A stretch of DNA of 46,631 nucleotides from a virus. The stretch spans positions 1 to 46,631 of the IMG/VR virus record IMGVR_UViG_3300045988_051605; one strand, written 5' to 3'. The position numbers and the translations under genes were made by a program. This document shows positions 1 through 46,631 of this stretch, in pieces. The notes beneath the pieces were generated by a model. The model did not search any database. It saw nothing but the letters and a program-made list of their open reading frames with translations, and was not told where the DNA came from. Within the stretch, counting starts at the first letter, position 1; the number at the start of each line of letters is the position of its first letter.

Positions 1-55
1 GCCCAACGCCCTGTCGCAGCCCTCGGCAAAGCCATCGAAACAGCAGAAGGAGACC
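1..55. repeat. Exact 55-nt duplicate of the window end (1..55 = 46577..46631); circular-contig overlap or short terminal redundancy
   Basis: gcccaacgccctgtcgcagccctcggcaaagccatcgaaacagcagaaggagacc is read at both ends. The frame of the CDS starting at 46142 is preserved across the junction (46142..46576 = 435 nt = 145 codons). Confidence 0.95.
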
Positions 56-309
56 TCACACCCAGCGCCTTCGGCAAGATTCTGTCGAAGACCATCAAGA
101 CCATGGGACCCAACAAGTTCTGTCGTTGGCTCCTCGACGACAACTTCGCATTCCGCAACGGGCAGGGCAAGATCATCCCCATGCAGGATGCAGTCAACCG
201 AGGAATCCTCATCCTCACCGAACGCATCGACCCTGCGGGTAAGATCAGGCCACAACTCCTCGTCACACCAGCAGGCCAGACCTACTTCGCTAACATCCTG
301 GGCAAGTAG
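1..309 (+). CDS. ant: Antirepressor, C-terminal KilAC-like part; continuation of the CDS that starts at 46142 (whole protein about 247 aa)
   Basis: Frame 1 is open from base 1 to TAG at 307..309. Translation AQRPVAALGKAIETAEGDLTPSAFGKILSKTIKTMGPNKFCRWLLDDNFAFRNGQGKIIPMQDAVNRGIL resembles phage Ant/KilAC C-terminal domains. Confidence 0.8.
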   Translation, partial: AQRPVAALGKAIETAEGDLTPSAFGKILSKTIKTMGPNKFCRWLLDDNFAFRNGQGKIIPMQDAVNRGILILTERIDPAGKIRPQLLVTPAGQTYFANILGK

Positions 310-314
310 ACATG

Positions 315-350
315 AGAAGAGACGACACCAAAGCAGGTGTCGTCTCTTCT
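315..350. terminator. Bidirectional stem-loop terminator between the convergent ant and tail genes
   Basis: 15-bp perfect stem agaagagacgacacc / ggtgtcgtctcttct with loop aaagca. A T-rich tract follows on the plus strand. Confidence 0.75.
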
Positions 351-356
351 TTACTG

Positions 357-2168
357 CTAGGCAGACTGAGCCTCGTGATGCTCAAAACCCCTGAGCGACA
401 GCTGCCCCAACGTAATCCCCGGAGGCGTTGGCAAGTCAGCCACTCGAGGCATGTCGAACAGATTAGCCAAGTCCCACACCGACGTATATGGCTCAGCCGA
501 CAGGTTCACACCCGACTCACCATACTCGACACTGCTGATCTGCCACGTGTACCTGTCGAACAACGCGCAAGTCCCAGCCATACGACCAAACACCTGAGGC
601 TTATCAGTCACAGGCTTATTCGCGGTAAACGCCAGGAGATCATCCATAATCTTCTTCATCGTCGTGCCCTCAGGCCACTTCTCAGTAGCTTTCTCGGGCA
701 ACGGGCTGTCGGTAAAAGCAGTCACATCAGCTGCAGTCACAGGCTCACGCTCGAAGTCATACGTGACATCCGTGTATGCCTCATTCAACGGTGTCATACC
801 AGACCACTCAAGACTCGTCTTCGTCCCCAAAGCAGACTGAGCAGCATACACGCACGCGGCATACGCCTTATCCACCGTGTCGATGTACGGGCTGCTGATC
901 TTCAACGGATCAGTCTTACGAGGATAACCCGTATAGAATGTCACAGTCTTCTCAACATAGGGATAACCCTCGCCACAAATACGCAAGAAAGAGTAATCGT
1001 TCTGTCCATCAGACTCAGCCAACCGATACGGCGCAAGACGCTTATTCAACATGCCCGTCACAGTCACCTTAATCTGATTCGGCTCATCCCCCACTTCAAC
1101 GAACACGCTGCCGCCCTCAGCGTTCCACTGCGCGGGGACAATCGGCTTATTATCCTTGCCGACAACAACGTAATAACTCTTACCGAACTCTTTCGGACCG
1201 GGAACAACGCCCGACTTCCCAAACCAGACCGAGCGTGCGCCACTAGGATAGTCGTACGGCATCACGCAAACGGGCTGCGACGTAATACTCTTCACATGAA
1301 CAGGAACCTCGAGAACAAACTCCTTCGTCTCACCAGCATCGACAGAAAGCACCTCAAGATCCTTCAAAGCCTCCAGATAAGGTTTATTCGGATCATAATT
1401 CGGGTACAGCACAATGGTAGGTGCCGGCATATTCTTTGAATAGGGGTTAAAAACAGGCTTGTCATCAACCCAATAAGCCGCCTCGGAATTACCACCACTA
1501 AACAGATCATAAAGAGTAGACTCACGATACGTGCATTCAATGCTCGACACGGGCTCAGACTGCTCGTACGAAATCTTGTAGTCAGACGTGTAGCCCTGAA
1601 GGCGAGTAAGGATCGTATGGTTCTTAAACACTACAACCGTGTCGTACACCCACGTGATCTGGAGGTCATTAGCCGACAGCCACGACTTCAATATAGACCA
1701 CAAGTTCCCCTTACCGCCGGGAAAATCATAGATATGATCAAAGATGGCACCAGCAATAGTGAAGAAACCCCCGGCGACAGAATTAGACTGGAAATTCTGC
1801 ACATAGATCTTCGGCACATCAACGACACCAGCAGCCTTAAAGAACCGCGTAATGATGGTCTTTAGCTCCGTATAGACCATAGGCTCAATCGTCGCCTCAA
1901 TATCCAGCAGATAAAAAGGATCATTCAACGTCACAGACCACGACCACGGCCCTGTCGTTAAAGCGCGTGCGACAGCATGAGTACGCCCAAAACGCAAGTC
2001 ACTCAGCACCACATCCTTGTTCACAACAAGAGCCGGCTCAATGCCTCCAGCACCCTCCAACGAGTACTCAGAGAACCCGCCAGACGACTGATCTCGATCT
2101 AGTGACACACCATCCTCCTGCACAGACCAGTTCGTAAGCTGGCCAGCAGGAATCCCAAAGACACGCAT
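357..2168 (-). CDS. Tail-associated protein (Tal-like minor tail/baseplate hub), 603 aa
   Basis: ORF track 357..2183. The ATG at 2168 overlaps the upstream TGA (TGATG). Position directly after TMP and Dit; size typical of siphovirus Tal. Confidence 0.6.
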   Translation of the reverse strand: MRVFGIPAGQLTNWSVQEDGVSLDRDQSSGGFSEYSLEGAGGIEPALVVNKDVVLSDLRFGRTHAVARALTTGPWSWSVTLNDPFYLLDIEATIEPMVYTELKTIITRFFKAAGVVDVPKIYVQNFQSNSVAGGFFTIAGAIFDHIYDFPGGKGNLWSILKSWLSANDLQITWVYDTVVVFKNHTILTRLQGYTSDYKISYEQSEPVSSIECTYRESTLYDLFSGGNSEAAYWVDDKPVFNPYSKNMPAPTIVLYPNYDPNKPYLEALKDLEVLSVDAGETKEFVLEVPVHVKSITSQPVCVMPYDYPSGARSVWFGKSGVVPGPKEFGKSYYVVVGKDNKPIVPAQWNAEGGSVFVEVGDEPNQIKVTVTGMLNKRLAPYRLAESDGQNDYSFLRICGEGYPYVEKTVTFYTGYPRKTDPLKISSPYIDTVDKAYAACVYAAQSALGTKTSLEWSGMTPLNEAYTDVTYDFEREPVTAADVTAFTDSPLPEKATEKWPEGTTMKKIMDDLLAFTANKPVTDKPQVFGRMAGTCALFDRYTWQISSVEYGESGVNLSAEPYTSVWDLANLFDMPRVADLPTPPGITLGQLSLRGFEHHEAQSA

Positions 2169-3109
2169 CACCATGAGTAGCACTCCTCCAAGGAAACCGA
2201 AGCAGAAAAATGACCACGAGCATTATTAACCGTAACGACACGGGCAGACCCAGGAACAACCTTCATATTCCCGCCACCGGCCGGATACGAGAACTCATAC
2301 TCGGACACACCAGCAGCAACCTGATCAGGATCATACGGCGTCACACGAAGACCACACCACGACAACTGGCCATCCTGGCCAGGGCGCATCGTAATCTCCC
2401 ACAAGCCCTCACTCATACTGAAAACCTGATTCTTCAACTTCGTAATAACAGTACCAGGCGTCCCACCATCGACACGCTGCAACACCCACTTAAATGGCTG
2501 CTTACCATCCTCATAGCCCGACGCAAAAAACGTCCCATAATAACCCTCAGGAACAACAACACGCTCCGTATACGCGCCAACCTTGCTCAACGCCAAAGAC
2601 GCCTGACGACCATTCAGCTTATTGAACACATGATCAAACTGATTATTAACAGCAAAAGGATCAGGCTTATACACAACAGTAGGATGCTGAGACTTCTCAT
2701 CAATACCATCCGACACAAACAAAGCCTGCTTCCCCCAATCGTTATACGCGAAAGGAGTACCAGCATGAACATGCAAATAAGGCAAACCCATCAAAGGCGA
2801 CAACATGTTATTGAACGAGAACGGGTCAGCATACGACACCCACTCATCCCCACGATTCAAAAACAAACGACGAAACAACTCAGCCTGATCACGATTCAAA
2901 TACGACCAATTCAACTCATACTTCCGATGACCATACACAGAACCATTAATCGACGCAAAACCATTCAGCAACGTCGTCGAATCACTACCGAACTGCACAC
3001 TATCTGCTGTCGGGGACTCATCCGGAGCCGGAAACCACGACATAAACTTCCCAACCGCGAAATAAACCTCACGAGTCGAACAACCCCTAGTAAACACCAC
3101 GGTTACCAC
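2168..3109 (-). CDS. Distal tail protein (Dit-like); start uncertain (GTG 3109/3100 or ATG 3043)
   Basis: ORF track; lies immediately downstream of the tape measure gene. GAGGA box lies just upstream of the GTG cluster. Confidence 0.5.
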   Translation of the reverse strand: MVTVVFTRGCSTREVYFAVGKFMSWFPAPDESPTADSVQFGSDSTTLLNGFASINGSVYGHRKYELNWSYLNRDQAELFRRLFLNRGDEWVSYADPFSFNNMLSPLMGLPYLHVHAGTPFAYNDWGKQALFVSDGIDEKSQHPTVVYKPDPFAVNNQFDHVFNKLNGRQASLALSKVGAYTERVVVPEGYYGTFFASGYEDGKQPFKWVLQRVDGGTPGTVITKLKNQVFSMSEGLWEITMRPGQDGQLSWCGLRVTPYDPDQVAAGVSEYEFSYPAGGGNMKVVPGSARVVTVNNARGHFSASVSLEECYSW

Positions 3110-6100
3110 TCCTCACATTATTGCTATCCACATTCTTACTAATCGCACGGCCATTCAACATGACTGTCGTCGAAACAGCCCGGACAAGCTCATTAAACTG
3201 TGCTGGATTAATTGTAACAAGCCCATCACCAGCGCCCGCGGAATAACCACCACCAGACATTACCGGCACCTGCATTGTGTTAAGAGCATTCATGAAGCCC
3301 TTACCGTAGAAATCGACAGCCGGCTGACTAATCACGTACTCACCACTACGCACACTAAACAGCCCGTTGCCATTCGTAGCCAGCAGATTGTCGACATTCG
3401 GATTAGCAGGAGGCCGACCCGGCACCAAACCACCAGAAGCAAAACCCCTAGACGGAATCAGACCACCATCAAAGAACTGATAACCATCAGCCCAAGGACC
3501 CGCCTTACCCCAATGACGCTTACCAGTCAAAACCTGACTCAAATCAGGAACAACCCGCATCCGAACAGTAATCGTAGACTGCGACGGCTGCACCGGAACA
3601 GTCACAGGATCAGCATGAATCCCATCAATAGCACCCTGTGTCGCACCGACAGTCCCATTATCCGTCACATTCTCACGAACATCACGAGGAACCTGACCAA
3701 TAGTCCCAGTCAAGCTATCAAACGCACCAGCAAGCTCCGTAACCTCGCCCTGGTTGTAGCCCAGCTGAGTCACCTGAGAAATAAACTGCTGCTTCAAGGA
3801 CTGCGTATACGCCTCGATCTCCTGTGTCGAATGGCCGGCAGCAGCATAAGCCTCAATCAGACCAATCATCTGAGACTGCAACGACCGCAAAGCCTCACGG
3901 TTAGCAATAGCTGCTTCCGTGTACCCCTTCAACGCAAACTGGCCAGCCTGAAGAACCGAAATCTCCTGGCTGTTCTCGCCAATCTTCGTCTGAGACTCAT
4001 TGATCTTCTGCTTCGCCTCATCGATATCAGTCTGAGTAGACTGCATACGCTCCTCGTCGCCGTACTTCACAGCGACAGCATGGAAGAACTCAGCATCATG
4101 CAACTCCTGCTGAGCCTTACGCATATCCGACGCAAGCTTCTCATTCTCCTTACGAAGATTCTTGATCTTGCTCGTCGTATTCTCGACATCCTTGCGCAAA
4201 GAGTTGAGGCCCTTATGGTAATTATCCTGAGCCGTCGTCGAACGCCACCACGACTGCAGCGCCTTGTCGAGCGCTGACTTCAACCTCGACAGGAAGTCCT
4301 CAAAGATCTCGGCAGCAGTCTTCGTCTCCTTACGAGCACGCGACGACGGTGAATGGCCGCCACCACCACCACCAGAACGAGGCGCGCGTTCGCGCCCACC
4401 GCCGCCACCAGACGAACGCTGAGGCTTTGCACGGAAATTCGCGCCACTAAACGCCGACTTCCCATTGTTACGCAAAGCAAACGTAGGCGTACGAATCTTC
4501 GACTTCTGGCCAAGAGTAAACGACCCCTTGCCCGTCTTCGACTTCGCGCCACCGATCTGCGACATGTAGCCCTGAATCGACTGCCAAATAGCCTGAACCT
4601 TGCCCAAGAACCCCTGAGCCTGGCCCACCGCGTTCGCCGCATTACCAACCATCTCATTCAACGACGCATCTGTCGCAGAATGATCCACCTCACCCGACTG
4701 ATACGGCTGGGCAATAATCGCCGCCATCGTGTCACGCTGAGCCTCAAACGCGCTCATGTCGAAGCCCTGGGCCGACAGGTAGTCAATCGTGTCCTGAATC
4801 GACTGCTGAGCGTACTGGTACGCCTCCTCACCAGTCAAACCCATCTCCTCGATACCAGCCGCAGCAGCATTACCCATCGCCTGGAAATAGTCCTCAATAG
4901 CAGCAATGTTCGCCTGACCCTCAGCAGAATTTGGGTCCATCGACGTACCATTGGTCTGCATCGACTCATACACCTGCTGCAACGCACTATCAAGCGCAGC
5001 CGCAGCATCCGTCGATGAAAACATTTCATCAAGGACAGAACGAAGAACCTCACCAAGGTCCTTGAACTCGTTCTTGGCGTCACCGATCTTGAACGACGCC
5101 TCCTCTGAGCTGTCGCCCGCCTCAGTCATCTCCTGACCAAACAGCTGGGCATCATTCAGGGCATCGCGCATTGCGCCGCCGACACCCTCAGTCTGGCTCT
5201 TCACCTCGTTCAAGGCACTGATCTGCCCCTCAAACTGCGAAGCAATATCCGCACGCTTAGTCGCGTAGGAGGGAGACTCAGGATCGAGCTTAGAGATCAT
5301 CTCATTCTTGCGTGTCTCAAGCTGAGCGATGTAGCCATCCACGTATGCGTCAGCAGCGGCTTTACCGCCACCCTCAGACTCCGACGTCGTCGCCAACTTA
5401 ATGTACTGCGCGTAAGAGAAGCCCATGTCAACAAGCGCCTGCTTGACATCCTTCGACATGTTCTTAAACGAATCAGAACCCTGAATAGCGTCAGAAATCA
5501 GCGCCTGCGTGTGCTCACCGATCTTCAGCGTCGAATAGCCGAACGCTTCAGCCTGAGCCTGTGTCGTCTGAACAACCTGTCCGGACTTATCCACGTAGTA
5601 ACCCAACGCCTCACCATTCGACGTGAGAGTCTGGCCGTTCTGCTGGATCGTCGCATTCAACTCAGCGAAAGAAGTCTGAGCACCAGAGCCAACTTCCTTC
5701 GTATCCTCAGCCAAAGCCTTCAGAATAGCCGACGAGCCACCGACAGCGGCCTTCAGATTCTCAGCCTTCTCCGACGCCCCCGTAAATGAGTCACCAAGGT
5801 ACGTCGCAGCAACCGAAGCAGCAGTAATCGCGCCCGTAATAGCCAGACCCCACGGCCCGCCAAACATAGCCATCAAGCCAGAGCCAACAGCAGACAGCTT
5901 CGACAAAGCACCGACAGCCTGGCCAGCGCCAGCAGCCACCTGAGCGCCCGTCGTTACAGCAGACGCCGCAGCCTGAGCTTCCTTCGCAGCAGCTGCCTTA
6001 CCCGCGGCCATAGCGACAGCCGAGTCCGACGCCGCAAGACGCTGATTTGCGGCAGCAGCAGCATTCGCCGTACCCACATTAGAAGCAAGCGACCCATCAT

Positions 6101-8264
6101 ACGCAATGACACCAGCCTGAGCCTGCTTCACGGCCTGCCATACCACACCCCACGACAAGGTCTGCTGACCCGTTGCCTGCATCACGCGGGACCCCATCTG
6201 CATGTACGTCGCGGACATCGACACCAGCGCAGCCTTCGTCGCCACCATACCCACGCGGGCAATGCCCACGGCAGTCAAAGCACCAACGAACGCCTGAATA
6301 GGTGCAGGAAGCTTTGCGAAAGCATTCACGGCCATCGTCGCCACCGTGACAACAGTCTTCATCGGCACCATGAAGCTAGAGTTCATGGCCGCGCCAGCAT
6401 TCTGCAGGGCGTTCTGGAACTGCTGCAACTTCGCCGACATGGTGTCGGTGATAATCGACATCGAGTCATCAATGAACGACGTATTTTTCGACGCTCGCTC
6501 AGCCTCCTCCAACTGCTCGACATAGAGGCCAACACTGTTCGACATACGCGACAGCAGCTCCACGTCACGCACGTTCTTAAAGCCCAAATCCTTAATAGCC
6601 TGAGCCTTCTGCACCTTGTCGCCGATGCCCGCAAGGTTCTGCAAAATGCCCTGGAACACCTTATTCGGATCATCACGCCACAGCTTCTGGAACTCGGCAT
6701 CCGTCACGCCGACAGCGCGGGCGTACGTGTGCATAGCGTCGCCGCCCTCAGCAGCAGCCGCATTGATCGAGTTGAAGATACGCTGCAATGAACCACGCGC
6801 CCACTCCTTCGGAATAGCGAGCGACGACAACGTAGACGACAGGGCGAGAATCTGGTTCTGAGTAAAGCCCGCACTCTTACCCTGGGCAGCGATACTCACC
6901 ATCATGTTGGCAATCTCAGGCTCCGTCGCAACAGACTTCGCACCCAGATCAGCAACCTGATTCGCAAGAATCTTATACCCATCACCCGCGCCCTTGGAGG
7001 ACTCCTGCAAGCCGCCCATCATCTGGCCAAAGCGGCCAAACGCTGTCGTCGCAGCCTCAACATCCATCTCCGTCACCGTCGAAAACTCAGCAACAGCAGT
7101 CGTGAAGTCCCTCAGGTCCTTCGTAGGAATGTTCATCTGCGCGCCGAGCGTGCCGATCTTCGCAAGGTCAGCAAATGGTGTCACAACCTTCTGCGTAGAC
7201 AGGTCCGTGTATGCCTTACGCAACTCATTCAAATCATTAGTCGTACCCTGGGCCGTGCGCTTCACGTCAGCAAATGCACGCTCCTGAGCAATACCAGCCT
7301 GCACAGCAGCCGACACCAGCGTGCCAAGGCCAGCAGTAATAGCCCCGTAATACACCGCCGTGTCGCGAGCAGCATAACGAACGTTCTCAATAGCCTGCTC
7401 ATTCGCACGCAACTGAGCCTTCGCCGCGGATGCATTAATGCGCATTGCCTGGCGCTCGCCAGAACCCTGCTCCTTGATCACAGCACGCTGCGTACGGCCA
7501 GCCTCAGCCTCACGAGCAGCAGCAATACGCGCAGACGCAGCGACAGCCGCAGCCTCACGCTTCGCCTCAGCGCTCGCCGTCACACCAGCAAGCTTCAGCT
7601 CGGCCTGCTGCAACTGTGTCGCGGCCTGGATCTCGGCAAGACGAGCAGCCTCGGCGCCTTTTGCTTTCACTAGGTTCCGCTCGTCCCGGCCCTTCTGTCG
7701 CTGCAACGGGATAACGTTGTCCTCACGCTTCACACTCGCCTGAGCACGAAGCTTCTCAGCCTGAGCCTCGGTCTTACGAGCCTGCGACTGGTTCAACGCG
7801 GCCTGCGCACGCTTCGCCTTATCCTCAGCAGTAGCCATAGCATTAGTCGCCGATGCGACATCACGCATAGCAGCAGCAGTATCCTTCAGCTTTTGAATGT
7901 GATCATTCGTCAGCTTGTTACTGGCCTGCATTTCACGCACGAAACGACGGTACGCCGATACAGTCCGATCAACGCCCGCCGCCAAGTCAACCTTCGACAT
8001 GCCATCACTGGCACGCGACACAGACGACAGACCATCAGCAACAGACTTCAACGCTGTCGCCGTCTCCTTCATGTTCTTAACCTTGCTGCTATTCAGCTGC
8101 AACGAATCAAGAACAGAACCGCCACGACCAGACGGGGCCTTCAATGCAGCAACAGCAGACTGCAAAGAGGCGATCTGCTTTTCCAAAGCACTAATATCCC
8201 GCGCAGCCTTTTCAGCCCCCGCAGAATTGACATCAATGTCAATCTTGATCGACTCGTCACTCAT
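3087..8264 (-). CDS. Tail tape measure protein, 1725 aa
   Basis: Longest ORF. Ala/Gln/Lys-rich coiled-coil stretches, central hydrophobic Gly/Ala segments, and position after the chaperone pair. ATG at 8264. Confidence 0.9.
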   Translation of the reverse strand: MSDESIKIDIDVNSAGAEKAARDISALEKQIASLQSAVAALKAPSGRGGSVLDSLQLNSSKVKNMKETATALKSVADGLSSVSRASDGMSKVDLAAGVDRTVSAYRRFVREMQASNKLTNDHIQKLKDTAAAMRDVASATNAMATAEDKAKRAQAALNQSQARKTEAQAEKLRAQASVKREDNVIPLQRQKGRDERNLVKAKGAEAARLAEIQAATQLQQAELKLAGVTASAEAKREAAAVAASARIAAAREAEAGRTQRAVIKEQGSGERQAMRINASAAKAQLRANEQAIENVRYAARDTAVYYGAITAGLGTLVSAAVQAGIAQERAFADVKRTAQGTTNDLNELRKAYTDLSTQKVVTPFADLAKIGTLGAQMNIPTKDLRDFTTAVAEFSTVTEMDVEAATTAFGRFGQMMGGLQESSKGAGDGYKILANQVADLGAKSVATEPEIANMMVSIAAQGKSAGFTQNQILALSSTLSSLAIPKEWARGSLQRIFNSINAAAAEGGDAMHTYARAVGVTDAEFQKLWRDDPNKVFQGILQNLAGIGDKVQKAQAIKDLGFKNVRDVELLSRMSNSVGLYVEQLEEAERASKNTSFIDDSMSIITDTMSAKLQQFQNALQNAGAAMNSSFMVPMKTVVTVATMAVNAFAKLPAPIQAFVGALTAVGIARVGMVATKAALVSMSATYMQMGSRVMQATGQQTLSWGVVWQAVKQAQAGVIAYDGSLASNVGTANAAAAANQRLAASDSAVAMAAGKAAAAKEAQAAASAVTTGAQVAAGAGQAVGALSKLSAVGSGLMAMFGGPWGLAITGAITAASVAATYLGDSFTGASEKAENLKAAVGGSSAILKALAEDTKEVGSGAQTSFAELNATIQQNGQTLTSNGEALGYYVDKSGQVVQTTQAQAEAFGYSTLKIGEHTQALISDAIQGSDSFKNMSKDVKQALVDMGFSYAQYIKLATTSESEGGGKAAADAYVDGYIAQLETRKNEMISKLDPESPSYATKRADIASQFEGQISALNEVKSQTEGVGGAMRDALNDAQLFGQEMTEAGDSSEEASFKIGDAKNEFKDLGEVLRSVLDEMFSSTDAAAALDSALQQVYESMQTNGTSMDPNSAEGQANIAAIEDYFQAMGNAAAAGIEEMGLTGEEAYQYAQQSIQDTIDYLSAQGFDMSAFEAQRDTMAAIIAQPYQSGEVDHSATDASLNEMVGNAANAVGQAQGFLGKVQAIWQSIQGYMSQIGGAKSKTGKGSFTLGQKSKIRTPTFALRNNGKSAFSGANFRAKPQRSSGGGGGRERAPRSGGGGGGHSPSSRARKETKTAAEIFEDFLSRLKSALDKALQSWWRSTTAQDNYHKGLNSLRKDVENTTSKIKNLRKENEKLASDMRKAQQELHDAEFFHAVAVKYGDEERMQSTQTDIDEAKQKINESQTKIGENSQEISVLQAGQFALKGYTEAAIANREALRSLQSQMIGLIEAYAAAGHSTQEIEAYTQSLKQQFISQVTQLGYNQGEVTELAGAFDSLTGTIGQVPRDVRENVTDNGTVGATQGAIDGIHADPVTVPVQPSQSTITVRMRVVPDLSQVLTGKRHWGKAGPWADGYQFFDGGLIPSRGFASGGLVPGRPPANPNVDNLLATNGNGLFSVRSGEYVISQPAVDFYGKGFMNALNTMQVPVMSGGGYSAGAGDGLVTINPAQFNELVRAVSTTVMLNGRAISKNVDSNNVRSGNRGVY

Positions 8265-8281
8265 GTCTTAATCCTCTGCAT

Positions 8282-8325
8282 AGAATTGTCCCTGGTACCA
8301 CTTCAATGATACCAGGGACAATTCT
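8282..8325. other. 16-bp perfect stem-loop between the chaperone and tape measure genes
   Basis: agaattgtccctggta / taccagggacaattct with a 12-nt loop. It overlaps the stop codon of the shifted-frame chaperone ORF. Confidence 0.6.
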
Positions 8326-8978
8326 CACTTAACGAACTCCAATGCCTCCAAAGGAGAAGGCATTGGTTCCTTTGAGCCATCAGAATACTCGACAGTGTCC
8401 ATCACTGTGTAGGTGCTTTCACCAGGCCTTGAATCCCGCTGCTTCTCCCGATAGGTCTCAAGCTCAGCACATGAATAGCACGTCGAATGCTCAACATGAA
8501 ATTCAATGGATGAATGTTCACTGCGACCATACCACAAAGGAGTTCCGCATTTGTTACACAGGCTGTCGAGGTAATACTGATAGCCAGCACACAAAGCCAG
8601 ATCAAGTGGAGTGTATTCAGTTTGAGGGATCGACTCATAATCCTTGTCGTCGCCAAACCATACAGGCAGGGTGCGAGCAAACATGCCGTGAGCCCCAATG
8701 AACAGTGTCGGGGGCTTACCCTCAGCCCTCGCTGTTTTCAGCAGGAGCACCGCCCACTGGTTCTCCTGCTTCGACAGCTCCGTCCCCACGAAACGTAGGA
8801 TCGGAGATCGCCTCCGACACCATGACACCCAGCGTCTGAGCGTCATTCCACGTGGCGCAAATCTGCTGCCACAAGAACTCAGGAAGCGCGCCGCGAAGCT
8901 CAGCAGCCTCTTCGTCCGACAGACCTTTCTGAGACTCACCAGTCGAGTTGTCAATGACTTCGACACAAGCGTGAGCAA
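8325..8978 (-). CDS. Tail assembly chaperone, shifted-frame extension (gpT-like part); alternatively a separate 119-aa gene from ATG 8684
   Basis: This ORF overlaps the 3' end of the 8722..9348 ORF in a different frame, the classic G/GT arrangement upstream of a TMP. Its C-terminal part has CNKC...CYSC. Confidence 0.5.
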   Translation of the reverse strand: MLTLVSKSLTTRLVSLRKVCRTKRLLSFAARFLSSCGSRFAPRGMTLRRWVSWCRRRSPILRFVGTELSKQENQWAVLLLKTARAEGKPPTLFIGAHGMFARTLPVWFGDDKDYESIPQTEYTPLDLALCAGYQYYLDSLCNKCGTPLWYGRSEHSSIEFHVEHSTCYSCAELETYREKQRDSRPGESTYTVMDTVEYSDGSKEPMPSPLEALEFVK

Positions 8979-9348
8979 TGATGTACTCCATCAGTCGATC
9001 CTCGCGCTCGACATCAATAACTGCCTTCTCATCAGCATTCTTGTTCTTCGTTGAAAAGACAGGATCAGTCCACACACGGCGCTTGAGGACCTGTAGCTCC
9101 TTGTTCGACAACGCACGAAGACGAAGGGTGATCGTCTGCTTATGCAGCTCCTCAATCTTCTCGGCCAATTCGACACCAGGCGTGGTGTCAGTAATCGACC
9201 GAGAATAAGGCGCTTCTTGCAGTTGTGCAGTCTTTGCAATCTCCGTCAGCTCCACTAGCTTTTCAGCATCCTCAGTGTTCAGGGGTACGTCGATGGCCTT
9301 CACAGTGGGCTTGATCGACGAGATGATCTTAGACAGTTCAAAAGGCAT
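8722..9348 (-). CDS. Tail assembly chaperone (gpG-like), 208 aa
   Basis: ORF track; acidic protein between the major tail protein and TMP, with an overlapping downstream frame. Confidence 0.65.
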   Translation of the reverse strand: MPFELSKIISSIKPTVKAIDVPLNTEDAEKLVELTEIAKTAQLQEAPYSRSITDTTPGVELAEKIEELHKQTITLRLRALSNKELQVLKRRVWTDPVFSTKNKNADEKAVIDVEREDRLMEYIIAHACVEVIDNSTGESQKGLSDEEAAELRGALPEFLWQQICATWNDAQTLGVMVSEAISDPTFRGDGAVEAGEPVGGAPAENSEG

Positions 9349-9409
9349 GATGTCTACTCCAATCAGATATGAGAATACCCCCGCACCTCGGAGGTACAGG
9401 GGTATTCTA

Positions 9410-9955
9410 TCAGGCCGCGATGGCCTTATTCAGTTCCATGTAGCCCTGAGGCAGGAATGGCACAGTGAACTGGATCGGCTTGTCGCCGTCTCCGAGTTCG
9501 TCCTTCGGGTTGTCTGCGACAACCTTGAACACGCTGATCTCCATGCCAGCCTCGACAGGAGTGCCCTGCCTGAAGCCGATACGCTGAACAAGGTAGCCCT
9601 CGTTCAGGCCATCCAAGACGCCCCGCTTGAAAAGCTGGAACGCCTTGTCATAGACGCTCGTATTACCCGCTGCCTTCTGACCAGACGCAATCGCCTCACG
9701 GAAGAACGTGAGAGAAGCTTCGTAGTTCGACACCGTGGGGGTCTTCGCGTTTCCGGAGTCGCAGATCGAACGCGAATCATCCGTATCCGAGTCGGTTGCG
9801 CCCAACGTCATGCCAGCCGCAATAGCACACGAAATGTCCACGGCCTTAGCCGAGGCACCCGCGTAAGTGGCAACCTTAAAAAGGTCATCCTTGTTGGTAA
9901 TACTGTCAGCCGAAACCCACCAAATAGTGGTATTCGGAGAAAGCATCTTGGCCAT
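9410..9955 (-). CDS. Major tail protein, 181 aa
   Basis: ORF track; RBS aggaggactgatt then ATG. Size and position (after connectors, before chaperones) fit a major tail protein. Confidence 0.7.
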   Translation of the reverse strand: MAKMLSPNTTIWWVSADSITNKDDLFKVATYAGASAKAVDISCAIAAGMTLGATDSDTDDSRSICDSGNAKTPTVSNYEASLTFFREAIASGQKAAGNTSVYDKAFQLFKRGVLDGLNEGYLVQRIGFRQGTPVEAGMEISVFKVVADNPKDELGDGDKPIQFTVPFLPQGYMELNKAIAA

Positions 9956-9957
9956 AA

Positions 9958-10131
9958 TCAGTCCTCCTGATCCGTCGTACTGTCAATATCAATGATATCA
10001 TCCGCACCACAGCACTTAGGCTGTGTCACGGGCGTATCATCATCAACAGGCTCATACATATCGGGCAACACCGACAGCATGTCCTTAGACTTTTCGCACA
10101 CAATACCCGTGTAGATATTCCGTACTCGCAT
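9958..10131 (-). CDS. Small acidic hypothetical protein, 57 aa (below the ORF-track cutoff)
   Basis: Hand translation MRVRNIYTGIVCEKSKDMLSVLPDMYEPVDDDTPVTQPKCCGADDIIDIDSTTDQED. GGGGGA box upstream. Tight packing between the flanking genes. Confidence 0.5.
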   Translation of the reverse strand: MRVRNIYTGIVCEKSKDMLSVLPDMYEPVDDDTPVTQPKCCGADDIIDIDSTTDQED

Positions 10132-10132
10132 A

Positions 10133-10549
10133 TCAATCCCCCCTATCCAGGTTCACGTAGAAACTCATATGCCGCTGATAAACAGTAGGCCGCAATGTCG
10201 AATCATGATCCGCTGTCGAACCGACAGAAGCCGCAATGTTCACCTCATTCGACCCGTCAATCAACACAGCACCAATAAGCTTCTCTTTCACAACCGACAC
10301 CAGCCGGTCAAGCATCTGCTTATTCTCAGCATACACATCCACATAGAAAGGATGCTCATACACATCCTGCGTACGCCCAGCCATCGACAGGTACGAATTC
10401 AAGTACCTGTTAATCTCGGCACCGCCGTGATATACGATGTACAGAGGCTTCTTCACATCATGAGCAAAAGAATCAAAGACCCCAATATCGCGAATCGACT
10501 TCAGTAACTCAAGACAGGCCGTGTCGAACTCAAGTGTACGATCCCTCAC
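10133..10549 (-). CDS. Tail terminator / head-tail joining protein (assigned by position), 138 aa
   Basis: ORF track; synteny between the gp10-like neck protein and the major tail protein. Confidence 0.5.
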   Translation of the reverse strand: MRDRTLEFDTACLELLKSIRDIGVFDSFAHDVKKPLYIVYHGGAEINRYLNSYLSMAGRTQDVYEHPFYVDVYAENKQMLDRLVSVVKEKLIGAVLIDGSNEVNIAASVGSTADHDSTLRPTVYQRHMSFYVNLDRGD

Positions 10550-11022
10550 TTCAACCTCCCATAAAACTCCTCACGAAAGACCTTTGTCACACGAGGCAAG
10601 TACTTCGCCGGAGTAATACCCTTACCTGCAGAATTCTTCGCCTTGGCACGCAAACCAGATCGCAAGTACCCTGTCGTCCTATTACCCTGTGTACCGTTCT
10701 CCTGCCATGAGTAGTAGGGTTTCTCGCGCGCCCACTTATGCCAACCGATCTCCACGACCTTACCACCCTTAGACGCATCGACACTGAACGTATCGCGCAT
10801 ATAGCCTGTATCGACACGCCGAGGGTCCGTGTCGATCAGCGCCCGGCCATACTCAGTGGAAGCGACAGCAGCAGCCTGAGCGGCCTCATCCACGTGCTTC
10901 CACGCGGCATCGATGATCTTCTTCTTCGCACGCGCAGCCACACCGTGTCGATCAGACGTGACCGTAATCTTGATGCCAGCGACACGCCCATCAAAGCGAA
11001 CAGTCTTTTTAGTTTTGGCCAT
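10546..11022 (-). CDS. HK97 gp10-like neck/tail component, 158 aa
   Basis: Start MAKTKK with RBS caggagacacta then ATG at 11022. DTGYMRDTF and QENGT motifs resemble the HK97 gp10 family. Confidence 0.6.
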   Translation of the reverse strand: MAKTKKTVRFDGRVAGIKITVTSDRHGVAARAKKKIIDAAWKHVDEAAQAAAVASTEYGRALIDTDPRRVDTGYMRDTFSVDASKGGKVVEIGWHKWAREKPYYSWQENGTQGNRTTGYLRSGLRAKAKNSAGKGITPAKYLPRVTKVFREEFYGRLK

Positions 11023-11503
11023 TAGTGTCTCCTGTCTCAAAGTCACACAGCAGCGTCGGCTGCCATGGCAACGAGTCGAACACAGCGTTACGGACAATCA
11101 GCTTCAAGCCATTCTGCCTGGGATCAGCAGGAGACTTGTTAATAACAACACGCATACCCTCTGCAAACGACACACGCATCTCAGGATCACCCCACAGCTG
11201 CCTGTTCACAGTCTCATTCTTGTCGATATGAAGAAGCTGAATACGATACGCGTGCACGCCCGTCACTTCACCCGCCCACTCACGGTTACGAGCACGCCAA
11301 TCAACGTTAGGCGTCACATTCGCCCACCCAACCCAGATAGGCAGGTTCTCCTGGTTATGCAGCCCATGCTCAGGGTCCCACTCATGCTCGACAGAATCCG
11401 GAGTCGAATACACACTGATCTTACTGTTCGTCAGCAACTCCAAAGGATAATGCGCAAGAGTCACAAACAGTGGATGAATATTCGCACTTATCGACAGGGC
11501 CAT
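11009..11503 (-). CDS. Head closure / head-tail adaptor protein, 164 aa
   Basis: Start MALSISAN at 11503 forms a TAATG overlap with the upstream stop. Assigned by synteny. Confidence 0.5.
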   Translation of the reverse strand: MALSISANIHPLFVTLAHYPLELLTNSKISVYSTPDSVEHEWDPEHGLHNQENLPIWVGWANVTPNVDWRARNREWAGEVTGVHAYRIQLLHIDKNETVNRQLWGDPEMRVSFAEGMRVVINKSPADPRQNGLKLIVRNAVFDSLPWQPTLLCDFETGDTNGQN

Positions 11504-11883
11504 TAGAAGTTCACTACCCAATCAACAGGCTCATACGATGGCATCACAACATCGAACGACAGGTTGTTCTCGTCATCTTCCTTCGCCTGCTCCCGCAAAG
11601 TCTTCGCGCGCTTCACAATGGCGTCAAGCAGCTTAGCGCCATCCGTCTGCTTATCATCAGTCTTCAAGACGAGAAGCTGCAATGCCTTATCCATGCCAAT
11701 AGCATCACATGCATCAGCAGCGGCCCGCTTCACATTCCCATTGTTAACAGCAAGGAAGGCAAGAATCTCGTCATCCGTAAACAAATAGCGAGGCTCATTG
11801 CGAAGATCACGCAAGTCCTCCAACTTACGCAAGTCAGGAATAAGAACCCTTACCTGGCCAATAGGAGAAGTGTAGTCAATCAT
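11503..11883 (-). CDS. Head-tail connector (gp6-like adaptor), 126 aa
   Basis: ORF track; first gene after the capsid gene and its hairpin. Confidence 0.5.
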   Translation of the reverse strand: MIDYTSPIGQVRVLIPDLRKLEDLRDLRNEPRYLFTDDEILAFLAVNNGNVKRAAADACDAIGMDKALQLLVLKTDDKQTDGAKLLDAIVKRAKTLREQAKEDDENNLSFDVVMPSYEPVDWVVNF

Positions 11884-11898
11884 GATCTAAGTATAGCT

Positions 11899-11930
11899 GA
11901 ACCCCCTACAGCAAAAGCCATAGGGGGTTC
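11899..11930. terminator. Stem-loop immediately downstream of the major capsid gene
   Basis: 10-bp stem gaacccccta / tagggggttc with a 12-nt loop, placed between the MCP stop (11941) and the next start (11883). Confidence 0.6.
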
Positions 11931-11940
11931 AATCAATCCG

Positions 11941-13083
11941 TCAGGAGTTCAGGCCCGTAGACCCAATCACACCATCATAACGGACCAGGCCCGCACCGGC
12001 AATCTGACGAATACGAACCTCGATGTCGTCGTTGTCGAAGCTGCCCTCATATGGGTTCACATCCCCGCCGCCGAGCATCTGGCCGGTCTTGTTATGGATA
12101 CGAAGCTCAGGAGCCTCACGACCCATCATTCCGGTCTTGGCCAAGACAGTCTTGCCATTGGCGCGACCGCCCTTCGGCAAGAGGACCCAGGCCTTCTCAC
12201 CGCCGACAACCGAGATGAGGTCAGAGGAAAGCACCTCAAGATCCTTCAGCGGGTTCGCCTTGATCTCCGTGCGCTTGCCAACCTGCGTACGAATCTCATT
12301 GATGAGGGTGTAGTTCTTGGCGACCTCGGCCAGAGCCGGGTTGGTCACCAGCACGAAACCCTCGGGGACATACGTGGAGTGGCCATCACGGATGGTCGCA
12401 AGAGCCTGGTAGCGTGCGGCCACAATGGCATCGAACGACAGAGCCGCGTTCTTCACCCCACCGACACCACCAGCACCCGTGCCGCCCGTGAACTCGTCCG
12501 GCACGGTCGTGAAGTCGGCCTTCGTCTTGTTGGCATCATTGAACACGTCCGCACGAAGAGACTTCGTGACCGGATCGAAAATCTGAAGCAGAACCAGCAG
12601 GTCCTCAGTACGCGCAGCAAGCGTCGCTGCATCCTTCGGGAAGCGACTAATCACGTTCCACTCGTCGTTGATGAACGACTCGAACGAGAACTGGATGCGC
12701 GCACCATGCTTAGCAGTGGTGATAAACGCACCTTCTGCCTGGTAGCTCATCGTAGGGTACGGCGTCAGCTCAGGAACATGAGGCAGCGTGCCCGAGGGGT
12801 GCTTGTAGCCGCCATTGTCGATGGGAGCAGTCGTCGTGTCAGGCTTCAGCGACAGGAGCGAAGCAGCGCGGAAGTCCGTCAGCAGCTCCTTGGAGGCAAT
12901 ACTGCCCCACATCGTGTTGTAAGCGTCGAAATACTCTTGAAACTTAACATTCGCAGCCTTCACGAACATGGGCGCGAGTTGGTCCGACGTAATAGCTTCC
13001 TTCAGGCGTGCCTGCGCAAGGCGGCTGCCAGTGAGTGCCTCCGACAGGCAGACATTGAAGTCGTTCTGGTCCTTAAAATGCAT
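11941..13083 (-). CDS. Major capsid protein, 380 aa
   Basis: ORF track; size and position after the scaffold and decoration genes. Followed by a hairpin, as is typical for highly expressed MCP genes. Confidence 0.8.
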   Translation of the reverse strand: MHFKDQNDFNVCLSEALTGSRLAQARLKEAITSDQLAPMFVKAANVKFQEYFDAYNTMWGSIASKELLTDFRAASLLSLKPDTTTAPIDNGGYKHPSGTLPHVPELTPYPTMSYQAEGAFITTAKHGARIQFSFESFINDEWNVISRFPKDAATLAARTEDLLVLLQIFDPVTKSLRADVFNDANKTKADFTTVPDEFTGGTGAGGVGGVKNAALSFDAIVAARYQALATIRDGHSTYVPEGFVLVTNPALAEVAKNYTLINEIRTQVGKRTEIKANPLKDLEVLSSDLISVVGGEKAWVLLPKGGRANGKTVLAKTGMMGREAPELRIHNKTGQMLGGGDVNPYEGSFDNDDIEVRIRQIAGAGLVRYDGVIGSTGLNS

Positions 13084-13097
13084 GTTAAAGCCTCCTA

Positions 13098-13571
13098 TCA
13101 GGCGGTCTTCGCAGGTGCGAGAACGACCTGCAGCTTCTGATCGACAGAAGCGGACGACACAGGCTCCTTCAGCCAGCCGATAATGACGTCCGCACCGGTC
13201 TTGACGGTCGTCACAACGGGCTTGGTGCCAGCACCCGTCGCAGCCTTCACGTACACAGGGTCACCGGCCTTGGCATCAGCAGTGACCTTGCCGGTCAGCT
13301 CGAACACACCACCAGCGACACGCACAGAGGCGTAGCCGGGGCCGTTCAGGCCATAGGTCGGAGCAGTCAAGACCTCACCGAGGGTCTTCTCAGGCTCAGC
13401 AGTCGTCGGGCGAACCTTCGACTGAAGAATGCCAGCAATACCGTTCGTCTTATTAATGACAACGACATCACCCGGCTCAAGGTGGGCCTGCGCAGCATCG
13501 ACAGGCAGAGAGAGAGTATCCGAATATTCAAAGATCTGGTTATCCTTGACAACCGGAGCCTTAATGGACAT
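13098..13571 (-). CDS. Head decoration-like protein (DUF2190-like), 157 aa
   Basis: Start MSIKAPVV at 13571. Gly/Val/Thr-rich beta-type sequence directly upstream of the MCP gene. Confidence 0.5.
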   Translation of the reverse strand: MSIKAPVVKDNQIFEYSDTLSLPVDAAQAHLEPGDVVVINKTNGIAGILQSKVRPTTAEPEKTLGEVLTAPTYGLNGPGYASVRVAGGVFELTGKVTADAKAGDPVYVKAATGAGTKPVVTTVKTGADVIIGWLKEPVSSASVDQKLQVVLAPAKTA

Positions 13572-13585
13572 AACAGCCACAGTGA

Positions 13586-14443
13586 TCACCAACCAATCTT
13601 GTTGAACGTGTTGACAGGCTTGTCATCGACCGGCGTGGCCGTCGATGCAGTAGCCTCATGAAGGTAGTGTCGCTCAGCCTCAATAGCCTCATCGACAGCC
13701 TTGCCAGCCTTCATGGCCTCACGCACACGAGTGACAGCCAGCTCAGGCAGACCGGACTCGGCGATCTTCTTGCCCGCTTCGATAGCCGAATCAACATCAA
13801 GAGATGCCTTTTCAGCTGACTCCTCCACCTTTGACTGCTGAATAGAAGCCACAGCGGAATCAAGCTTAGAACCAAGTGCTTCAATAGCAGAAGCAAAAGC
13901 ATCCTTCAGCTCATCGAACTTGGACGAAAGTTCCTTGTCCACAGTTCCCTCCTTAACGTAATTGTTAGTACGATTAGATTCTAGCAGATCAGTAATAGCA
14001 CCACCAGCACCCGGAGTAGTCACAAAGTCAACTGAACGCACTCCAGCAATAGGCGGAACAATCCCATTCTCGCTAATAGGGTCAGCGCACCAGGCATTAA
14101 TGGAAACACCAATATGCTCCCACTTATCCTTGATCAACTCATTGACCCCTGAGAACACCTTACACACAGTGTAGAGTGCACCGTCTTCCCCGACAGTGGC
14201 ATCCTCCAAGAAGACGCCAGCATAGTCACGAATAGAACGCTCCGGGCGCTCCCACTCCTCAGTTTCTGTCGGATGGTCAATGAACATCTCAGTGCCCGCC
14301 TTGAACAAAGGCGCAGACGCAGCCAGGTTCTCGGCAGTGTAGATACCACTCGACCCCTGGCCGGGTACAATAATGCGGATGCGGTACTTTCCATCGCCGA
14401 GAGAATTAGGCTCGGGCGAAAAAGACTCATGCAGCTTATGCAT
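13586..14443 (-). CDS. Capsid scaffolding protein, possibly a protease-scaffold fusion, 285 aa
   Basis: Start MHKLHESF with RBS ataggagtactg then ATG at 14443. The C-terminal half is A/E/K-rich and looks coiled-coil. Lies between portal and capsid genes. Confidence 0.55.
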   Translation of the reverse strand: MHKLHESFSPEPNSLGDGKYRIRIIVPGQGSSGIYTAENLAASAPLFKAGTEMFIDHPTETEEWERPERSIRDYAGVFLEDATVGEDGALYTVCKVFSGVNELIKDKWEHIGVSINAWCADPISENGIVPPIAGVRSVDFVTTPGAGGAITDLLESNRTNNYVKEGTVDKELSSKFDELKDAFASAIEALGSKLDSAVASIQQSKVEESAEKASLDVDSAIEAGKKIAESGLPELAVTRVREAMKAGKAVDEAIEAERHYLHEATASTATPVDDKPVNTFNKIGW

Positions 14444-15776
14444 CAGTACTCCTATTCCTATTGTCGTTTGTACCATCAGACAGGGGCCCGACACCTGTCG
14501 CACGCCCGTCCTTGGTCTCGTCATCACTCTTCGTCGTTGTCGAGTCCTCTTCCTTACCCTCATCGGGAAGTGCAGGCAAATCTTCCAACGGCAAAGACCC
14601 GGCGATCTTCAACAACTGCAGCACACCAGAACGCATCTCAACCTGGTGCAACGCGCCATTCTGATATGCAAGAGTCAAAGACTGAATACGACGATGCGTC
14701 TGATCATTATTGATCGACCCATACTCGATCTGCGCCTTAATGCCGAGAGCCTGCGCAACCTCATTGAGCATGTCGATATGCAACTGACGACGTAGCTCCA
14801 ACGCCTTGAAGGTCGGGTCTTCCAGAGCAGTCTCAGCGCCCTGTCGGCCACCGGCAGAACCATCCGTCAACAGCACCGACAGAGGGATGTCGAGCGCAGC
14901 CGACACCATAGCCGCCAAAGGCGTGCCAGCAGAGAAATCGACACCAGCACCCGCCTTCGTAATCGCCTGAATGTCTTGGCCAGCACCAATCGAGGCAGTG
15001 CCACCAACACCCATACCAGCCATGCGCGCAGTCACGGCCTTCTGCTGATTAGCGTTCACAGACTTCGCCTTGAATGCCAGACGAGACAGTGACTTCTGCA
15101 TCATACGCGCGATTTCCAGATGCTCCTTATACGCCTGAGCGTAATTCAAGGCACCCATCAGATCAGGCTTGCCATAATGCTCCGCCGACAACCTGTTCAC
15201 TGTCACATACACAGCAGTGAGACGACGGTTTACCTTATAGTCCGACGCATTGATTGTCACGCCCGTTCGATCCCACAGCATGTACCACTGAGGGTCACCA
15301 GTAGATGCCGGATTAATGAGCAGTGCAACGACATCCCCAGTGATGTCATCAGTAGCGACACCGCCAAGACGCATCAAAGGAATAGGCATGACAGTCTTAG
15401 CTGCCTTGTCGATCAAATAGATCACGCAACCATCCGTGTTGAACGCCTGCTCATCACGGACCCTCGCCTGCACGCTAAAGCACTGCTTCGCGTTCTCATC
15501 AATCACCTTACGCGCAGGCCTCGTCAAACCTTTGTAGACAACAGGGTCCCCCCACATATAGGCGTTGCGGACGACAAGCCCGCGTTTAACAATCGGATTC
15601 AGCGTGGCCAAGCGACGTGCGCGTGCTGAGTGATCCCGGATCACATCAAGAGTAATCAGGGAATCCGCACCTTCGACAGCAGACAAGGACAACCACCCAA
15701 TGTCCTCCTGTCGAAGCCTTGCAAGGGACTCAGAATAAGCCCCCAAAGCCTCGGTAAGTTTCTGCTCGTACTTCAT
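14436..15776 (-). CDS. Portal protein, 446 aa
   Basis: ORF track; directly downstream of the large terminase gene, with typical size and an acidic C-terminus. Confidence 0.8.
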   Translation of the reverse strand: MKYEQKLTEALGAYSESLARLRQEDIGWLSLSAVEGADSLITLDVIRDHSARARRLATLNPIVKRGLVVRNAYMWGDPVVYKGLTRPARKVIDENAKQCFSVQARVRDEQAFNTDGCVIYLIDKAAKTVMPIPLMRLGGVATDDITGDVVALLINPASTGDPQWYMLWDRTGVTINASDYKVNRRLTAVYVTVNRLSAEHYGKPDLMGALNYAQAYKEHLEIARMMQKSLSRLAFKAKSVNANQQKAVTARMAGMGVGGTASIGAGQDIQAITKAGAGVDFSAGTPLAAMVSAALDIPLSVLLTDGSAGGRQGAETALEDPTFKALELRRQLHIDMLNEVAQALGIKAQIEYGSINNDQTHRRIQSLTLAYQNGALHQVEMRSGVLQLLKIAGSLPLEDLPALPDEGKEEDSTTTKSDDETKDGRATGVGPLSDGTNDNRNRSTDA

Positions 15777-15788
15777 AAACTAAGCCTA

Positions 15789-17732
15789 TCACGCAATAAA
15801 GTAAGCCAATTCATCCTCAAACATAAAGTCCGAGAAGCCCTCAGCACTCAACAAATCATCAGGTGAGAAATACTGGCCTTCTGAATCACCCACCATGATG
15901 GCGTCAATATTCTGATAGGCATAAATGACAGCATCAAGAACGTCAGGAGACTTAATGCCACGCTTACGCATGTTCTCTTTCGACTCAATGAGCAGCGCTG
16001 ACCCGCGGTACTCATATTTGATCGATGCAATCTCGTTATGCAGCTCGTCGTCGTCAGGAAGATACACCCTTCCATCAGCGACAGCCTTGGCAAACTGGTC
16101 GTACATGGCTGCACGGTAGTTGTACCACTTCGTGCTATCACCTGACTTCGCGTTACCGTGAATGCCGACGACGGAAATGGTTGGCGGAACGAAGTTGTAG
16201 ATGCTGTCGAGCACTGATGCACCGACACCGATCGCGTCGATACGAATCTCGACAGCCCCCATCTCCACGGCTAGTTCGCCGACCTTGCGTGCAAGCTCAG
16301 GACCGTTCAAGCCCTGATACCGGCCATGAATCCTGATGTAGCCGCCCTGGTTCGACACGATCACGGAACTGTCGGAGCCATAGCGGGCCACATCGACACC
16401 AATCGTGATCGGCATGCCCTCATCCGGCTCGGAGGTGCCGTAGGCTTCCATGGACTGCATGACGCGCCCCATGTTGAACAGGCCGTCGTCAGACACGTCA
16501 GGGAACTCGCCAAGGACACGTGCGACAAAGCGGGGGTCATCCTCGCCCCATTCCTTCTTACGCGCCTCAACCCAGTCAACCTGCACAAGACGAGTCGCAA
16601 CTTCGACGGGTACGACTTCGCCCGTGAAGTTAGGTGTGTCGTATGCTCCGAACTGGATGATGTTCCACGAGCGTTCCTCTGGCTTCAGGCGCATCTCGCG
16701 CTTGTAGACCTCGGCCATGTAGCACGAGGGGTCATTGGGGTTAGCAATGGCCAGAATGCGCGCGTACTTGTTCGTCGTGATGGCATCGGCTGCGGTGAAG
16801 ATTTCCTTGGAGATGCCACCCGCCTCGTCCATGATGACGAGGACGTACTGGTCGTGGACACCCTGGAAGCCGGACTCGTCCTTATCGTCCGGCTTCATAC
16901 CGAAGGCGATAGGGTCTTGTCGGCCATCCATCTTCCATGTTGCGTCGGCGTTAACCTTGCCACCAATGTCAGCGACAGCCTTGACACGGGGTATTTCTTT
17001 CCACAGGACATTACGGACCTGCTTCCAGTTCGTCGCCGTCGTGACGACCGTCGTGTCATCAACAGGATGCGTGTCTACCCACCAGTTGACGAGGGTGGCA
17101 GAGAGTCGGCTGTTGTGTGTCGGAATGCACCACTGGCTCACCTGGTACAGATGGCGGGGTGAATCAACCTCGATGCACTGTGTTGGTTCTGTCGGCACAT
17201 CCTGAATGGCTACGACACACCAGTGTCCTGGCTCGTTGTTGGCCTTAGGGATGCGGTCACCGATATGGAGGTCGCGAGTCTCGACAATGATCGTGTCGTC
17301 CCAGGTGGTCTTTCCGTAGACGAGGAAGTCTGCTGAGCGGATGACTGCCCATTCATGGGCCAGTGGGCAGATAACCTCAGCACCGTCATTGAACACCACC
17401 TTAACCAGTGGAATATTCCACACAGGTGATTTAGCAACAACCTTCGTAGGCTTACCACGCTCGTCAAGGACATAGTCGCCAACGCGAAGTTCACCCATTG
17501 TCGTCCAGCCAGTAGGAGTAGGCAATGGTTCTGACACTCTGGTGGCCTTGCCTGCCCCGTTGCCCGTGACAACCAGTGTCTTCTGATGCTCGACAACAGA
17601 CTGTGAAACTTCACGCTGCTTAGACCACATGAACAGGCCGTGGTCTTCAGCCCACTTGGCAGGGTTGTTGCGCCACACTTCAAGACGCTGAGCATCAGAG
17701 AACTTGCGTGCGACAGCACCAAAAGGCAGCAT
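15789..17732 (-). CDS. terL: Terminase large subunit precursor carrying an in-frame intein (647 aa; predicted spliced product 502 aa)
   Basis: N-terminal VVTGNGAGK is interrupted; Ser208 would complete the Walker A motif. Downstream features: VLVIMDEAGG (Walker B) and IGVDVARYGSDSS (nuclease Asp). Confidence 0.9.
   Translation of the reverse strand: MLPFGAVARKFSDAQRLEVWRNNPAKWAEDHGLFMWSKQREVSQSVVEHQKTLVVTGNGAGKATRVSEPLPTPTGWTTMGELRVGDYVLDERGKPTKVVAKSPVWNIPLVKVVFNDGAEVICPLAHEWAVIRSADFLVYGKTTWDDTIIVETRDLHIGDRIPKANNEPGHWCVVAIQDVPTEPTQCIEVDSPRHLYQVSQWCIPTHNSRLSATLVNWWVDTHPVDDTTVVTTATNWKQVRNVLWKEIPRVKAVADIGGKVNADATWKMDGRQDPIAFGMKPDDKDESGFQGVHDQYVLVIMDEAGGISKEIFTAADAITTNKYARILAIANPNDPSCYMAEVYKREMRLKPEERSWNIIQFGAYDTPNFTGEVVPVEVATRLVQVDWVEARKKEWGEDDPRFVARVLGEFPDVSDDGLFNMGRVMQSMEAYGTSEPDEGMPITIGVDVARYGSDSSVIVSNQGGYIRIHGRYQGLNGPELARKVGELAVEMGAVEIRIDAIGVGASVLDSIYNFVPPTISVVGIHGNAKSGDSTKWYNYRAAMYDQFAKAVADGRVYLPDDDELHNEIASIKYEYRGSALLIESKENMRKRGIKSPDVLDAVIYAYQNIDAIMVGDSEGQYFSPDDLLSAEGFSDFMFEDELAYFIA
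17112..17546 (-). mobile_element. Class 3 mini-intein (145 aa, residues 63..207 of TerL), no homing endonuclease domain
   Basis: The insert begins with Ala after GAGK and ends THN followed by Ser. Trp128 (block B HEW), Cys186 (block F QCIEVD) and Thr205 (block G) form the WCT triplet. Removing it restores GNGAGKS. Confidence 0.8.
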
Positions 17733-18307
17733 TACTCGCCCTCAACTTCCACAGTAGCTTCAAGCAACGCCGCAGGCTTATTCACAGCCTGAGAGAACCA
17801 GTCAGCCTTGTTCGTCTCCAGGGCGCGCTTCGCCTCAGTGGACAAATGAGGATACACAAGCGCCGTGTACTCTTCGAGCACCTGGTTGGTGAACGACAGC
17901 ATGACTGCTACCTGCTTCTCCTCGATCACCCGAATCTCATGTGTCACGGTCTGTCGCTTCAGGTTGGCAACCTCAGAGATTTCACGCAAGACCGCAAGAA
18001 GACCCTGAATGTTCGCACCCCAATTGCCCTTATCATCAGCAAGACCGAACGTCTCAATCTGCGAGTAGGCCATGTCAACAAGCGCATCAAGACGGTCAAG
18101 CTGCTTGATGCGCATGTTGCGAGGTGAGAGTTCCTGTCGGCTGTCATAATATGCCTGCTCGATAATGAACAGCTCGTCCGACGTAAAGCCTGTCGCCTCA
18201 ATGATCTTGTTACGATCAGCGCCACGCTTCAGCAACGACAAGGCGGCATCTCGCCGTCCCTTCACTCCTGGGTCATCACTCGTCAAAAGCGTCCGAGATT
18301 CGCTCAT
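17732..18307 (-). CDS. terS: Terminase small subunit (by position; start at ATG 18307 uncertain), about 191 aa
   Basis: ORF track 17732..18364. Its stop overlaps the terL start (TAATG). The N-terminal segment RGADRNKIIEATGFTSDELFII looks like an HTH. Confidence 0.55.
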   Translation of the reverse strand: MSESRTLLTSDDPGVKGRRDAALSLLKRGADRNKIIEATGFTSDELFIIEQAYYDSRQELSPRNMRIKQLDRLDALVDMAYSQIETFGLADDKGNWGANIQGLLAVLREISEVANLKRQTVTHEIRVIEEKQVAVMLSFTNQVLEEYTALVYPHLSTEAKRALETNKADWFSQAVNKPAALLEATVEVEGE

Positions 18308-18419
18308 TGAACTCACGAATAACCCCCTCAATAGTCTTCTGGAACTTATGATCCAGGTATGCATACATGCCAGTCATGCCAACAATCAAGCCGACAAACA
18401 CACCAATAAGAAATGACAT
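18276..18419 (-). CDS. Small single-pass membrane protein, 47 aa
   Basis: MSFLIGVFVGLIVGMTGMYAYL... with RBS gaaggaggatta then ATG. TAATG overlap with the upstream stop. Confidence 0.6.
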   Translation of the reverse strand: MSFLIGVFVGLIVGMTGMYAYLDHKFQKTIEGVIREFNERISDAFDE

Positions 18420-18661
18420 TAATCCTCCTTCGGAACAGAAGGCAGGTCCTCTAACCTCACACCAGCCTTCACAGCCGCGACACGCACAGCATATGCATGT
18501 TCCCTCCACAGGAACGCCTGCGTGCGCAACTCAGCTTCGAGATCTTCTCGTGCCTCTTTAATCTCCTGCGCCTTCTCGTAACGCTTGACGCAGAGATCGA
18601 TAATGGTCTTGATGAGAAGTGTTGCACCAGAGCACGCTATCCCAACGATTGCAGTATTCAA
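18419..18661 (-). CDS. Small membrane-anchored protein, 80 aa
   Basis: ORF track; N-terminal hydrophobic segment AIVGIACSGATLLIKTII followed by a charged helical region. Confidence 0.6.
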   Translation of the reverse strand: MNTAIVGIACSGATLLIKTIIDLCVKRYEKAQEIKEAREDLEAELRTQAFLWREHAYAVRVAAVKAGVRLEDLPSVPKED

Positions 18662-18669
18662 TGGTGCTC

Positions 18670-19134
18670 CTAGCTGTTGATGGCCGCCAAGTACTCCTTG
18701 CGGGTCCTTGTGTACTTCTCTTTAGCCTTTTCCAGTTCTGTCTTTGGCAAGACACCGGGACGATACGAGTAAGGCCATACCTGCAAAGCCCTGCCCAGTA
18801 AAAGCAGGCCGATAATTACCGATAAGATAATACCATGCAGAGGCCACCTGACATGGGCCGTTGGCAGCAGCAACTCGTCAATCGAAATCAGCAGCATGCC
18901 AACAACTGCTAACAGCGCCGCAGGGCCTTCTAGCCACCAACTCCCCCTCCACGCGGAAGGCGCACCAAGGATTCCCGACACCAGCATGAAGGCACCCGCC
19001 GTAATAACGACCAATGGCAGGCTGCCTACGCGCAAAAGGAACAGGGTGCCAGTAATAGAGATAAGGCAATAAACCACCACAATAACTGCCGTTACTGCGC
19101 GAGGTTCTTCCATCGTGCTCAATATGTTCTTCAT
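18670..19134 (-). CDS. Integral membrane protein (about 4 TM segments), 154 aa; no SD, possibly leaderless
   Basis: ATG at 19134 (MKNILSTMEEP...). The upstream sequence is TATACT, 6 nt, then ATG. Four hydrophobic segments. Confidence 0.6.
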   Translation of the reverse strand: MKNILSTMEEPRAVTAVIVVVYCLISITGTLFLLRVGSLPLVVITAGAFMLVSGILGAPSAWRGSWWLEGPAALLAVVGMLLISIDELLLPTAHVRWPLHGIILSVIIGLLLLGRALQVWPYSYRPGVLPKTELEKAKEKYTRTRKEYLAAINS

Positions 19135-19145
19135 AGTAATAGTAT

Positions 19146-19183
19146 AAATGACCACCCCACTAAGTAATGTGGGGTGGTCATTT
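19146..19183. terminator. Bidirectional intrinsic terminator after the GDPD gene
   Basis: 11-bp stem tgaccacccca / tggggtggtca extended by A/T pairs, with a 10-nt loop. T-run on both strands. Confidence 0.7.
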
Positions 19184-19187
19184 GAGA

Positions 19188-20036
19188 TCACGGATGAACG
19201 ACACTTGGCACAGACGCCATCAAGCCCGTAGCACCCCTAGCGAGTGCCATATCAGCCTGTTGTCGAGTTGTAATGATATGGGCAATCAAAGGCTTACCAG
19301 TCGCCTTCAGAACATCCCACACACTCTGGTCAGCGTTCCATTCCATGCCCAGCACATCAAAGGATGACAGGTCCGCACCAGCAACCTCATTCGGGTACAT
19401 CATGCACATGGACTTGTACCCCTTCGCCTTCGCACGCCCAGCGACACCGCCATTTATAAACTGCTTGATCAGCACCCGATCCTTCGCATTTGGGATGGTG
19501 TCGAGATAATCGAACAGCGCATTCTCAGAGTCCATATCCCCCTGCGAACCAGTCGGCTTACTAGACGTCACCTTATGGTCGATAGCCAACACAATGTCGT
19601 CCCCAACCTGGTTGACAACATCGGTGAGCCTCATGAAGCCTCCGGATGCCTGCCGCAGGCCAGACAACTCAGACCACGGAGTATTCCAGATCTGATACTC
19701 CGTCCCTGGCACCGTACGGGTCGTCACCCAATCGTGGATCAGAACAAACTCGCCGGTGGCGCAGCGACGCACCGATAGCTCCAAGGCCTTGAAACCGGCC
19801 TTCAATGACTCTGTAAGGCCCTTTTGAGTGAACTCTGGGTACTCGGTACCGCCCAACCTGTGCGCCACGTAGAAAGGCTTAGAGGCCAGGAAACGGTCAA
19901 CGACACTGCCAGTCGGCGCAGGCACAGGCTTCGACACCGCGCGAGTGCCAGCCACCCACCTGTCGCCCCCCTGAGCACGCTCCCACATCGTGCCACGCAC
20001 GTCACCACCAGTGCGACGCAACCACAGATCAGGCAC
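19188..20036 (-). CDS. Glycerophosphodiester phosphodiesterase (GDPD) domain protein, 282 aa (GTG start uncertain)
   Basis: YVAHRLGGTEYPEFT...ALELSVRRCATGEFVLIHDW matches the GDPD HR..E..E/D..HD pattern. Overlaps the upstream gene by 8 nt. Confidence 0.75.
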   Translation of the reverse strand: MPDLWLRRTGGDVRGTMWERAQGGDRWVAGTRAVSKPVPAPTGSVVDRFLASKPFYVAHRLGGTEYPEFTQKGLTESLKAGFKALELSVRRCATGEFVLIHDWVTTRTVPGTEYQIWNTPWSELSGLRQASGGFMRLTDVVNQVGDDIVLAIDHKVTSSKPTGSQGDMDSENALFDYLDTIPNAKDRVLIKQFINGGVAGRAKAKGYKSMCMMYPNEVAGADLSSFDVLGMEWNADQSVWDVLKATGKPLIAHIITTRQQADMALARGATGLMASVPSVVHP

Positions 20037-21048
20037 CGGGGATCACCACCTGCACACCAAGACCATTCGTCGACTGAGCGTTCGGGTACGTGAACGTAGC
20101 GTCCGTGTCGCCCTTACCTTGTGCGACAGCCACCGTCTGGAAGTTAGGCCCAGACTGAGCCGCGAAGTCCACAAGCTCCCAACCATCACTCAGTGTGATC
20201 TGCCTACGGGTCTCCCCACTAAGAGAACGCTCAAAAGCGTACGCGAACACAAGACCAGTGCTCGGAGCCTTCGGAGCCGTGACCGTCGTAGTTTCCTTCG
20301 GCTCCTTCGTACGATCCTTCGTACTACCTGCCGTAGGCGTGCCACCACCGCGCACCGACAGGGCCACATATCCTGCCTCGACAGCCTTGGCAGTCTTCAA
20401 GGTGATGGACTCAGACCACGGGCCGTAGGCAATAACAGACTGCTGGGTGCCGACCCAGTAAGGTTCGACAAGCACCGTCCAGCCAGCAGGCCACGTGAAC
20501 ACCTGATCAGGCTGGGCCTTCACGTTGAGCGCGACAACCACCATGTCCCCGGCCTGTCCATCGACAGTGACCGTGCCTGTGTCGCCCGTGTACTGACCGC
20601 CCACGTGAGCAATCAGCGTCGGCGTCGTTGCAGCGTGTTCAATAAGGAAGTAGTAGGAGCCGTCAGGCAGTGCCTCAGCTTCTGCCTTGGAGGCCACCAC
20701 GTGAATCTCAGGCCGCGTCACGTTGACGTTAACGACAGGTGCAGCGGGGGGTGAAGGCACAACAGGTGTGGCCCCAACCAGCGCGCTCAGCGATACCTCC
20801 TGATCAACCGCGAGACCAATCTCCTTCTCCACGATGACGCCACCGGGGCCTGTGATACGCACGTCGTACGTGCCTGGCTCAAGGTCAATCGACACCGGCT
20901 GCATCGTGTTCTGCACAACGTAGCCACCGACAAGGATGTCAGTGACAGGATTGTTCGATCCGACGGGGTTAGGCTTAGGCGTCACGTACAGGCTGATCAT
21001 CACGTGATCACCCGCGGGTGTCTTAACGCTACCGACAATGCGAGGCAT
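20029..21048 (-). CDS. Hypothetical beta-rich protein with Pro/Thr linkers, 339 aa; possibly virion- or wall-associated
   Basis: ORF track; RBS aaggag upstream of ATG 21048. Its end overlaps the GDPD gene start, consistent with translational coupling. Confidence 0.6.
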   Translation of the reverse strand: MPRIVGSVKTPAGDHVMISLYVTPKPNPVGSNNPVTDILVGGYVVQNTMQPVSIDLEPGTYDVRITGPGGVIVEKEIGLAVDQEVSLSALVGATPVVPSPPAAPVVNVNVTRPEIHVVASKAEAEALPDGSYYFLIEHAATTPTLIAHVGGQYTGDTGTVTVDGQAGDMVVVALNVKAQPDQVFTWPAGWTVLVEPYWVGTQQSVIAYGPWSESITLKTAKAVEAGYVALSVRGGGTPTAGSTKDRTKEPKETTTVTAPKAPSTGLVFAYAFERSLSGETRRQITLSDGWELVDFAAQSGPNFQTVAVAQGKGDTDATFTYPNAQSTNGLGVQVVIPGA

Positions 21049-21081
21049 TGTTCAACTCCTTAAATAATTGTGAATAGTAAT

Positions 21082-21112
21082 GTGGCCCTGCCACACGATG
21101 AGACAGGGCCAC
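21082..21112. terminator. Stem-loop downstream of the holin-like gene
   Basis: 9-bp stem gtggccctg / cagggccac with a 13-nt loop. Confidence 0.5.
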
Positions 21113-21119
21113 GATGCAA

Positions 21120-21380
21120 TCAGTCGGTGTCACTGTCAGGCACGCCATAGGCCGGTGCCATATAGGTGCCGCCCGTATGAACAACAGCAATGATCAGGCC
21201 GACAACAGAGAAAACCTGTTGGGCCACGCCCGTCCACTGCTCCCAGTTCTCAGCGGTCCACCCCCCGTAAGCGACACCGACCATGCCGATGGCAGCAACC
21301 AGACCATAGAGAGCCTTACGGCGCTCAGGGGTGAGCACCGTCCACTTCGTACGGTCAGTGGTCAGAACTTCATTCTTCAT
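21120..21380 (-). CDS. Holin-like protein with two TM segments, 86 aa
   Basis: RBS aaggaggtttagag then ATG. Hydrophobic segments ALYGLVAAIGMVGVAYGGW and VFSVVGLIIAVVHTGG. Adjacent to the endolysin gene. Confidence 0.65.
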   Translation of the reverse strand: MKNEVLTTDRTKWTVLTPERRKALYGLVAAIGMVGVAYGGWTAENWEQWTGVAQQVFSVVGLIIAVVHTGGTYMAPAYGVPDSDTD

Positions 21381-21422
21381 CTCTAAACCTCCTTATACAC
21401 ATTATACAAACCGTGAACATAC

Positions 21423-21462
21423 AAAAAGCCCCTGGACACTTAAGTAGCATCCAGGGCTTTTT
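21423..21462. terminator. Bidirectional intrinsic terminator between the endolysin and holin-like genes
   Basis: aaaaagcccctgga / tccagggcttttt stem (one bulged C) with a 13-nt loop. U-tract in both orientations. Confidence 0.75.
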
Positions 21463-21476
21463 GTTTAGTTCCCAAC

Positions 21477-22499
21477 TCAGTGCTGCGTGACAAGCCTCAC
21501 AATACCGTCAGCGTCCTGCTCAACCGTCATCCGACCGCGGATAAGCTTGCCATCTTCACCAAAGATCGAGCATCCACCATCAAGACGGGTCTGGCACAAG
21601 CCGACAGCCATAGCACCCGTATCAGTCAAGAAGTAATCGTCCCCCTGATACGACAGCCACCCGGTACGCATAGCACCATTAGCTTCCAGGTAATACCACT
21701 TACCCTTGAGCTGAATCCAGCCGGTCTGCATTTCGCCCTTCGAGTTCAGGTAGAACCAGTGTTCGCCATCCTTCACCCAACTGGTCTCCATAGCACCATA
21801 GCGCCCATCATGAACCGGGTGCAGGTAGTACCAGTCACCGTCGATGAACTGCCATCCAACCTGAATCCAGCCCTTCTCATTGGCGTAGTACCACGAACCT
21901 TTGACAGTGAACCAGCCAGTCTCGAAGTTGCCACCGGGCAGCCGATACCACCAGCCACCATCCTGCGACACCCAGCCCTCCTTGTTCAACAGCTCAAGGT
22001 CAAGGTCGTCGTAGTACTGCTGAGCCTTCTCAATGTAGTCGTTCGCATACGTATCACGCAGCGAAGCCGGGCAAGCAGTCGAGTAGAAGTCACTATGGGG
22101 GAAGACGTTCACTCGCCACTGCGGACGGCCCAAGCCGTAACCTCGACACAAGGCAGCAGTGAGGTGCGCACCAGCATCCAGCGTCTCCTCACTAATGTTC
22201 CACCCGCCATCAGCTCCTGTGGAGTTCGCGTGCTCAATACCGATCGACTTCTTGTTCACGCCCGGGCAATGCCACGCCGTGTCGGAGTCATGGACATACT
22301 GGCAAATATTACCATCAACGTCCACATCATAATGCGCACTCGTACCATTCGAGCTGAACGCACCATACACGCCACTAAAGCTCATCGCCTTACCAGCGTT
22401 ATGGTGGACAATAACACGATCAAGAGCGTTACCTCCACGCCCTTCATCGAAGTTGTCAATCCACATATTCGTGTCGGCAACGAGGTCTTGCCAATTCAT
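21477..22499 (-). CDS. Endolysin: N-acetylmuramoyl-L-alanine amidase (Amidase_2/PGRP type) plus C-terminal cell-wall-binding repeats, 340 aa
   Basis: VIVHHNAG...SIGIEH...STACPA amidase motifs. At least six GW..G.WYY-type repeats (choline-binding/CW_binding_1 style). ATGA overlap with the upstream stop at 22496..22499. Confidence 0.85.
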   Translation of the reverse strand: MNWQDLVADTNMWIDNFDEGRGGNALDRVIVHHNAGKAMSFSGVYGAFSSNGTSAHYDVDVDGNICQYVHDSDTAWHCPGVNKKSIGIEHANSTGADGGWNISEETLDAGAHLTAALCRGYGLGRPQWRVNVFPHSDFYSTACPASLRDTYANDYIEKAQQYYDDLDLELLNKEGWVSQDGGWWYRLPGGNFETGWFTVKGSWYYANEKGWIQVGWQFIDGDWYYLHPVHDGRYGAMETSWVKDGEHWFYLNSKGEMQTGWIQLKGKWYYLEANGAMRTGWLSYQGDDYFLTDTGAMAVGLCQTRLDGGCSIFGEDGKLIRGRMTVEQDADGIVRLVTQH

Positions 22500-22780
22500 C
22501 TCTTCAACTCCCAATGTCCGAAGTCTCTCAGTTCCGTTTCAATCATATCAGCAAAGAACTTCTCCCCTTCCGGGGTCACATATGTCTGCCAATGATAACT
22601 AGGCCGCTTACCACCCCGAGTAATAGCCCGACGCACACCAAGCAGACCCTCAGCCTTCTGTGTTGGCACATTAATACCTCCACGGCGCTTCAGATAACCC
22701 TCACGAGCCAGCAGCCTAATGACCTTAAAAGCCCCGATACTACCAATGCTCTTAGCAAACTCAAGCAGACTAGGCTCCAT
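22496..22780 (-). CDS. Small basic protein, possibly a winged-helix DNA binder, 94 aa
   Basis: ORF track; ATG 22780 overlaps the upstream TGA (TGATG). Confidence 0.55.
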   Translation of the reverse strand: MEPSLLEFAKSIGSIGAFKVIRLLAREGYLKRRGGINVPTQKAEGLLGVRRAITRGGKRPSYHWQTYVTPEGEKFFADMIETELRDFGHWELKR

Positions 22781-23205
22781 CACACACCATCCACATCAGT
22801 AAAGAAAGCAGCAAACGGATCATCACCCGGATCAGTGAACATGATATCAACAGGTGCAGGCTCAGTATCGATAGGCCGCAGAACATCCTTCGGACGCCGC
22901 ATCGCCTTCAAAATAAGCGTCCAATCGATAGGCAGGTAATCATTCAACAGGATCATGTCCTTGATATTCAGATTGCCCCGGACCAGCTTATTGTAGAAAT
23001 ACCTATCCGAGTGTGCTCCAACCTTGCGCCCATCCTTGAACGCCGACAGGCCCGCGTCAATGAACTGCGCAAGCACAAGCGCTCGAAAATCATCAAGACG
23101 AGCCTCGACATCAGCTGGGTAATCCATCTTCTTTCGCGACGCTCGCGCATTCGCCATCCGCGCACGTGCAGCTTCCAGCTTCGCGGGATTCTCGATCTTA
23201 CTCAC
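22780..23205 (-). CDS. Hypothetical protein, 141 aa (GTG start overlapping the nrdH stop)
   Basis: ORF track; GTGA overlap with the upstream gene. Confidence 0.6.
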   Translation of the reverse strand: MSKIENPAKLEAARARMANARASRKKMDYPADVEARLDDFRALVLAQFIDAGLSAFKDGRKVGAHSDRYFYNKLVRGNLNIKDMILLNDYLPIDWTLILKAMRRPKDVLRPIDTEPAPVDIMFTDPGDDPFAAFFTDVDGV

Positions 23206-23447
23206 TTGCCAGCCTCCTTCTTGATCAAATCAGGGCGGAACCCCGACCAATGCTTCACGATAGCTCCATTGGCATCCTTCACAACAACGACAGGGGCCTG
23301 ACTGTACCCGAGGCTCTGAATGAACGACAGGGCCTCAAGGTCCTCAGACACATCCACACTCTCGTGCGGGGCACCCAGCCCATTCAGCTTGCGGTACGTA
23401 GCCACACACTGAGGGCAACGAGGCTTAGAGTAAACAGTAATGCTCAA
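23202..23447 (-). CDS. nrdH: NrdH-like glutaredoxin, about 81 aa (TTG start proposed)
   Basis: SITVYSKPRCPQC redox motif and the WSGFRPD signature. The TTG at 23447 lies 7 nt after the dut stop and gives a canonical NrdH N-terminus. Confidence 0.8.
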   Translation of the reverse strand: MSITVYSKPRCPQCVATYRKLNGLGAPHESVDVSEDLEALSFIQSLGYSQAPVVVVKDANGAIVKHWSGFRPDLIKKEAGK

Positions 23448-23454
23448 TTTCTTC

Positions 23455-23856
23455 TCACTTTCCAGTCGAACCAAAGCCACCCTTACCACGACTCCTCGTG
23501 GACAAGACAGGCTCAGCGTACAATTCAGACAGGTTTTCTAGTCGCAGGACCACGATCTGCGCAATGCGCTCATGCTCTTCAAGAACGACAGGGCTGTCGG
23601 TCAGGTTATGCAGCGGCACAAGAACCTCACCCTCATACCCGGAGTCGATCACACCGACACCATTGGCGAGAATCAAGCCCTTCTTGTGCAGCGACGAGCG
23701 GGCAAAGACAAGGCCGACAGCATCCCCGGGGATGTCGAACATTTGCGGCGTGTAGCCTGTCTTCACCATGATGGTCTCATGAGGGTAAATGATGTATGGG
23801 ATCGGCACCTCCAAGTCACACCCCGCGTCACCGCTATGCTGCCTGTAAGGTCGCAT
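23455..23856 (-). CDS. dut: dUTP diphosphatase, 133 aa
   Basis: DAGCDL, ARSSL, GVIDSGYEGE and RGKGGFGSTG motifs. RBS gaggaaggagaaagaa then ATG at 23856. Confidence 0.9.
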   Translation of the reverse strand: MRPYRQHSGDAGCDLEVPIPYIIYPHETIMVKTGYTPQMFDIPGDAVGLVFARSSLHKKGLILANGVGVIDSGYEGEVLVPLHNLTDSPVVLEEHERIAQIVVLRLENLSELYAEPVLSTRSRGKGGFGSTGK

Positions 23857-23889
23857 TTCTTTCTCCTTCCTCTTTGTTGGTAATAAAGT

Positions 23890-23919
23890 GGGGGCCTGTC
23901 TTATGTTCGACAGGCCCCC
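23890..23919. terminator. Strong stem-loop upstream of dut
   Basis: 11-bp perfect stem gggggcctgtc / gacaggccccc with an 8-nt loop. An A/T-rich tract follows on the minus strand. Confidence 0.65.
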
Positions 23920-24007
23920 GTTGTGCGTGTTGTCAGCCCGCACAAGGCCCGTACCTGGAAGGACGGACCCTCCTAGTACGTGTTCCTGAGATCAGAGGCG
24001 CGCTGTC

Positions 24008-24406
24008 TCAGGCCGTCTTATCAACCAGCGCCCACGAGAGGGCTTTGTCGAGGGCTTCCTCACTGCTATGGCCACTTGCGTTCCAGAGGATAGCGTCGAG
24101 GGCAGTGCCCCAAGGGTCAGTTTCATTCGCCTCTAGGCTATGCAGTCGTGCCTCCTGCGCAAGCTCATCCAGCTCCTTGAACTCTGCGTCGTGCAGCCAG
24201 TAAGCGAACAGTGGCACATTCACGTTGTACTTGACGTTGTGATGCCCCCAATCAGACTCCCAGCCGCTAATGTCATGCACACCGCCGTTACTGTCGGTGA
24301 ACTGGAACTCTGGATGATCGAGGAGACCTGTGTACATACACATGTCACACGAGCCGTCAGTGTCCATGTACGTGTTGTCGTTGTAGTCGGTCAGTCGAAG
24401 TTTCAT
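24008..24406 (-). CDS. Hypothetical acidic protein, 132 aa
   Basis: Start MKLRLTDY with RBS gaaaggagaaacaac then ATG at 24406. The longer ORF-track start would read through the tRNA. Confidence 0.7.
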   Translation of the reverse strand: MKLRLTDYNDNTYMDTDGSCDMCMYTGLLDHPEFQFTDSNGGVHDISGWESDWGHHNVKYNVNVPLFAYWLHDAEFKELDELAQEARLHSLEANETDPWGTALDAILWNASGHSSEEALDKALSWALVDKTA

Positions 24407-24428
24407 GTTGTTTCTCCTTTCATTGTGG

Positions 24429-24514
24429 TGGTCCCCTTGATGAGAGTCGAACTCATACTCCTTACTGGAACCCGGGTTTGAGCCGAGCGCGTCTTCCTGT
24501 TCCGCCACAAGGGG
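24429..24514 (-). tRNA. tRNA-Leu: tRNA-Leu (anticodon CAA), 86 nt, type II with long variable arm, CCA encoded
   Basis: Hand fold: acceptor ccccttg/caagggg. D arm tggcggaacaggaagacgcg is close to E. coli tRNA-Leu. Anticodon stem ctcgg/ccggg with loop ctCAAac. 14-nt variable arm. T arm atgag-ttcgact-ctcat. Discriminator A plus CCA. Confidence 0.85.
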
Positions 24515-24520
24515 GTGGTG

Positions 24521-24565
24521 CCCCCTCAACACTCACCGTCCCTTGCTTGCAAGGAGTTGAGGGGG
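24521..24565. other. Long imperfect stem-loop 6 nt upstream of the tRNA-Leu 5' end
   Basis: Outer stem ccccctcaac / gttgaggggg, inner stem ccttgc / gcaagg, and an 8-nt bulge. Confidence 0.5.
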
Positions 24566-24605
24566 GCTATTCAGTTATGTATTCAGCATAGCACGGGTAC
24601 AAACA

Positions 24606-24950
24606 CTATGCTTCGTGACCTGGATCAATCAACACATTGACGTAATCCTGTTCCAGGATCAAGGCAAGAAGCACGTCAGCATCATGCCGGATACCTTCAG
24701 CCTCAAAGCGGTTGACGGTTACCCAATGCTGATCAGTCACCTTCAGGAATGTCCCGTGCTTCTCAGTGACAACGACACTGCCCTTGGTCGTAATGTCATT
24801 GAAGTCCTCACAACTCAGGATAGTTGCAACTTCTCGCTTGCCGACACCCTCTACATACATGATCTTCACTTTATTGAGGGCCATTGTGTGCAGCTTCTTG
24901 TAGCCTTCTCGCACCTCATCAAAGGTGTCAATGTATTCCTGGTTGTTCAT
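24606..24950 (-). CDS. Hypothetical protein, 114 aa
   Basis: Start MNNQEYID with RBS ggaaggagaaaagta then ATG at 24950. Confidence 0.7.
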   Translation of the reverse strand: MNNQEYIDTFDEVREGYKKLHTMALNKVKIMYVEGVGKREVATILSCEDFNDITTKGSVVVTEKHGTFLKVTDQHWVTVNRFEAEGIRHDADVLLALILEQDYVNVLIDPGHEA

Positions 24951-25087
24951 TACTTTTCTCCTTCCAATAGCTGTTTGCAGTATTCCAATACAAGACCCCA
25001 ACTAGAGTTGTAGGGGTTATAGCGATGTTCAAGATTAGCTATAGTCTTGATTTCTTGAATAATGCATCGTTCGTTAATGTCCGTCAT
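24950..25087 (-). CDS. Small hypothetical protein, 45 aa (below the ORF-track cutoff)
   Basis: Hand translation MTDINERCIIQEIKTIANLEHRYNPYNSSWGLVLEYCKQLLEGEK. ATGA overlap at its start and TAATG overlap at its end. Confidence 0.5.
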   Translation of the reverse strand: MTDINERCIIQEIKTIANLEHRYNPYNSSWGLVLEYCKQLLEGEK

Positions 25088-25356
25088 GCTTCAACCATTG
25101 CTCTATCAATCTGGAGCATCATTTTTGCAAACAACTGTACAGTGTTCCAGTCGGCATCATCTCTCTGTGAGTGTGCAATGGCATAAATTTCTACAACATC
25201 TTGAAACTGGTGGTAGTTGAGGCTTTCTAGCTCAGGACTGTCGAAAATCAGAACAATCTCACTAAACTTTGCTACCTTATCCCACTCAACACTGTCCGAT
25301 TTAGTCTTAGCAATCCTACCAATTTCCTTAGTCAGATTGGCCAGTTCGGCATTCAT
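25084..25356 (-). CDS. Hypothetical protein, 90 aa
   Basis: ORF track; strong RBS gaaggagaagacta then ATG. Confidence 0.7.
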   Translation of the reverse strand: MNAELANLTKEIGRIAKTKSDSVEWDKVAKFSEIVLIFDSPELESLNYHQFQDVVEIYAIAHSQRDDADWNTVQLFAKMMLQIDRAMVEA

Positions 25357-25531
25357 TAGTCTTCTCCTTCAGTTCAGAGTACTTCCAACTCTTAACATCA
25401 CCATATGTAAACATAATGGTGCAATCTTCACGTCTACGACGGTGCGAAGCCCTATGACTGGCAATACCAAGATAGTTAAAAGACCTAGCACAGGTATAGC
25501 AATAGCAATCTTTACTTAGTCTTGCTCGCAT
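25328..25531 (-). CDS. Small basic protein with a C2H2-like zinc-finger pattern, 67 aa
   Basis: CYTC followed by 11 residues then HRASH (C-x2-C-x11-H-x3-H). Confidence 0.55.
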   Translation of the reverse strand: MRARLSKDCYCYTCARSFNYLGIASHRASHRRRREDCTIMFTYGDVKSWKYSELKEKTNECRTGQSD

Positions 25532-25763
25532 TATTCATCCAATCATAGATTATTGCTTCAGCGACACCCCGGCACGAGGAATAGTTCAGAGCATAACCAG
25601 GGTATAGCTCTTCAAGGGCCTCGTCCGTGTCCCACCAACCCTGCCAGTTATCCACACCCAGCCAGTCAGCAACGTTCATGCTCACTGCCTGTGAAAAGAC
25701 TTCACGAAGCCACTCTTCAGTGACGACGAACTTACCATCACCAATGTACTGAACGTCATCCAT
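25512..25763 (-). CDS. Hypothetical Trp/Asp-rich protein, 83 aa
   Basis: Start MDDVQYIG at 25763 overlaps the upstream TGA (TGATG). Confidence 0.6.
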   Translation of the reverse strand: MDDVQYIGDGKFVVTEEWLREVFSQAVSMNVADWLGVDNWQGWWDTDEALEELYPGYALNYSSCRGVAEAIIYDWMNNASKTK

Positions 25764-25975
25764 CACACCAGCACCATCCAATCTTCCTCAACAGTCTTAG
25801 ACATTAGATCATCCGACATACCAGAGCTAAGAAGAACATCCAACTGATTCACCCAGAAGTACTCATACTCCCCAGTAACCACCTTAAAGTACCTATTACC
25901 CTCTGTATCGATCAGAACAGCACCAAGCGCGAGACGACCAAACGGAATAGGCAGCTCACTAAACTTAATAAGCAT
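25763..25975 (-). CDS. Hypothetical protein, 70 aa
   Basis: ATG 25975 overlaps the upstream TGA (TGATG). Confidence 0.6.
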   Translation of the reverse strand: MLIKFSELPIPFGRLALGAVLIDTEGNRYFKVVTGEYEYFWVNQLDVLLSSGMSDDLMSKTVEEDWMVLV

Positions 25976-26373
25976 CAATTATCGCCTCCACTGACCTGCA
26001 CATCGACATCAGGCAGCAGCTCTTCAGGACGGAACTGCACCTTGTAATGATAGGTGCCCACAGAAGCAGGATCCATCTGCTCCACGAAGTAGGTGACGTT
26101 ATCTGAGATACCCAGATAATGCTTCTTATACTCTCCGTCACCCGTCTTGCAGGTGACCTCAAGCTGAGCATCCTCCTTATCCTTCGTGATCGAACACAAA
26201 CCCTCAATGCTGAGAAGATACTTATCGGTGATCCCGTTCACGAACACCACACGACGCATCACGCGGAAGTTATCTGAGTCATTGCTCAGGTTGTACGAGG
26301 CCGTCTGAGCCGGGGTACAAGCCCCAAGAGACAGCATGAGTGCACCTGTCATGGCAACCAGCTTATGGTTCAT
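25975..26373 (-). CDS. Predicted lipoprotein, 132 aa; candidate superinfection-exclusion or surface protein
   Basis: Signal peptide MNHKLVAMTGALMLSLGAC with lipobox L-G-A-C. Confidence 0.7.
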   Translation of the reverse strand: MNHKLVAMTGALMLSLGACTPAQTASYNLSNDSDNFRVMRRVVFVNGITDKYLLSIEGLCSITKDKEDAQLEVTCKTGDGEYKKHYLGISDNVTYFVEQMDPASVGTYHYKVQFRPEELLPDVDVQVSGGDN

Positions 26374-26540
26374 TTGTTCTCATTCTCCTTTGCTCGATAT
26401 TCGACAACAGTCATTGCACGGCAATACTTATGTGTTGCATACGCCGCATGAGCGTCAGCCTCATCTTTGGTTTCAAAAAGACCGATGATGCCAGGGTCAT
26501 CGCAGTCCAAATCCCATACAGCGTACAGAGCATCCAACAT
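26370..26540 (-). CDS. Small hypothetical protein, 56 aa (below the ORF-track cutoff)
   Basis: Hand translation MLDALYAVWDLDCDDPGIIGLFETKDEADAHAAYATHKYCRAMTVVEYRAKENENK. RBS gaaggaggactgaa then ATG. ATGA overlap with the next gene. Confidence 0.6.
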   Translation of the reverse strand: MLDALYAVWDLDCDDPGIIGLFETKDEADAHAAYATHKYCRAMTVVEYRAKENENK

Positions 26541-26613
26541 TTCAGTCCTCCTTCAGTAGTGCGTTAGCATCGACAAATGCAGCGCGACGGATAAAGTTCG
26601 ATGGTGTTCTTTA

Positions 26614-26946
26614 TCAGAGAATCCCATAGTGGACGACACGCACGACATCCTGAGTCGAACGCACAGTATCAGCGAACTCCTCGTGGGTGTACATATGACC
26701 GTCGTATCCGACCCACACCAACTCACCGCGGGAACCATTACCAACGACACGCATTGCTTCCCAGGCGCCGACACAGATGACAGTGCCCGGCTCGATGTCG
26801 AGGGAGTCCATCACGATTCGTAGGCACTCAGGAGTGAAGCACTCAAACTGCGTGCTGGTAAGGTCGGATGTGGCGGTGGTGATATTGGCTTCCTCAAGAG
26901 TTTTGACGAATGCCTTGATGAGCGGGTCAAGCTCAGTCGTTGTCAT
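26614..26946 (-). CDS. Hypothetical protein, 110 aa
   Basis: Start MTTTELDP with RBS caaggagaacaaca then ATG at 26946. Confidence 0.7.
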   Translation of the reverse strand: MTTTELDPLIKAFVKTLEEANITTATSDLTSTQFECFTPECLRIVMDSLDIEPGTVICVGAWEAMRVVGNGSRGELVWVGYDGHMYTHEEFADTVRSTQDVVRVVHYGIL

Positions 26947-27241
26947 TGTTGTTCTCCTTGTCTGTGTTGGTGCCCGTGTTGGTGTCCAAAGGGTCAAACA
27001 GGACCACGGGCAGGTTGTTAGGGTCTTTGTGCATCCGGGCCACAAACTGTTCGTGGCTAAGGGAGTGACCAGTGCGGGCTGCAAGCCACTGGTGGGGCCC
27101 CTTTGAGGCATCGACAAGCACGAAGATGCTGTTCCTTAGGCGTACGACAGTGCCGGGGACCATGTTGTATGTGGCGATCCTTTGTGGGTTGTTGTCGGGC
27201 GCCTGGGTTTTGGCGATGAACTCACTGGGGTGTAGGTTCAT
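26933..27241 (-). CDS. Hypothetical protein, 102 aa; first gene of the leftward arm
   Basis: Start MNLHPSEF with RBS cgaaaggagaaaaac then ATG at 27241. Confidence 0.7.
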   Translation of the reverse strand: MNLHPSEFIAKTQAPDNNPQRIATYNMVPGTVVRLRNSIFVLVDASKGPHQWLAARTGHSLSHEQFVARMHKDPNNLPVVLFDPLDTNTGTNTDKENNNDND

Positions 27242-27270
27242 GTTTTTCTCCTTTCGTTGTCGATACTCAT

Positions 27271-27299
27271 ATCTTAGCAGCCAATCATTGAGTATGCAA
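27271..27299 (-). promoter_or_regulatory. Sigma-70-type promoter for the leftward arm (TTGCAT, 17 nt, TAAGAT)
   Basis: Read on the minus strand: -35 at 27299..27294 and -10 at 27276..27271, about 30 nt upstream of the first leftward start. Confidence 0.55.
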
Positions 27300-27316
27300 C
27301 GTGACTTGACCCACAA

Positions 27317-27380
27317 CATAGAAAGGTGGGTATGCCTGGAGAAATATACGGAGGGGTAGCTCCATAGAAAGGTGGGTATG
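27317..27380. repeat. Two perfect 18-nt direct repeats catagaaaggtgggtatg (27317..27334 and 27363..27380)
   Basis: Read directly; 46-bp periodicity, between the two leftward promoter candidates. Confidence 0.9.
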
Positions 27381-27403
27381 ACACCCCACCCCCCACCTCT
27401 CCC

Positions 27404-27432
27404 CATATAGCATTTGATTTTCTATTTGTCAA
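27404..27432 (-). promoter_or_regulatory. Second leftward promoter candidate (TTGACA, 17 nt, TATATG)
   Basis: Minus strand: -35 at 27432..27427 and -10 at 27409..27404. Confidence 0.5.
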
Positions 27433-27604
27433 GTCGAGGGCCCCCCAACCCTCTCCTATGCTGCACTACCACATTTTCCCTGCCTTGTCAAATTATGTGC
27501 CCCCGGTCAAATGTGTAAAGACAATCCTGTCACTCTGACAACCCACACCCCCTCCAACTCGCGTGACGTGCGTCATATGATCCCAGTCACAAGTCAACTC
27601 CGAG

Positions 27605-27685
27605 CTGCGTGCCCCTACTCACGAAGTACCCACTACCTAACTTAACTTAGGCTATCCTAACTGCGTGGCTGCACTCACGAAGCAC
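27605..27685. repeat. Two 25-nt direct repeats ctgcgtgNNNNNactcacgaagNac (27605..27629 and 27661..27685), 21/25 identical
   Basis: Read directly; 56-bp spacing. Confidence 0.8.
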
Positions 27686-27784
27686 AAGTAAAGTTGTGTT
27701 TACCTTTGCATCAACTTGCACGAACTGGCATGATCTATTCGTCAGAGTGTCAGGTGAAAAATTCTCGCGAAAACCCCCTTTTTC

Positions 27785-27955
27785 GCTGATTATTCCTAGA
27801 TTTTTTTATTGAAATACAATCAGCAAATTATTACCTACAGAGAATAGTTATAAAACATAGTTGTAATAAGTATGTTCTATATACTAGATGTTCTAAAATA
27901 GATAATATTCTTAATACTATAGATAATATTATTACTAATAAAGAAAGTTATAAGA
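27785..27955. other. AT-rich island (about 20% G+C) with internal short direct repeats; candidate DNA-unwinding element/origin
   Basis: 33 G/C counted in 27801..27960. Repeats atgttcta x2 and tagataatatt x2. No ORF of 60 aa or more on either strand. Confidence 0.7.
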
Positions 27956-28279
27956 TCCGCGTAAAGAAATCATAGAAAAGTAGTGGGTGGTCAGTTTTCG
28001 ACCATCGCAAAAAACGCTCTAAAACGCCCTCTCACGCCTTTTCAGACCCCTACCTAGGCCATGACACTACCCCCACCCTAAAACTCGCTCAGATCGCCTT
28101 CTAGACCCCTTAACGACGGTCCTAGCATTCAACGTCAGCCTCTAACCCTGTTGTCGCCACGCTGTGCATACGCGTATAGCACATCAGCTTTCAAAATGCA
28201 AAACTGTTCCATATTTTGAGATGTCAAATAAAAAGCTATGGTCAAGTCTAAAGTGTTACCTGTTTCACTCTCAAGATCC

Positions 28280-28308
28280 TTGACTTTTATCCTTTATTCA
28301 TGTAAACT
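28280..28308 (+). promoter_or_regulatory. Rightward promoter candidate (TTGACT, 17 nt, TAAACT) reading into the repeat array
   Basis: -35 at 28280..28285 and -10 at 28303..28308. Confidence 0.5.
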
Positions 28309-28339
28309 GTCAGGGTCACCGCCCTCAGTATGTGTAGAA

Positions 28340-28925
28340 CACACGCACATCAGCAAGGCAGCAAGGCACACATCAGCCTAGCGAGGCACACCAGCAAAGC
28401 AAGGGGGCTGTCGAAGCAAAGCAAGCCAAGGCCACGCACGCCCTTAGCAAGGCGCACGTGTACGCCTAGCAAGAGCCGGCTGTGTCGAAGGCGTCAGCAC
28501 TGGAACTAAGCAACATGAGGCCCGGGGGTGTCGAAGGCATACGCATACGGGCGGCATGCTGATAGCCCGCCTAACACGGGTTAGCGAGGCTTCAGGAACC
28601 AGACCAGCTATGAGCCGGGGCTGCCGAAGCGTGAGCACATAAGGGCACAGGGCTGTCGAACACTGAGGGGCTGCCCTTGTGCCCCTGAGCAAGGTAGGCG
28701 GGGCCATATACCGATAGCTGTCGTATACATCAGCAAGCCTGTGCCCCTGTCGTTATAACTAAGGGCCCTCCCTGTCGTCTGCGTATGCGCAGGGCGCACA
28801 CACCTAAGCCCCTTGCTTGTGCGCCCGTGCCTGTGTTGAAGGCTGTGCTGTGCACCTGTCGAAGCCTTGCCCCTGTCGTATGCCCAGCGAGCCACACCCC
28901 TGTCGTATGGCGCTAGCAAGCCCCG
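28340..28925. repeat. Degenerate repeat array: about 12 copies each of (T/C)AGCAAG(G/C) and C(T/C)GTCG(A/T)A motifs, often paired as AGCAAG, 6-10 nt, CCTGTCG
   Basis: Read directly. No plus-strand ORF of 60 aa or more; the minus-strand ORFs here are Arg/Pro/Cys-rich and look spurious. Confidence 0.75.
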
Positions 28926-28958
28926 CTCAGGATGTGGTGCAGGTCACGCAGACTTGAG

Positions 28959-28988
28959 TTGACACTCTGACAGACGCTGCGCTAAGCT
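28959..28988 (+). promoter_or_regulatory. Early rightward promoter P1 (TTGACA, 18 nt, TAAGCT) with tandem TGACA-ctc-TGACA
   Basis: -35 at 28959..28964 and -10 at 28983..28988. Confidence 0.6.
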
Positions 28989-29046
28989 TAAGTCATCGGC
29001 AAGGGAAACAGCCCAAAGGCGACCGCCGTGAGGCGAGCAAAGCCCC

Positions 29047-29074
29047 TTGACCCGAACGATCTTGACTGTAAACT
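29047..29074 (+). promoter_or_regulatory. Internal promoter-like element (TTGACC, 16 nt, TAAACT)
   Basis: Read directly; same -10 hexamer as the 28280 element. Confidence 0.35.
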
Positions 29075-29188
29075 AAATGACGTGGAAGGCGTGGCTTGCA
29101 CCACGCGGCGGGGTTGGCACCCCTGCCACAACTTCCACAGGCCAGATGCTAGCGCACAGGGTAGCCGCCCACCGCGCTGCATACTTCA

Positions 29189-29244
29189 GAGCCGCGCCCC
29201 CTCACAGAGGCAGGTGAAGGCAGGTTCGATTCCTGCCCGGCTCA
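29189..29244 (+). ncRNA. tRNA-like minihelix E1 (acceptor stem plus canonical T arm, no D or anticodon arm)
   Basis: Acceptor gagccg(c) 29189..29195 pairs with (c)cggctc 29237..29243 (6 bp plus one C-C mismatch). T arm gcagg-ttcgatt-cctgc at 29220..29236. Discriminator A, then CGA. Confidence 0.55.
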
Positions 29245-29273
29245 CGATGTGACACACATCACGAAGCTTCCAG

Positions 29274-29303
29274 TTGACAGAGTGACAGCCTACGCGATAG
29301 GCT
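29274..29303 (+). promoter_or_regulatory. Early rightward promoter P2 (TTGACA, 18 nt, TAGGCT) with tandem TGACA-gag-TGACA
   Basis: -35 at 29274..29279 and -10 at 29298..29303, 40 nt upstream of the first rightward start. Confidence 0.6.
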
Positions 29304-29343
29304 GTAGCCACAAGGTCAAACACCGCACCGAAAGGTAACCCCA

Positions 29344-29565
29344 ATGACACACCTCATCACCCTCACCGACGAGTACACCCGCGTACCCCAGCTCACCCGC
29401 ATCGCCGGCGACTACGACCGCTACAAGGAATGGTTCGCCCTCGTACCCGGCTTCAACGCCTACGACGCAGCCAAGTGGGCACAGCGCGTTTGCCGAGGCC
29501 TCCACGGCGACCGACAGGCACTGAGCCAGCTCGACGCAGCAGGATTCAGCCTCACCATCTACTGA
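29344..29565 (+). CDS. Hypothetical protein, 73 aa; first gene of the rightward arm
   Basis: ORF track; accgaaaggtaacccca then ATG. Confidence 0.65.
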   Translation: MTHLITLTDEYTRVPQLTRIAGDYDRYKEWFALVPGFNAYDAAKWAQRVCRGLHGDRQALSQLDAAGFSLTIY

Positions 29566-29576
29566 CCACCAACCAA

Positions 29577-29614
29577 CGCCCGGCCCTGATCACAACCCCA
29601 CGCGGGGCCGGGCG
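29577..29614 (+). other. GC-rich stem-loop between the first two rightward genes
   Basis: 10-bp stem cgcccggccc / gggccgggcg with an 18-nt loop and no U-tract. Confidence 0.45.
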
Positions 29615-29632
29615 CCCCAAAGGAAACCAACA

Positions 29633-30106
29633 ATGAACATTGCCGCCCTAGCAGCCATAGCCCTACTCGCCACAGCACCCGTCAATGTCGCCGCAACCGA
29701 AACCAACAACGACGGACTCACAGTCGAATACGTCCCCCTTGACCAGGTGCCCGACTGGTATACGACCAAGCCCTACATGCACACCGGGGTATGCATGATC
29801 ACTGAGCAAGACATCACCTGCGCCACCGACACACAGTGGAAACGCGTCACCCTCCACGACAGGTACACGCGAGCACTGTACAAGTTCATCCAACCCACCC
29901 CTCGAAAGGAAACAACAATGAACCAGCTGGCCACCATCGCCGACGTGTACGACGAAATCCGCAACGCAATAGGCGAGAACGCCGACGACTTCAACATTGA
30001 AGGCATCGCCAAGGCCGCCTACATCTTCAACCCTACCACGAGGGCTTTCGAACCCTCCCCCGAGGTCACGTTCTGGGCAGCTGTCGAAGCCAACCACCAG
30101 AACTAG
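29633..30106 (+). CDS. Secreted hypothetical protein, 157 aa, with an in-frame internal start candidate at 29918
   Basis: Signal-peptide-like MNIAALAAIALLATAPVNVAA. RBS aaaggaaaccaaca then ATG. Confidence 0.65.
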   Translation: MNIAALAAIALLATAPVNVAATETNNDGLTVEYVPLDQVPDWYTTKPYMHTGVCMITEQDITCATDTQWKRVTLHDRYTRALYKFIQPTPRKETTMNQLATIADVYDEIRNAIGENADDFNIEGIAKAAYIFNPTTRAFEPSPEVTFWAAVEANHQN

Positions 30107-30119
30107 CTCCAACAGAGCA

Positions 30120-30167
30120 TCCCCGCATCAATGGCGACAAAGCCGGGTTCAATCCCCGGGCGGGGAA
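30120..30167 (+). ncRNA. tRNA-like minihelix E2 (7-bp acceptor stem plus canonical T arm, 16-nt linker)
   Basis: tccccgc 30120..30126 pairs with gcgggga 30160..30166. T arm ccggg-ttcaatc-cccgg at 30143..30159. Discriminator A, then CGA. Confidence 0.6.
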
Positions 30168-30220
30168 CGAAGCACCCTCAACAGGTGAGGGCGCTCAACC
30201 CAATACCGAAAGGTAGAATC

Positions 30221-30478
30221 ATGTCGAAGACCTACAAGACCGATCCCTGGGACGTGAAGGAAGCGCGTGGTGTCGAGTGGCACCCCCGTGAGTTCCGCAG
30301 GGAGCACTCTCTGTACACCCGTCACACCCGGGCCCTGAGCAAGCGCATCCGTGCTCGCGAGCGCCGGGAGATGGAGCGGATTACCCATGACCTTGAAGCG
30401 TGGGAGTCCTACTACCCGACCGGGGCAACGCTCCGTGAGTTCGAGACCGCTACGAACAAGGATGGGTGGCAGTACTGA
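30221..30478 (+). CDS. Hypothetical basic protein, 85 aa
   Basis: Start MSKTYKTD preceded by accgaaaggtagaatc. The longer ORF-track start would read through E2. Confidence 0.65.
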   Translation: MSKTYKTDPWDVKEARGVEWHPREFRREHSLYTRHTRALSKRIRARERREMERITHDLEAWESYYPTGATLREFETATNKDGWQY

Positions 30479-30801
30479 TGGCAACCATCAAGGCAACGCT
30501 CCAGAACCTGAAAAACAACGGTTGGGGCTACTACCCCTGCCTTGTCGGCGGAAAGCTTCACATCAACAGGGACAGGAACTTGTACATGCTCGTGCGCAAT
30601 GACACCCACGAGATTGTGTGCCAGTGGAATAAGCACACGGGCGTCGTGTGGGTTCTCGGGGAACTCGCTTGGCACGAGAAGAGCGCCATTAACCAGATCA
30701 TCGAGGTATGGCGGCCCTGGTACCAGGTTGACTGGGAGACCTGGGAGGTCACACACCACCGGGCATACAAGACCCTACTCCCCCTGAAGCAGTTAGCCTA
30801 G
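30478..30801 (+). CDS. Hypothetical Trp-rich protein, 107 aa
   Basis: ATG 30478 overlaps the upstream TGA (TGATG). Confidence 0.6.
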   Translation: MATIKATLQNLKNNGWGYYPCLVGGKLHINRDRNLYMLVRNDTHEIVCQWNKHTGVVWVLGELAWHEKSAINQIIEVWRPWYQVDWETWEVTHHRAYKTLLPLKQLA

Positions 30802-30817
30802 ACACAATCACTAGGCA

Positions 30818-30866
30818 TCCCGGCCCTGATGGTAGGCGCGTGAGGGTTCGACTCCCTCGCCGGGAA
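30818..30866 (+). ncRNA. tRNA-like minihelix E3 (7-bp acceptor stem plus canonical T arm, 17-nt linker)
   Basis: tcccggc 30818..30824 pairs with gccggga 30859..30865. T arm gaggg-ttcgact-ccctc at 30842..30858. Discriminator A, then CGA. Confidence 0.6.
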
Positions 30867-30902
30867 CGACAGAAACAAAACCGAGACCGAAAGGTAAAAA
30901 TC

Positions 30903-31382
30903 ATGCTGTCACGCAAATGCGCAGAATGGATCATTGGACCCGAACTGACACCCGAACTCGCAGCCACCATCGTGGATGGCGGGCTGCAAGGTAGCGACAT
31001 CTGGGATGACGTGTGCACGTTCGCAGGTGGCTGGTGCAATGACACCAATGTTTTCCTTACGTGGGACGCTATGGGTCGCCCCGACGAAAGCGAGTACATG
31101 GAGCCCGATTACGATATGGAACGGGACCCCGAGCGTCGCCGTGCCATTGTCGCTAACGCCCGCATCTCAGCTATGTCACAGCTCGTTGCAGACGAATTGA
31201 TCAGCGTCGTGGAAGAGATCCTGGTTCGTGATGGCTGGACCATTCGCCCCGCGTCTGAGGTGGAAGCTGAAACGGACCCTCACGGTGTCGGCTGGGTTGA
31301 GGATGGGTGCGACGCCCTTGGCTTCGCAGGTGAGGGCTACCTGTTCGCGCCTCACAAGGATTCGTCTTCCTCGGTATACTGA
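30903..31382 (+). CDS. Hypothetical acidic protein, 159 aa
   Basis: Start MLSRKCAEW preceded by accgaaaggtaaaaatc. Confidence 0.65.
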   Translation: MLSRKCAEWIIGPELTPELAATIVDGGLQGSDIWDDVCTFAGGWCNDTNVFLTWDAMGRPDESEYMEPDYDMERDPERRRAIVANARISAMSQLVADELISVVEEILVRDGWTIRPASEVEAETDPHGVGWVEDGCDALGFAGEGYLFAPHKDSSSSVY

Positions 31383-31398
31383 AGGGTTGGTGGCTGAC

Positions 31399-31791
31399 AT
31401 GTGGGATGAACTGATTGAAGAAATCGGCAAGCAAGATGACTACCGTTCGTATCTAGACAAGTTGCAATTGTCTGTTGCAGGGTATGTCAAGGATGATATG
31501 GGCTGGGACCTGACAGTTATCAACCCGTGGTTTGTTGAACGAGGGTACGAGTTCGTTGGCTACTTGGACTTGTTCAGCGAGAACGAACCGTCCGGCATCT
31601 TCGTTGCTGTCGAAGGTGTCGTATGGCGGTGCAATACCAACATAGCTGACAACCAACTGTACTGGTATTTCGAGACCGAGGCGAGCGAAGGCATGAGCCT
31701 TGATGACATGTGTTTCCTACATGGCTGGGCACACCAGTTCATCTGGGATTCAGAGGATAAGAAATGCTACATCGTGGACATTGCTGAATGA
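31399..31791 (+). CDS. Hypothetical acidic protein, 130 aa
   Basis: Start MWDELIEE at 31399; the rest of the ORF-track frame upstream overlaps the previous gene. Confidence 0.6.
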   Translation: MWDELIEEIGKQDDYRSYLDKLQLSVAGYVKDDMGWDLTVINPWFVERGYEFVGYLDLFSENEPSGIFVAVEGVVWRCNTNIADNQLYWYFETEASEGMSLDDMCFLHGWAHQFIWDSEDKKCYIVDIAE

Positions 31792-32114
31792 AAGGAACAA
31801 TGATGTACGGAAAGATTGACCCTGAACTGCTTGTCGATTGGGAGCTGCGAAAGTCGTATAGCTCTGAAGAGCTTGGGATTGAACCAGACTTGTGGGATTA
31901 CGTCAAGAAGGATGGTTCCCTCATGACTCTCGAAAGCCTTGAGGATGCTTGCACGCGCGTGTTCGACAATGCGAATAAGGCTAGTCTCATCTTTGGGAAG
32001 GTCTACACTGCAAGTGAGATCGCACGCGAAGTCGCGTGGGATGATTGGAACGACTATGTGAGGGATTCGTTGTCTGCTATGTGTGTCGAAGGCATTATCC
32101 GTCGGATTAACTGA
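31788..32114 (+). CDS. Hypothetical protein, 108 aa
   Basis: ATGA start/stop overlap at 31788..31791. Confidence 0.65.
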   Translation: MKGTMMYGKIDPELLVDWELRKSYSSEELGIEPDLWDYVKKDGSLMTLESLEDACTRVFDNANKASLIFGKVYTASEIAREVAWDDWNDYVRDSLSAMCVEGIIRRIN

Positions 32115-32233
32115 AAGGAAATTCCATTGGGATAGTCTGGAAGAATGCTTTAGTGACACACATCAAAACATTGAATGGATGAACGAAAACAACCCTAGTA
32201 CTCTGTGGTAAAACAACAGAAGGAGAAAAAACA

Positions 32234-32569
32234 ATGAACACTGAAGCACTCGTTGCAAAGATTGTCAAGCTCAATACTGAGATCGCTGAGCTGACAGAGG
32301 TCCGTGATAGGCTGAAGCGGGAACTGTGCGCAGCCTTCCAACCCGGAGACAAGCTCACAGTAGGCGACACGTCCGTGTCGTTCATGGTGCGGCGCACAGT
32401 TAACCCAGCGGTGGTTGAGAAGATGGCAGCTTTCAAGAAGCTGCCCAAGACAGTGCGTGAGGCTTGCTACGACAAGCCCAAGCTGAACACGCGCAAGCTT
32501 GCAAGCCTGGGTCTGATTGACCTGGAACCTGCTACCAATGTGTCGGAGGTCTACGCGACGTTCCGATGA
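32234..32569 (+). CDS. Hypothetical protein, 111 aa
   Basis: RBS agaaggagaaaaaaca then ATG. Confidence 0.7.
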   Translation: MNTEALVAKIVKLNTEIAELTEVRDRLKRELCAAFQPGDKLTVGDTSVSFMVRRTVNPAVVEKMAAFKKLPKTVREACYDKPKLNTRKLASLGLIDLEPATNVSEVYATFR

Positions 32570-32793
32570 GGTGGAAGACATACAACACGGGTAGTAGTTA
32601 CACTATTGAACAGGTGGAAGCCACTGCCCTTGCCCTGGAAGACAGCGAGCTTGTCGAGTATTCTACTCAGTGGCTTGAGTCTGTCAGGCAAATGCGGGCT
32701 GCTGAAATCATTCACAAAACCCTGGGAACAGGGGCAGAAATCGAATTGCCTAACGGCATCAGCATTTACATTGAAGGGAGAGAAGAATGCTAA
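32566..32793 (+). CDS. Hypothetical protein, 75 aa
   Basis: ATGA overlap at 32566..32569. Confidence 0.6.
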   Translation: MRWKTYNTGSSYTIEQVEATALALEDSELVEYSTQWLESVRQMRAAEIIHKTLGTGAEIELPNGISIYIEGREEC

Positions 32794-33167
32794 AGGAGTG
32801 GGTAGAAGGGTCCACCATCGAGTTGGAAGAGTTTAAGGGAGACACCTTCTACGAGCTTCACTATGATTGTGATGACACTGAGTGGGATGCTCTGCATGAT
32901 GACTGGTTTCGTGGCCTCGGCTTCACTCAGTGGTGGAATGAGATGCTTCCTTCCGTCGGTTACGAAGAGTGGGGCGGACAGAATGGCCGATTCTTGTGGG
33001 TGAAGGATTGGGCAACACTCGTTGTCATCCCCGGCGTGCGTGAACTACCATCGTTCGGCATCAAGGCAACATTCAATGAGGATAGCCTTGAAGAAATTGA
33101 ATACGCAGAAGGTGTCGTTAAGGATCGCATCTTCTATGCAGAAATTATTGCAACAGAAAGGAACTGA
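32787..33167 (+). CDS. Hypothetical strongly acidic Trp-rich protein, 126 aa
   Basis: ORF track; 7-nt overlap with the upstream gene. Confidence 0.6.
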   Translation: MLKEWVEGSTIELEEFKGDTFYELHYDCDDTEWDALHDDWFRGLGFTQWWNEMLPSVGYEEWGGQNGRFLWVKDWATLVVIPGVRELPSFGIKATFNEDSLEEIEYAEGVVKDRIFYAEIIATERN

Positions 33168-33168
33168 C

Positions 33169-33507
33169 ATGTCTCTAGATGAAATCACTACAAAGTACCA
33201 GCAAGTTTGTGTCAAGGCTGTCGAAGCCGCTATCCGACGGGTGGCTGCAAAGCATGACGTTAACGAGCTTGTTGACCAGGGATTCTACGCAGCAACCTAC
33301 CTGTATGGTGGGACTAACCTGACCATTTGTGCTGAGGTTGGGCGTGACGGGTATTGGGGTGTTGAACGCCCTGAGACGGATGTGTCGGCCATCAATGAGG
33401 ATCTACAGTCTGCCTTGGATAAGCTCGGACTAGATGTCATCCTTAACGCCATGCTCACACAAGATATGGAATGCACTGAACAAGTTGTTTTCTGGGAGCT
33501 AGGCTAA
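33169..33507 (+). CDS. Hypothetical protein, 112 aa
   Basis: Start MSLDEITT at 33169, 1 nt after the upstream stop. Confidence 0.6.
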   Translation: MSLDEITTKYQQVCVKAVEAAIRRVAAKHDVNELVDQGFYAATYLYGGTNLTICAEVGRDGYWGVERPETDVSAINEDLQSALDKLGLDVILNAMLTQDMECTEQVVFWELG

Positions 33508-33606
33508 TGAACATTGATTGGACCAAGTACCAGACAATTAGGCGAGTGTACGCAAGAATTGAAGGAGAATACCACAATGCAGACTGATTACTCGAGGATT
33601 TGTTAA

Positions 33607-35022
33607 ATGGCATTCACCCCCCGTTCCTACCAGTCCCGAGTATTGGAAGGGCTAGCAAGCTCTAAGACTCCTTTCACGGGACTGGTAGGAGCCGGCCTCG
33701 GAACAGGCAAGACCGCTGTGTCGGTGTGGAACACCCTCAACGCCTTTGGGAGCGACATCGGGGATCAAATCATCCTTATTGTCGCTCCCGTCCGCACTGA
33801 GTCAGGATGGCGCAAGCACTGGAAAATGCTCGCAGGCCTCGACATGATCACCCTGTCGGGGAAGAAAACTAAGACAGCCCTGCAAGTATGGGACAACCTG
33901 GAAGCTCGCAAACCGGGTGTCTACTTTATTACCTGGGAGCTAATGCGCTCACGTAACAAGGAAAAGCGCTGGGACGGCAAGGCTAAGAAGATGGTCTACA
34001 AAGCCGTGAGCAAGCCATTCTACGGTGTTGAGTTCAGCATGCTCATTGCCGACGAATGGCACCGCGCGAGCAATCATTCTTCCCTGAACTTCGCTGTCGC
34101 ACGAAACATTCAAGCCAAATACCGGCTCGCCTTGAGTGCGACACCGGCAGGGAATAAGCCCTGCAACATCTGGGCAGCCCTCAAGTTCCTGTGGCCTAAC
34201 TGCTATGGCGGCTACTGGGACTTCTGTGCCAAGTTTTTCACGGAAGAGTTCAATGCCTTTAGCTCTTTCGGGAAGACTTATACGAGCGAGAAACACCCCG
34301 GCATGGTACGCCGTGGTGCGCCCTCGTACCATGAGGTGTCTCAGGCTGAGGCAAACCCGGAGCTACCCGGCGTGATTATTCACCGTGTCGAAGTGGAATT
34401 GTCTCGCACGCAACGCAAGATGTACAACGACCTGGAAGAAAAGGCGCTGACATTCCTGGGAGACAACCCACTTGCGTTGAGTATTCCCGTGGAGCTTGAC
34501 CTGAGGCTTCGACAGATGTCACTGGGAGAGCCATCATTTAACGAAGATGGGGCTGTTGATTACAAGGAAGACTGTAAGTCCTCAAAGCTAGACGCGATGA
34601 CGGACATCATTGCTGATCTTCCCGAGAATGAACCTGTCGTTGTGTGGGTACACTCCCAGAAGTTCATCAAGGCAGTGTTGCACCGTTTGCGCAAGACCGG
34701 TATCTCATGCATTGAGGTGTCTGGTAAGTCCCGTGGGGACTTCCACGCCATGATTGACGGGACAGTTCGTGTCATTGTCGCTCAGCATGAGGCTATGAGT
34801 GAGGGTGTCGATGGACTCCAAGACGTGTGTCATACGGAAATTTGGCTGAGCCAGTCGAACAGCTTGGTCATTAACGAACAGGCGACTGGACGCCTTAATC
34901 GACAGGGGCAAAAGACGGCTGTCAACCGCTTCCTGATTCAAGCTATCGACACGGTGGATGACCGTGTGCTAGGCCGCTTGCAGGAACGGTTTGACAGACT
35001 GAAGGCCAGCGGCCTAATCTAG
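33607..35022 (+). CDS. SNF2/DEAD-like superfamily 2 helicase, 471 aa
   Basis: GAGLGTGKT (motif I), LIADEWH (motif II), LSATP (motif III) and QATGRLNRQGQ (motif VI). Confidence 0.85.
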   Translation: MAFTPRSYQSRVLEGLASSKTPFTGLVGAGLGTGKTAVSVWNTLNAFGSDIGDQIILIVAPVRTESGWRKHWKMLAGLDMITLSGKKTKTALQVWDNLEARKPGVYFITWELMRSRNKEKRWDGKAKKMVYKAVSKPFYGVEFSMLIADEWHRASNHSSLNFAVARNIQAKYRLALSATPAGNKPCNIWAALKFLWPNCYGGYWDFCAKFFTEEFNAFSSFGKTYTSEKHPGMVRRGAPSYHEVSQAEANPELPGVIIHRVEVELSRTQRKMYNDLEEKALTFLGDNPLALSIPVELDLRLRQMSLGEPSFNEDGAVDYKEDCKSSKLDAMTDIIADLPENEPVVVWVHSQKFIKAVLHRLRKTGISCIEVSGKSRGDFHAMIDGTVRVIVAQHEAMSEGVDGLQDVCHTEIWLSQSNSLVINEQATGRLNRQGQKTAVNRFLIQAIDTVDDRVLGRLQERFDRLKASGLI

Positions 35023-35051
35023 GAAAGAAACAACAACGAAAGGAAACTACT

Positions 35052-35306
35052 ATGCATGACTACTACCACGATTGCACGAACGAATTAAAGGCCGGTTGGA
35101 ACGAACGCAAGCAGCGCTCGTTTATCCCGATCATATTCTGCATTGCTCTTACCGTGACGGGCCTCTGGTTCCCGTCATGGCACATGTACATCGTGATTGC
35201 TTGTGCCCTCTACCTTGCAGGGCTGGTAGCAATCTTCCTTACGATCCCGGTTCTGTTCGTCCTCGTTTGGGCGCTCACCCGCTTTATGATGAAGGGAGAA
35301 AACTGA
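35052..35306 (+). CDS. Small membrane protein with two TM segments, 84 aa
   Basis: RBS cgaaaggaaactact then ATG. Hydrophobic segments IPIIFCIALTVTGLWF and IVIACALYLAGLVAIFLTIPVLFVLVWAL. Confidence 0.7.
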   Translation: MHDYYHDCTNELKAGWNERKQRSFIPIIFCIALTVTGLWFPSWHMYIVIACALYLAGLVAIFLTIPVLFVLVWALTRFMMKGEN

Positions 35307-35692
35307 TGCAAATCATTGAAGTAAACCACAAGACGGTTGGTAACATTCTGAAGAAGAGCGTGGAAAAATCCTGGATGGGTGACAACCTGGACGCTTGGTT
35401 CCAGTTCACGGACGGGAGTGCTGTGTGCATTCATGTTATCGAAACCTACTGGGACGCGTACGTTGCTGTTAATAATCTTGACAAAAGTAGCCCCGTGGCT
35501 TTTTACGATGAACAAGGCGTCTCGGGTTACGAGTACGCAAAAGGTAAGCAACATACGTACACAGCCCGAACACTGTCAATTAACTTTGATATGGCAAAGT
35601 ACTATTATCACCGTAACTTCGCTTATGCAACCAGGCAGTATATTCCTGTGGCTGAATTTCACTATTACGAAAAGGGGGAGACATGGCAGTAA
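35306..35692 (+). CDS. Hypothetical protein, 128 aa
   Basis: Start MQIIEVNH; TGATG overlap at 35304..35308. Confidence 0.6.
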   Translation: MQIIEVNHKTVGNILKKSVEKSWMGDNLDAWFQFTDGSAVCIHVIETYWDAYVAVNNLDKSSPVAFYDEQGVSGYEYAKGKQHTYTARTLSINFDMAKYYYHRNFAYATRQYIPVAEFHYYEKGETWQ

Positions 35693-36363
35693 GCATCAGG
35701 GAAATCTATGGCCCCATCCTTGGCTACGGTTGGGAGAATCTACCTACCGATTATGCCAAGCGAAGATATCTTCCTATCGAAGATGGCATTGTCACCACCC
35801 CGAGTGGGGTTAAGCTTGGAACAGCTTGTCTCACGAATGGAGACCTGCGATTGATCAACACCAGCGGCACAGTATGTGCACAGTGGTGGACAGGCGACAG
35901 CGAGATGGCTGTCGTTGATCCTTTCAACAACCAGGTCTTCACCGTGCCAACACATACTGACCTGAAGTGCAACGCACGCGAGCTGGTGTCGAAGAATATT
36001 GACCTCGACGCCGCAAAGCCCCTTGATCTGTCACTCATGTGGGTGGACCATGACCGAAACGAGGTAGGGTTCTACAGGGATGACTTCCCTGAGAACATCA
36101 GCCCCTACACGGCACGGCTGAGTGGAATGAGTCTGCTTGCGCTTAAGGAGGATGAAGACGGCAACATGGTCGTTCTGAGGACTTCCGCACTCGCAAGGCT
36201 CATGCGTTATGTGAGTGGAAACACTCTTGCGTTCCTTGATTACAAGGGGTCACGAGTCCCGAAGATCATTGACCCTCGTCTGGGAGTCACCGACTTCGGA
36301 TACAAGGTTCTCGGATGGGCAGCTACTATGTCACCGGAGCATAAGGAGATTCTTTCCAAGTGA
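35683..36363 (+). CDS. Hypothetical protein, 226 aa
   Basis: ORF track; 10-nt overlap with the upstream gene. Confidence 0.65.
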   Translation: MAVSIREIYGPILGYGWENLPTDYAKRRYLPIEDGIVTTPSGVKLGTACLTNGDLRLINTSGTVCAQWWTGDSEMAVVDPFNNQVFTVPTHTDLKCNARELVSKNIDLDAAKPLDLSLMWVDHDRNEVGFYRDDFPENISPYTARLSGMSLLALKEDEDGNMVVLRTSALARLMRYVSGNTLAFLDYKGSRVPKIIDPRLGVTDFGYKVLGWAATMSPEHKEILSK

Positions 36364-36767
36364 GAGAGTACATCCAAGCAGCACGGGACGAGGCTAAGAA
36401 GTCCCGCTGCGACCGTGCGCATGTCGGGTGTGTGATCGTTGACCGTGCGACAGGGCGGGTGGTGTCGAAGGGATTCAATGAGACACCTCCCGGCCTTGAG
36501 CCGTGCGACACGGGCGGGCACAGAATGGTGGACGGCCACTGCGTCAACACTGTGCACGCGGAACGGGGTGCCATCCGCAAGATGACTAAGCACGATAGTG
36601 AGTACACGATGTATGTCACCCACTACCCTTGCCGAGGATGCGCGCACCTCATCTCATCCTGCCCTGAAATCGTGGAAGTTGTGTACCTCGGCGACTATAA
36701 CAACTCTAGTGAGGCAACTGCTCTCCTCATGTGCCTGTCGAAGGGGGTCCATCATGTCGAAGGATAA
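36360..36767 (+). CDS. dCMP/cytidine deaminase-family zinc enzyme, 135 aa (GTG start)
   Basis: VHAERGAI (HAE) and YPCRGCAHL (PCxxC) zinc motifs. GTGA overlap with the upstream stop. Confidence 0.85.
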   Translation: MREYIQAARDEAKKSRCDRAHVGCVIVDRATGRVVSKGFNETPPGLEPCDTGGHRMVDGHCVNTVHAERGAIRKMTKHDSEYTMYVTHYPCRGCAHLISSCPEIVEVVYLGDYNNSSEATALLMCLSKGVHHVEG

Positions 36768-37041
36768 GCTGGTTATCCAGGTTCCACCTGGGTTCATGTT
36801 TACCTCTGTCGAACAAGGCAAAATCCATAAGACAAAGTGGGAGGTTAAGACTGCCTCGGATCAGATCGTGCGCCACACTTCGTGTGTCCCGTTGTTTGGG
36901 ACACGGGAGCTGTGGAAGGTTGTCGAGGAAGGCGACTTTCTGGTTTTCATTAAATCGCCTCTAGATGACCTGCATCAATTTGCATGGAATCTATACGTCA
37001 TGAAGGAAGAGCAGTACAAGGAATGGGCATCTCATGAGTGA
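36754..37041 (+). CDS. Hypothetical protein, 95 aa
   Basis: Start MSKDKLVI at 36754, overlapping the deaminase 3' end by 14 nt. Confidence 0.55.
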   Translation: MSKDKLVIQVPPGFMFTSVEQGKIHKTKWEVKTASDQIVRHTSCVPLFGTRELWKVVEEGDFLVFIKSPLDDLHQFAWNLYVMKEEQYKEWASHE

Positions 37042-37738
37042 CATCTACGATTCTCTTATCCGGGAACTGTCGAAGCCCTCGCCGCGTGACAGGCAACGTA
37101 AGGTAGGGCCGTCTGAGTTGGGAGACCTCTGCGAGCGTTGTCTTGCAGAGAAGCTGCTTGGCATCCACGAGGACGAGAACAACCATCCCCTCGCGCCGAT
37201 GATTGGCACGGCCTTCCACCTCTACCTAGAGAATGTCATTGGCCTCAAGGGGTACCTCAAGGAGACTAAGGTAACTGTCGGCACCATCGACAGGTACGGA
37301 GACATCTCTGGTACCTGTGATGGCTTCGACGTGGCAACAGGGCATATCGTTGACTACAAAGTGTTGTCGAAGAAGAAGATCAAGGCCTTCTCGTCAGCAA
37401 CCTTCTTCAATGAACATCGAGAGCCAGAGTTCTACTCGGACTCTCGCACTAAGCTTCAGCTCAAGAAGTACTTCTATCAAATGATGCTGTACGGTTTGGG
37501 CATGGAGAACGCTGGTTACGAGGTGAACTACTGCTCACTTGTCCTCTTCCCGAGGGATTGTACCATCGAGAGTGTCATGCAAGCCAGTCATGAGCTATGC
37601 TTTAAGTACGACAGGGCAGCAGCTCTTGCTGTCCTCGAACGAGCCAACCAAATCTTCCAGTGGGCCGATGAAAATCGGGACCATATTGGAGAACTCGACA
37701 GCCATCCCGGCTGTTACTACTGTGCTTTTAAGCGGTAG
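37034..37738 (+). CDS. PD-(D/E)xK nuclease of the Cas4/RecB-exonuclease type, 234 aa
   Basis: GTCDGFD...IVDYK catalytic pattern. Cys pairs CERC (N-terminal) and CYYC (C-terminal) are compatible with an Fe-S cluster. Confidence 0.65.
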   Translation: MSDIYDSLIRELSKPSPRDRQRKVGPSELGDLCERCLAEKLLGIHEDENNHPLAPMIGTAFHLYLENVIGLKGYLKETKVTVGTIDRYGDISGTCDGFDVATGHIVDYKVLSKKKIKAFSSATFFNEHREPEFYSDSRTKLQLKKYFYQMMLYGLGMENAGYEVNYCSLVLFPRDCTIESVMQASHELCFKYDRAAALAVLERANQIFQWADENRDHIGELDSHPGCYYCAFKR

Positions 37739-37755
37739 AGAAGAAAGGAGAACAC

Positions 37756-38538
37756 ATGGGAAAGTTTGATAGCTTCCTCAAGAATCTTAACATCGAAGTG
37801 TCTGACCCTCGTGTCACCACCCCTAAGATCAAGATGTTGATCTATGGTATGTCCGGAACGGGAAAGACCTCACTCGCAGTCTCTGCCTCTAAGGTTGAAG
37901 AGTTAGGTCCGGTCCTATATATCGACCTTGAACGTGGCACTGCCCCCGCTGCTAAGTACGGCGACTTGGACAATATGCTCGTTGTCCAGCCCGCCTCCTA
38001 CCAGCAATTCGCGGAACTGCTGGTTAAGATCAGCAAGAATCAGGGCATGGAGTTCAAGACTATTGTCATCGATACCATTGACCGCTTGCAGGAACTCATC
38101 AAGTTCCACTTTAAGAGCATAAATCCCAAAGACAGTTTTGCCATGTGGGATGCTACGTATGAGAAGATTATTGATCTTGTCAACAAGATCAGCTTTGACC
38201 TCGGACTGAACATCATTTGCATCACGCATGAAGCACGTGAAGTGAATGACATCTCCCGCCTGTCACTGATCGGCCCGTCGTTTGAGGGCAAGCAAAGCCT
38301 AAAGAAGCTGCCGGGCATCTTCGACATCATCGGTCGTACGACGTGGGAGGATATTGGGGATGACGACAACGAAGAGCTGGTTACAGTTCTGACTGTCCGG
38401 TCTTCGTCTGAAGTGCTGGCAAAGACACGATTCGATCCGATGCCATCCATGTCTGGAAACACGACAATGGGGAAGATCATGGGTTGGGTCCATGAACATT
38501 GCGGAACCCAAGGAGTAAAGGAGAAGGATGACGACTGA
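37756..38538 (+). CDS. RecA-like AAA ATPase (AAA_24/Sak4-like), 260 aa
   Basis: Walker A GMSGTGKTS and Walker B-like TIVIDTID. RBS gaaaggagaacac then ATG. Confidence 0.7.
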   Translation: MGKFDSFLKNLNIEVSDPRVTTPKIKMLIYGMSGTGKTSLAVSASKVEELGPVLYIDLERGTAPAAKYGDLDNMLVVQPASYQQFAELLVKISKNQGMEFKTIVIDTIDRLQELIKFHFKSINPKDSFAMWDATYEKIIDLVNKISFDLGLNIICITHEAREVNDISRLSLIGPSFEGKQSLKKLPGIFDIIGRTTWEDIGDDDNEELVTVLTVRSSSEVLAKTRFDPMPSMSGNTTMGKIMGWVHEHCGTQGVKEKDDD

Positions 38539-38737
38539 GTACCTGTCGATCACTCACGTGATTGAAATAACAGGTATCAACCGTACGACGATCCTGTACC
38601 GCATACGAGAAAACTCCAAAGGTTTCCCACAGCCGGATGCTATCATTCGACACGACAAGCTAGTCACCTACGGGTGGCTGCCTGAGACCATCAACAACTA
38701 CATCATCACCAACAAGAAGGAGAACAACAATGATTGA
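38528..38737 (+). CDS. Small HTH DNA-binding protein (excisionase/MerR-like HTH_17 style), 69 aa
   Basis: YLSITHVIEITGINRTTILYRIRE helix-turn-helix pattern. Confidence 0.5.
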   Translation: MTTEYLSITHVIEITGINRTTILYRIRENSKGFPQPDAIIRHDKLVTYGWLPETINNYIITNKKENNND

Positions 38738-39203
38738 TTTCGATGCACTGATGAGCCTGGACGTTGCCGAGTCCATGTCTTTCAAGCCCCTGCCCAAGGG
38801 CCTGTACAAGGTGACCGTTGATGCCTGTGAACTGGGAGAATCCAAGAAGGGCAAGCCCATGTACACGGTTGACTTCACAGTTCCTACCACCGACGACAAG
38901 GGTAACCCCACTGTGCGCATGCTTCGTTACTGGCTGGTCATGACCACTAAGAATGGTCTGCACTGGGACCTCCCTAAGTTCTGCACTGCGTCAGGTAATC
39001 CTTGGCCTACCGAGCGCACGGAACGCACCACCGACTACTACTACCAGGTTGCGCTCGACATTGTTGGCAAGACGGCGACGATCACCGTTGATGTCGAGGA
39101 GTCCGAGTACAATGGTGAGACCCGCAAGCGCAACAACATCAAGAAGGTCGAATGGGACGATGTGAAGGCGAAGAAGTCTAAGGCTTCCAAGATCGAACTC
39201 TGA
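38730..39203 (+). CDS. DUF669-like putative ssDNA-binding protein, 157 aa
   Basis: Position immediately after the AAA_24-type ATPase, which is the common AAA_24 + DUF669 pairing. RBS aaggagaacaaca then ATG. Confidence 0.45.
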   Translation: MIDFDALMSLDVAESMSFKPLPKGLYKVTVDACELGESKKGKPMYTVDFTVPTTDDKGNPTVRMLRYWLVMTTKNGLHWDLPKFCTASGNPWPTERTERTTDYYYQVALDIVGKTATITVDVEESEYNGETRKRNNIKKVEWDDVKAKKSKASKIEL

Positions 39204-39219
39204 CCGTCAACTAACTAGG

Positions 39220-39252
39220 CGGGGCTGCACTTCGACAAGAGGTGCAGCCCCG
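39220..39252 (+). terminator. Stem-loop upstream of the primase-helicase gene
   Basis: 11-bp stem cggggctgcac / gtgcagccccg with an 11-nt loop. Confidence 0.5.
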
Positions 39253-39283
39253 TCTTACAATAGGCAGATACGAAAGGAGAGGC

Positions 39284-41599
39284 ATGAACCTCACAGAGTT
39301 TTTCCGAGCAGTCTTCCCAGACGACGAAGGCTGGACACCTATTATTCTCAAGGGTCCGATGGGAGGCCTCACAAACTTCCACTGGTTCAACCTGCCTGCA
39401 CAACTCGACAAGATGGTGGCTTACACCAAGGCACACGCTGACCTTGATGTGTATTACTCGCCTTTCCTGTACACGAAGCCCCCGGCCCTGTCGAACACCC
39501 GCCACGCGGCCAAGGATAATGTCATCCGCGCTGCGTGCGTGTGGTCAGATGGTGATGACTGCCCTGTCGACAAGCTGAGGATTCAGCCTTCCATCCTGGT
39601 TCAGACCAGTGAGAAGCACTGGCAGGGATACTGGCTGCTCGACGACGCCGGGGACTTGTCGAACGACATGCTGGAAGCCCTCTCGCGAGCGCTCTATGAG
39701 GATCACCGCAATGACGGCATGGATCGCGGCTGGCCCCTGTCGAAGAAGCTTAGAGTCCCGTTCACGCACAACTGCAAGCGAGTGGACCCGTGGGAAATCA
39801 CACTCGCCACCAGCGATGAGAAGATCACTGCTGCTGAGTTCGCAGCCGAGTATCCCCCTGTCGAGCGAATGGGTATCGAGGAAGAAGACTTCCCCACTGA
39901 TATCCCCACCATGTACGAAGTCCTCGGCATGGTCAACCGCTCGTACATTACAGACCTGGCTACAGATGACACGTTCATTGACGAGGAAGACCGCTCCTCG
40001 AAAATGTACCACCTCGAATGTACACTCTGGGAGGAAGGCTGCTCGATTGTCGAAGCCTTCGCTGTCGTGCGCGGGACGGAATTCAACAAGTTCGCTATGG
40101 ACGGGCGCGGCGACGGCTACCTGTGGAAGCAGATCAACCGGGATCATGCCCGATGGAAGGCACAGCACAACGGGCCATCTGAGAAGGAGCTGGAAGCTGC
40201 TACCAAGGTCGGCTCCTCGTATCTTCTCAGTGAAGCACGGGAGCTAACCCTCCAGAATGTGAACTTCCTGCATGAGAACGAGCAGGAACCTATGGGTCTC
40301 TTCGTCGATCAGTTCGCCGTGTGGGCTGCAACGAAGTCAGCAATGGCACCCAAGCAATTCCACTACGCGGGCGCTCTCGCCGTCCTCTCCTCAGTGTTCG
40401 CGAAGTATGCTTTCCTGCCCATCAACGTCCAGCGAATGCCATTGAACCTATACTTCCTGGTACTGGGACGCACCACCCAGTCCCGCAAGTCAACATCACT
40501 GCGCCTCGCAGAAGGCATTATGCGGGACGTTGCTGTAGGTGTTGGTAAGGGAACAGACTCCTACATTGCACCTGAAGATTCGACAGGCGAGGCACTGTCG
40601 GCATACCTTCGCACCAAGCCGAAGGAGTCTGGCCTGTACGCAATCGACGAGGTGCAAGACTTCTTCGCACATGCGGCACAAAAGAGCAGCTATATGTCCT
40701 CTATGATGCCCTTCCTTACCAAGAGCTACGATGGATATATCCCTGCTGTCGCACGTAAGGACAAGGGCGGTAAGGTCGCCTACCAGACGGCGACACCGTA
40801 CTACATGACGTTCTACGGGACAGGTATTCTTGATCAGTCTGCGAAGCACCTGACGAAAGAACGAGTTGAGTCTGGCTTTACGCCGCGCTGCCTTGTTGTT
40901 GTCGATGAACGGGACCACTACATCACGTCTTCACAGGATGTGAAGCTGGTTGCTGTTAATCCTTCGACAGGTAAGATTGCCGACAAGCAGCGTGACTTCA
41001 TGTTGTCGAACCTCATCAAGGCAACGACTAAGTTCGACACACACTTCAGCGCACGCCAGTCCAGGTCCCTAGCACACGAGGAAGTCCGTGTCCCTGTCGA
41101 GTTTGAGCCGGGCGTGTTTGAGCGGTGGATCGAGTTCTCTGAGGAAGCCAAGGTGATGGCTGCACAACATGTCCTAAGTAGCCGTGAGCTGTTCCCTGGC
41201 ACCGAGCGTATGACGTTCTCTGTCTTGCGTATCGCTGCCCTGCTTGCCATGTACAATGGCCCTAATGCTCATGGTGGTGTCGTTGTCAAGATGCGACACA
41301 TGCTCAAGGCCATTGCCTTAGCTCCTATCTGGATGGCGTCGAACGAGGTGTTTATTCACCACGTCAAGAACTCCAACTTCAGCAACAAGGTGGATAAGTT
41401 CATCAGCTTCATTGCTCGCTCGGAGAATGGGCTTGTGCCGATCCCGAAGATTCTTCTGAAGTTCCAGTCGGAAATCAACGGAATGAAGGAGCTGAAAGAA
41501 ATCATCACATATGCTCAGGCGCGCGGTGTCGTCCAGGAAGTTATTCAAGGGAAAAAGAATAGTGATCGTTTCATCAAATACATAGGAGGCCAGGTATGA
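39284..41599 (+). CDS. Bifunctional primase-polymerase / helicase-like replication protein, 771 aa
   Basis: Start MNLTEFF with RBS cgaaaggagaggc then ATG. The N-terminal prim-pol-like region has an acidic WSDGDD motif. The central ATPase region has GRTTQSRKS and LYAIDEVQDF. Confidence 0.6.
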   Translation: MNLTEFFRAVFPDDEGWTPIILKGPMGGLTNFHWFNLPAQLDKMVAYTKAHADLDVYYSPFLYTKPPALSNTRHAAKDNVIRAACVWSDGDDCPVDKLRIQPSILVQTSEKHWQGYWLLDDAGDLSNDMLEALSRALYEDHRNDGMDRGWPLSKKLRVPFTHNCKRVDPWEITLATSDEKITAAEFAAEYPPVERMGIEEEDFPTDIPTMYEVLGMVNRSYITDLATDDTFIDEEDRSSKMYHLECTLWEEGCSIVEAFAVVRGTEFNKFAMDGRGDGYLWKQINRDHARWKAQHNGPSEKELEAATKVGSSYLLSEARELTLQNVNFLHENEQEPMGLFVDQFAVWAATKSAMAPKQFHYAGALAVLSSVFAKYAFLPINVQRMPLNLYFLVLGRTTQSRKSTSLRLAEGIMRDVAVGVGKGTDSYIAPEDSTGEALSAYLRTKPKESGLYAIDEVQDFFAHAAQKSSYMSSMMPFLTKSYDGYIPAVARKDKGGKVAYQTATPYYMTFYGTGILDQSAKHLTKERVESGFTPRCLVVVDERDHYITSSQDVKLVAVNPSTGKIADKQRDFMLSNLIKATTKFDTHFSARQSRSLAHEEVRVPVEFEPGVFERWIEFSEEAKVMAAQHVLSSRELFPGTERMTFSVLRIAALLAMYNGPNAHGGVVVKMRHMLKAIALAPIWMASNEVFIHHVKNSNFSNKVDKFISFIARSENGLVPIPKILLKFQSEINGMKELKEIITYAQARGVVQEVIQGKKNSDRFIKYIGGQV

Positions 41600-43653
41600 A
41601 GATTCTGACTAACAGCGTAGACAAGCTGCCTATGCTTGTCACAGTTCTGCTAAAGAGGGCTAGGGGCGTCTCAGGCCTTCCTGCTGGCGCACCTATCGAA
41701 GTCGTTGATGACCCACAGGCCGAAGACATCAGGGTCACACTCGGCACTGTGAAGGGCTATAAGGGCGACGCGTACAAGACGCTCTCGCCTAAGCAGATCG
41801 TCAGCAACCCGCAAGCGATCCTGTTCCTTGCTCAGGCGCTTCAGTATGGTTACCTTGGGCCTGTTGATCCTGGCCTGGAACTCGGTAAGGATTGGGTGAT
41901 CTGGGAGGGGCAGCACATCTCCTTCAAGAAGGGGAGCGTCATTGCCCTCGACATCGAGTCCTCCGGTGACATCGACAACGACACGTTCGCGGCTGGTCGC
42001 ATCCTGTCGATTGCCTTGTGGAATGGCAAGTTCGGTGTGGTGATCCCCGAGGAGCTTGCCGAGACTCCCGAGTCTGCTGAGCTGATTGAGCGCCTGTGCC
42101 GAGACTGCATTGTCGTCTGCCATAATGGCACGTTCGACATGCCGTACCTGTCGAAGCGGCTTGGCATCAATGTGTACCACCATGAGGACACGCTGCTGAT
42201 GCACTTCGTGCTCGACAACCTAGCAGGTGAGCATGGCTTGAAGCCTCTGGCTCGTCGCTGGTTGCGTGCTGCTGACTGGGATTCTGATGCAAAGTCGTAC
42301 CTAAAGCGTGGAGCATACTTTGAGAACATACCCAGGGAAAAGCTCTATGAGTACAACCTGATGGACACCGTATACACATACAAGCTGTATGAGTATTTCC
42401 TGCCATTACTGAAGAGCAGCGGGAAGTACAAGTACTACCATTACCGTATGCAGGTCACGAAGGTTTTGATCGACGTGCAGTTGAATGGTGTGGCTGTGTC
42501 GCTTGGTGCTCTTGATGAGCTGGAAGAGAAGTATAAGCGTCAGTGTGACGAGTACCTGGCAGTGTTGCATAGTATTGCGGGTGGGGAGTTTAATCCTCAG
42601 TCGCCTAAGCAGATCAAGGATTACTTCAACTCCAGGGGTGTGTCGTCTCCGTCGTTCGATTCGGATCACCTGAAGAAGCTGCGACGCGAAGGCAAGGAGA
42701 CAGGGTTCATCGACGCTCTGCTTGCTTACCGTTATGCGGCTAAGGTGATTGGTTCGTACATTACGAACGTACGCCGTAAGGTCGGTAAAGATGGTCGTAT
42801 TCATCCGTACTACCTGCCCCACGGGGCAAAAACTGGCCGCCTGTCGGCTAAGGGGCCAGCGATTCAGACGATGGGACGCGATAGTGGTATTAAGCGTGCT
42901 CTTGTCGCTGCTCCTGGTTGCAAGATCATCTCTTGTGACTATTCTCAGGCAGAGCTTCGTACTGTCGCTGAGATCGCAAGTGATGAGGCTATGATTGCCG
43001 CGTTTCAGCCGGGTGCACCTGACTTCTTCGATGACTTGATGACGAAGATTTGGCCTGACGAGTTCCCTAATATTGAAGCGTACGAGGAGTTTAAACATGA
43101 ACATCCAAAGACTGCTAAGAACCGACGCGCACTAGTCAAGAGCGTAGTGTACGGCCTTGGGTACGGACGAGGTGTTAAAGCAATCGCAACAGCACTAGAA
43201 CAACCCATCGACAACGCACAGCACGTCGTCGATCAGTACCTGGGAGCATACCCAGGCCTACGCGACTGGCAGACACGAGTTCGACACAGCGTAGGCAGGA
43301 AAGAAGAAGACGATGAGCGCCGCACGAAGTTCGGCATGACATACAACCCACTCTTCATTGCCGACGCCAACTACGCCTCGACACAGAACGAAGCATTGGC
43401 CTTCGTGCCACAATCGACAGCCAATGATATCTGCCTTCACGCGGCTGTCGAAGTGAACAAAAAGGTAGGCCAGTACGGGGCAAAGATTGTTGGCCTCGTC
43501 CACGATGCTATCTACGTCGAATGTCCTGAAGAAAACATCAAAGAATGCGGGACCGTGATGGAACGCGAGATGTCCAAGGCAGCGACACTCGTCTTCAACC
43601 GCGTGCCCTTCGTGGCAGAAGCAGAGGTCGGCAGTAATTGGGAGGAAGTATGA
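41596..43653 (+). CDS. polA: Family A DNA polymerase with 3'-5' exonuclease domain, 685 aa
   Basis: IALDIESSGD (Exo I), DYSQAELR (motif A), KSVVYGLGYG (motif B) and VHDAIYVE (motif C). Confidence 0.9.
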   Translation: MKILTNSVDKLPMLVTVLLKRARGVSGLPAGAPIEVVDDPQAEDIRVTLGTVKGYKGDAYKTLSPKQIVSNPQAILFLAQALQYGYLGPVDPGLELGKDWVIWEGQHISFKKGSVIALDIESSGDIDNDTFAAGRILSIALWNGKFGVVIPEELAETPESAELIERLCRDCIVVCHNGTFDMPYLSKRLGINVYHHEDTLLMHFVLDNLAGEHGLKPLARRWLRAADWDSDAKSYLKRGAYFENIPREKLYEYNLMDTVYTYKLYEYFLPLLKSSGKYKYYHYRMQVTKVLIDVQLNGVAVSLGALDELEEKYKRQCDEYLAVLHSIAGGEFNPQSPKQIKDYFNSRGVSSPSFDSDHLKKLRREGKETGFIDALLAYRYAAKVIGSYITNVRRKVGKDGRIHPYYLPHGAKTGRLSAKGPAIQTMGRDSGIKRALVAAPGCKIISCDYSQAELRTVAEIASDEAMIAAFQPGAPDFFDDLMTKIWPDEFPNIEAYEEFKHEHPKTAKNRRALVKSVVYGLGYGRGVKAIATALEQPIDNAQHVVDQYLGAYPGLRDWQTRVRHSVGRKEEDDERRTKFGMTYNPLFIADANYASTQNEALAFVPQSTANDICLHAAVEVNKKVGQYGAKIVGLVHDAIYVECPEENIKECGTVMEREMSKAATLVFNRVPFVAEAEVGSNWEEV

Positions 43654-43946
43654 TCGACATCCACGCCTACGAGCAAGCCCCCTGTGTCGGAGTACCCGTC
43701 GAGCTTTTCTTCGACTCAGGATTCTACTACCAGGTGTTAAAGGTCTGTTGCTCCCAGTGCCCAGTCAAAGAACTATGTCTTCAAGACTGTCTTGCACTCG
43801 AAGACGTACCTGTCGATGGCAAACGCTACCGGTCGGGAGTCTTCGGTGGAACGACACCAGCTGACAGAAACAGACTGTGCGAGACGAAGTATGAAATTCT
43901 GAACGATAATTGGGAGGAGAAAAATGAAAACCGTCATCGCGATTGA
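43650..43946 (+). CDS. whiB: WhiB-family Fe-S transcription factor, 98 aa
   Basis: Cys pattern C...CSQCPVKELC (C-x2-C-x5-C) and a GVFGG turn. ATGA overlap with the polA stop. Confidence 0.8.
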   Translation: MIDIHAYEQAPCVGVPVELFFDSGFYYQVLKVCCSQCPVKELCLQDCLALEDVPVDGKRYRSGVFGGTTPADRNRLCETKYEILNDNWEEKNENRHRD

Positions 43947-44385
43947 TCCTGGTGTCAACACCGGCCTCGTTGTTGCTCGTGTCGAAGAGGGGGTGGAGAT
44001 TCTGCACTTCGATCAGTTCATCTGTTCGACACACACGCAGACAGTGGGGCTGATCAAGCGATACCTTGACCAGTACCCTGGTGCTGTCGTTGTGTGCGAG
44101 CAGTTCGATCTGCGGCCGGGTAATAAGTTCATGGCTGACCTCACACCAGTGAAGGTGAACGCCGTGTTGGACTGGCTTGTCGATGATGTCCACTACCAGA
44201 CCCCAGCTCAGGCGAAAGGTCTCGTGAAGGACGCTGTGCTAAAAAACCTGGGATGGTGGCTTACCGGCAAGGATGTCGGCTACAAGGATGCGAATGATGT
44301 ACGCGACGCATTCAGGCATCTCGTGTACTACCTCGTGCACGAGATGCGACATAAGTGGACACTCGAGGGCGGCTGGCCGCGGTAA
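43924..44385 (+). CDS. ruvC: RuvC-like Holliday junction resolvase, 153 aa
   Basis: N-terminal VIAIDPG catalytic Asp motif; further acidic residues CEQFD and DANDVRDA. Confidence 0.75.
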   Translation: MKTVIAIDPGVNTGLVVARVEEGVEILHFDQFICSTHTQTVGLIKRYLDQYPGAVVVCEQFDLRPGNKFMADLTPVKVNAVLDWLVDDVHYQTPAQAKGLVKDAVLKNLGWWLTGKDVGYKDANDVRDAFRHLVYYLVHEMRHKWTLEGGWPR

Positions 44386-44431
44386 AAGAAACCCCCTGAC
44401 TAGGAAAGGAGAACTAGTCAGGGGGTTTCTT
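44386..44431. terminator. Bidirectional terminator between convergent ruvC and the 223-aa gene
   Basis: 18-bp perfect stem aagaaaccccctgactag / ctagtcagggggtttctt with a 10-nt loop. Confidence 0.8.
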
Positions 44432-44499
44432 GTACCCAATCCACCCACAGCATTCACACAGAATCCGTTGAATAACTGTCGCTGCTTAGTATAGCATAC

Positions 44500-45171
44500 T
44501 TATCCGATCTTCGACGCCCCAATGCACAGGCCACCCCAACCGATGTTGTTAACAGGTGAACATGAGATCTTCACCTGCACAGGAACGCTACGAGGACCCG
44601 AGGCGTAGTATGCCATTGTCGCCATACGGAACGACAGCACGCCTTCGGAGTGGTTGTACGTGTTGGTTGTTCCGACGTTGTAGAAGATGCCGTCACCGAT
44701 GGCTTGGAAGACGTCGACGTTCGTGTCTTTGGAGCTGTCGTTGTTGTCCAGTGTGATGCAGTTGGAGAACAGCCACAGGCCTTGGCTGGGGATCGCCACG
44801 TTGCGGCTGATGATGGCGCCCGCGCCGTGCTGAGTGTAGCGGTACCACTTCGAGAAAGCCTCATTGTCGTTGATGTACTTAATCTCGGGGGCACCGCCCC
44901 AGATTTTCTTCACGCCGGTGTTCGTCGCGAGGTACATCTCGTTGATGTCGGAGCGGTACACGAGGACGTCGTAGGAGCCGACAGAGGCCTTGTTGATAAT
45001 GGCAAGCTTGTCGCGCTGGTCGTTGTTGTTCTTGGCGATGAGAACGCGGTTCTGTTGGAGGCCTTTAATGACATCCGACACCGTGTTGAAGCCCAGGTTC
45101 ATGAAGGCCGGCCAGGATTGCACGATGTCGCTGTCGGAATAGGTCCAGATTCCTTGGGGGTTGACTGGCAT
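44500..45171 (-). CDS. Hypothetical protein, 223 aa; possible distal minor tail/receptor-binding protein (by position)
   Basis: ORF track; RBS aggagtgaggtactaac then ATG. In the circular map it is the last gene of the tail block. Confidence 0.6.
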   Translation of the reverse strand: MPVNPQGIWTYSDSDIVQSWPAFMNLGFNTVSDVIKGLQQNRVLIAKNNNDQRDKLAIINKASVGSYDVLVYRSDINEMYLATNTGVKKIWGGAPEIKYINDNEAFSKWYRYTQHGAGAIISRNVAIPSQGLWLFSNCITLDNNDSSKDTNVDVFQAIGDGIFYNVGTTNTYNHSEGVLSFRMATMAYYASGPRSVPVQVKISCSPVNNIGWGGLCIGASKIG

Positions 45172-45172
45172 G

Positions 45173-45781
45173 TTAGTACCTCACTCCTGCGATCTGCAGG
45201 GATAGTAGTGCTGTTGAATCCCAGTTGTACACCCAATCGGGGTGTGTACTGGAATTAATCATGTTCACAACCACAATACCATTCTTGTAATGCTCGTAAT
45301 CGATGACAGTGTTGTAGTTGATGTGGGCGACCATCATGGCCCGGCCTTCGTCTCCTGTCGGCTCATATGACAGGAAGCACCGCAGGTAGCGGGTGTCCAT
45401 AGCGCGGGCACCGCGGACGCCGACAGAGACGTCGACGGGGTATCGGTAGCCGCTGTAGAGTTTGAGGCTCAAAGGGATCCGGAGGTATCCGGAGATGGCT
45501 AGCTGCATGAACAGGCCGGAGTCTGCCCAGGGGATACTCGCGTACCAGATGTCCTCGTTGATGCCGACGCCACGTCCTCGGCCGGGTGAGGAGAGGCTTA
45601 CTTCGTCGTAGAAGGGTTTTGCGATGCCGTTGGTGGCGCGCTCCGACACTAGGGAGGTGACACTCTGTGCCGCGTTGTTGGCTGTCGAACGGATCAGCAT
45701 GAGGTCGTTTTCCACTGATGCCAGTCGTTTGTTGATGTCGTTGCCCCATGGTTGGGAGGGGGCGGGGAGGTTGTGTTTCAT
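45173..45781 (-). CDS. Hypothetical protein, 202 aa; possible minor tail protein; probably translated from a leaderless mRNA
   Basis: ORF track. No SD upstream; the sequence there is TGgTATAAT, 6 nt, then ATG. Confidence 0.6.
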   Translation of the reverse strand: MKHNLPAPSQPWGNDINKRLASVENDLMLIRSTANNAAQSVTSLVSERATNGIAKPFYDEVSLSSPGRGRGVGINEDIWYASIPWADSGLFMQLAISGYLRIPLSLKLYSGYRYPVDVSVGVRGARAMDTRYLRCFLSYEPTGDEGRAMMVAHINYNTVIDYEHYKNGIVVVNMINSSTHPDWVYNWDSTALLSLQIAGVRY

Positions 45782-45787
45782 GGGGTA

Positions 45788-45796
45788 ATTATACCA
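45788..45796 (-). promoter_or_regulatory. Extended -10 promoter (TGgTATAAT) placed to start transcription at the ATG of the 202-aa gene
   Basis: Minus strand: TATAAT at 45793..45788, TG at 45796..45795, and 6 nt (tacccc) before ATG 45781. Confidence 0.5.
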
Positions 45797-45823
45797 GTAT
45801 GGCGAGAGTCACTTTCTAATAGC

Positions 45824-45853
45824 TTGCATTCGCGCGTGAGAATCCTGTACTAT
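45824..45853 (+). promoter_or_regulatory. Promoter of the HTH-antirepressor cassette (TTGCAT, 18 nt, TACTAT)
   Basis: -35 at 45824..45829 and -10 at 45848..45853, 38 nt upstream of ATG 45891. Confidence 0.5.
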
Positions 45854-45890
45854 TATTCGTGTCAGAAGGAAACGACAGAAAGGAAATCCA

Positions 45891-46142
45891 ATGACGCCCA
45901 AGTACCTCGGCATCAGCGCCTTCGCCAAGCATGTCGGCCTCACGGACAGCACGATCCAAAGCTACTTCCTCAAGAGCATGCTGCCTGCCCCCGAGATCTA
46001 CTACATCACCGGCAAGGGTGAACGCCCCGGCTGGCACATCGACACTGTCGAGCACTGGATGAATAACCGCCCCGGGTCGGGACGCAGGTACGCATCTATG
46101 AAACGCCACCCCAGCAACAACTCTACGAAGGAGAACAACTAA
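45891..46142 (+). CDS. Small HTH DNA-binding protein (HTH_17/excisionase-like style), 83 aa
   Basis: YLGISAFAKHVGLTDSTIQSYF helix-turn-helix pattern. RBS gaaaggaaatcca then ATG. TAATG overlap with the ant start. Confidence 0.55.
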   Translation: MTPKYLGISAFAKHVGLTDSTIQSYFLKSMLPAPEIYYITGKGERPGWHIDTVEHWMNNRPGSGRRYASMKRHPSNNSTKENN

Positions 46143-46631
46143 TGAACGACATCACCATCTTCAACCACCTCGGCAACGACATCCGCGTCATGACAGACGA
46201 ACAAGGCGAACCACTCTTCGTCCTCAAAGACGTGTGTAATGCTCTTGGAATCACCAACACTAGGAATGTTTCCGCCCGCCTCGATGAAGACATGAAGGGT
46301 GTCCGCCCGGTGGACACCCTTGGAGGCACGCAACAGCTTACGGTCATCAATGAGGTGGGCCTCTATGAAGTCATCATTCGATCTGATAAGCCTGAGGCTA
46401 CACAGTTCCGTCGTTGGGTCACCAGCGAGGTCCTCCCCTCAATCCGCAAACACGGAATGTACGCTACACCAGCCACCATCGAAGACATGATCGCCAACCC
46501 CGACATGGCAATCAAACTCCTCACAACCCTCAAGGAAGAACGAGCAGCACGCGCCAAAGCCGAAGCAGAAATCGAAGCCCAACGCCCTGTCGCAGCCCTC
46601 GGCAAAGCCATCGAAACAGCAGAAGGAGACC
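46142..46631 (+). CDS. ant: Antirepressor, N-terminal BRO-N domain part; CDS runs off the window and continues at 1..309 across the circular junction
   Basis: Hand translation MNDITIFNHLGNDIRVMTDEQGEPLFVLKDVCNALGITNTRNVSARLDEDMKGV... (BRO-N pattern). No stop before the window end. Confidence 0.85.
   Translation, partial: MNDITIFNHLGNDIRVMTDEQGEPLFVLKDVCNALGITNTRNVSARLDEDMKGVRPVDTLGGTQQLTVINEVGLYEVIIRSDKPEATQFRRWVTSEVLPSIRKHGMYATPATIEDMIANPDMAIKLLTTLKEERAARAKAEAEIEAQRPVAALGKAIETAEGD
46577..46631. repeat. Second copy of the 55-nt terminal duplication (identical to 1..55)
   Basis: Read directly. Confidence 0.95.

What the first reader, a model, noticed from the sequence alone, without database searches (positions are those of the whole stretch)
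83..43987. Octamer TGTCGAAG is massively over-represented, co-oriented with transcription, and found in two reading frames
Counts are by eye.

TGTCGAAG on the plus strand, 24 sites starting at:
83, 4757, 12033, 28409, 28483, 28529, 28857, 30082, 30222, 31608, 32084, 33219, 34386, 35987, 36463, 36736, 36755, 37068, 37365, 39738, 40048, 42149, 43446, 43980.

Its complement CTTCGACA on the plus strand, 8 sites starting at:
5451, 5898, 7992, 8769, 8958, 15671, 19929, 39230.

Expectation and longer forms:
- A random 8-mer is expected about 0.7 times per strand in 46.6 kb with equal base frequencies.
- The 10-mer TGTCGAAGCC occurs 6 times and the 9-mer CTGTCGAAG 11 times.

Orientation:
- 29 of the 32 sites point the same way as local transcription.
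- That is 18 in plus-strand genes, 4 in the array downstream of a plus promoter, and 7 as the complement in minus-strand genes.
- Only 3 sites are antisense.

Reading frame:
- Inside genes the motif sits in two different frames. One is xTG-TCG-AAG, giving LSK/VSK/MSK, including three start contexts ATGTCGAAG. The other is xxT-GTC-GAA-G, giving VE.
- This argues for selection on the DNA or RNA rather than on a peptide.

The polarity and dispersal recall the stoperators of cluster A mycobacteriophages and polar motifs such as Chi or KOPS. No matching repressor is evident here.
Basis: seen in the sequence. Interest (0 to 1): 0.75.

Follow-up and report, generated by a model that had tools for sequence, protein, structure and literature searches.

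The report
Phage genome saturated with TGTCG word
This phage and all its relatives keep one five-letter DNA word (TGTCG, or CGACA on the other strand) at about four times its expected frequency on both strands; it is probably a dense field of protein-binding sites, possibly for the host cell-division regulator WhiA.

Summary
The octamer is real: 36 copies (25 on +, 11 on −) against about 1.8 in dinucleotide shuffles, and it is the commonest 8-mer. It is only the longest common form of a 5-mer, TGTCG/CGACA, with 383 copies, one per 122 bp.

- **Not a coding effect.** Codon-preserving shuffles give 137±10 against 363 observed. The word is enriched 2.3–3.5-fold in every usable frame, sense and antisense, and fills about 39% (sense) and 26% (antisense) of synonymous opportunities.
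- **No polarity.** The same nulls predict the observed 4:1 sense:antisense ratio (binomial P=0.60).
- **A lineage trait.** CGACA ranks 1 of 512 pentamers in every relative tested, including a 61–63% GC subclade. It is unremarkable in Arthrobacter phage Amigo, in Bifidobacterium DNA and in Rothia-associated DNA.
- **Evidence of selection.** Sites are conserved above phase-matched controls, yet turn over heavily.
- **A leader array.** A subgroup carries 7–14 co-oriented copies of G-SSSS-TGTCG-AA-S in the early leader.
- **Best reading.** Isolated binding sites for a monomeric helix-turn-helix (HTH) DNA-binding domain that reads GACA. The best candidate is host WhiA (GACAC; mycobacterial cGACACGc), perhaps working with the phage's WhiB-like (Wbl) protein. 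This is unproven.
- **Main rivals.** A Chi-like nuclease signal, or an unidentified phage-encoded reader.

The parts
1..46631 (.). Genome-wide field of the pentamer TGTCG/CGACA: 171 copies on +, 212 on −, one per 122 bp. Density is 7-15 per kb in nearly all core genes.
   Evidence: Counts and order-0 and maximal-order Markov expectations. Codon-aware nulls give 363 against 137±10. z=27, rank 1 of 512. Per-gene densities. Poisson-like spacing, CV 1.01, with no preferred pair spacing.
83..43987 (.). 36 copies of the octamer TGTCGAAG. On +: 83, 4757, 12033, 15709, 28409, 28483, 28529, 28857, 30082, 30222, 31608, 32084, 33219, 34386, 35987, 36463, 36736, 36755, 37068, 37365, 39738, 40048, 42149, 43446, 43980. 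On − (as CTTCGACA): 5451, 5898, 7992, 8769, 8958, 15671, 19929, 34507, 38319, 39230, 40962.
   Evidence: There are 25 sense (13 in frame 1, 12 in frame 2), 6 antisense and 5 noncoding sites.
28395..28920 (+). Leader array: 10 TGTCG, all on the + strand and none on −, in noncoding DNA of 61% GC between two promoter-like sites. The sequence between sites is not conserved among relatives.
   Evidence: Relatives of the same subgroup carry 7-14 co-oriented sites with 0-2 opposite. No consistent RNA structure. No Rfam family.
28404..28416 (+). Array site 1, GGGGCTGTCGAAG.
   Evidence: PWM 17.9 bits.
28478..28490 (+). Array site 2, GCTGTGTCGAAGG context.
28524..28536 (+). Array site 3, GGGGGTGTCGAAG.
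28617..28629 (+). Degenerate array unit GGGGCTGCCGAAG, with TGCCG in place of TGTCG.
   Evidence: Read directly from the sequence.
28649..28661 (+). Array site 4, AGGGCTGTCGAAC.
28714..28726 (+). Array site 5, ATAGCTGTCGTAT.
28743..28755 (+). Array site 6, GCCCCTGTCGTTA.
28768..28780 (+). Array site 7, CTCCCTGTCGTCT.
28852..28864 (+). Array site 8, GCACCTGTCGAAG.
28869..28881 (+). Array site 9, GCCCCTGTCGTAT.
28896..28908 (+). Array site 10, ACCCCTGTCGTAT.
28280..28308 (+). Promoter-like site P1 (TTGACT-17-TAAACT) upstream of the array. It is conserved in relatives.
   Evidence: Conserved copies are visible in L164, L167 and L275.
29047..29074 (+). Promoter-like site P2 (TTGACC-16-TAAACT) downstream of the array, ahead of the first early gene at 29344.
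27780..27960 (.). AT-rich stretch (22% GC) in the divergent intergenic region. It is free of the motif and is a possible unwinding element.
   Evidence: An 894-bp motif-free gap runs from 27258 to 28152.
43638..43946 (+). Gene for a WhiB-like (Wbl) protein, the candidate partner of the proposed reader WhiA.
   Evidence: Pfam Whib PF02467, E=3.5e-8, 34.3 bits against a cut-off of 23.6. Only weak similarity to solved WhiB4, WhiB7 and WhiB structures.

Best explanation
Shown. TGTCGAAG is the commonest long form of a strand-symmetric DNA word. Its core is TGTCG, which reads C-GACA-[G/C] on the other strand. This phage lineage holds the word at about 39% (sense) and 26% (antisense) of all synonymous opportunities, in every frame and on both strands. 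Sites are conserved above background but turn over heavily.

Inferred. The word is a dense field of single, orientation-independent binding sites for a monomeric helix-turn-helix protein that reads GACA.

The best candidate is the host regulator WhiA. Its known site is the asymmetric GACAC, with weaker binding to GACAG. The mycobacterial consensus is cGACACGc or CGACACGCC. WhiA works together with WhiB-family proteins, and the phage encodes one.

About 380 sites per genome copy could act in either of two ways:
- as a sink that titrates WhiA away from host cell-division and replication promoters; or
- as a platform that brings WhiA, the Wbl protein and RNA polymerase onto phage DNA.

The leader array of G-SSSS-TGTCG-AA-S sites, found in one subgroup, would be a high-affinity cluster of the same sites.
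For: DNA-level enrichment:
- 363 sites in genes against 137±10 (synonymous shuffle) and 120±11 (codon permutation). Observed/expected is 2.3-3.5 in each of the five usable frame and strand classes.
- z=27 and rank 1 of 512 pentamers. The next two exceptional pentamers are GACAG (z 12.0) and GACAC (z 11.7). The top 4-mer is GACA (z 18).

Strand symmetry: 2.27x sense against 2.23x antisense.

Site geometry: spacing is Poisson-like (CV 1.01), with no dyads or fixed pair spacing, as expected for a monomer.

Lineage trait:
- Order-0 O/E is 2.4-4.6 in 147 related IMG/VR loci.
- CGACA ranks 1 under the codon-aware null in the high-GC subclade and in array-less members.
- It ranks 340 in Arthrobacter phage Amigo and 348 in a Rothia-associated chromosomal contig.
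- Candidate host DNA is not enriched, with O/E 0.7-1.7. A transcription-factor site needs no host-wide enrichment.

Selection:
- Intact 5-mer: 0.74 against 0.61, and 0.40 against 0.25, for phase-matched controls.
- The motif's third-position T is conserved at 0.67 against 0.50, and A at 0.49 against 0.35.

Array consensus from 88 sites: G(81%)-S4-TGTCG-A(72%)-A(73%)-S. On the other strand this is CGACA followed by a GC-rich extension, like the M. tuberculosis site GACACGCC (PMC13473873).

WhiA properties from the literature:
- It binds as a monomer to an asymmetric 5-mer. Orientation is irrelevant to function. Weak footprints occur at GACAG (PMC3781837).
- It reads mainly GACA through a sigma-region-4-like HTH (PMC10243135).
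- The M. smegmatis motif is cGACACGc and an M. tuberculosis ChIP consensus is CGACACGCCGn (PMC13473873).

The phage encodes a Wbl protein. There is a precedent for a phage interfering with the WhiB2 cell-division pathway: WhiBTM4 (PMC6282962).
Against: - No binding data exist. The link to WhiA rests on motif resemblance, found after comparison with about a dozen known motifs, so a chance match is a real possibility. The array consensus TGTCGAA is also identical to the Bacillus Spo0A 0A box.
- The base after CGACA is G (35-52%) more often than the consensus C (25-39%).
- The AA/TT extension of the array sites is not part of any WhiA consensus.
- Most sites are intragenic rather than upstream of -35 elements. 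The promoter-like sites found have no adjacent motif.
- Arthrobacter phage Amigo also encodes a WhiB-like protein but shows no enrichment.
- The phage Wbl is divergent and cannot be assigned to the WhiB/WhiB2 class.
- The host is unidentified.
- The array is absent from part of the family although the genome-wide enrichment persists.
Confidence: 0.33

Rival explanations
1. Chi-like signal. TGTCG, or its complement, is the sequence at which the host's end-processing helicase-nuclease (RecBCD, AddAB or AdnAB type) switches from degradation to recombination. The phage has accumulated it to protect and recombine its linear or concatemeric DNA. The leader array is a protective cluster.
For: There is a documented precedent. 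In phages LLS and P1 the host Chi octamer is the most frequent octamer of the genome. The next most frequent octamers overlap it. Sites 'come and go', sit in coding DNA, and are clustered and co-oriented near one end (PMC12315714).

Here the octamer and its overlapping neighbours top the 8-mer list. Sites turn over. A co-oriented noncoding cluster exists.

Chi can be as short as 5 nt in Bacillus subtilis (own knowledge).

The assembly is circular with no fixed end. That is compatible with permuted ends, for which both orientations would be useful.
Against: - Chi-rich phages are strongly polar (20:3 in LLS, 32:0 in MD8) and lack their own recombination module (PMC12315714).
- Here the enrichment is strand-symmetric in both arms.
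- The phage carries Sak4-like AAA_24, DUF669 SSB, a Cas4-like exonuclease and a RuvC-like protein.
- None of the candidate host DNA sampled is enriched, though the true host is unknown.
- One site per 122 bp far exceeds any known Chi density.
- No Chi is known for actinobacterial AdnAB (own knowledge).
Confidence: 0.2
2. The word is read by an unidentified phage-encoded factor rather than by WhiA. This could be a genome-coating or regulatory DNA-binding protein with a nucleation cluster in the leader, working like phi29 p6 but sequence-specific. It could instead be a DNA-modifying enzyme with a 5-bp asymmetric target whose protective coverage grows with site density.
For: The trait follows the phage lineage, not the candidate hosts. 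It is strand-symmetric and consists of single sites. An array of extended direct sites exists. About 25 phage proteins have no recognisable family. Short asymmetric 5-mers are typical targets of type IIS/III-like methyltransferases (own knowledge).
Against: - No methyltransferase, glycosylase or transglycosylase, or other modification enzyme was found with Pfam, PHROGs or NCBIfam.
- The motif's C shows no excess C-to-T change, as 5-methylcytosine would produce.
- No candidate binder was identified.
- There is no precedent for selection to increase the number of modification sites.
Confidence: 0.2
3. No function. A lineage-specific neutral drive, either context-dependent mutation or biased mismatch repair and gene conversion during frequent recombination, pushes sequences toward TGTCG.
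For: Enrichment is uniform over nearly all core genes and weak in a few small, probably recently acquired ORFs, like a genome signature that needs time to build. Turnover is heavy. The commonest neighbours are the transition neighbours TGTTG, TGTCA and CGTCG.
Against: - No one-mismatch neighbour is depleted. The transition neighbours are themselves mildly enriched.
- The motif's C has no elevated substitution rate.
- A symmetric drive does not explain a strictly co-oriented array with an extended 13-bp consensus.
- Noncoding DNA outside the array is less enriched than coding DNA, at about 4 per kb against 8 per kb.
- No repair endonuclease or methyltransferase gene was found.
Confidence: 0.1
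4. Stoperator-like network. A phage repressor binds asymmetric 13-bp sites oriented with transcription and blocks elongation, as in cluster A mycobacteriophages.
For: - The array consensus G-SSSS-TGTCG-AAG resembles the L5 stoperator GGTGGMTGTCAAG (consensus from own knowledge).
- The array lies downstream of an early promoter and is co-oriented with it.
- About 22 sites score at least 14 bits with the array matrix; of the 17 outside the leader array, 14 point with transcription and 3 against.
- An antirepressor-type gene is present.
Against: - No gp71 homologue and no integrase or partition genes were found.
- The orientation ratio equals the coding null.
- The enriched unit is the bare pentamer, in both orientations and inside genes.
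- The array is missing in part of the family.
Confidence: 0.05
5. Recognition sites of the phage primase (39242-41599), multiplied to secure frequent priming.
For: A large primase gene lies next to the polymerase gene (synteny with Amigo). Known primases start at short template words, such as T7's GTC-containing pentamers (own knowledge). TGTCG contains GTC.
Against: - In T7 the primase pentamers are not notably enriched, at 1.0-2.2x.
- Priming sites are needed only on lagging-strand templates, but enrichment here is strand-symmetric.
- A 5-mer already occurs often enough by chance.
Confidence: 0.05
6. Pure by-product of codon usage, amino-acid composition or base composition.
For: The sense bias of the octamer is such a by-product. 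GTC, GAC and TCG are common codons.
Against: - 363 against 137±10, with a maximum of 173 in 300 shuffles.
- Phase-specific Markov order 2 gives 220 against 97 (sense) and 138 against 62 (antisense). Even order 3 gives 220 against 167 and 138 against 97.
- All frames are enriched.
- The same-GC relative Amigo lacks the enrichment.
Confidence: 0.02

Closest known systems
WhiA binding sites of Actinobacteria (GACAC; mycobacterial GACACGCC / cGACACGc)
   Same: Both are short, asymmetric and bound by a monomer, and orientation is irrelevant to function. The core is GACA. The 5' C and a GC-rich 3' extension match the mycobacterial consensus. GACAG is a known weaker variant. WhiA acts together with a WhiB-family protein, and the phage encodes one (PMC3781837, PMC10243135, PMC13473873).
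   Different: Known sites number a few hundred per bacterial genome, lie at promoters, and are not over-represented. Here there are about 380 in 46.6 kb, mostly inside genes. G is at least as common as C after CGACA, and the array sites carry an extra AA/TT extension. No binding has been shown.
Chi-rich phages (LLS, P1, Pseudomonas phage MD8)
   Same: A short host-read word is the most frequent oligomer of the phage genome. It is embedded in coding DNA in several frames, with overlapping near-copies, turnover, and a co-oriented cluster (PMC12315714).
   Different: Those phages are strongly polar, have 20-50 sites, lack their own recombination genes, and use a word that is also enriched in the host. 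Here the word is strand-symmetric and ten times denser, a recombination module is present, and no enrichment was seen in any candidate host DNA.
Stoperators of cluster A mycobacteriophages
   Same: Both are asymmetric sites dispersed over the genome, with a similar look (G-rich half, TGTC, AAG). There is a co-oriented cluster downstream of an early promoter.
   Different: Stoperators are 13-mers at about 24-36 copies, mostly intergenic, truly co-oriented with transcription, and read by gp71. None of these features was met outside the array, and there is no gp71 homologue.
Spo0A 0A boxes (TGTCGAA) in Bacillus phages phi29 and Nf
   Same: The sequence is identical to the array consensus TGTCG-A-A. 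phi29 uses host-regulator sites near early promoters and genome ends to silence itself (PMC2731898).
   Different: Spo0A exists only in endospore-forming Firmicutes. This phage carries actinobacterial markers (Wbl, VG64 family, relatives among Arthrobacter, Streptomyces and Clavibacter phages). 0A boxes are few and paired 3 bp apart, not hundreds of single sites.
Uptake sequences (USS/DUS) and the HIP1 palindrome (own knowledge)
   Same: These are short words kept at very high copy number in all reading frames by DNA-level selection.
   Different: They are properties of bacterial chromosomes, shared secondarily by their phages. They are 8-12 nt long. HIP1 is palindromic. No host-level enrichment was found here.

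Membership tests
WhiA/WhiB target sites | Asymmetric core GACAC (cGACACGc in mycobacteria), read mainly through GACA | tested here: inconclusive
   The top exceptional words are CGACA (z 27), GACAG (z 12.0) and GACAC (z 11.7), and the top 4-mer is GACA (z 18). After CGACA, however, G (35-52%) is at least as common as C (25-39%).
WhiA/WhiB target sites | Monomer binding: single sites with no dyad symmetry, and orientation not tied to function | tested here: met
   Poisson-like spacing and no preferred direct or inverted pair distance. Equal enrichment on both strands.
WhiA/WhiB target sites | A WhiB-family partner and a WhiA-encoding (actinobacterial) host | tested here: inconclusive
   The phage Wbl gene is present but divergent. 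The host is not identified. WhiA is widespread in Gram-positive bacteria (PMC3781837).
WhiA/WhiB target sites | Site placed just upstream of the -35 element of a target promoter | tested here: not met
   Most sites are intragenic. P1 and P2 have no adjacent motif.
WhiA/WhiB target sites | Physical binding by WhiA | not testable with these tools
   Needs EMSA, DAP-seq or ChIP-seq.
Chi (RecBCD/AddAB recognition sequence) | Over-represented in the host core genome and skewed to the leading strand | tested here: inconclusive
   Candidate host DNA is not enriched: Bifidobacterium L177, Rothia-associated L181-L229 including a fragment of an 851-kb contig, and other actinobacterial flanks. The true host is unknown.
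Chi (RecBCD/AddAB recognition sequence) | Orientation-dependent: phage copies predominantly in one orientation relative to the entry end | tested here: not met
   Sense and antisense are enriched equally in both arms. Only the leader array is co-oriented.
Chi (RecBCD/AddAB recognition sequence) | Chi-rich phages lack their own recombination module and nuclease inhibitor | tested here: not met
   AAA_24 (Sak4-like), DUF669, a Cas4-like exonuclease and a RuvC-like protein are present.
Cluster A stoperators | gp71-type repressor encoded by the phage | tested here: not met
   tblastn of L5 gp71 against the window gives no hit better than E=0.3.
Cluster A stoperators | About 24-36 asymmetric 13-bp sites, mostly intergenic, co-oriented with transcription | tested here: not met
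   383 pentamers in both orientations, mostly in genes. The orientation of the longer forms equals the coding null.
Spo0A 0A boxes | Sequence TGTCGAA | tested here: met
   The array consensus is TGTCG-A(72%)-A(73%). There are 65 TGTCGAA in the window. PMC2731898 gives the 0A-box consensus.
Spo0A 0A boxes | Host is an endospore-forming Firmicute encoding Spo0A | tested here: not met
   The phage has a Wbl protein, and Wbl proteins are exclusive to Actinobacteria (PMC6282962). It also has the mycobacteriophage VG64 family and its relatives are actinophages. The choline-binding repeats of the endolysin are the only Firmicute-like trait.
KOPS / polar chromosome-architecture motifs | Strong strand skew relative to replication or translocation direction | tested here: not met
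   No skew remains after correction for coding.

The most novel reading that the evidence does not exclude
A whole family of actinobacteriophages has rewritten its synonymous sites to carry hundreds of recognition cores for WhiA, the conserved regulator of cell division and replication. The replicating phage DNA itself, together with a phage WhiB-like protein, would then capture or redeploy this host regulator. This would be a transcription-factor sink or platform encoded in the genome's composition rather than in a gene.
Probability: 0.3. Interest if true: 0.85.

Novelty: new variant of a known kind. Interest (0 to 1): 0.68.

Why it matters
Selection strong enough to fix one pentamer at roughly a third of all synonymous opportunities, across about 46 kb and throughout a widespread human-associated phage family, implies a DNA-reading process of major importance to these phages. 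No annotated gene explains it.

It is directly testable with purified proteins.

If it is a Chi-like signal, it would define the first such sequence for an actinobacterial end-processing enzyme.

Either way, the word is a sharp compositional marker for recognising this phage family in metagenomes. It is also a caution for codon-based host prediction.

Tried and rejected
- **Host identification.**
  - Megablast to known phages found nothing.
  - An endolysin scan of species genomes found only choline-binding repeats in two Firmicute MAGs.
  - Amidase homologues led to Bifidobacteriaceae prophages at about 50% identity, with Bifidobacterium confirmed by GcpE names.
  - The Rothia-specific lysin PolaR is only 32% identical.
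  - A search with the cell-wall-binding domain gave 6 unnamed hits.
  - The host remains unknown.
- **RNA-level function of the array.** Motif bases are no more unpaired than average (34% against 39%). No Rfam family matches.
- **Fixed genome ends at the array.** Contig ends fall at different places, several inside the array, so these are assembly breaks.
- **Precursor-word depletion or CpG hypermutability** (methylation signature). Not seen.
- **Per-position phylogenetic footprint.** The excess conservation is too weak and noisy to define motif borders.
- **Collection-wide pattern scans for unrelated phages with the same array.**
  - The second found three family members plus five low-density contigs, probably chance hits.
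  - L308 and L313 have high raw TGTCG density but only 1.6x over dinucleotide shuffles, and they have different structural genes.
- **L5 gp71 homology.** None.
- **Primase-site precedent in T7.** None.
- **Simulation-based Markov null.** It timed out and was replaced by analytic expectations.
- **Structure prediction of unknown early proteins.** Not attempted, because a DNA-binding fold would not tie a protein to this word.

Full report
**What the window is.** The 46,631-base window is a circularly assembled phage genome. Its first 55 bases repeat at the end, and the arbitrary start lies inside a Bro-N/KilAC antirepressor gene. GC content is 53.5%.
- Structural and lysis genes run leftward from about 27,400 to 357. 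They include the tape measure 3087-8264, capsid 11941-13083, large terminase 15789-17732 and an endolysin with Amidase_2 plus choline-binding repeats, 21477-22514.
- Replication genes run rightward from 29,344 to 44,385. They include an SNF2 helicase, dCMP deaminase, a Cas4-like exonuclease, AAA_24/Sak4, a DUF669 SSB, primase, family-A polymerase, a WhiB-like protein and a RuvC-like protein.
- The nearest named relatives are Arthrobacter, Clavibacter and Streptomyces phages at 35-42% amino-acid identity. The gene order matches Arthrobacter phage Amigo.
- About 150 close relatives exist in IMG/VR; their sample IDs look like human-microbiome projects, which I did not verify.

**The observation.** TGTCGAAG occurs 25 times on + and 11 times on −. 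It is the commonest 8-mer.
- It occurs 36 times against 1.8±1.2 in dinucleotide-preserving shuffles.
- In genes it occurs 30 times against 6.7±2.2 under synonymous-codon shuffling.
- A codon-phase-specific third-order Markov model predicts 7.2 sense and 2.0 antisense, against 24 and 6 observed.
- The two reading frames are confirmed: 13 L/M/V-S-K and 12 V-E.
- The three 'start contexts' are internal Met codons.

**The real unit is a pentamer.** TGTCG occurs 171 times on + and 212 times on −, 383 in all, one per 122 bp.
- 171 of 320 GTCG are preceded by T, and 171 of 309 TGTC are followed by G.
- Strand-collapsed O/E is 3.97, against 2.40 for the next pentamer. No one-mismatch neighbour is depleted.

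With amino-acid sequence and per-gene codon usage held fixed, genes contain 363 copies against 137±10 (maximum 173 in 300 shuffles). Codon permutation gives 120±11.
- Every usable frame is enriched 2.3-3.5-fold, sense and antisense.
- 39% of sense and 26% of antisense synonymous opportunities are realised, against 13% and 10% expected.
- In a scan of all 4- to 6-mers under the same null, CGACA stands alone at z=27. It is followed by its own extensions GACAG (12.0) and GACAC (11.7). The top 4-mer is GACA (18.1). The top 6-mers are CGACAG, CGACAC and TCGACA.

The octamer is enriched a further threefold or so beyond what the pentamer's sub-words predict. The preferred long form is therefore (C/G)TGTCGAA(G).

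**Polarity is an artefact.**
- The nulls predict 5.4 sense and 1.3 antisense octamers, the same 4:1 ratio as observed. The binomial P for at least 25 of 31 is 0.60.
- For the pentamer, a phase-specific order-2 model gives 220 against 97 (sense) and 138 against 62 (antisense), that is 2.27x and 2.23x.
- The sense strand is simply rich in GAAG.

Sites are spaced like a Poisson process (CV 1.01), with no preferred direct or inverted pair distance.

**A lineage trait, apparently not a host trait.**
- All 147 related loci have order-0 O/E of 2.4-4.6. This includes a subclade with 61-63% GC. Four unrelated phages fetched in the same scan have 0.2-1.0.
- Under the codon-aware null, CGACA ranks 1 of 512 in three high-GC members and in two members that lack the array.
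- It ranks 340 in Amigo (same GC, also WhiB-encoding), 348 in a fragment of an 851-kb contig carrying a Rothia-type prophage lysin, and 230 in an unrelated small phage.
- Candidate host DNA has O/E of 0.7-1.7: Bifidobacterium (identity confirmed by protein names), about 40 contigs bearing the Rothia-specific lysin PolaR, and other actinobacterial prophage flanks.
- The phage's own host could not be identified. The Wbl protein points to Actinobacteria. The amidase is closest to Bifidobacteriaceae prophage lysins at about 50% identity. Abundance, GC content and Micrococcaceae-phage relatives suggest Rothia.

**Selection and turnover.**
- Intact sites are shared with relatives more often than phase-matched control 5-mers: 0.74 against 0.61 at 88% identity or more, and 0.40 against 0.25 below 80%.
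- At third codon positions, the motif's T is conserved at 0.67 against 0.50, and its complement A at 0.49 against 0.35.
- Even so, 60% of sites are lost in the distant relatives while density is maintained.
- Changes are mostly ordinary transitions at degenerate positions. The motif's C shows no excess C-to-T change.
- Density is 7-15 per kb in nearly all core genes and near zero in a few small ORFs, for example 35072-35692.
- Noncoding DNA outside the array is only mildly enriched, at about 4 per kb.

**The array.** Between a conserved promoter-like site (28280-28308) and a second one (29047-29074) lie 10 TGTCG, all on +, with none on −.
- Relatives of the same subgroup have 7-14 co-oriented copies with unrelated sequence between them.
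- 88 sites give the consensus G(81%)-SSSS-TGTCG-A(72%)-A(73%)-S.
- The motif shows no consistent position in predicted RNA structure, and no Rfam family matches.
- Metagenome contigs often break inside the array.
- A more distant subgroup lacks the array altogether and has other repeats next to the AT-rich stretch. It still has the genome-wide enrichment. The array is therefore an add-on, not the cause.

**What it most likely is.** The properties are: a short asymmetric core, single sites, strand symmetry, lineage specificity, no host-wide enrichment, and extended direct sites in one regulatory region. Together they fit binding sites for a monomeric DNA-binding protein.

Read on the other strand the word is C-GACA-[G/C]. 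WhiA is the actinobacterial partner of WhiB.
- It binds as a monomer to the asymmetric GACAC through a sigma-region-4-like helix-turn-helix that reads mainly GACA (PMC10243135).
- It footprints weakly on GACAG and functions in either orientation (PMC3781837).
- In mycobacteria its consensus is GACACGCC, CGACACGCCGn or cGACACGc (PMC13473873). That is CGACA plus a GC-rich extension, like the reverse strand of the array sites.

The phage encodes a Wbl protein. A mycobacteriophage Wbl is known to derail WhiB2-controlled septation (PMC6282962). I therefore propose that the genome is a WhiA sink or a WhiA-Wbl platform.

This is inference from resemblance. The weaknesses are these:
- The sixth base is G at least as often as C.
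- The AA extension is unexplained.
- Sites are intragenic.
- Amigo has a Wbl without any enrichment.
- The phage Wbl is unclassifiable.
- The array consensus also coincides exactly with the Bacillus Spo0A box TGTCGAA, which shows how easily short motifs match.

**Rivals.**
- *Chi-like signal.* This has the best precedent: in LLS and P1, Chi is the top octamer, with terminal co-oriented clusters (PMC12315714). It predicts polarity, absence of a phage recombination module and host enrichment. None of these was found.
- *An unidentified phage binder or modifying enzyme.* This remains possible, but no such gene was detected.
- *A neutral drive.* This does not explain the oriented, extended array.
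- *Stoperators.* These fail on repressor, copy number, location and polarity.
- *Primase sites.* These fail on symmetry and lack a precedent in T7.
- *Coding artefact.* This is excluded.

**Verdict.** The finding is real and larger than reported, its polarity claim is wrong, and its function is unproven. It resembles known over-represented words such as Chi, uptake sequences and stoperators. It meets the defining tests of none of them.

Noticed in passing
window 1-55 and 46577-46631: The first 55 bases are repeated exactly at the end. The window is a circular assembly with an arbitrary start inside a Bro-N/KilAC antirepressor gene (46142 → 309).
   Followed up: yes
L004-L013, L020-L032 (TerL match 2562 nt against 1941); L126-L129, L135-L138, L142, L146 (PolA match about 3000 nt against 2055): In many relatives the large-terminase and DNA-polymerase matches are about 620 and about 950 nt longer than in the window. 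This suggests inteins or introns inserted in these genes.
   Followed up: no
window, whole coding sequence: Several hexamers are strongly avoided under the codon-aware null: GAGCTC 0 against 13.8, CTCCGC/GCGGAG 1 against 21.7, GAGCCC 3 against 22.5, CGCCAG 9 against 34.6. This is possibly restriction-site avoidance.
   Followed up: no
L230-L239 (about 14.3-kb contigs, 54.5% GC, found through a distant PolaR-like lysin): An unrelated small phage group has its own exceptional words, CGCTA and CTAGC (core GCTA/CGCTAG). They occur at about 8-9 per kb and are about 2x over a synonymous-shuffle null, although CTAG is usually avoided. CGCTA is also the second most exceptional pentamer in family member L275 (z 6.9).
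   Followed up: partly
L176 430-680: A 6.7-kb, 63% GC element shares the early gene 29633-30106 (53% identity). It carries about 12 TGGTACC iterons beside an AT-rich patch and a primase-type gene. It looks like a satellite or plasmid-like replicon.
   Followed up: no
L275 1210-1600: In the array-less subgroup the AT-rich stretch is followed by about 20 tandem CTTTACC(TT) units, a likely iteron-type origin. The window has no equivalent.
   Followed up: no
window 27318-27380 and 27600-27690: Direct repeats ATAGAAAGGTGGGTATG (2 copies) and GCGTG..CTCACGAAG.AC (2 copies) lie at the end of the leftward gene block. Related GGGTATG...ACACGAAG repeats occur in L275. They may be terminase or regulatory sites.
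   Followed up: no
window 24429-24514 (−): A tRNA-Leu(CAA), which reads TTG. TTG-TCG is one of the codon pairs that create the motif.
   Followed up: no
window 35072-35692, 22496-22783, 18670-19191: These ORFs carry almost none of the motif (0, 0 and 1 copy), in contrast to 7-15 per kb elsewhere. They may be recent acquisitions or miscalled frames. A 948-bp motif-free gap spans 34947-35895.
   Followed up: partly
window 21477-22514 (−): The endolysin combines an amidase closest to Bifidobacteriaceae prophage lysins with choline-binding repeats, whose only genome hits were Firmicute MAGs. This is an unusual mix for a phage with a WhiB-like gene.
   Followed up: partly
window 28320-28920: Besides TGTCG, the array is punctuated by a second recurring word, AGCAAG(G/C)C or (T/C)TAGC(A/G)AG, often 7-10 nt after a TGTCG. 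In relatives the form TGTCGAAGGCG(Y)TAG recurs.
   Followed up: no

What the first reader, a model, noticed from the sequence alone, without database searches (positions are those of the whole stretch)
17112..17546. Class 3 mini-intein splitting the Walker A P-loop of the large terminase
The 647-aa TerL ORF reads VVTGNGAGK, then a 145-aa insert, then SRLSATLV. Removing residues 63..207 regenerates a perfect Walker A motif (GNGAGKS) and a normal-sized 502-aa terminase.

The insert shows the hallmarks of the class 3 intein mechanism:
- Position 1 is Ala, not Cys/Ser.
- Block A is ATRVSEPLPTPTGWTTMGELRVGDYVL.
- Block B has His126 and Trp128 (HEW, position B:12).
- Block F has Cys186 at the position normally occupied by Asp (TQCIEVDSPRH, F:4).
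- Block G is PTHN followed by the +1 residue Ser208, with Thr205 at G:5.

This is the WCT triplet first defined for a mycobacteriophage DnaB intein. At 145 aa there is no room for a homing endonuclease, so the element is probably immobilised. Packaging ATPase activity, and therefore virion production, would depend on protein splicing.
Basis: partly seen in the sequence, partly recalled or inferred. Interest (0 to 1): 0.65.

Follow-up and report, generated by a model that had tools for sequence, protein, structure and literature searches.

The report
Class 3 mini-intein in phage terminase
The DNA-packaging motor gene of this uncultivated phage is interrupted, inside its ATP-binding loop, by a small self-splicing protein element (a class 3 mini-intein); the call is correct, but this kind of element at this kind of site is already well known.

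Summary
The TerL ORF (15789..17732, minus strand, 647 aa) carries a 145-aa in-frame insert (17112..17546) between Lys62 and Ser208 of the Walker A motif.

The insert is a real class 3 mini-intein:
- It matches the solved class 3 DnaB mini-inteins end to end (6rix/6bs8, E about 1e-22).
- An AlphaFold model (pLDDT 92) superposes on those structures (TM 0.80-0.93).
- His126/Trp128/Cys186/Thr205/His206/Asn207 align with their catalytic residues.
- Natural 502-aa intein-less alleles, up to 97% identical, read exactly GNGAGK|SRLSATLV.

The same phage population also carries 352-aa LAGLIDADG-endonuclease inteins and 219-325-aa decayed forms at the same site.

The mini-intein is under strong purifying selection (dN/dS 0.07). 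Its catalytic residues are invariant in 36 distinct alleles. It sits in the only terL of a complete 46.6-kb genome. Splicing is therefore almost certainly active and needed for packaging, although nothing here shows this experimentally.

Class 3 inteins in terminase P-loops were noted when the class was defined in 2010, so this is a new member of a known kind. Interest is modest; the main value is the population series of empty, endonuclease-bearing, decayed and mini alleles.

The parts
15789..17732 (-). TerL precursor ORF. It is 647 aa and 72.2 kDa, the stop codon is included in the coordinates, and it is the only terminase large subunit in the genome.
   Evidence: define the ORF. PHROG terminase large subunit families match and Pfam Terminase_6C matches residues 444-608. 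A tblastn search of the window finds no second copy.
17547..17732 (-). N-extein, residues 1-62, ending in the Walker A residues G57-N-G-A-G-K62.
   Evidence: Searches give the residues. It aligns with SNGVGK of Arthrobacter phage Amigo TerL.
17112..17546 (-). Class 3 mini-intein, 145 aa (TerL residues 63-207), with a HINT splicing domain only.
   Evidence: phmmer gives E = 1e-22 to 6rix and 8e-22 to 6bs8. The AlphaFold model has pLDDT 92.4. The top Foldseek hits are 6rix and 6bs8, with TM 0.80 normalised to the query and up to 0.93 normalised to the target. dN/dS is 0.068.
17544..17546 (-). Intein residue 1, Ala63, which is not a nucleophile. This position is Ala or Asp in all 80 distinct intein alleles.
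17349..17357 (-). Block B His126-Glu127-Trp128 (intein H64, W66; positions B:10 and B:12).
   Evidence: It aligns with the HQW motif of MchDnaB1 and MsmDnaBi1. It is invariant in 36 mini alleles and in 15 relatives of 31-79% identity.
17175..17177 (-). Block F Cys186 (intein C124, position F:4), the predicted initiating nucleophile.
   Evidence: It aligns with Cys124 of MchDnaB1 and Cys118 of MsmDnaBi1. It is invariant.
17109..17120 (-). Block G Thr205-His206-Asn207 followed by the +1 residue Ser208. Ser208 is both the C-extein nucleophile and the Walker A serine.
15789..17111 (-). C-extein, residues 208-647 plus the stop codon. It holds the rest of the ATPase (Walker B VLVIMDEAGG starting at precursor residue 297) and the RNaseH-like nuclease domain.
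17732..18364 (-). Upstream 210-aa ORF whose stop codon overlaps the terL ATG (TAATG). By position it is a candidate small terminase, but it has no family match.
   Evidence: Searches show the overlap. Searches found no PHROG or Pfam hit.
14436..15776 (-). Portal protein gene, immediately downstream of terL.
   Evidence: Matches phrog_10963 at E = 2.5e-70.

Best explanation
The 435-bp insert encodes a class 3 mini-intein, that is, a HINT domain with no homing endonuclease. It splits the Walker A P-loop of the phage's only large terminase between Lys62 and Ser208.

The inferred pathway follows the homologous, experimentally studied MP-Be DnaB, MsmDnaBi1 and MchDnaB1 inteins:
1. In the 72-kDa precursor, Cys186 (F:4), activated by His126 (B:10) with Trp128 (B:12) and Thr205 (G:5), attacks the Lys62-Ala63 peptide bond. 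This forms a block-F branched thioester that carries the 62-residue N-extein.
2. The N-extein is transferred to the hydroxyl of Ser208 (+1), giving the block-G branched ester.
3. Asn207 cyclises, assisted by His206, and releases the 16-kDa intein.
4. An O-to-N acyl shift creates the native Lys62-Ser208 bond. This yields a 56-kDa TerL with an intact GNGAGKS P-loop.

Because the P-loop is assembled only by splicing, ATP-driven DNA packaging should depend on splicing.

In evolutionary terms, the element is the endonuclease-less form of an intein that circulates at this one site in a population of uncultivated phages, most likely phages of human-associated Actinobacteria. That population also holds empty alleles, 352-aa LAGLIDADG-endonuclease alleles and partly decayed alleles.

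Shown here: the sequence anatomy, homology, fold, precise boundaries, selection and population structure. Inferred: the chemistry, and the dependence of packaging on splicing.
For: - **Boundaries.** Natural 502-aa alleles up to 97% identical read GNGAGK|SRLSATLV. Among 74 complete terL alleles (73 IMG/VR loci plus the window), 38 are empty, 6 carry the 145-aa intein, 4 carry 219/220-aa forms and 26 carry the 352-aa form, all at the same codon boundary. The spliced sequence aligns ungapped across the junction with Arthrobacter phage Amigo TerL (41% identity).
- **Homology.** phmmer gives E = 1e-22 and 8e-22 to the class 3 MchDnaB1 and MsmDnaBi1 mini-inteins over residues 4-145. The class 1 gp41-1 intein scores only 1e-3.
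- **Fold.** The AlphaFold model has pLDDT 92.4. Foldseek ranks 1-7 are 6rix, 6bs8 and 6riy.
- **Catalytic set.** H64, W66, C124, T143, H144 and N145 are invariant in 36 distinct mini alleles in which 76 of 145 positions vary. They are also invariant in all 80 intein alleles of every size and in 15 relatives of 31-79% identity.
- **Selection.** dN/dS is 0.068 for the mini-intein and 0.03 for the extein, at dS of about 1.
- **Genome context.** The genome is complete, as shown by a 55-nt terminal repeat, and holds a single terL.
- **No hidden endonuclease.**
- **Mechanism and class definition.** PMC2807308, PMC5222942, PMC7664689 and PMC6195587.
Against: There is no experimental evidence of splicing for this protein. 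The Pfam and NCBIfam profiles did not recognise the insert at significant scores; the best was PT-HINT at E = 0.15. Cys48, which MsmDnaBi1 needs for splicing, is Leu47 here (PMC6195587), so details of the active-site environment differ from the best-studied homologue. The dN/dS values rest on only 6 mini alleles with DNA, and synonymous sites are near saturation.
Confidence: 0.9

Rival explanations
1. The mini-intein is retained not only as a selfish relic but also because it is useful. One possible use is as a conditional switch on packaging, sensitive to redox state or metals, as shown for the homologous MsmDnaBi1 in DnaB. Another is as an allele that protects terL from cleavage by the sibling homing endonuclease during co-infection, without the cost of carrying that endonuclease.
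For: The mini-intein is old and well maintained. dS among mini alleles is about 1, dN/dS is 0.07, and the mini-specific middle segment has dN/dS 0.057. It coexists with endonuclease-bearing and empty alleles in closely related exteins. Cys122 (B:6) is invariant in addition to the catalytic Cys186. The homologous class 3 P-loop intein is reversibly inhibited by oxidation (PMC6195587). An occupied site is by definition not a target for the endonuclease.
Against: Purifying selection on a mini-intein is expected anyway, because a splicing-defective intein in an essential gene is lethal. The Cys48 partner of the MsmDnaBi1 disulfide trap is absent here (Leu47). The other two cysteines, C172 and C202, vary freely. 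No data on conditional splicing exist. Empty alleles are the commonest class, so the intein is not needed for function.
Confidence: 0.15
2. The intein splices, but not by the class 3 route. For example, Ser208 might attack the N-terminal junction directly, as in class 2 (KlbA-like) inteins.
For: Position 1 is not a nucleophile, which class 2 inteins share (PMC2807308).
Against: The full Trp/Cys/Thr signature is present and invariant. The closest solved relatives are class 3 inteins. Class 2 is known only from archaeal KlbA inteins with Cys+1, and a class 3 intein could not fall back on the class 2 route when Cys F:4 was removed (PMC5222942).
Confidence: 0.04
3. The intein is dead, or the insert is a permanent domain of a non-standard or defective terminase, as would be the case in a decaying or defective phage.
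For: Splicing has not been demonstrated. The curated Pfam and NCBIfam intein models do not score the insert above threshold.
Against: The genome is complete, has a full structural and replication gene set, and holds one terL. There are 36 distinct alleles on contigs of up to about 51 kb, with invariant catalytic residues and dN/dS 0.07. The insert splits the P-loop, which could not bind ATP unspliced. Sibling alleles that lack the insert are otherwise 97% identical.
Confidence: 0.03

Closest known systems
Mycobacterium chimaera DnaB1 (PDB 6rix/6riy) and M. smegmatis DnaBi1 (PDB 6bs8) class 3 mini-inteins
   Same: The size matches (145 and 139 aa) and both have a HINT fold with no endonuclease. 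Both have Ala1, the His/Trp of block B, Cys F:4, and Thr-His-Asn at the C-terminus with Ser+1. Both are inserted after the P-loop Lys, so the +1 Ser is the Walker A serine. Identity is 33-38%, E is about 1e-22 and TM is 0.80-0.93.
   Different: The host protein is a phage terminase, not the bacterial replicative helicase. The Cys48 that MsmDnaBi1 needs, and that forms its redox disulfide, is Leu here, while a different cysteine (C122, B:6) is invariant. The central segment (intein residues 67-116) is not alignable in sequence.
Class 3 inteins of actinobacteriophage terminases, such as Clavibacter phage CN1A TerL (annotated 'contains intein'), Streptomyces phage JustBecause TerL and the mycobacteriophage TerL1-c/d/e inteins
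   Same: The extein family and the class 3 signature are the same. CN1A and JustBecause carry the intein at the identical GK|S P-loop position. CN1A begins with Asp1, as 16 of the 36 mini alleles here do. The CN1A intein is 46% identical to this one.
   Different: Those inteins carry a homing-endonuclease domain or a remnant of one and are about 290-350 aa long. The mycobacteriophage class 3 TerL inteins sit at other sites, not in the P-loop (PMC5050341). A 2025 survey of PhagesDB found class 3 inteins only in the range 225-359 aa (bioRxiv 10.1101/2025.01.02.630785), so a 145-aa class 3 mini-intein lies below the range seen in cultivated actinophages.
Mycobacteriophage Bethlehem DnaB intein (the class 3 prototype)
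   Same: It defines the Trp B:12 / Cys F:4 / Thr G:5 triplet, the non-nucleophilic residue 1 and the Ser/Thr at +1, all of which are present here (PMC2807308).
   Different: The Bethlehem intein is full length (341 aa), has an endonuclease domain and sits in a helicase.
The homing cycle of endonuclease-bearing inteins (Gogarten and Hilario 2006, PMC1654191)
   Same: Empty, endonuclease-bearing, decaying (306, 325 and 219/220 aa) and mini alleles coexist at one site in one gene pool. The endonuclease is still under purifying selection, with dN/dS 0.16.
   Different: The mini form here looks old and recombines with the endonuclease-bearing forms. It does not look like a short-lived stage on the way to loss.

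Membership tests
Intein (HINT-domain protein-splicing element) | A HINT fold with splicing blocks A, B, F and G. | tested here: met
   phmmer to the solved inteins 6rix and 6bs8 gives E of about 1e-22 over residues 4-145. The AlphaFold model has pLDDT 92.4. Forty-nine PDB matches have E <= 0.001, and all of those listed are inteins, bacterial intein-like (BIL) domains or hedgehog HINT domains. Pfam alone was not significant.
Intein (HINT-domain protein-splicing element) | An in-frame insertion at a conserved site of a host protein, where intein-less homologues are collinear across the junction. | tested here: met
   The 502-aa alleles read GNGAGK|SRLSATLV. Amigo TerL aligns ungapped across the junction.
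Intein (HINT-domain protein-splicing element) | A C-terminal Asn (G:7) preceded by His, and a Ser, Thr or Cys at +1. | tested here: met
   His206-Asn207 | Ser208. These residues are invariant in all alleles.
Intein (HINT-domain protein-splicing element) | The element excises itself and ligates the exteins (protein splicing). | not testable with these tools
   This needs expression and western blot or mass spectrometry. It is supported only indirectly, by purifying selection and by the intein's presence in the sole terL of a complete genome.
Class 3 intein | No Cys, Ser or Thr at intein position 1. | tested here: met
   The window has Ala63. Position 1 is Ala or Asp in all 80 distinct alleles.
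Class 3 intein | Trp at B:12, Cys at F:4 and Thr at G:5 (the WCT triplet). | tested here: met
   W128, C186 and T205 align with the corresponding residues of MchDnaB1 and MsmDnaBi1. They are invariant. The definition is from PMC2807308 and PMC5050341.
Class 3 intein | Membership of the monophyletic class 3 clade. | tested here: inconclusive
   No phylogeny was built. The similarity ranking is consistent with membership: class 3 structures score E = 1e-22 against 1e-3 for the best class 1 intein. All close relatives examined carry the WCT triplet after a P-loop GK.
Class 3 intein | Splicing starts at Cys F:4 and passes through a block-F branched intermediate. | not testable with these tools
   This needs a C186A mutant and trapping of the branched intermediate.
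Mini-intein | No homing-endonuclease domain. | tested here: met
   The intein is 145 aa. Alignment to the 352-aa sibling alleles shows that the whole segment with both LAGLIDADG motifs is absent. There is no Pfam endonuclease hit, and no conserved ORF in another frame or on the antisense strand.
Terminase large subunit (TerL) | An N-terminal ATPase with Walker A and Walker B motifs, a C-terminal RNaseH-like nuclease, and a gene position next to the portal gene. | tested here: met
   Walker A GNGAGKS is restored on excision and Walker B is VLVIMDEAGG. Pfam Terminase_6C matches, as do PHROG TerL families. The portal gene lies directly downstream.

The most novel reading that the evidence does not exclude
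The endonuclease-less intein is not a decaying relic. It is a stably maintained third allele in a three-way polymorphism of empty, endonuclease-bearing and mini forms. It would persist because it makes terL immune to the sibling homing endonuclease, and perhaps because the catalytic Cys186, with the invariant Cys122, makes terminase maturation sensitive to redox state or metals. Splicing would then gate DNA packaging in the oral or gut environment.
Probability: 0.12. Interest if true: 0.55.

Novelty: new member of a known kind. Interest (0 to 1): 0.3.

Why it matters
For annotation, the gene should be described as terL with a class 3 mini-intein, and its mature product as a 502-aa protein.

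Biologically, it adds an uncultivated phage lineage, apparently from human-associated samples, to the known habit of class 3 inteins of sitting in P-loops of phage ATPases. It also extends class 3 inteins in phage TerL down to a 145-aa endonuclease-free form.

The more useful result is the population series found around it. Within about 5-10% extein DNA divergence there are empty sites, active-looking LAGLIDADG inteins, internally deleted endonucleases, half-size remnants and a conserved mini-intein. There is also recombination between the forms, and a very short tract of synonymous differences tied to intein presence. This is a compact natural data set for testing homing-cycle models in phages.

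The small, naturally Cys1-free intein with Ser+1 could also be of practical interest as a splicing tool.

Tried and rejected
- **Profile scans of the insert.** Pfam and NCBIfam gave only noise-level hits (PT-HINT E = 0.15). The identification rests on PDB sequence homology and on fold.
- **Close phage relatives.** A megablast search of terL against 50,697 GenBank phage records found nothing, so there is no cultivated close relative.
- **Word-indexed protein search.** The exhaustive HMMER search was used instead.
- **Single-sequence AlphaFold.** The intein with flanks failed (pLDDT 35). The 15-sequence alignment was needed.
- **Literature.** Tori and Perler 2011 (PMC3133030) is not held in the library. 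Its content is cited only through papers that quote it.
- **Host identification.** The genome collection returned only whole-phage-length contigs that had been binned into Actinomyces, Rothia and Atopobium MAGs. These assignments conflict and look like binning artefacts, so the host remains unresolved.
- **Hidden endonuclease.** I considered an out-of-frame or antisense endonuclease inside the 'mini' intein, as recently described for actinophages. I rejected it because the alternative-frame ORFs are not conserved between alleles and have no family match.
- **Other inteins.** A profile built from the intein alignment found no second intein elsewhere in the window.
Full report
**1. The observation.** The minus strand carries a 647-aa ORF at 15789..17732. 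Translation shows ...KTLVVTGNGAGK62 | A63TRVSEPLPTPTGWTT...QWCIPTHN207 | S208RLSATLVNWW.... Residues 63-207 are encoded by 17112..17546, exactly the coordinates of the finding. Removing the insert gives a 502-aa protein with GNGAGKS. The G+C content of the insert (54.5%) is like that of the rest of the gene (55.5%), so there is no sign of recent foreign origin.

**2. The host gene.**
- The ORF is a terminase large subunit. PHROG TerL families match it, and Pfam Terminase_6C matches residues 444-608.
- The in-silico spliced protein is 41% identical to Arthrobacter phage Amigo TerL. That alignment runs ungapped through the junction (TLVVTGNGAGKSRLSATLVNWWVD against TAVKSSNGVGKSFLAALLVCWWVD) and through Walker B (VLVIMDEAGG against VLAIADEAGG).
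- The gene is flanked by a translationally coupled upstream ORF (TAATG overlap) and by the portal gene. It lies in a tailed-phage structural module that includes a tape-measure gene.
- The window begins and ends with the same 55 nt, which is the signature of a circularly assembled complete genome of 46,576 bp. It contains no second terL.

**3. What the insert is.**
- A sequence search of the PDB with the 145 residues finds, end to end, the class 3 DnaB mini-inteins of Mycobacterium chimaera (6rix/6riy, E = 1e-22) and M. smegmatis (6bs8, E = 8e-22). The best class 1 intein scores only 1e-3.
- In those alignments HEW pairs with HQW, PTQCIEVD with PVRCVEVD and IPTHN with VPTHN. Thus H126/W128/C186/T205/H206/N207 correspond to the catalytic His65/Trp/Cys124/Thr143/His/Asn145 described for MchDnaB1 (PMC7664689) and to Cys118 of MsmDnaBi1 (PMC6195587).
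- A single-sequence AlphaFold run failed. With a 15-sequence alignment of relatives of 31-79% identity the model reached pLDDT 92.4 and pTM 0.85.
- Foldseek then ranked 6rix, 6bs8 and 6riy first, with TM 0.80 normalised to the query and 0.87-0.93 normalised to the target. Other inteins, bacterial intein-like domains and the hedgehog autoprocessing domain followed.
- In the 15-sequence alignment the invariant columns include H64, W66, C124, T143, H144 and N145 in intein numbering.
- These are the features that define class 3: no nucleophile at position 1, Trp B:12, Cys F:4, Thr G:5 and Ser/Thr at +1 (PMC2807308; PMC5050341).

**4. Natural alleles fix the boundaries.** A search with the precursor found the same TerL in public metagenomes in four size classes:
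- 502 aa with no insert. P0052 is 97% identical and reads GNGAGKSRLSATLV.
- 647 aa with the 145-aa intein (35 clusters).
- 719-722 aa with a 219/220-aa intein.
- 808, 827 and 853-854 aa with inteins that match Pfam Hom_end.

The IMG/VR scan returned 78 loci. Seventy-three of them hold a complete terL, which with the window gives 74 complete alleles: 38 empty, 6 with the 145-aa intein (5 IMG/VR loci plus the window), 4 with the 219/220-aa forms and 26 with the 352-aa form. All inserts lie at the same codon boundary.

The 352-aa inteins carry two LAGLIDADG motifs (LLIDPYVLGVWLGDG and LLRGLMDTDG). The 325- and 306-aa forms have internal deletions in that domain, the 219/220-aa forms keep a remnant, and the 145-aa form keeps none. 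This is the homing cycle (PMC1654191) laid out within one gene pool. The extein's nearest neighbours are mixed between classes, and the closest extein to the window's (6% DNA divergence) carries a 352-aa intein.

**5. Is the mini-intein functional?**
- Among 36 distinct 145-aa alleles, 76 positions vary. Even so, C122, H126, E127, W128, C186, T205, H206 and N207 never change.
- Position 1 is Ala (20 alleles) or Asp (16) and is never a nucleophile.
- The other two cysteines, C172 and C202, are freely replaced.
- All 80 distinct inteins of every size keep H..W, Cys F:4 and THN.
- Nei-Gojobori estimates give dN/dS 0.068 for the mini-intein, and 0.057 for its mini-specific middle segment. The extein gives 0.03 and the endonuclease part of the long alleles 0.16, at dS of about 0.7-1.5.
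- No ORF in another frame or on the antisense strand is conserved across alleles or matches any family, so there is no hidden endonuclease.

Because this is the only terL of a complete genome, a non-splicing intein would be lethal. Active splicing is therefore the only reading that fits these data, although it has not been shown directly.

**6. Mechanism (inferred from the studied homologues).** Cys186 attacks the Lys62-Ala63 bond to form a block-F branched thioester. The N-extein then moves to Ser208. Asn207 cyclises and frees the intein, and an O-to-N shift gives Lys62-Ser208 (PMC2807308, PMC5222942, PMC7664689). Ser208 is both the splicing nucleophile and the Walker A serine, as at the DnaB site of MsmDnaBi1 (PMC6195587). 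An intein in the P-loop is expected to block ATP binding and pentamer assembly (PMC5050341), so packaging should await splicing.

One difference from MsmDnaBi1 stands out. Its Cys48, which is needed for splicing and is the partner in its redox disulfide, is Leu47 here, while a different cysteine (C122, B:6) is invariant. Whether this intein responds to redox state is unknown.

**7. Extra population signals.**
- The first 66 residues of the window's intein are 97% identical to those of an endonuclease-bearing allele (L063). N-terminal identity between mini alleles falls as low as 55%. The last 29 residues are mini-specific: at least 79% identical among mini alleles and at most 76% identical to long alleles. 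The mini form therefore has a single origin but recombines with the long forms.
- Synonymous states within about 8 nt of the insertion point are strongly tied to intein presence. The +1 Ser codon is AGY in 29 of 31 intein-bearing alleles and in 8 of 36 empty alleles (Fisher p = 2e-9). Cramer's V peaks at 0.87 at +5 and falls to a background of about 0.2 within 30 nt. This fits a very short co-conversion tract, target-site divergence in the surviving empty alleles, or both.

**8. Comparison with what is known.**
- Kelley et al. 2016 found TerL to be the commonest intein host in mycobacteriophages. They call the Lys|Thr P-loop position a 'classic' site and report class 3 TerL inteins at other sites (PMC5050341).
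- Clavibacter phage CN1A TerL (annotated 'contains intein') and Streptomyces phage JustBecause TerL carry class 3 inteins at the identical GK|S position.
- An exhaustive HMMER search finds 8,606 cluster representatives related to this intein, 2,369 of them at E <= 1e-10. The ones examined mostly sit right after a P-loop GK in terminases, DnaB and FtsK-like proteins, and several are 128-147-aa mini forms.
- The only modest novelty is size. A 2025 survey of cultivated actinophages found class 3 inteins only between 225 and 359 aa (bioRxiv 10.1101/2025.01.02.630785).

**9. Source.** The closest proteins are named only 'MAG TPA: large terminase [Caudoviricetes sp.]'. The same phage-length contigs were binned into Actinomyces, Rothia and Atopobium MAGs. 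One identical copy comes from run ERR589408. A human-associated actinobacterial host is plausible, but it is not established.

**10. Verdict.** The element is a new member of a known kind, of modest interest. The surrounding population series of alleles is the most reusable result.

Noticed in passing
window 1-55 and 46577-46631: There is an exact 55-nt direct repeat at the two ends of the window. This is the usual signature of a circularly assembled, complete genome, here of 46,576 bp.
   Followed up: partly
window 17085-17135, around the insertion point; loci L004-L081: Synonymous nucleotide states within about 8 nt of the insertion point track intein presence. Intein-bearing alleles read AGC CGA CTC, while most empty alleles read TCN CGT TTG. 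Cramer's V reaches 0.87 and falls to background within 30 nt. The pattern suggests a very short co-conversion tract or endonuclease-resistant empty sites.
   Followed up: partly
window 17349-17546 (intein residues 1-66), compared with L063, P0037 and others: The N-terminal half of the mini-intein is a mosaic. The window's copy is 97% identical to an endonuclease-bearing allele, while N-terminal identity between mini alleles falls as low as 55%. The C-terminal part is specific to the mini form. This indicates recombination between mini and full-length inteins.
   Followed up: yes
window 17544-17546 (intein residue 1): Intein position 1 is dimorphic, Ala or Asp, in both the mini and the 352-aa alleles. 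Clavibacter phage CN1A also starts with Asp. Whether Asp1 affects the splicing rate is unknown.
   Followed up: partly
window 17367-17369 (Cys122) and 17406-17408 (Leu109, intein L47): The Cys48 that M. smegmatis DnaBi1 needs for splicing and for its redox disulfide is replaced here by Leu. A different cysteine, four residues before the block B His, is invariant in all mini alleles. The two remaining cysteines, C172 and C202, vary.
   Followed up: partly
proteins P0036 (325-aa intein), P0041 (306 aa), P0046/P0048/P0060 (219-220 aa); loci L068, L070, L071, L074: Sibling phages carry intermediate intein forms at the same site. Two have internal deletions that remove or follow the first LAGLIDADG motif. 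A half-size form retains a remnant of the endonuclease domain.
   Followed up: partly
window 24429-24514 (-): A tRNA-Leu (anticodon CAA) gene is the only tRNA in the genome.
   Followed up: no
window 19188-20036 (-) and 20029-21048 (-): Two genes lie upstream of the terminase module, separated from it by two small ORFs. One is a 282-aa protein that matches a phage 'phosphodiesterase' family (phrog_17803, E = 1e-88) and, more weakly, a tail-fibre family. The other is a 339-aa protein of an unknown-function PHROG.
   Followed up: no
window 33607-35022, 37756-38538 and 41596-43653 (+): The replication module holds an SNF2-type helicase, an AAA_24 ATPase and a family A DNA polymerase. None of them carries an intein, although such ATPases are frequent hosts of class 3 inteins. 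A profile search of all six frames found only the terL intein.
   Followed up: yes
loci L082-L085: Near-identical phage-length contigs (48-52 kb) are deposited inside MAGs named Actinomyces, Rothia and Atopobium. The conflicting assignments suggest binning artefacts rather than prophages, so the host is unresolved.
   Followed up: partly

What the first reader, a model, noticed from the sequence alone, without database searches (positions are those of the whole stretch)
28340..28925. About 600-bp degenerate repeat array (AGCAAG and CTGTCGAA motifs) with no coding capacity
Two short motifs recur about a dozen times each between a promoter-like element (28280..28308) and P1.
- (T/C)AGCAAG(G/C) occurs for example near 28352, 28361, 28393, 28446, 28468, 28689, 28732 and 28915.
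- C(T/C)GTCG(A/T)A occurs for example near 28408, 28483, 28529, 28652, 28718, 28747, 28771, 28856, 28872 and 28899.
- They are frequently paired as AGCAAG, 6-10 nt, CCTGTCG(T/A)A.

There is no plus-strand ORF of 60 aa or more. The two minus-strand ORFs are Arg/Pro/Cys-rich and look like GC-frame artefacts. The units are too short and irregular for a CRISPR array.

Together with the adjacent AT-rich island, this resembles iteron clusters of replication origins or centromere-like or regulator-titrating arrays. Alternatively it is transcribed as a repeat-rich ncRNA. The array shares its core (TGTCGAAG) with the genome-wide polar motif reported separately.
Basis: seen in the sequence. Interest (0 to 1): 0.65.

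Follow-up and report, generated by a model that had tools for sequence, protein, structure and literature searches.

The report
Hypervariable TGTCGAA-box array in phage leader
Between two conserved early promoters of a common human-mouth phage lies a 600-base non-coding stretch that changes completely between related phages yet always keeps 5-11 same-direction copies of one short box (TGTCGAA); it is probably a transcribed multi-site binding platform, and its partner is unknown.

Summary
In 28338-28930, AGCAAG occurs 9 times (0.6 expected) and TGTCG 10 times (0.3 expected), all on the + strand, with stop codons in all six frames.

The main unit is a 13-nt box, G-SSSS-TGTCGAA(G/C). AGCAAG is a secondary word.

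In ten related oral-metagenome phages, the flanks of the 2.1-kb divergent intergenic region are 78-89% identical. The array itself does not align at all. Each relative still carries 5-11 boxes, 77 in total, and none of the full 7-mer boxes is reversed.

Box spacing is irregular (13-166 nt) with no helical phasing. There is no Rep, Par, repressor or integrase gene. A sister clade has only one unit or none. Classical iterons, a centromere or a CRISPR array are therefore unlikely.

A promoter with conserved hexamers, a conserved 17-nt spacer length and a near-invariant 26-nt leader points into the array. The same 8-mer is also the commonest sense-strand word of the downstream early genes.

Best reading (about 40%): a fast-evolving transcribed leader that displays many UGUCGAAG boxes to an unknown factor. 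Rivals are a polar DNA site cluster, or a slippage-driven expansion with little function. Transcription and the binding partner are inferred, not shown.

The parts
28280..28308 (+). Promoter P_A: TTGACT (28280-28285), 17-nt spacer, TAAACT (28303-28308), pointing into the array
   Evidence: Found by the consensus scan. In 13 related sequences the -35 hexamer (TTGACT/TTGACA/TTGTCA), the -10 hexamer (TAAACT/TAAAAT) and the 17-nt spacing are kept. The spacer sequence falls into two unrelated classes. The promoter is also present in array-less L189.
28312..28337 (+). Near-invariant initial transcribed leader AGGGTCACCGCCCTCAGTATGTGTAG. It could form a small AGGG/CCCT hairpin. It is followed by a CA-rich stretch.
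   Evidence: Almost identical in 13 relatives. Its first 16 nt recur in clade-2 L189, where no array follows.
28338..28930 (+). Hypervariable non-coding array: about 590 nt, 61% G+C, A>T. It holds 10 boxes plus 2 one-mismatch boxes, all on the + strand.
   Evidence: No BLAST similarity to the equivalent 300-720-nt segment of ten relatives, although both flanks align at 78-89%. Stops in all six frames.
28404..28416 (+). Box 1: GGGGC-TGTCGAAG
28478..28490 (+). Box 2: GGCTG-TGTCGAAG
28524..28536 (+). Box 3: GGGGG-TGTCGAAG
28617..28629 (+). Variant box: GGGGC-TGCCGAAG (one mismatch in the core)
   Evidence: family D4
28649..28661 (+). Box 4: AGGGC-TGTCGAAC. It lies in the loop of a possible hairpin, GGGCACAGGGC (28643-28653) paired with GCCCTTGTGCCC (28671-28682).
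28714..28726 (+). Box 5: ATAGC-TGTCGTAT
28743..28755 (+). Box 6: GCCCC-TGTCGTTA
28768..28780 (+). Box 7: CTCCC-TGTCGTCT
28829..28841 (+). Variant box: GCCTG-TGTTGAAG (one mismatch in the core)
28852..28864 (+). Box 8: GCACC-TGTCGAAG
28869..28881 (+). Box 9: GCCCC-TGTCGTAT
28896..28908 (+). Box 10, the terminal unit: ACCCC-TGTCGTAT, followed by GGCGCTAGCAAGCC. This last unit is recognisable in most relatives.
28352..28920 (+). Secondary word AGCAAG. Copies start at 28352, 28360, 28398, 28420, 28446, 28468, 28688, 28732 and 28915. AGCGAG starts at 28380, 28583 and 28886. The word often lies 0-12 nt before the G/C run of a box or 2-12 nt after a box.
   Evidence: Pooled over ten arrays, 27 copies vs 2.7 expected, but present in only 8 of 10 arrays (0 in L003 and L007).
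28571..28584 (.). Small palindrome CTAAC-ACGG-GTTAG inside the array. It is one of the few patches shared with some relatives.
   Evidence: A 56-nt patch is 93% identical to L006. Related AACTAACCCGRGTTAG palindromes occur in the arrays of L004, L011, L012 and L013.
28959..28988 (+). Promoter-like P1 at the right border: TTGACA (28959-28964), 18-nt spacer, TAAGCT (28983-28988). The conserved sequence resumes at GATGTG, 28931.
   Evidence: Sequence. Nearly 100% conserved in 14 relatives from 28931 onward. The last box lies roughly 55-60 nt upstream of the -35 hexamer. The -10 hexamer matches only 3 of 6 positions, so the scan did not list P1.

Best explanation
The element is a fast-evolving non-coding segment. 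It sits between two conserved tandem rightward promoters (P_A and P1) at the head of the early/replication arm of a virulent-looking actinophage from the human mouth.

Its functional unit is a 13-nt box: G, then a 4-nt G-run or C-run, then TGTCGAA(G/C). The box is present 5-11 times per phage and always points with P_A. The DNA between boxes is unconstrained. It turns over by slippage or unequal crossing-over between boxes and by exchange of short patches.

I propose that P_A transcribes the segment, so that it acts as RNA. It would be a multivalent display of UGUCGAAG boxes on the 5' part of the earliest rightward transcript. This display would bind, load or titrate a box-specific factor, of phage or host origin. 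The same factor would also meet the box on the sense strand of the early genes downstream.

Shown:
- The motif statistics and the strict polarity of the boxes.
- Conservation of the boxes against complete turnover of the spacers.
- The promoter and leader conservation.
- Absence of coding capacity.
- Absence of phasing.
- Absence of the array from a sister clade.

Inferred:
- That the segment is transcribed.
- That the box is read as RNA.
- That a protein binds it.
For: 1. The promoter immediately upstream keeps both hexamers and the 17-nt spacing while the spacer sequence differs between two classes. A near-invariant 26-nt leader follows it.
2. The full box TGTCG(A/T)A occurs 4-10 times on the + strand and 0 times on the - strand in each of ten full intergenic regions.
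3. The logo from 77 boxes conserves only positions -5 to +7. Flanking positions carry almost no information.
4. Pooled over the arrays, TGTCGAA occurs 45 times vs 0.1 expected.
5. Spacing is irregular with no helical period, as expected for independent sites on a flexible strand.
6. The dominant box prefixes GGGGC (30 copies) and GCCCC (36 copies) are reverse complements of each other. Perfect complementary 7-mers within 150 nt are in excess, 95 vs 52 +/- 10, with 0 of 300 shuffles reaching the observed count. This points to single-strand pairing.
7. The array has the A>T skew of the sense strand of the downstream arm.
8. TGTCGAAG is the commonest sense-strand 8-mer of the coding arms, 24 sense vs 8 antisense, and 17 vs 5 in the right arm. 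The same holds in relatives, 78 vs 21.
9. The 8-mer is about 4-fold above synonymous-codon shuffles.
10. Sense copies are more conserved among relatives than random k-mers: 0.974 vs 0.883 +/- 0.029, with 0 of 3000 controls reaching it.
11. Boxes also occur, in sense orientation, inside the neighbouring structured RNA candidate that shows compensatory base changes.
Against: - No expression data exist. Transcription rests on a promoter consensus and its conservation.
- The arrays are not more stable than dinucleotide shuffles (z from -1.9 to +1.65).
- Boxes have no fixed hairpin context: 38 pair upstream, 35 downstream.
- A G-run or a C-run in the same position is odd for recognition of single-stranded RNA by a protein. 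It fits a duplex shape read-out equally well.
- Enrichment over codon shuffles is the same on both strands, about 4-fold.
- In a second set of relatives, antisense copies are also more conserved than controls: 0.946 vs 0.879 +/- 0.038, with 44 of 2000 controls reaching it. A strand-independent DNA-level constraint is therefore not excluded.
- P1 and P2 transcripts would lack the array.
- No RNA-binding protein was identified. Two of the three proteins that track the array were modelled, and the models give no significant fold match.
- A sister clade does without the array.
Confidence: 0.4

Rival explanations
1. DNA-level polar site cluster. An asymmetric DNA-binding protein, of phage or host origin, binds TGTCGAAG boxes in duplex DNA. 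A battery of 10 co-oriented sites between P_A and P1 would act as an orientation-dependent roadblock, or as a titration sink for that protein. This would resemble the operator/stoperator system of Cluster A mycobacteriophages.
For: - The motif is short and asymmetric, has about 36 genomic copies, and is biased to the direction of transcription.
- One common form of the box, GGGGCTGTCGAAG, resembles the L5 site GGTGGCTGTCAAG. The L5 consensus is recalled from my own knowledge. The properties of the stoperator system are from PMC9283540 and PMC5721134.
- A G-tract and a C-tract are the same duplex feature in either orientation.
- Enrichment and conservation are seen for both strand orientations in some tests.
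Against: - Outside the intergenic region, 30 of 32 copies lie inside coding sequence rather than in short gaps.
- The G/C prefix is not shared by the dispersed copies.
- Pfam, PHROGs, NCBIfam and PDB sequence searches of the arm-proximal and mid-sized proteins found no immunity repressor, integrase or other recognisable site-specific binder, apart from a 69-aa excisionase-like HTH protein.
- No phasing or cooperative spacing.
Confidence: 0.25
2. Largely non-functional expansion. A short leader unit containing one box, as seen in the sister clade, has been amplified by replication slippage and unequal recombination. The box persists mainly because it is the microhomology at which the duplications occur. 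The array would be a VNTR-like by-product with at most a spacer role between two promoters.
For: - Sister-clade phages have a single unit between the same promoters.
- Arrays contain fresh internal duplications that run from box to box, and microsatellites such as (CACACAAG)n, which break metagenome assemblies.
- Arrays share only short patches of 20-120 nt.
- Length varies from 300 to 720 nt.
Against: - Neutral decay would erase boxes and spacers alike. Yet 77 boxes keep TGTCG plus the flanking positions, while adjacent positions carry under 0.2 bit.
- No full TGTCG(A/T)A box has been inverted. A few bare CGACA 5-mers do occur.
- All 10 fully read array-bearing intergenic regions keep at least 5 boxes.
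- The same 8-mer is over-represented and conserved in coding DNA, where slippage cannot explain it.
Confidence: 0.2
3. Replication origin iterons or a partition centromere next to the AT-rich island.
For: - Direct repeats of one word lie about 380 nt from a conserved 30% G+C island at 27780-27960.
- The region sits at the switch between the divergent arms.
- The phage encodes its own primase, PolA and helicases.
Against: - Spacing is irregular and unphased.
- Only 13 nt are conserved, and the arrangement is not conserved at all among close relatives.
- A promoter lies between the island and the array.
- No initiator or Par genes were found.
- The array is absent from a clade with 82-87% identical SNF2 helicase and about 82-86% identical primase, PolA and RuvC-like proteins.
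- Some relatives carry a different CTTTACCTT array directly beside the AT island. It is spaced at 9-11 bp or about 30 bp and looks far more iteron-like.
Confidence: 0.08
4. Packaging recognition site (pac) made of reiterated small-terminase binding boxes.
For: - Many IMG/VR contigs of relatives begin or end inside this intergenic region.
- Short reiterated words are known at some pac sites (own knowledge: phage P1).
Against: - The contig ends fall at internal repeats, at different positions, and overlap repeat copies. This indicates assembly breaks, not genome termini.
- A 99-kb scaffold is a head-to-tail dimer with an intact region.
- The terminase genes lie about 10 kb away on the other arm.
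- The sister clade lacks the array.
Confidence: 0.04

Closest known systems
Operator/stoperator sites of Cluster A mycobacteriophages (L5 gp71 type) and the related sites of Rhodococcus Cluster CA phages
   Same: A short asymmetric word is present at tens of places in one phage genome, with orientation correlated with the direction of transcription (PMC9283540; PMC5721134). One common form of the box (GGGGCTGTCGAAG) resembles GGTGGCTGTCAAG (own knowledge).
   Different: Stoperators lie in short intergenic gaps and are not clustered. They need a cognate immunity repressor in a temperate phage. Here the dispersed copies lie in coding sequence, ten copies are clustered in one leader, the 5' half of the box is only a G- or C-run, and no repressor or integrase was found.
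Multi-site sponge or decoy RNAs such as CsrB/RsmZ (GGA motifs) and CrcZ (CA motifs) (own knowledge)
   Same: These are non-coding transcripts carrying 5-20 copies of a very short motif at irregular spacing. Motif number is conserved while the sequence between motifs drifts.
   Different: In those RNAs the motifs sit in defined hairpin loops and the partner (CsrA/RsmA, Hfq/Crc) is known. Here no fixed structural context, no partner and no expression data exist. The array also lies inside a promoter cascade rather than forming a stand-alone gene with a terminator.
Iteron, centromere or translocase-loading arrays: P1 incA/incC, R1 parC, P4 ori/crr octamers, and the 8-bp TRS repeats of Streptomyces plasmid clt loci (own knowledge)
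   Same: Clusters of direct repeats of an 8-20-bp word in non-coding DNA near replication or regulatory regions. The clt locus in particular is a loose cluster of an 8-bp word that also occurs dispersed in the genome.
   Different: Iterons and parC repeats are regular and phased and are conserved with their binding-protein gene. No Rep, Par or FtsK-like gene is present here, spacing is 13-166 nt, and the array is missing from a sister clade.
Repeat RNAs of type III toxin-antitoxin systems and their phage mimics (ToxI and pseudo-ToxI) (own knowledge)
   Same: A phage-borne non-coding repeat array whose copy number changes quickly by recombination between repeats.
   Different: ToxI repeats are regular 36-nt tandem units. 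Here only a 13-nt box recurs, with unrelated spacers, and TRF finds no tandem array.

Membership tests
Iteron-type replication origin | Several repeats of one fixed length (about 17-22 bp) at regular, helically phased spacing | tested here: not met
   Only 13 nt are conserved. Spacings range 13-166 nt with a median of 50. The Rayleigh test shows no period between 8 and 13 bp. TRF finds no array.
Iteron-type replication origin | Initiator (Rep) gene adjacent to, or containing, the repeats | tested here: not met
   Flanking genes have no Pfam, PHROG, NCBIfam or PDB match. The primase gene lies 10 kb away.
Iteron-type replication origin | Adjacent AT-rich unwinding element | tested here: inconclusive
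   An island of 30% G+C at 27780-27960 exists and is conserved. It lies about 380 nt upstream, with promoter P_A in between.
Iteron-type replication origin | Conserved in relatives that share the replication genes | tested here: not met
   Clade 2 has 82-87% identical SNF2 helicase and about 82-86% identical primase, PolA and RuvC-like proteins. It has no array.
Partition centromere (parS / parC / sopC) | ParA/ParB or ParM/ParR genes together with regular repeats | tested here: not met
   No Par family hit in any scan. Spacing is irregular.
Cluster A-type operator/stoperator system | Asymmetric 13-bp consensus at more than 20 sites per genome | tested here: inconclusive
   The 8-nt core TGTCGAAG occurs 36 times. 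The 5-nt G/C prefix is seen only in the array copies.
Cluster A-type operator/stoperator system | Site orientation correlates with the direction of transcription | tested here: met
   24 sense vs 8 antisense overall. 17 vs 5 in the right arm but only 7 vs 4 in the left arm.
Cluster A-type operator/stoperator system | Sites lie at promoters and in short intergenic gaps | tested here: not met
   Outside the large intergenic region, 30 of 32 copies lie inside ORFs.
Cluster A-type operator/stoperator system | Cognate immunity repressor in a temperate genome (integrase or parABS) | tested here: not met
   No repressor or integrase in the Pfam, PHROGs or NCBIfam scans. No PDB sequence match for seven candidate proteins, although the PDB holds a Cluster A repressor structure. 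Very distant homology cannot be excluded.
CRISPR array | Repeats of 23-50 nt at regular intervals, with spacers of uniform length | tested here: not met
   The box is 13 nt and spacers range 13-166 nt. No repeat family longer than 31 nt was found.
Multi-site sponge/decoy RNA (CsrB / CrcZ kind) | At least 5 copies of a short motif, with irregular spacing and non-conserved sequence between motifs | tested here: met
Multi-site sponge/decoy RNA (CsrB / CrcZ kind) | Expressed as a non-coding RNA | not testable with these tools
   Only indirect evidence: a conserved promoter and leader pointing into the array.
Multi-site sponge/decoy RNA (CsrB / CrcZ kind) | Motifs presented in a recurrent single-stranded or loop context | tested here: inconclusive
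   The AA of the box is mostly unpaired (pairing probability 0.33) and the prefix mostly paired (0.75-0.8). There is no consistent hairpin side and no excess stability. Short complementary words are in excess.
Multi-site sponge/decoy RNA (CsrB / CrcZ kind) | A known motif-binding partner protein | not testable with these tools
   No candidate was identified. The two modelled array-linked proteins give no significant fold match.
Any curated RNA family (Rfam 15) | Match at or near the gathering score | tested here: not met
   The only hit in the window is tRNA-Leu. Nothing better than E = 0.12 in 27200-29400, and no hit of any strength falls inside the array.

The most novel reading that the evidence does not exclude
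The array is a phage-made multivalent decoy or scaffold RNA. It would be a long early transcript whose only constrained feature is the number of UGUCGAAG boxes. It would soak up or organise a host RNA-binding or defence factor that would otherwise act on the box-bearing early mRNAs. Its rapid turnover would reflect an arms race. That would be the first sponge-type long non-coding RNA described in an actinobacteriophage, and in a very common human oral phage lineage.
Probability: 0.12. Interest if true: 0.8.

Novelty: new variant of a known kind. Interest (0 to 1): 0.55.

Why it matters
The phage lineage is abundant in human oral metagenomes: 484 homologues of one flanking protein and dozens of near-complete 47-53-kb genomes.

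At the head of its early operon it carries a segment that is hypervariable yet strictly constrained in one 13-nt box. This pattern normally marks a multi-site binding platform.

- If the platform acts as RNA, it would add a sponge or loader type of regulator to actinophage biology, where early regulation is largely unknown.
- If it acts as DNA, it would be a clustered, repressor-less relative of stoperators.

Two practical points follow. The array systematically breaks short-read assemblies of these phages. It could also serve as a strain-typing (VNTR-like) marker.

Tried and rejected
- **Nucleotide similarity to known phages.** Megablast and blastn of 27200-29400 against the phage collection found nothing.
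- **Rfam.** Gathering and permissive thresholds gave nothing relevant.
- **Coding reading.** Rejected, because stops occur in all six frames of ten arrays.
- **CRISPR or tandem-repeat reading.** Rejected.
- **Spacers as matches to the phage's own genome** (antisense regulators or spacer-like memory). Only the box itself matches, the best hit being a 16-nt match at 15707.
- **Stable structured RNA.** MFE z-scores scatter around zero.
- **Fixed 'hairpin plus box' module.** Rejected, 38 upstream vs 35 downstream partners.
- **Genome ends inside the array.** Rejected in favour of assembly breaks at internal repeats.
- **Chi-like site.** The polarity follows the transcription arms rather than one direction through the genome, and is weak in the left arm (plus reasoning).
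- **LexA half-sites (TCGAAC).** No inverted partner is present in the sequence.
- **Canonical elemental pause (G-10 Y-1 G+1).** The conserved G is one position out of register (own knowledge; not tested).
- **Host identification through the endolysin in bacterial genomes.** Only choline-binding-repeat hits in Firmicutes MAGs.
- **Literature searches on the motif and on oral actinophages.** Nothing relevant.
- **Partner protein.** Genes 26933-27241(-) and 29633-30106(+) occur in 7 of 7 array-bearing loci and 0 of 8 array-less loci. Gene 29344-29565(+) occurs in 7 of 7 and 2 of 8.
  - The first and third were modelled with AlphaFold. The 157-aa protein was not.
  - The 102-aa protein (pLDDT 62) is a small beta-barrel. 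Its best matches are non-significant (E > 0.1: TnsB, Spt5 KOW, EF-P, PWWP).
  - The 73-aa protein (pLDDT 79) has no significant match.
- **Orientation-specific conservation of dispersed boxes.** Seen with one set of relatives but not robust with another.
Full report
**Context.** The window is a phage genome assembled from a human oral metagenome. Contigs from runs ERR589408/9 are identical to it.
- It has no nucleotide match among 50,697 deposited phages.
- Its primase and terminase are only 27-42% identical to those of Arthrobacter, Streptomyces and Clavibacter phages.
- Genes left of 27241 run on the - strand. They include dUTPase, NrdH, an Ant domain protein, an amidase endolysin, terminase and structural genes.
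- Genes from 29344 to about 44400 run on the + strand. They include an SNF2 helicase, a Cas4-like exonuclease, AAA_24, DUF669, primase, PolA, WhiB and a RuvC-like protein.
- No integrase, repressor or partition gene was found.
- The finding lies inside the 2.1-kb gene-free region between the two arms, 27242-29343.

**Observation.**
- Against 5000 dinucleotide shuffles, AGCAAG (9 vs 0.6), TGTCG (10 vs 0.3) and TGTCGWA (8 vs 0.02) were never reached.
- All copies are on the + strand.
- Tandem Repeats Finder sees no array, so this is a cluster of short words rather than a tandem repeat.

**Anatomy from comparison.** Two protein-anchored scans of IMG/VR gave 30 loci from about 20 related phages.
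- In ten complete intergenic regions, the left part (27244-28350) and the right part (28900-29335) align to the window at 78-89%.
- The segment 28350-28900 gives no alignment. It is replaced by 300-720 nt of unrelated GC-rich sequence.
- Each replacement carries 5-11 TGTCG cores.
- TGTCG(A/T)A occurs 4-10 times on the + strand and never on the - strand in each of the ten regions.
- Aligning 77 copies gives the box G(-5, 83%)-S-S-S-S-T-G-T-C-G-A-A-(G/C). Positions outside it carry under 0.2 bit.
- The 4-nt prefix is usually a run of G or a run of C.
- Pooled over the arrays, TGTCGAA occurs 45 times vs 0.1 expected.
- AGCAAG (27 vs 2.7) is a weaker companion and is missing from two arrays.
- Arrays share only short patches of 20-120 nt.
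- They contain fresh box-to-box duplications and microsatellites, which is why several metagenome contigs stop inside them.
- All six frames have stops in every array.

**Borders.**
- Upstream lies TTGACT-17-TAAACT. In 13 relatives both hexamers and the 17-nt spacing are kept while the spacer sequence falls into two unrelated classes. This is the usual signature of a working sigma-A promoter.
- The next 26 nt (28312-28337) are nearly invariant.
- Downstream, conservation resumes at 28931 and is almost perfect through the promoter-like P1, TTGACA-18-TAAGCT.
- The array therefore exactly fills the space between the start of one rightward transcript and the next rightward promoter.

**Tests of the iteron, centromere and CRISPR readings.**
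- Box spacing ranges 13-166 nt (median 50) with no periodicity between 8 and 13 bp.
- There is no initiator or Par gene.
- The AT-rich island (27780-27960) lies on the other side of promoter P_A.
- A scan with the SNF2 helicase found 55 loci in two clades. Clade 1 has arrays. Clade 2 has an 82-87% identical helicase and about 82-86% identical primase, PolA and RuvC-like proteins, but no array.
- In L171 a single TGTCGCCTACTCA unit lies between the homologous promoters.
- In L189 the P_A promoter and its invariant leader are followed by one box and then the next promoter.
- L189 and L197 instead carry a CTTTACCTT repeat directly beside the AT island, spaced at 9-11 or about 30 bp. That is a much better iteron candidate.
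- These results argue against the origin or centromere reading. They also show that the array is an expansion of a pre-existing leader unit and is dispensable in a sister lineage.

**RNA or DNA?**

Evidence for RNA:
- The promoter and leader point into the array, and the polarity of the full boxes is absolute.
- Spacing is irregular.
- The A>T skew matches that of the sense strand downstream.
- The two commonest prefixes, GGGGC and GCCCC, are reverse complements. Short complementary words within 150 nt are in excess: 7-mers 95 vs 52 +/- 10, with 0 of 300 shuffles reaching it.
- Boxes occur inside the adjacent structured RNA candidate.

Evidence against, or neutral:
- Arrays are not more stable than shuffles.
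- Boxes have no fixed hairpin context.
- A G- or C-tract is equally a duplex-shape feature.

**The dispersed copies.** TGTCGAAG is the commonest sense-strand 8-mer of the coding arms, 24 sense vs 8 antisense. By my count from the positions listed, the split is 17 vs 5 in the right arm and 7 vs 4 in the left.
- The same holds in relatives, 78 vs 21.
- It exceeds synonymous-codon shuffles about 4-fold, but on both strands.
- It occurs in two reading frames.
- With 20 loci around the intergenic region, sense copies are more conserved than random k-mers: TGTCGAA 0.974 vs 0.883 +/- 0.029, with 0 of 3000 controls reaching it. Antisense TGTCGA copies are not: 0.879 vs 0.883.
- With seven loci spanning the right arm, antisense copies are also elevated: 0.946 vs 0.879 +/- 0.038, with 44 of 2000 controls reaching it. 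The strand specificity of that constraint is therefore not secure.
- In clade 2 the intact 8-mer survives at 33 of 99 orthologous sense places against 3 of 32 antisense places.

**Partner search.**
- Genes present in 7 of 7 array-bearing loci and 0 of 8 array-less loci are the two nearest flanking ones, 26933-27241(-) and 29633-30106(+). Gene 29344-29565(+) is present in 7 of 7 and 2 of 8.
- None has a family or PDB sequence match.
- The AlphaFold models of the 102-aa and 73-aa proteins gave no significant fold match. The 157-aa protein was not modelled.
- No Cluster A-type repressor was detected.

**Verdict.** The element is real, non-coding, lineage-specific and under an unusual selection regime. 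One 13-nt oriented box is kept in 5-11 copies while everything else turns over.
- I favour a transcribed multivalent box display acting as RNA (about 0.4).
- Next come a polar DNA site cluster (0.25), a mostly neutral slippage expansion (0.2), an origin or centromere (0.08), and a pac site (0.04).
- It is best filed as a new variant of the known kind 'reiterated short-motif regulatory array'. It fails the membership tests for iterons, centromeres, CRISPR arrays and stoperators. The tests for a sponge RNA cannot be completed without expression and binding data.

Noticed in passing
window 29080-29250 (+): The conserved segment between P1 and P2 looks like a structured RNA of about 170 nt. RNAalifold on 10 relatives predicts 47 pairs, 14 of them with compensatory double changes. 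The 3' part is tRNA-like: an acceptor-like stem GAGCCG/CGGCUC plus a T-arm GGCAGG-UUCGAUU-CCUGCC, which appears as GGUUAGG-UUCAAUU-CCUAACC in L189. ARAGORN and Rfam do not call it. A promoter-like site, TTGACC-16-TAAACT at 29047-29074, precedes it.
   Followed up: partly
window, whole genome (for example 30082, 30222, 31608, 33219, 36463, 36736, 36755, 37068): TGTCGAAG is the most frequent sense-strand 8-mer of the coding arms (24 sense, 8 antisense). It is about 4-fold above synonymous-codon shuffles and more conserved among relatives than random 8-mers. It is denser in the right (early) arm than in the left arm.
   Followed up: partly
window 27527-27542 (-), 27741-27754 (-), 28960-28972 (+), 29275-29287 (+): There are four copies of a TGACA-N3-TGACA element. 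Two overlap the -35 hexamers of P1 and P2 on the + strand. Two lie inverted in the left half of the intergenic region. The element looks like an operator for an unknown regulator.
   Followed up: no
window 27780-27960; L189 3380-3600; L197 2112-2303: The AT-rich island (30% G+C) holds a 21-bp tandem pair, ATAGATAATATT..., and is 88% conserved among relatives. In some clade-2 relatives it is directly followed by 6-10 or more copies of CTTTACCTT, spaced at 9-11 or about 30 bp. This is a better candidate for origin iterons than the array under study.
   Followed up: partly
window 27317-27334 and 27363-27380: An exact 18-nt direct repeat, CATAGAAAGGTGGGTATG, lies just upstream of the first leftward gene. 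Related 'aaggggtatg' repeats occur at the same place in clade-2 phages (L189 2700-2800).
   Followed up: no
L001/L027 (IMGVR_UViG_3300045988_036333), joined intergenic region, positions 185-300: The left half of one relative's intergenic region carries tandem 17-nt repeats, CTCACAACGACAGTGCC. On the - strand these read as TGTCGTT boxes, so they point with leftward transcription. The window has no such leftward array. Its 27598-27680 is a second variable spot, replaced by about 370-440 nt in L002, L003, L004 and L006.
   Followed up: partly
L008, L009, L014, L020, L021, L022 (ends of IMG/VR contigs): Short-read assemblies of this phage group tend to break inside the array, at internal duplications and at microsatellites such as (CACACAAG)n. 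Several 'linear' viral contigs therefore start and end in this region. A 99-kb ENA scaffold is a head-to-tail dimer of a 49.4-kb genome.
   Followed up: yes
window 36360-36767 (+): This is a dCMP deaminase gene (PHROG 174, E = 7.5e-31) with a GTG start. Its last codons overlap the ATG (36754) of the next gene. Two TGTCGAAG copies lie at that junction, and the first supplies the GAAGGGGG ribosome-binding site of the next gene.
   Followed up: partly
L171 4090-4120; L189 4455-4475; starts of most arrays: (CA)n microsatellites recur in rightward 5' untranslated regions and at the promoter-proximal end of the arrays in this phage group.
   Followed up: no
L002, L004, L007, L011, L012, L013, L020, L021, about 20 nt upstream of the -35 hexamer of P_A: Relatives with the second promoter class carry one more box just upstream of P_A. 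In the clearest cases (L002, L004, L021) the box sits in the loop of a G5-6/C5-6 hairpin followed by TTTT, as in GGGGGG-TGTCGAAGAATACTTAA-CCCCCC-TTTTGG. That arrangement is terminator-like. The window lacks it.
   Followed up: no

What the first reader, a model, noticed from the sequence alone, without database searches (positions are those of the whole stretch)
29189..30905. Three tRNA-like acceptor/T-arm minihelices, each upstream of a conserved ACCGAAAGGTA box, punctuate the first early-right genes
Three intergenic elements fold into the top half of a tRNA only.

| Element | Span | Acceptor stem | T arm | Linker |
|---|---|---|---|---|
| E1 | 29189..29244 | 6 bp plus one mismatch | gcagg-TTCGATT-cctgc | 24 nt |
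| E2 | 30120..30167 | 7 bp | ccggg-TTCAATC-cccgg | 16 nt |
| E3 | 30818..30866 | 7 bp | gaggg-TTCGACT-ccctc | 17 nt |

- Each T arm has 5 bp, a G53-C61-type closing pair and a canonical T-loop with A58. It is stacked directly on the acceptor stem.
- Each element is followed by discriminator A and the same trinucleotide CGA instead of CCA.
- The linker replaces the D and anticodon arms, so none of them can decode.
- E2 and E3 are paralogous beyond the fold (gcatcccNgc...ATGG...gggaacga).
- Each element lies 20-85 nt upstream of an identical 11-nt box ACCGAAAGGTA (29327, 30205, 30886) and an ATG (29344, 30221, 30903). That is more conservation than a Shine-Dalgarno site needs.

Acceptor/T-arm minihelices are the minimal substrates of RNase P, RNase Z and CCA-adding enzyme. 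A plausible reading is tRNA-punctuation-style processing of the early polycistronic transcript, or recruitment or titration of a tRNA-binding host factor. I know of no described phage system with this repeated cassette.
Basis: partly seen in the sequence, partly recalled or inferred. Interest (0 to 1): 0.8.

Follow-up and report, generated by a model that had tools for sequence, protein, structure and literature searches.

The report
Anticodon-less tRNA mimics in phage early operon
Three short RNA modules shaped like a tRNA without its anticodon arm sit in front of the first early genes of an uncultured human-oral phage; they belong to a conserved, undescribed family that most likely tells host tRNA-processing enzymes where to cut the early transcripts.

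Summary
E1 (29189-29247), E2 (30120-30170) and E3 (30818-30869) each form a 12-bp acceptor/T minihelix with a canonical T loop and the tail A-CGA. Each lies upstream of ACCGAAAGGTA and an ATG. Shuffled windows gave none.

The elements are conserved. A helicase search recovered 55 related IMG/VR phage contigs, and pattern scans added more. I collected 80 distinct E2/E3-type sequences. In these, 98.3% of stem cells pair and 13 of 15 pairs show compensatory changes.

- The "linker" of E2/E3 is a covarying D-like hairpin with a GG loop.
- Most elements are flanked by small hairpins. One ends about 1 nt before +1 and holds the upstream stop codon. The other starts 5-6 nt after the discriminator.
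- E1 is the 3' domain of a conserved structured RNA, and a promoter-like site separates it from gene 1.

ARAGORN and Rfam do not recognise the elements, and I found no paper describing them.

Best reading (about 0.5): cis-acting tRNA-like processing signals, as in plant-mitochondrial t-elements or mascRNA. Cleavage is inferred, not shown. I rate this a new variant of a known kind, interest about 0.7.

The parts
29189..29247 (+). E1, a type A tRNA-like element. Acceptor 29189-29194 pairs with 29238-29243. A central hairpin fills the linker. T stem 29219-29224 pairs with 29232-29237, T loop 29225-29231, discriminator A29244, tail CGA.
   Evidence: MFE -28.8 kcal/mol, z -3.3; 26.1 bits, E 2.6e-5; 6+6 bp; always 12 nt after the T loop in type A.
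30120..30170 (+). E2, a type B1 element. Acceptor TCCCCGC/GCGGGGA, weak D-like hairpin ATC-AATGGC-GAC, connector AAAG, T arm CCGGG-TTCAATC-CCCGG, then A-CGA.
   Evidence: 67.7 bits. An identical copy occurs in 10 related contigs.
30818..30869 (+). E3, a type B2 body with a B3-type trailer. Acceptor TCCCGGC/GCCGGGA, D-like hairpin CCT-GATGGT-AGG, connector CGCGT, T arm GAGGG-TTCGACT-CCCTC, then A-CGA.
   Evidence: 64.3 bits; hybrid of B2 body and B3 trailer.
29327..29337 (+). Box 1, ACCGAAAGGTA: an extended Shine-Dalgarno box for the gene starting at ATG 29344.
30205..30215 (+). Box 2, ACCGAAAGGTA, for the gene starting at ATG 30221.
30886..30896 (+). Box 3, ACCGAAAGGTA, for the gene starting at ATG 30903.
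30106..30118 (+). Hairpin 5' of E2 (GCUC-CAACA-GAGC). It overlaps the stop codon TAG 30104-30106 and ends 1 nt before position +1 of E2.
30796..30816 (+). Hairpin 5' of E3 (GCCUAG-9 nt-CUAGGC). It contains the stop codon TAG 30799-30801 and ends 1 nt before position +1 of E3.
30171..30195 (+). Hairpin 3' of E2 (AGC-A-CCCUCA-ACAGG-UGAGGG-C-GCU). It starts 4 nt after the discriminator and is followed by a C/A-rich spacer and box 2.
29246..29263 (+). Hairpin 3' of E1 (GAUGUG-ACA-CACAUC; relatives have GUGAC-ACAC-GUCAC).
29082..29182 (+). Conserved structured RNA immediately 5' of E1. A three-way junction (about 29082-29138) carries loops CUUGCA and UUGGCA, followed by a long hairpin (about 29146-29182). 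Both show compensatory changes.
   Evidence: 14 predicted pairs with changes on both sides.
29047..29074 (+). Promoter-like site P2 (TTGACC-16-TAAACT). The structured RNA plus E1 begins just after it.
   Evidence: conserved in 11 relatives.
29274..29303 (+). Promoter-like site P3 (TTGACA-18-TAGGCT), between E1 and gene 1. The hexamers are conserved and the spacer varies among relatives.
   Evidence: A paralogous copy lies at 28959-28988 and an inverted copy at 27527-27542 (I10).
29344..29565 (+). Gene 1, 73 aa, no known family.
30221..30478 (+). Gene downstream of E2, 85 aa, no known family. Its homologues follow B1/B4 elements in 36 of 40 cases.
30903..31382 (+). Gene downstream of E3, 159 aa, no known family. 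Its homologues follow B2/B3 elements.

Best explanation
E1-E3 belong to a conserved family of 47-59-nt tRNA-shaped RNA modules. Each has a 12-bp acceptor/T coaxial helix, a canonical T loop, a short D-like or central hairpin (with a GG loop in E2/E3), a discriminator and C74. None has an anticodon arm. They are transcribed with the early rightward RNAs of a group of uncultured phages, about 50 kb in size, from human oral or gut samples.

The most likely function is as cis-acting processing signals:
1. Host RNase P cuts at the 5' edge of the element.
2. A tRNA 3'-processing nuclease such as RNase Z may cut after the discriminator. The tail is never CCA, which is the RNase Z anti-determinant.
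3. The upstream RNA is then left ending in a small hairpin plus about 1 nt.
4. The downstream mRNA begins either with the base-paired element itself or with CGAU plus a hairpin. A C/A-rich leader, the special box ACCGAAAGGTA and the start codon follow.

The effect would be to uncouple and stabilise individual early messages. For E1, it would release a structured leader RNA.

- **Shown:** the family, its structure, covariation, strand, location and flank architecture.
- **Inferred:** the cleavages, the enzymes, and the effect on stability or translation.
For: **Structure under selection**
- 80 distinct type B sequences: 98.3% of cells paired, 13 of 15 pairs with double changes. Slid controls give 30-62%.
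- Detection without pairing information still gives 94 of 99 copies with perfect stems.

**Features that tRNA-end enzymes measure are the ones kept**
- The minihelix is 12 bp whether split 7+5, 6+6 or 5+7.
- G53-C61, T54, T55, C56 and A58 are invariant, and a GG sits in the D-like loop.
- C74 is invariant in 68 of 68 copies. Position 75 is never C.

**Not coding, and strand-specific**
- Linker length varies between 16 and 19 nt, which breaks any reading frame.
- Structural hits: 173 on the gene strand versus 29 on the other.

**Flanks**
- 5' hairpin: present in 74% versus 14% of shuffles, usually 1 nt before +1, and holding the upstream stop codon.
- 3' hairpin: 66% versus 22%, starting at +5 or +6.
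- The same layout occurs in other phage groups with different hairpin sequences.

**tRNA-shaped modules are interchangeable at such junctions**
- The phage's real tRNA-Leu sits 12 nt before an SD and ATG.
- L061 has a four-arm pseudo-tRNA without U33 in the same hairpin-module-SD layout.

**Precedents**
- Plant-mitochondrial t-elements with the same GGTTCRANYCC motif mark mRNA ends made by RNase P and RNase Z (PMC1920247).
- In the actinobacterium M. smegmatis, a tRNA-like module with a 7-bp acceptor stem inside YrlA is cut by RNase P and receives CCA in vivo (PMC4201824).
Against: - No RNA 5' or 3' ends, Northern blots or enzyme assays exist for these phages. The host is not identified.
- Acceptor pairs 1-4 (UCCC/GGGA), A73, C74 and the CGA(U) tail are conserved in sequence. 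RNase P and RNase Z are not known to need this, which hints at another, sequence-specific partner.
- A stable hairpin 1 nt upstream of the cut could hinder binding of the RNase P protein to the leader (established knowledge of bacterial RNase P).
- E1 is followed by a promoter-like site, so it does not separate two cistrons.
- The elements are confined to the first ~1.7 kb of the early operon rather than punctuating all of it.
- The window encodes no tRNA-processing enzyme among the proteins scanned.
Confidence: 0.5

Rival explanations
1. The product matters, not the cut. The excised ~50-nt anticodon-less tRNA mimics, possibly CCA-tailed, accumulate early in infection and act in trans. They would serve as decoys or sponges for a host factor that recognises the tRNA acceptor end or elbow. 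Candidates are acceptor-end-modifying defence toxins, tRNA-binding regulators, RNase P itself, or a phage protein.
For: - Sequence conservation goes beyond what processing enzymes need: U1-A72, C2-G71, C3-G70, C4-G69, A73 and an invariant C74.
- There are several copies per genome at the very start of the early operon.
- The elbow features (GG loop, T loop) are kept.
- Distant type A copies end in a genuine ACCA.
- A tRNA-like YrlA module gains CCA in M. smegmatis (PMC4201824).
Against: - No partner was identified.
- The tight coupling to flanking hairpins, the upstream stop codon and the SD box is better explained by a cis role.
- In other phage groups only one or two copies exist.
- Type A has a different acceptor sequence.
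Confidence: 0.15
2. A cis-acting structure that works without cleavage. The tRNA-shaped fold plus hairpins would act as an insulator between cistrons. It could block ribosome read-through or re-initiation and Rho or exonuclease progress, or tune access to the SD held in the small ACC-GAAA-GGU hairpin. This would be analogous to the unexplained SAS/ESAS of Cluster K mycobacteriophages.
For: - The elements always lie 20-85 nt upstream of a special SD box. ACC...T around GAAAGG occurs in 57 of 106 element-linked sites versus 18 of 402 other sites.
- The generic SD of this phage is GAAAGGA.
- The stop codon of the upstream gene lies 5-21 nt before the element.
- SAS/ESAS is a comparable repeated pair of start-associated box and upstream inverted repeat (PMC3203893).
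Against: - A generic insulator would not need a canonical T loop, a GG loop, a discriminator, C74 and an exact 12-bp minihelix.
- The box hairpin has only 3 bp, and the only pair that can be tested covaries weakly.
Confidence: 0.15
3. The elements are mainly recombination linkers. Short conserved repeats at gene-cassette borders would drive modular shuffling of early genes, like the PeSL cassettes of T4-type phages. Any RNA fold would be incidental.
For: - The same element class is flanked by different upstream and downstream gene families.
- Window E3 is a B2 body joined to a B3 trailer at the shared CGACA. The gene that lies between B2 and B3 in relatives is missing.
Against: - Compensatory changes in 13 of 15 pairs and tRNA-specific loop conservation show selection on the RNA fold.
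- Shuffling is better seen as a by-product of repeated sequence.
Confidence: 0.05
4. Relics or DNA-level sites: decayed tRNA genes, attP cores copied from host tRNA 3' ends, operators or an origin.
For: - T-arm plus 3' acceptor sequences are typical of attP cores (established knowledge).
- In relatives, the E1 linker carries a palindrome of the genome-wide motif CTGTCG, which could be an operator.
Against: - Both acceptor strands are present.
- There are three to four copies per genome, all on one strand.
- Conservation with covariation extends across more than 100 contigs.
- Only about 2 of 99 copies are decayed.
- No integrase was seen in the window.
Confidence: 0.03

Closest known systems
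t-elements of plant mitochondria (Forner et al. 2007, PMC1920247)
   Same: Both are non-decoding tRNA-like folds with the GGTTCRANYCC T-arm motif, embedded in mRNA precursors. In plant mitochondria their edges coincide with mRNA 3' ends (RNase P) and 5' ends (RNase Z). The excised element can persist and receive non-templated C/CA.
   Different: t-elements occur in organelles, not phages. They are scattered single copies without a linked SD box or regular flanking hairpins. No homology to them is implied, and processing of the phage elements is untested.
mascRNA-type 3'-end formation (MALAT1/MEN-beta) and the mitochondrial tRNA punctuation model
   Same: A tRNA-shaped module is cut by RNase P and RNase Z to define the ends of neighbouring RNAs. 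A protective structure lies immediately upstream of the RNase P site.
   Different: These are eukaryotic nuclear or mitochondrial systems. mascRNA keeps a cloverleaf with a small anticodon-like arm, and punctuating mitochondrial tRNAs decode. This comparison rests on my own knowledge, not on a paper read here.
Start-associated sequences (SAS) and extended SAS of Cluster K mycobacteriophages (Pope et al. 2011, PMC3203893)
   Same: A conserved box just upstream of start codons of a subset of genes in an actinophage, often preceded by a structured or inverted-repeat element. All copies share one orientation, and the function is unknown.
   Different: The SAS sequence differs (13 bp). ESAS is a 17-bp imperfect inverted repeat, not a tRNA mimic, and there are dozens of copies across the genome. 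No sequence relation to the window.
tRNA-like module of bacterial Y RNA YrlA (Chen et al. 2014, PMC4201824)
   Same: A tRNA mimic with acceptor, D and T features but no decoding role. The M. smegmatis version, with a 7-bp acceptor stem, is cut by RNase P and gets CCA in vivo. Some are phage-encoded.
   Different: YrlA has a Ro60-binding stem in place of the anticodon arm and is encoded next to rsr. There is no Rfam match here and no Ro60 gene among the proteins scanned in the window.
RNase P-processed phage small RNAs (P1/P7 C4, P4 CI, T4 species 1 and 2 RNAs)
   Same: Phage-encoded non-decoding RNAs from immunity or early regions whose ends are made by RNase P through tRNA-like acceptor features. 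E1 together with its upstream structured RNA lies in the equivalent control region.
   Different: Those are single antisense or immunity RNAs of enterobacterial phages with known targets. None is a repeated cassette before genes. This comparison rests on my own knowledge and was not tested here.
tRNA-like domain of tmRNA
   Same: Acceptor plus T arm with a reduced D region and no anticodon arm.
   Different: In tmRNA the two acceptor strands are hundreds of nucleotides apart and enclose a tag ORF and pseudoknots, and a G3-U70 pair is required. None of this is present. ARAGORN finds no tmRNA.

Membership tests
tRNA (Rfam RF00005 / ARAGORN) | Four-arm cloverleaf with an anticodon stem-loop; recognised by tRNA gene finders. 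| tested here: not met
   ARAGORN calls only tRNA-Leu in the window and none of the elements in 40 loci. Rfam at gathering threshold gives only tRNA-Leu. At E<=10, E1 gets 17 bits to tRNA-Sec (E 6.4) and E2/E3 get nothing. Only 16-24 nt lie between the acceptor and T stems.
tRNA (Rfam RF00005 / ARAGORN) | 7-bp acceptor plus 5-bp T stem, a T loop T54-T55-C56-R57-A58 closed by G53-C61, GG in the D loop, and a discriminator. | tested here: met
tmRNA | Tag reading frame and pseudoknots between the acceptor strands; G3-U70. | tested here: not met
   ARAGORN finds no tmRNA. Acceptor pair 3-70 is C-G in type B and G-C in type A.
Y RNA / YrlA | Match to the Rfam Y RNA-like models; a Ro60-binding stem; an adjacent rsr gene. 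| tested here: not met
   No Rfam hit even at E<=10. No Ro60 family among the scanned proteins.
t-element-type processing signal | Non-canonical tRNA-like fold with the GGTTCRANYCC T arm, embedded in an mRNA precursor. | tested here: met
   All three elements match the motif. They are intergenic and on the gene strand.
t-element-type processing signal | The edges of the element coincide with mapped RNA 5'/3' ends; cleavage by RNase P and RNase Z. | not testable with these tools
   No transcript data or enzyme assays are available. Only indirect support exists, from hairpins placed at the predicted ends.
SAS/ESAS of Cluster K mycobacteriophages | The 13-bp SAS consensus 3-8 bp before start codons, and 17-bp imperfect inverted repeats upstream. 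| tested here: not met
   The box here is ACCGAAAGGTA, and the upstream element is a tRNA mimic. No DNA similarity to any GenBank phage. The definition of SAS/ESAS is taken from PMC3203893.
attP core / tRNA gene fragment | A single copy next to an integrase, identical to the 3' part of a host tRNA, with no need for a 5' acceptor strand. | tested here: not met
   Three copies, each with both acceptor strands, covarying among phages. No integrase found in the window. Identity to host tRNAs could not be tested because the host is unknown.
Intrinsic terminator | GC-rich hairpin followed by a U tract. | tested here: not met
   The scan lists no terminator-like site at the elements or their 3' hairpins on the + strand. 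No T run follows them.

The most novel reading that the evidence does not exclude
The elements are cut out by host tRNA-processing enzymes and accumulate as a new class of phage-made, anticodon-less mini-tRNAs. Their invariant acceptor end (U1-A72, C2-G71, C3-G70, C4-G69, A73, C74) would be read by a specific partner. They might act as decoys that soak up host defence enzymes attacking tRNA acceptor ends, or as guides or cofactors for one of the small early proteins encoded right behind them.
Probability: 0.12. Interest if true: 0.9.

Novelty: new variant of a known kind. Interest (0 to 1): 0.7.

Why it matters
- **A new RNA family.** If the elements are processing signals, this would be, to my knowledge, the first repeated tRNA-punctuation or t-element-like system in a bacteriophage. 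It would show that a virus can borrow RNase P and RNase Z to cut its early transcripts into hairpin-capped messages.
- **Ready to test.** The family has more than 80 distinct sequences and strong covariation, so it can be submitted to Rfam. The cleavage predictions are simple and can be checked at single-nucleotide resolution.
- **Practical use.** It could supply compact natural insulator or processing parts for actinobacterial synthetic biology.
- **If the products act in trans.** It would add a new kind of tRNA mimic to phage-host conflict.
- **Annotation.** Gene finders could extend ORFs into these elements, for example from ATG 30131 or GTG 30840.

Tried and rejected
- **GenBank phages.** DNA searches, near and distant, found nothing. 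The terminase is only 34-41% identical to actinophage terminases.
- **Exact search.** The E3 3' half was not found in IMG/VR.
- **Rfam.** At E<=10 it gave only chance-level hits.
- **Genome pattern scan.** Almost all hits were chance, as the distribution of stem pairing shows. Only two phage-sized contigs binned as Actinomyces and Atopobium MAGs were real. The host stays unproven.
- **CRISPR-bearing contig L237.** ORFs beside the array gave no NCBIfam hit, so the array owner was not named.
- **Fourth T-arm motif.** The GGTTCAATCCC at 31875 (-) has no stems and lies inside a gene. It is chance.
- **Coding reading.** Reading E2/E3 as N-terminal extensions from ATG 30131 or GTG 30840 is rejected. 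Linker lengths of 16-19 nt break the frame, and substitutions are pairwise compensatory.
- **MITE or IS reading.** Rejected: there are no terminal repeats, positions are fixed and syntenic, and all copies share one orientation.
- **Aminoacylation identity.** There is no G3-U70 pair. No isotype could be assigned.
- **Phage-encoded tRNA enzymes.** Pfam and PHROGs gave nothing for the three downstream genes, and Pfam scans of further window proteins found no tRNA-processing enzyme.


Full report
**1. The observation**

A structural scan asked for a TTCRANN loop closed by 5 bp, abutting a 7-nt strand that pairs with a strand 4-44 nt upstream. On the + strand it finds exactly E1 (29189-29243, 6 of 7 acceptor pairs), E2 (30120-30166, 7 of 7) and E3 (30818-30865, 7 of 7). 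Each is followed by ACGA.

- With a linker of 14-26 nt and the ACGA tail, the window has 3 such sites. Each of 200 dinucleotide-preserving shuffles has 0.
- ACCGAAAGGTA occurs three times with up to 1 mismatch and nowhere else. None of 100 shuffles reached three.
- All three T arms match GGTTCRANYCC. A fourth match at 31875 (-) has no stems and lies in a gene.
- ARAGORN and Rfam at gathering threshold report only a genuine tRNA-Leu(CAA) at 24429-24514 (-).
- At E<=10, Rfam gives E1 a 17-bit tRNA-Sec-like hit and gives E2 and E3 nothing tRNA-related.

**2. What the window is**

The window is most of a ~50-kb tailed-phage genome.

- The left arm is on the minus strand. It holds the terminase, a 1725-aa tape-measure-sized ORF, an amidase endolysin with choline-binding repeats, and a dUTPase.
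- A 1.9-kb non-coding control region follows.
- The rightward early/replication arm holds an SNF2 helicase, a dCMP deaminase, AAA_24, DUF669 and a family A DNA polymerase.

No GenBank phage matches it at the DNA level. The terminase is 34-41% identical to those of Arthrobacter, Streptomyces and Clavibacter phages. The helicase sequence occurs in human metagenome assemblies, for example ERZ28667304 and run ERR589409. Two phage-sized contigs that carry the elements were binned as Actinomyces and Atopobium MAGs. The host is therefore probably an oral actinobacterium, but this is not proven.

**3. Relatives and covariation**

The helicase recovered 55 IMG/VR loci at 82-94% amino-acid identity. Nearly all carry two to four of the elements in the same place and orientation. 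The structural scan gave 173 hits on the gene strand and 29 on the other.

Type B (the E2/E3 kind):
- 62 distinct sequences align in 54 columns.
- For acceptor 7 bp, D-like 3 bp and T 5 bp, 98.7% of cells pair and 12 of 15 pairs show changes on both sides. Partners slid by 1-3 columns pair in only 30-62%.
- To remove ascertainment bias by pairing, I searched with a sequence-only HMM. Of 99 hits on the + strand, 94 have perfect 7+5 bp and two are decayed. One of these is L001 5861-5906, which lost its 5' acceptor strand.
- A covariance model found 121 copies in 72 sources. These give 80 distinct sequences, 98.3% paired, and 13 of 15 pairs with compensatory changes. The D-like stem is 95.8% paired and all three of its pairs covary.
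- Pattern scans added further phage groups and 31 new variants from human-associated metagenomes.

**4. Refined anatomy**

Type B reads as follows:
- U1-C2-C3-C4 plus three variable pairs.
- Directly after these, a 3-4 bp hairpin whose 6-nt loop carries GG (for example CCU-AAUGGU-AGG, and CAU-GAUGGU-AUG as a compensated variant).
- A 4-7 nt connector such as UAAAU or CAAAG.
- A 5-bp T stem closed by G-C, then T loop UUCRANN.
- The acceptor 3' strand, A73 (G in B3), C74, a non-C base, then a purine.

Invariant positions:
- G53, T54, T55, C56, A58 and C74 are invariant in the 62-sequence alignment, and C61 is nearly so. Its pair G53-C61 is G-C in 79 of 80 distinct sequences.
- C74 is invariant in 68 of 68 distinct copies with flanks, and position 75 is G 53, T 13, A 2 and never C.

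So these are tRNAs without the anticodon arm, not bare acceptor/T minihelices.

E1 belongs to a second class, type A. It has acceptor GAGCCG/CGGCUC, a central hairpin and T arm GGCAGG-UUCGAUU-CCUGCC. It folds as 6+6 bp. Across type A the split is 5+7, 6+6 or 7+5, but there are always 12 nt between the T loop and the discriminator. Distant type A copies end in ACCA rather than ACGA and show different T stems. Keeping a 12-bp ruler while the partition changes is what tRNA-end enzymes measure. This last point rests on established knowledge of RNase P, RNase Z and CCA-adding enzyme.

**5. Context**

The elements are intergenic and non-coding. The linker length of 16-19 nt is not a multiple of three. 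The stop codon of the upstream gene lies 5-21 nt before the element.

| Flank | Hairpin of -4 kcal/mol or better | In shuffles | Usual position |
|---|---|---|---|
| 5' | 74% of distinct flanks | 14% | ends 1 nt before +1, contains the stop codon |
| 3' | 66% of distinct flanks | 22% | first pair at +5 or +6, after CGAU |

- The hairpin sequences differ between lineages while their position is kept. Examples are GCUAACC/GGUUAGC, GCUGAC/GUCAGC, AGCUCA/UGAGCU and GCGAC/GUCGC.
- In the window, E2 has GCUC-CAACA-GAGC at 30106-30118 and a hairpin at 30171-30195. E3 has GCCUAG...CUAGGC at 30796-30816 and no 3' hairpin. E1 has a hairpin at 29246-29260.
- Downstream come a C/A-rich spacer and the box.
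- The generic SD of this phage is GAAAGGA. Element-linked starts have ACC-GAAAGG-T in 57 of 106 distinct sites, against 18 of 402 other GAAAGG sites in the same genomes.
- ACC-GAAA-GGU can form a 3-bp GNRA hairpin. The evidence for this is weak.

**6. E1 is a special case**

Alignment of 11 relatives shows three conserved promoter-like sites:
- TTGACA-18-TAAGCT at 28959-28988.
- TTGACC-16-TAAACT at 29047-29074.
- TTGACA-18-TAGGCT at 29274-29303, which lies between E1 and gene 1.

From about 29082, just after the second site, a conserved structure runs up to E1. It is a three-way junction with loops CUUGCA and UUGGCA, then a long hairpin, with 14 predicted pairs changed on both sides. E1 is thus the 3' domain of a ~165-nt structured leader RNA. 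A cut at G29189 would release that RNA, in the manner of mascRNA. In some distant relatives the type A element is followed directly by an SD and ATG with no promoter-like site.

**7. Mosaicism**

The same element class joins different upstream and downstream gene families. Window E3 has a B2 body, but its trailer is identical to the B3 trailer of L001. The gene that lies between B2 and B3 in relatives is absent. The repeats therefore also serve as recombination points. The covariation shows that this is not their primary constraint.

**8. Mechanism**

The most economical explanation is tRNA-like processing signals. RNase P would cut at +1. RNase Z or another 3' nuclease might cut after the discriminator, and the tail is never the RNase Z anti-determinant CCA.

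- Upstream RNAs would end in a hairpin.
- Downstream mRNAs would start either with the base-paired element or with CGAU plus a hairpin.
- Real or pseudo tRNAs occupy equivalent positions. tRNA-Leu lies 12 nt before an SD. L061 has a four-arm pseudo-tRNA lacking U33, and also a CCCCGGG-acceptor element, both in the same hairpin-module-SD layout.
- Precedents are plant-mitochondrial t-elements (PMC1920247) and the RNase P-cut, CCA-tailed tRNA-like module of M. smegmatis YrlA (PMC4201824).

Points against:
- No RNA-end data exist.
- The acceptor end is conserved in sequence for no known reason.
- A hairpin sits very close to the RNase P site.
- The elements are restricted to the first ~1.7 kb of the operon.

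I put this reading at about 0.5. The rivals are a trans-acting mini-tRNA decoy (0.15), an uncleaved cis insulator or translation element comparable to SAS/ESAS (PMC3203893) (0.15), recombination linkers only (0.05), and relics or DNA sites (0.03).

**9. Novelty**

Four literature searches found no description of such a cassette in phages. Rfam has no model for it. The kind of element, a tRNA-like processing or mimicry module, is known. What appears new is this family, its anticodon-less D+T architecture, its coupling to a start-associated box and flanking hairpins, and its setting in a phage early operon.

Noticed in passing
window 29082-29182 (+): A conserved structured non-coding RNA runs between a promoter-like site and E1. 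It is a three-way junction with two hairpin loops, CUUGCA and UUGGCA, followed by a long hairpin. Both show compensatory changes among 14 relatives. There is no Rfam match.
   Followed up: partly
window 28959-28988, 29047-29074, 29274-29303 (+); 27527-27542 (-): Three tandem rightward promoter-like sites lie within 350 nt. Two are paralogous (GTTGACAnnnTGACA...TARGCT), with an inverted copy facing left. Hexamers are conserved and spacers vary among relatives.
   Followed up: partly
whole window; cluster at 28400-28910: CTGTCG and TGTCGA are the commonest hexamers: 147-149 copies counting both strands, where about 23 are expected. That is 3.15 per kb, against 0.64 per kb in unrelated loci, and relatives share the excess. 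CTGTCGWW occurs 62 times versus 7 expected, with a mild bias toward the transcribed strand. Copies cluster in the non-coding region upstream of E1. A palindromic pair (CTGTCGTT-CGC-AACGACAG) forms the E1-type linker hairpin in relatives. The E3/B3 tail CGACAG is its reverse complement. It could be a protein-binding or Chi-like motif.
   Followed up: partly
L237 5863-5895; L318 761-793 and 822-854: Two type I-E-like CRISPR arrays (28-nt repeat GTTTTCCCCGC(CCAC/GTGA)GCGGGGATGAGCC, period 61) in human metagenome contigs carry spacers identical to the T arm, 3' acceptor and tail of B1- and B2-type elements. The neighbouring spacer in L318 matches window 28085-28109. The conserved elements are therefore CRISPR targets, and the array owner is a candidate host.
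   Followed up: partly
window 24404-24514 (-): The genuine tRNA-Leu(CAA) encodes its CCA and lies 12 nt upstream of GAAAGGAG and an ATG. A real tRNA thus sits in the same tRNA-SD-start layout as the mimics.
   Followed up: partly
L061 4032-4103 (-) and 6665-6722 (-): A different phage group has a four-arm tRNA-Pro-like gene with G instead of U33, which is probably non-decoding. It also has a variant element with acceptor CCCCGGG and tail ACCG. Both are preceded by a stop-codon hairpin and followed by an SD and ATG.
   Followed up: partly
window 29633-30106 (+): This 157-aa ORF contains an in-frame internal start at 29918. It is preceded by a near-copy of the 24-nt SD region of its own start (CGCCCCAAAGGAAACCAACAATGA versus CCCCTCGAAAGGAAACAACAATGA). 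Nested products or a fused gene pair are possible.
   Followed up: no
window 27780-27960: A sharply AT-rich island lies in the middle of the divergent control region of a 53% GC genome. Just before it, at 27767-27786, is a hairpin with T runs on both strands, resembling a bidirectional terminator.
   Followed up: no
window 27317-27334 and 27363-27380 (+): Two direct copies of ATAGAAAGGTGGGTATG, 46 nt apart, lie just upstream of the first leftward gene. They could be operators or tiny ORF starts.
   Followed up: no
L001 5861-5906: This is a decayed B1 copy that has lost its 5' acceptor strand but keeps the rest. It is a natural knock-out that could be compared with intact relatives.
   Followed up: no
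window 21477-22514 (-): The endolysin combines an Amidase_2 domain with choline-binding (CW_binding_1) repeats. This may hint at the host's cell-wall type.
   Followed up: no
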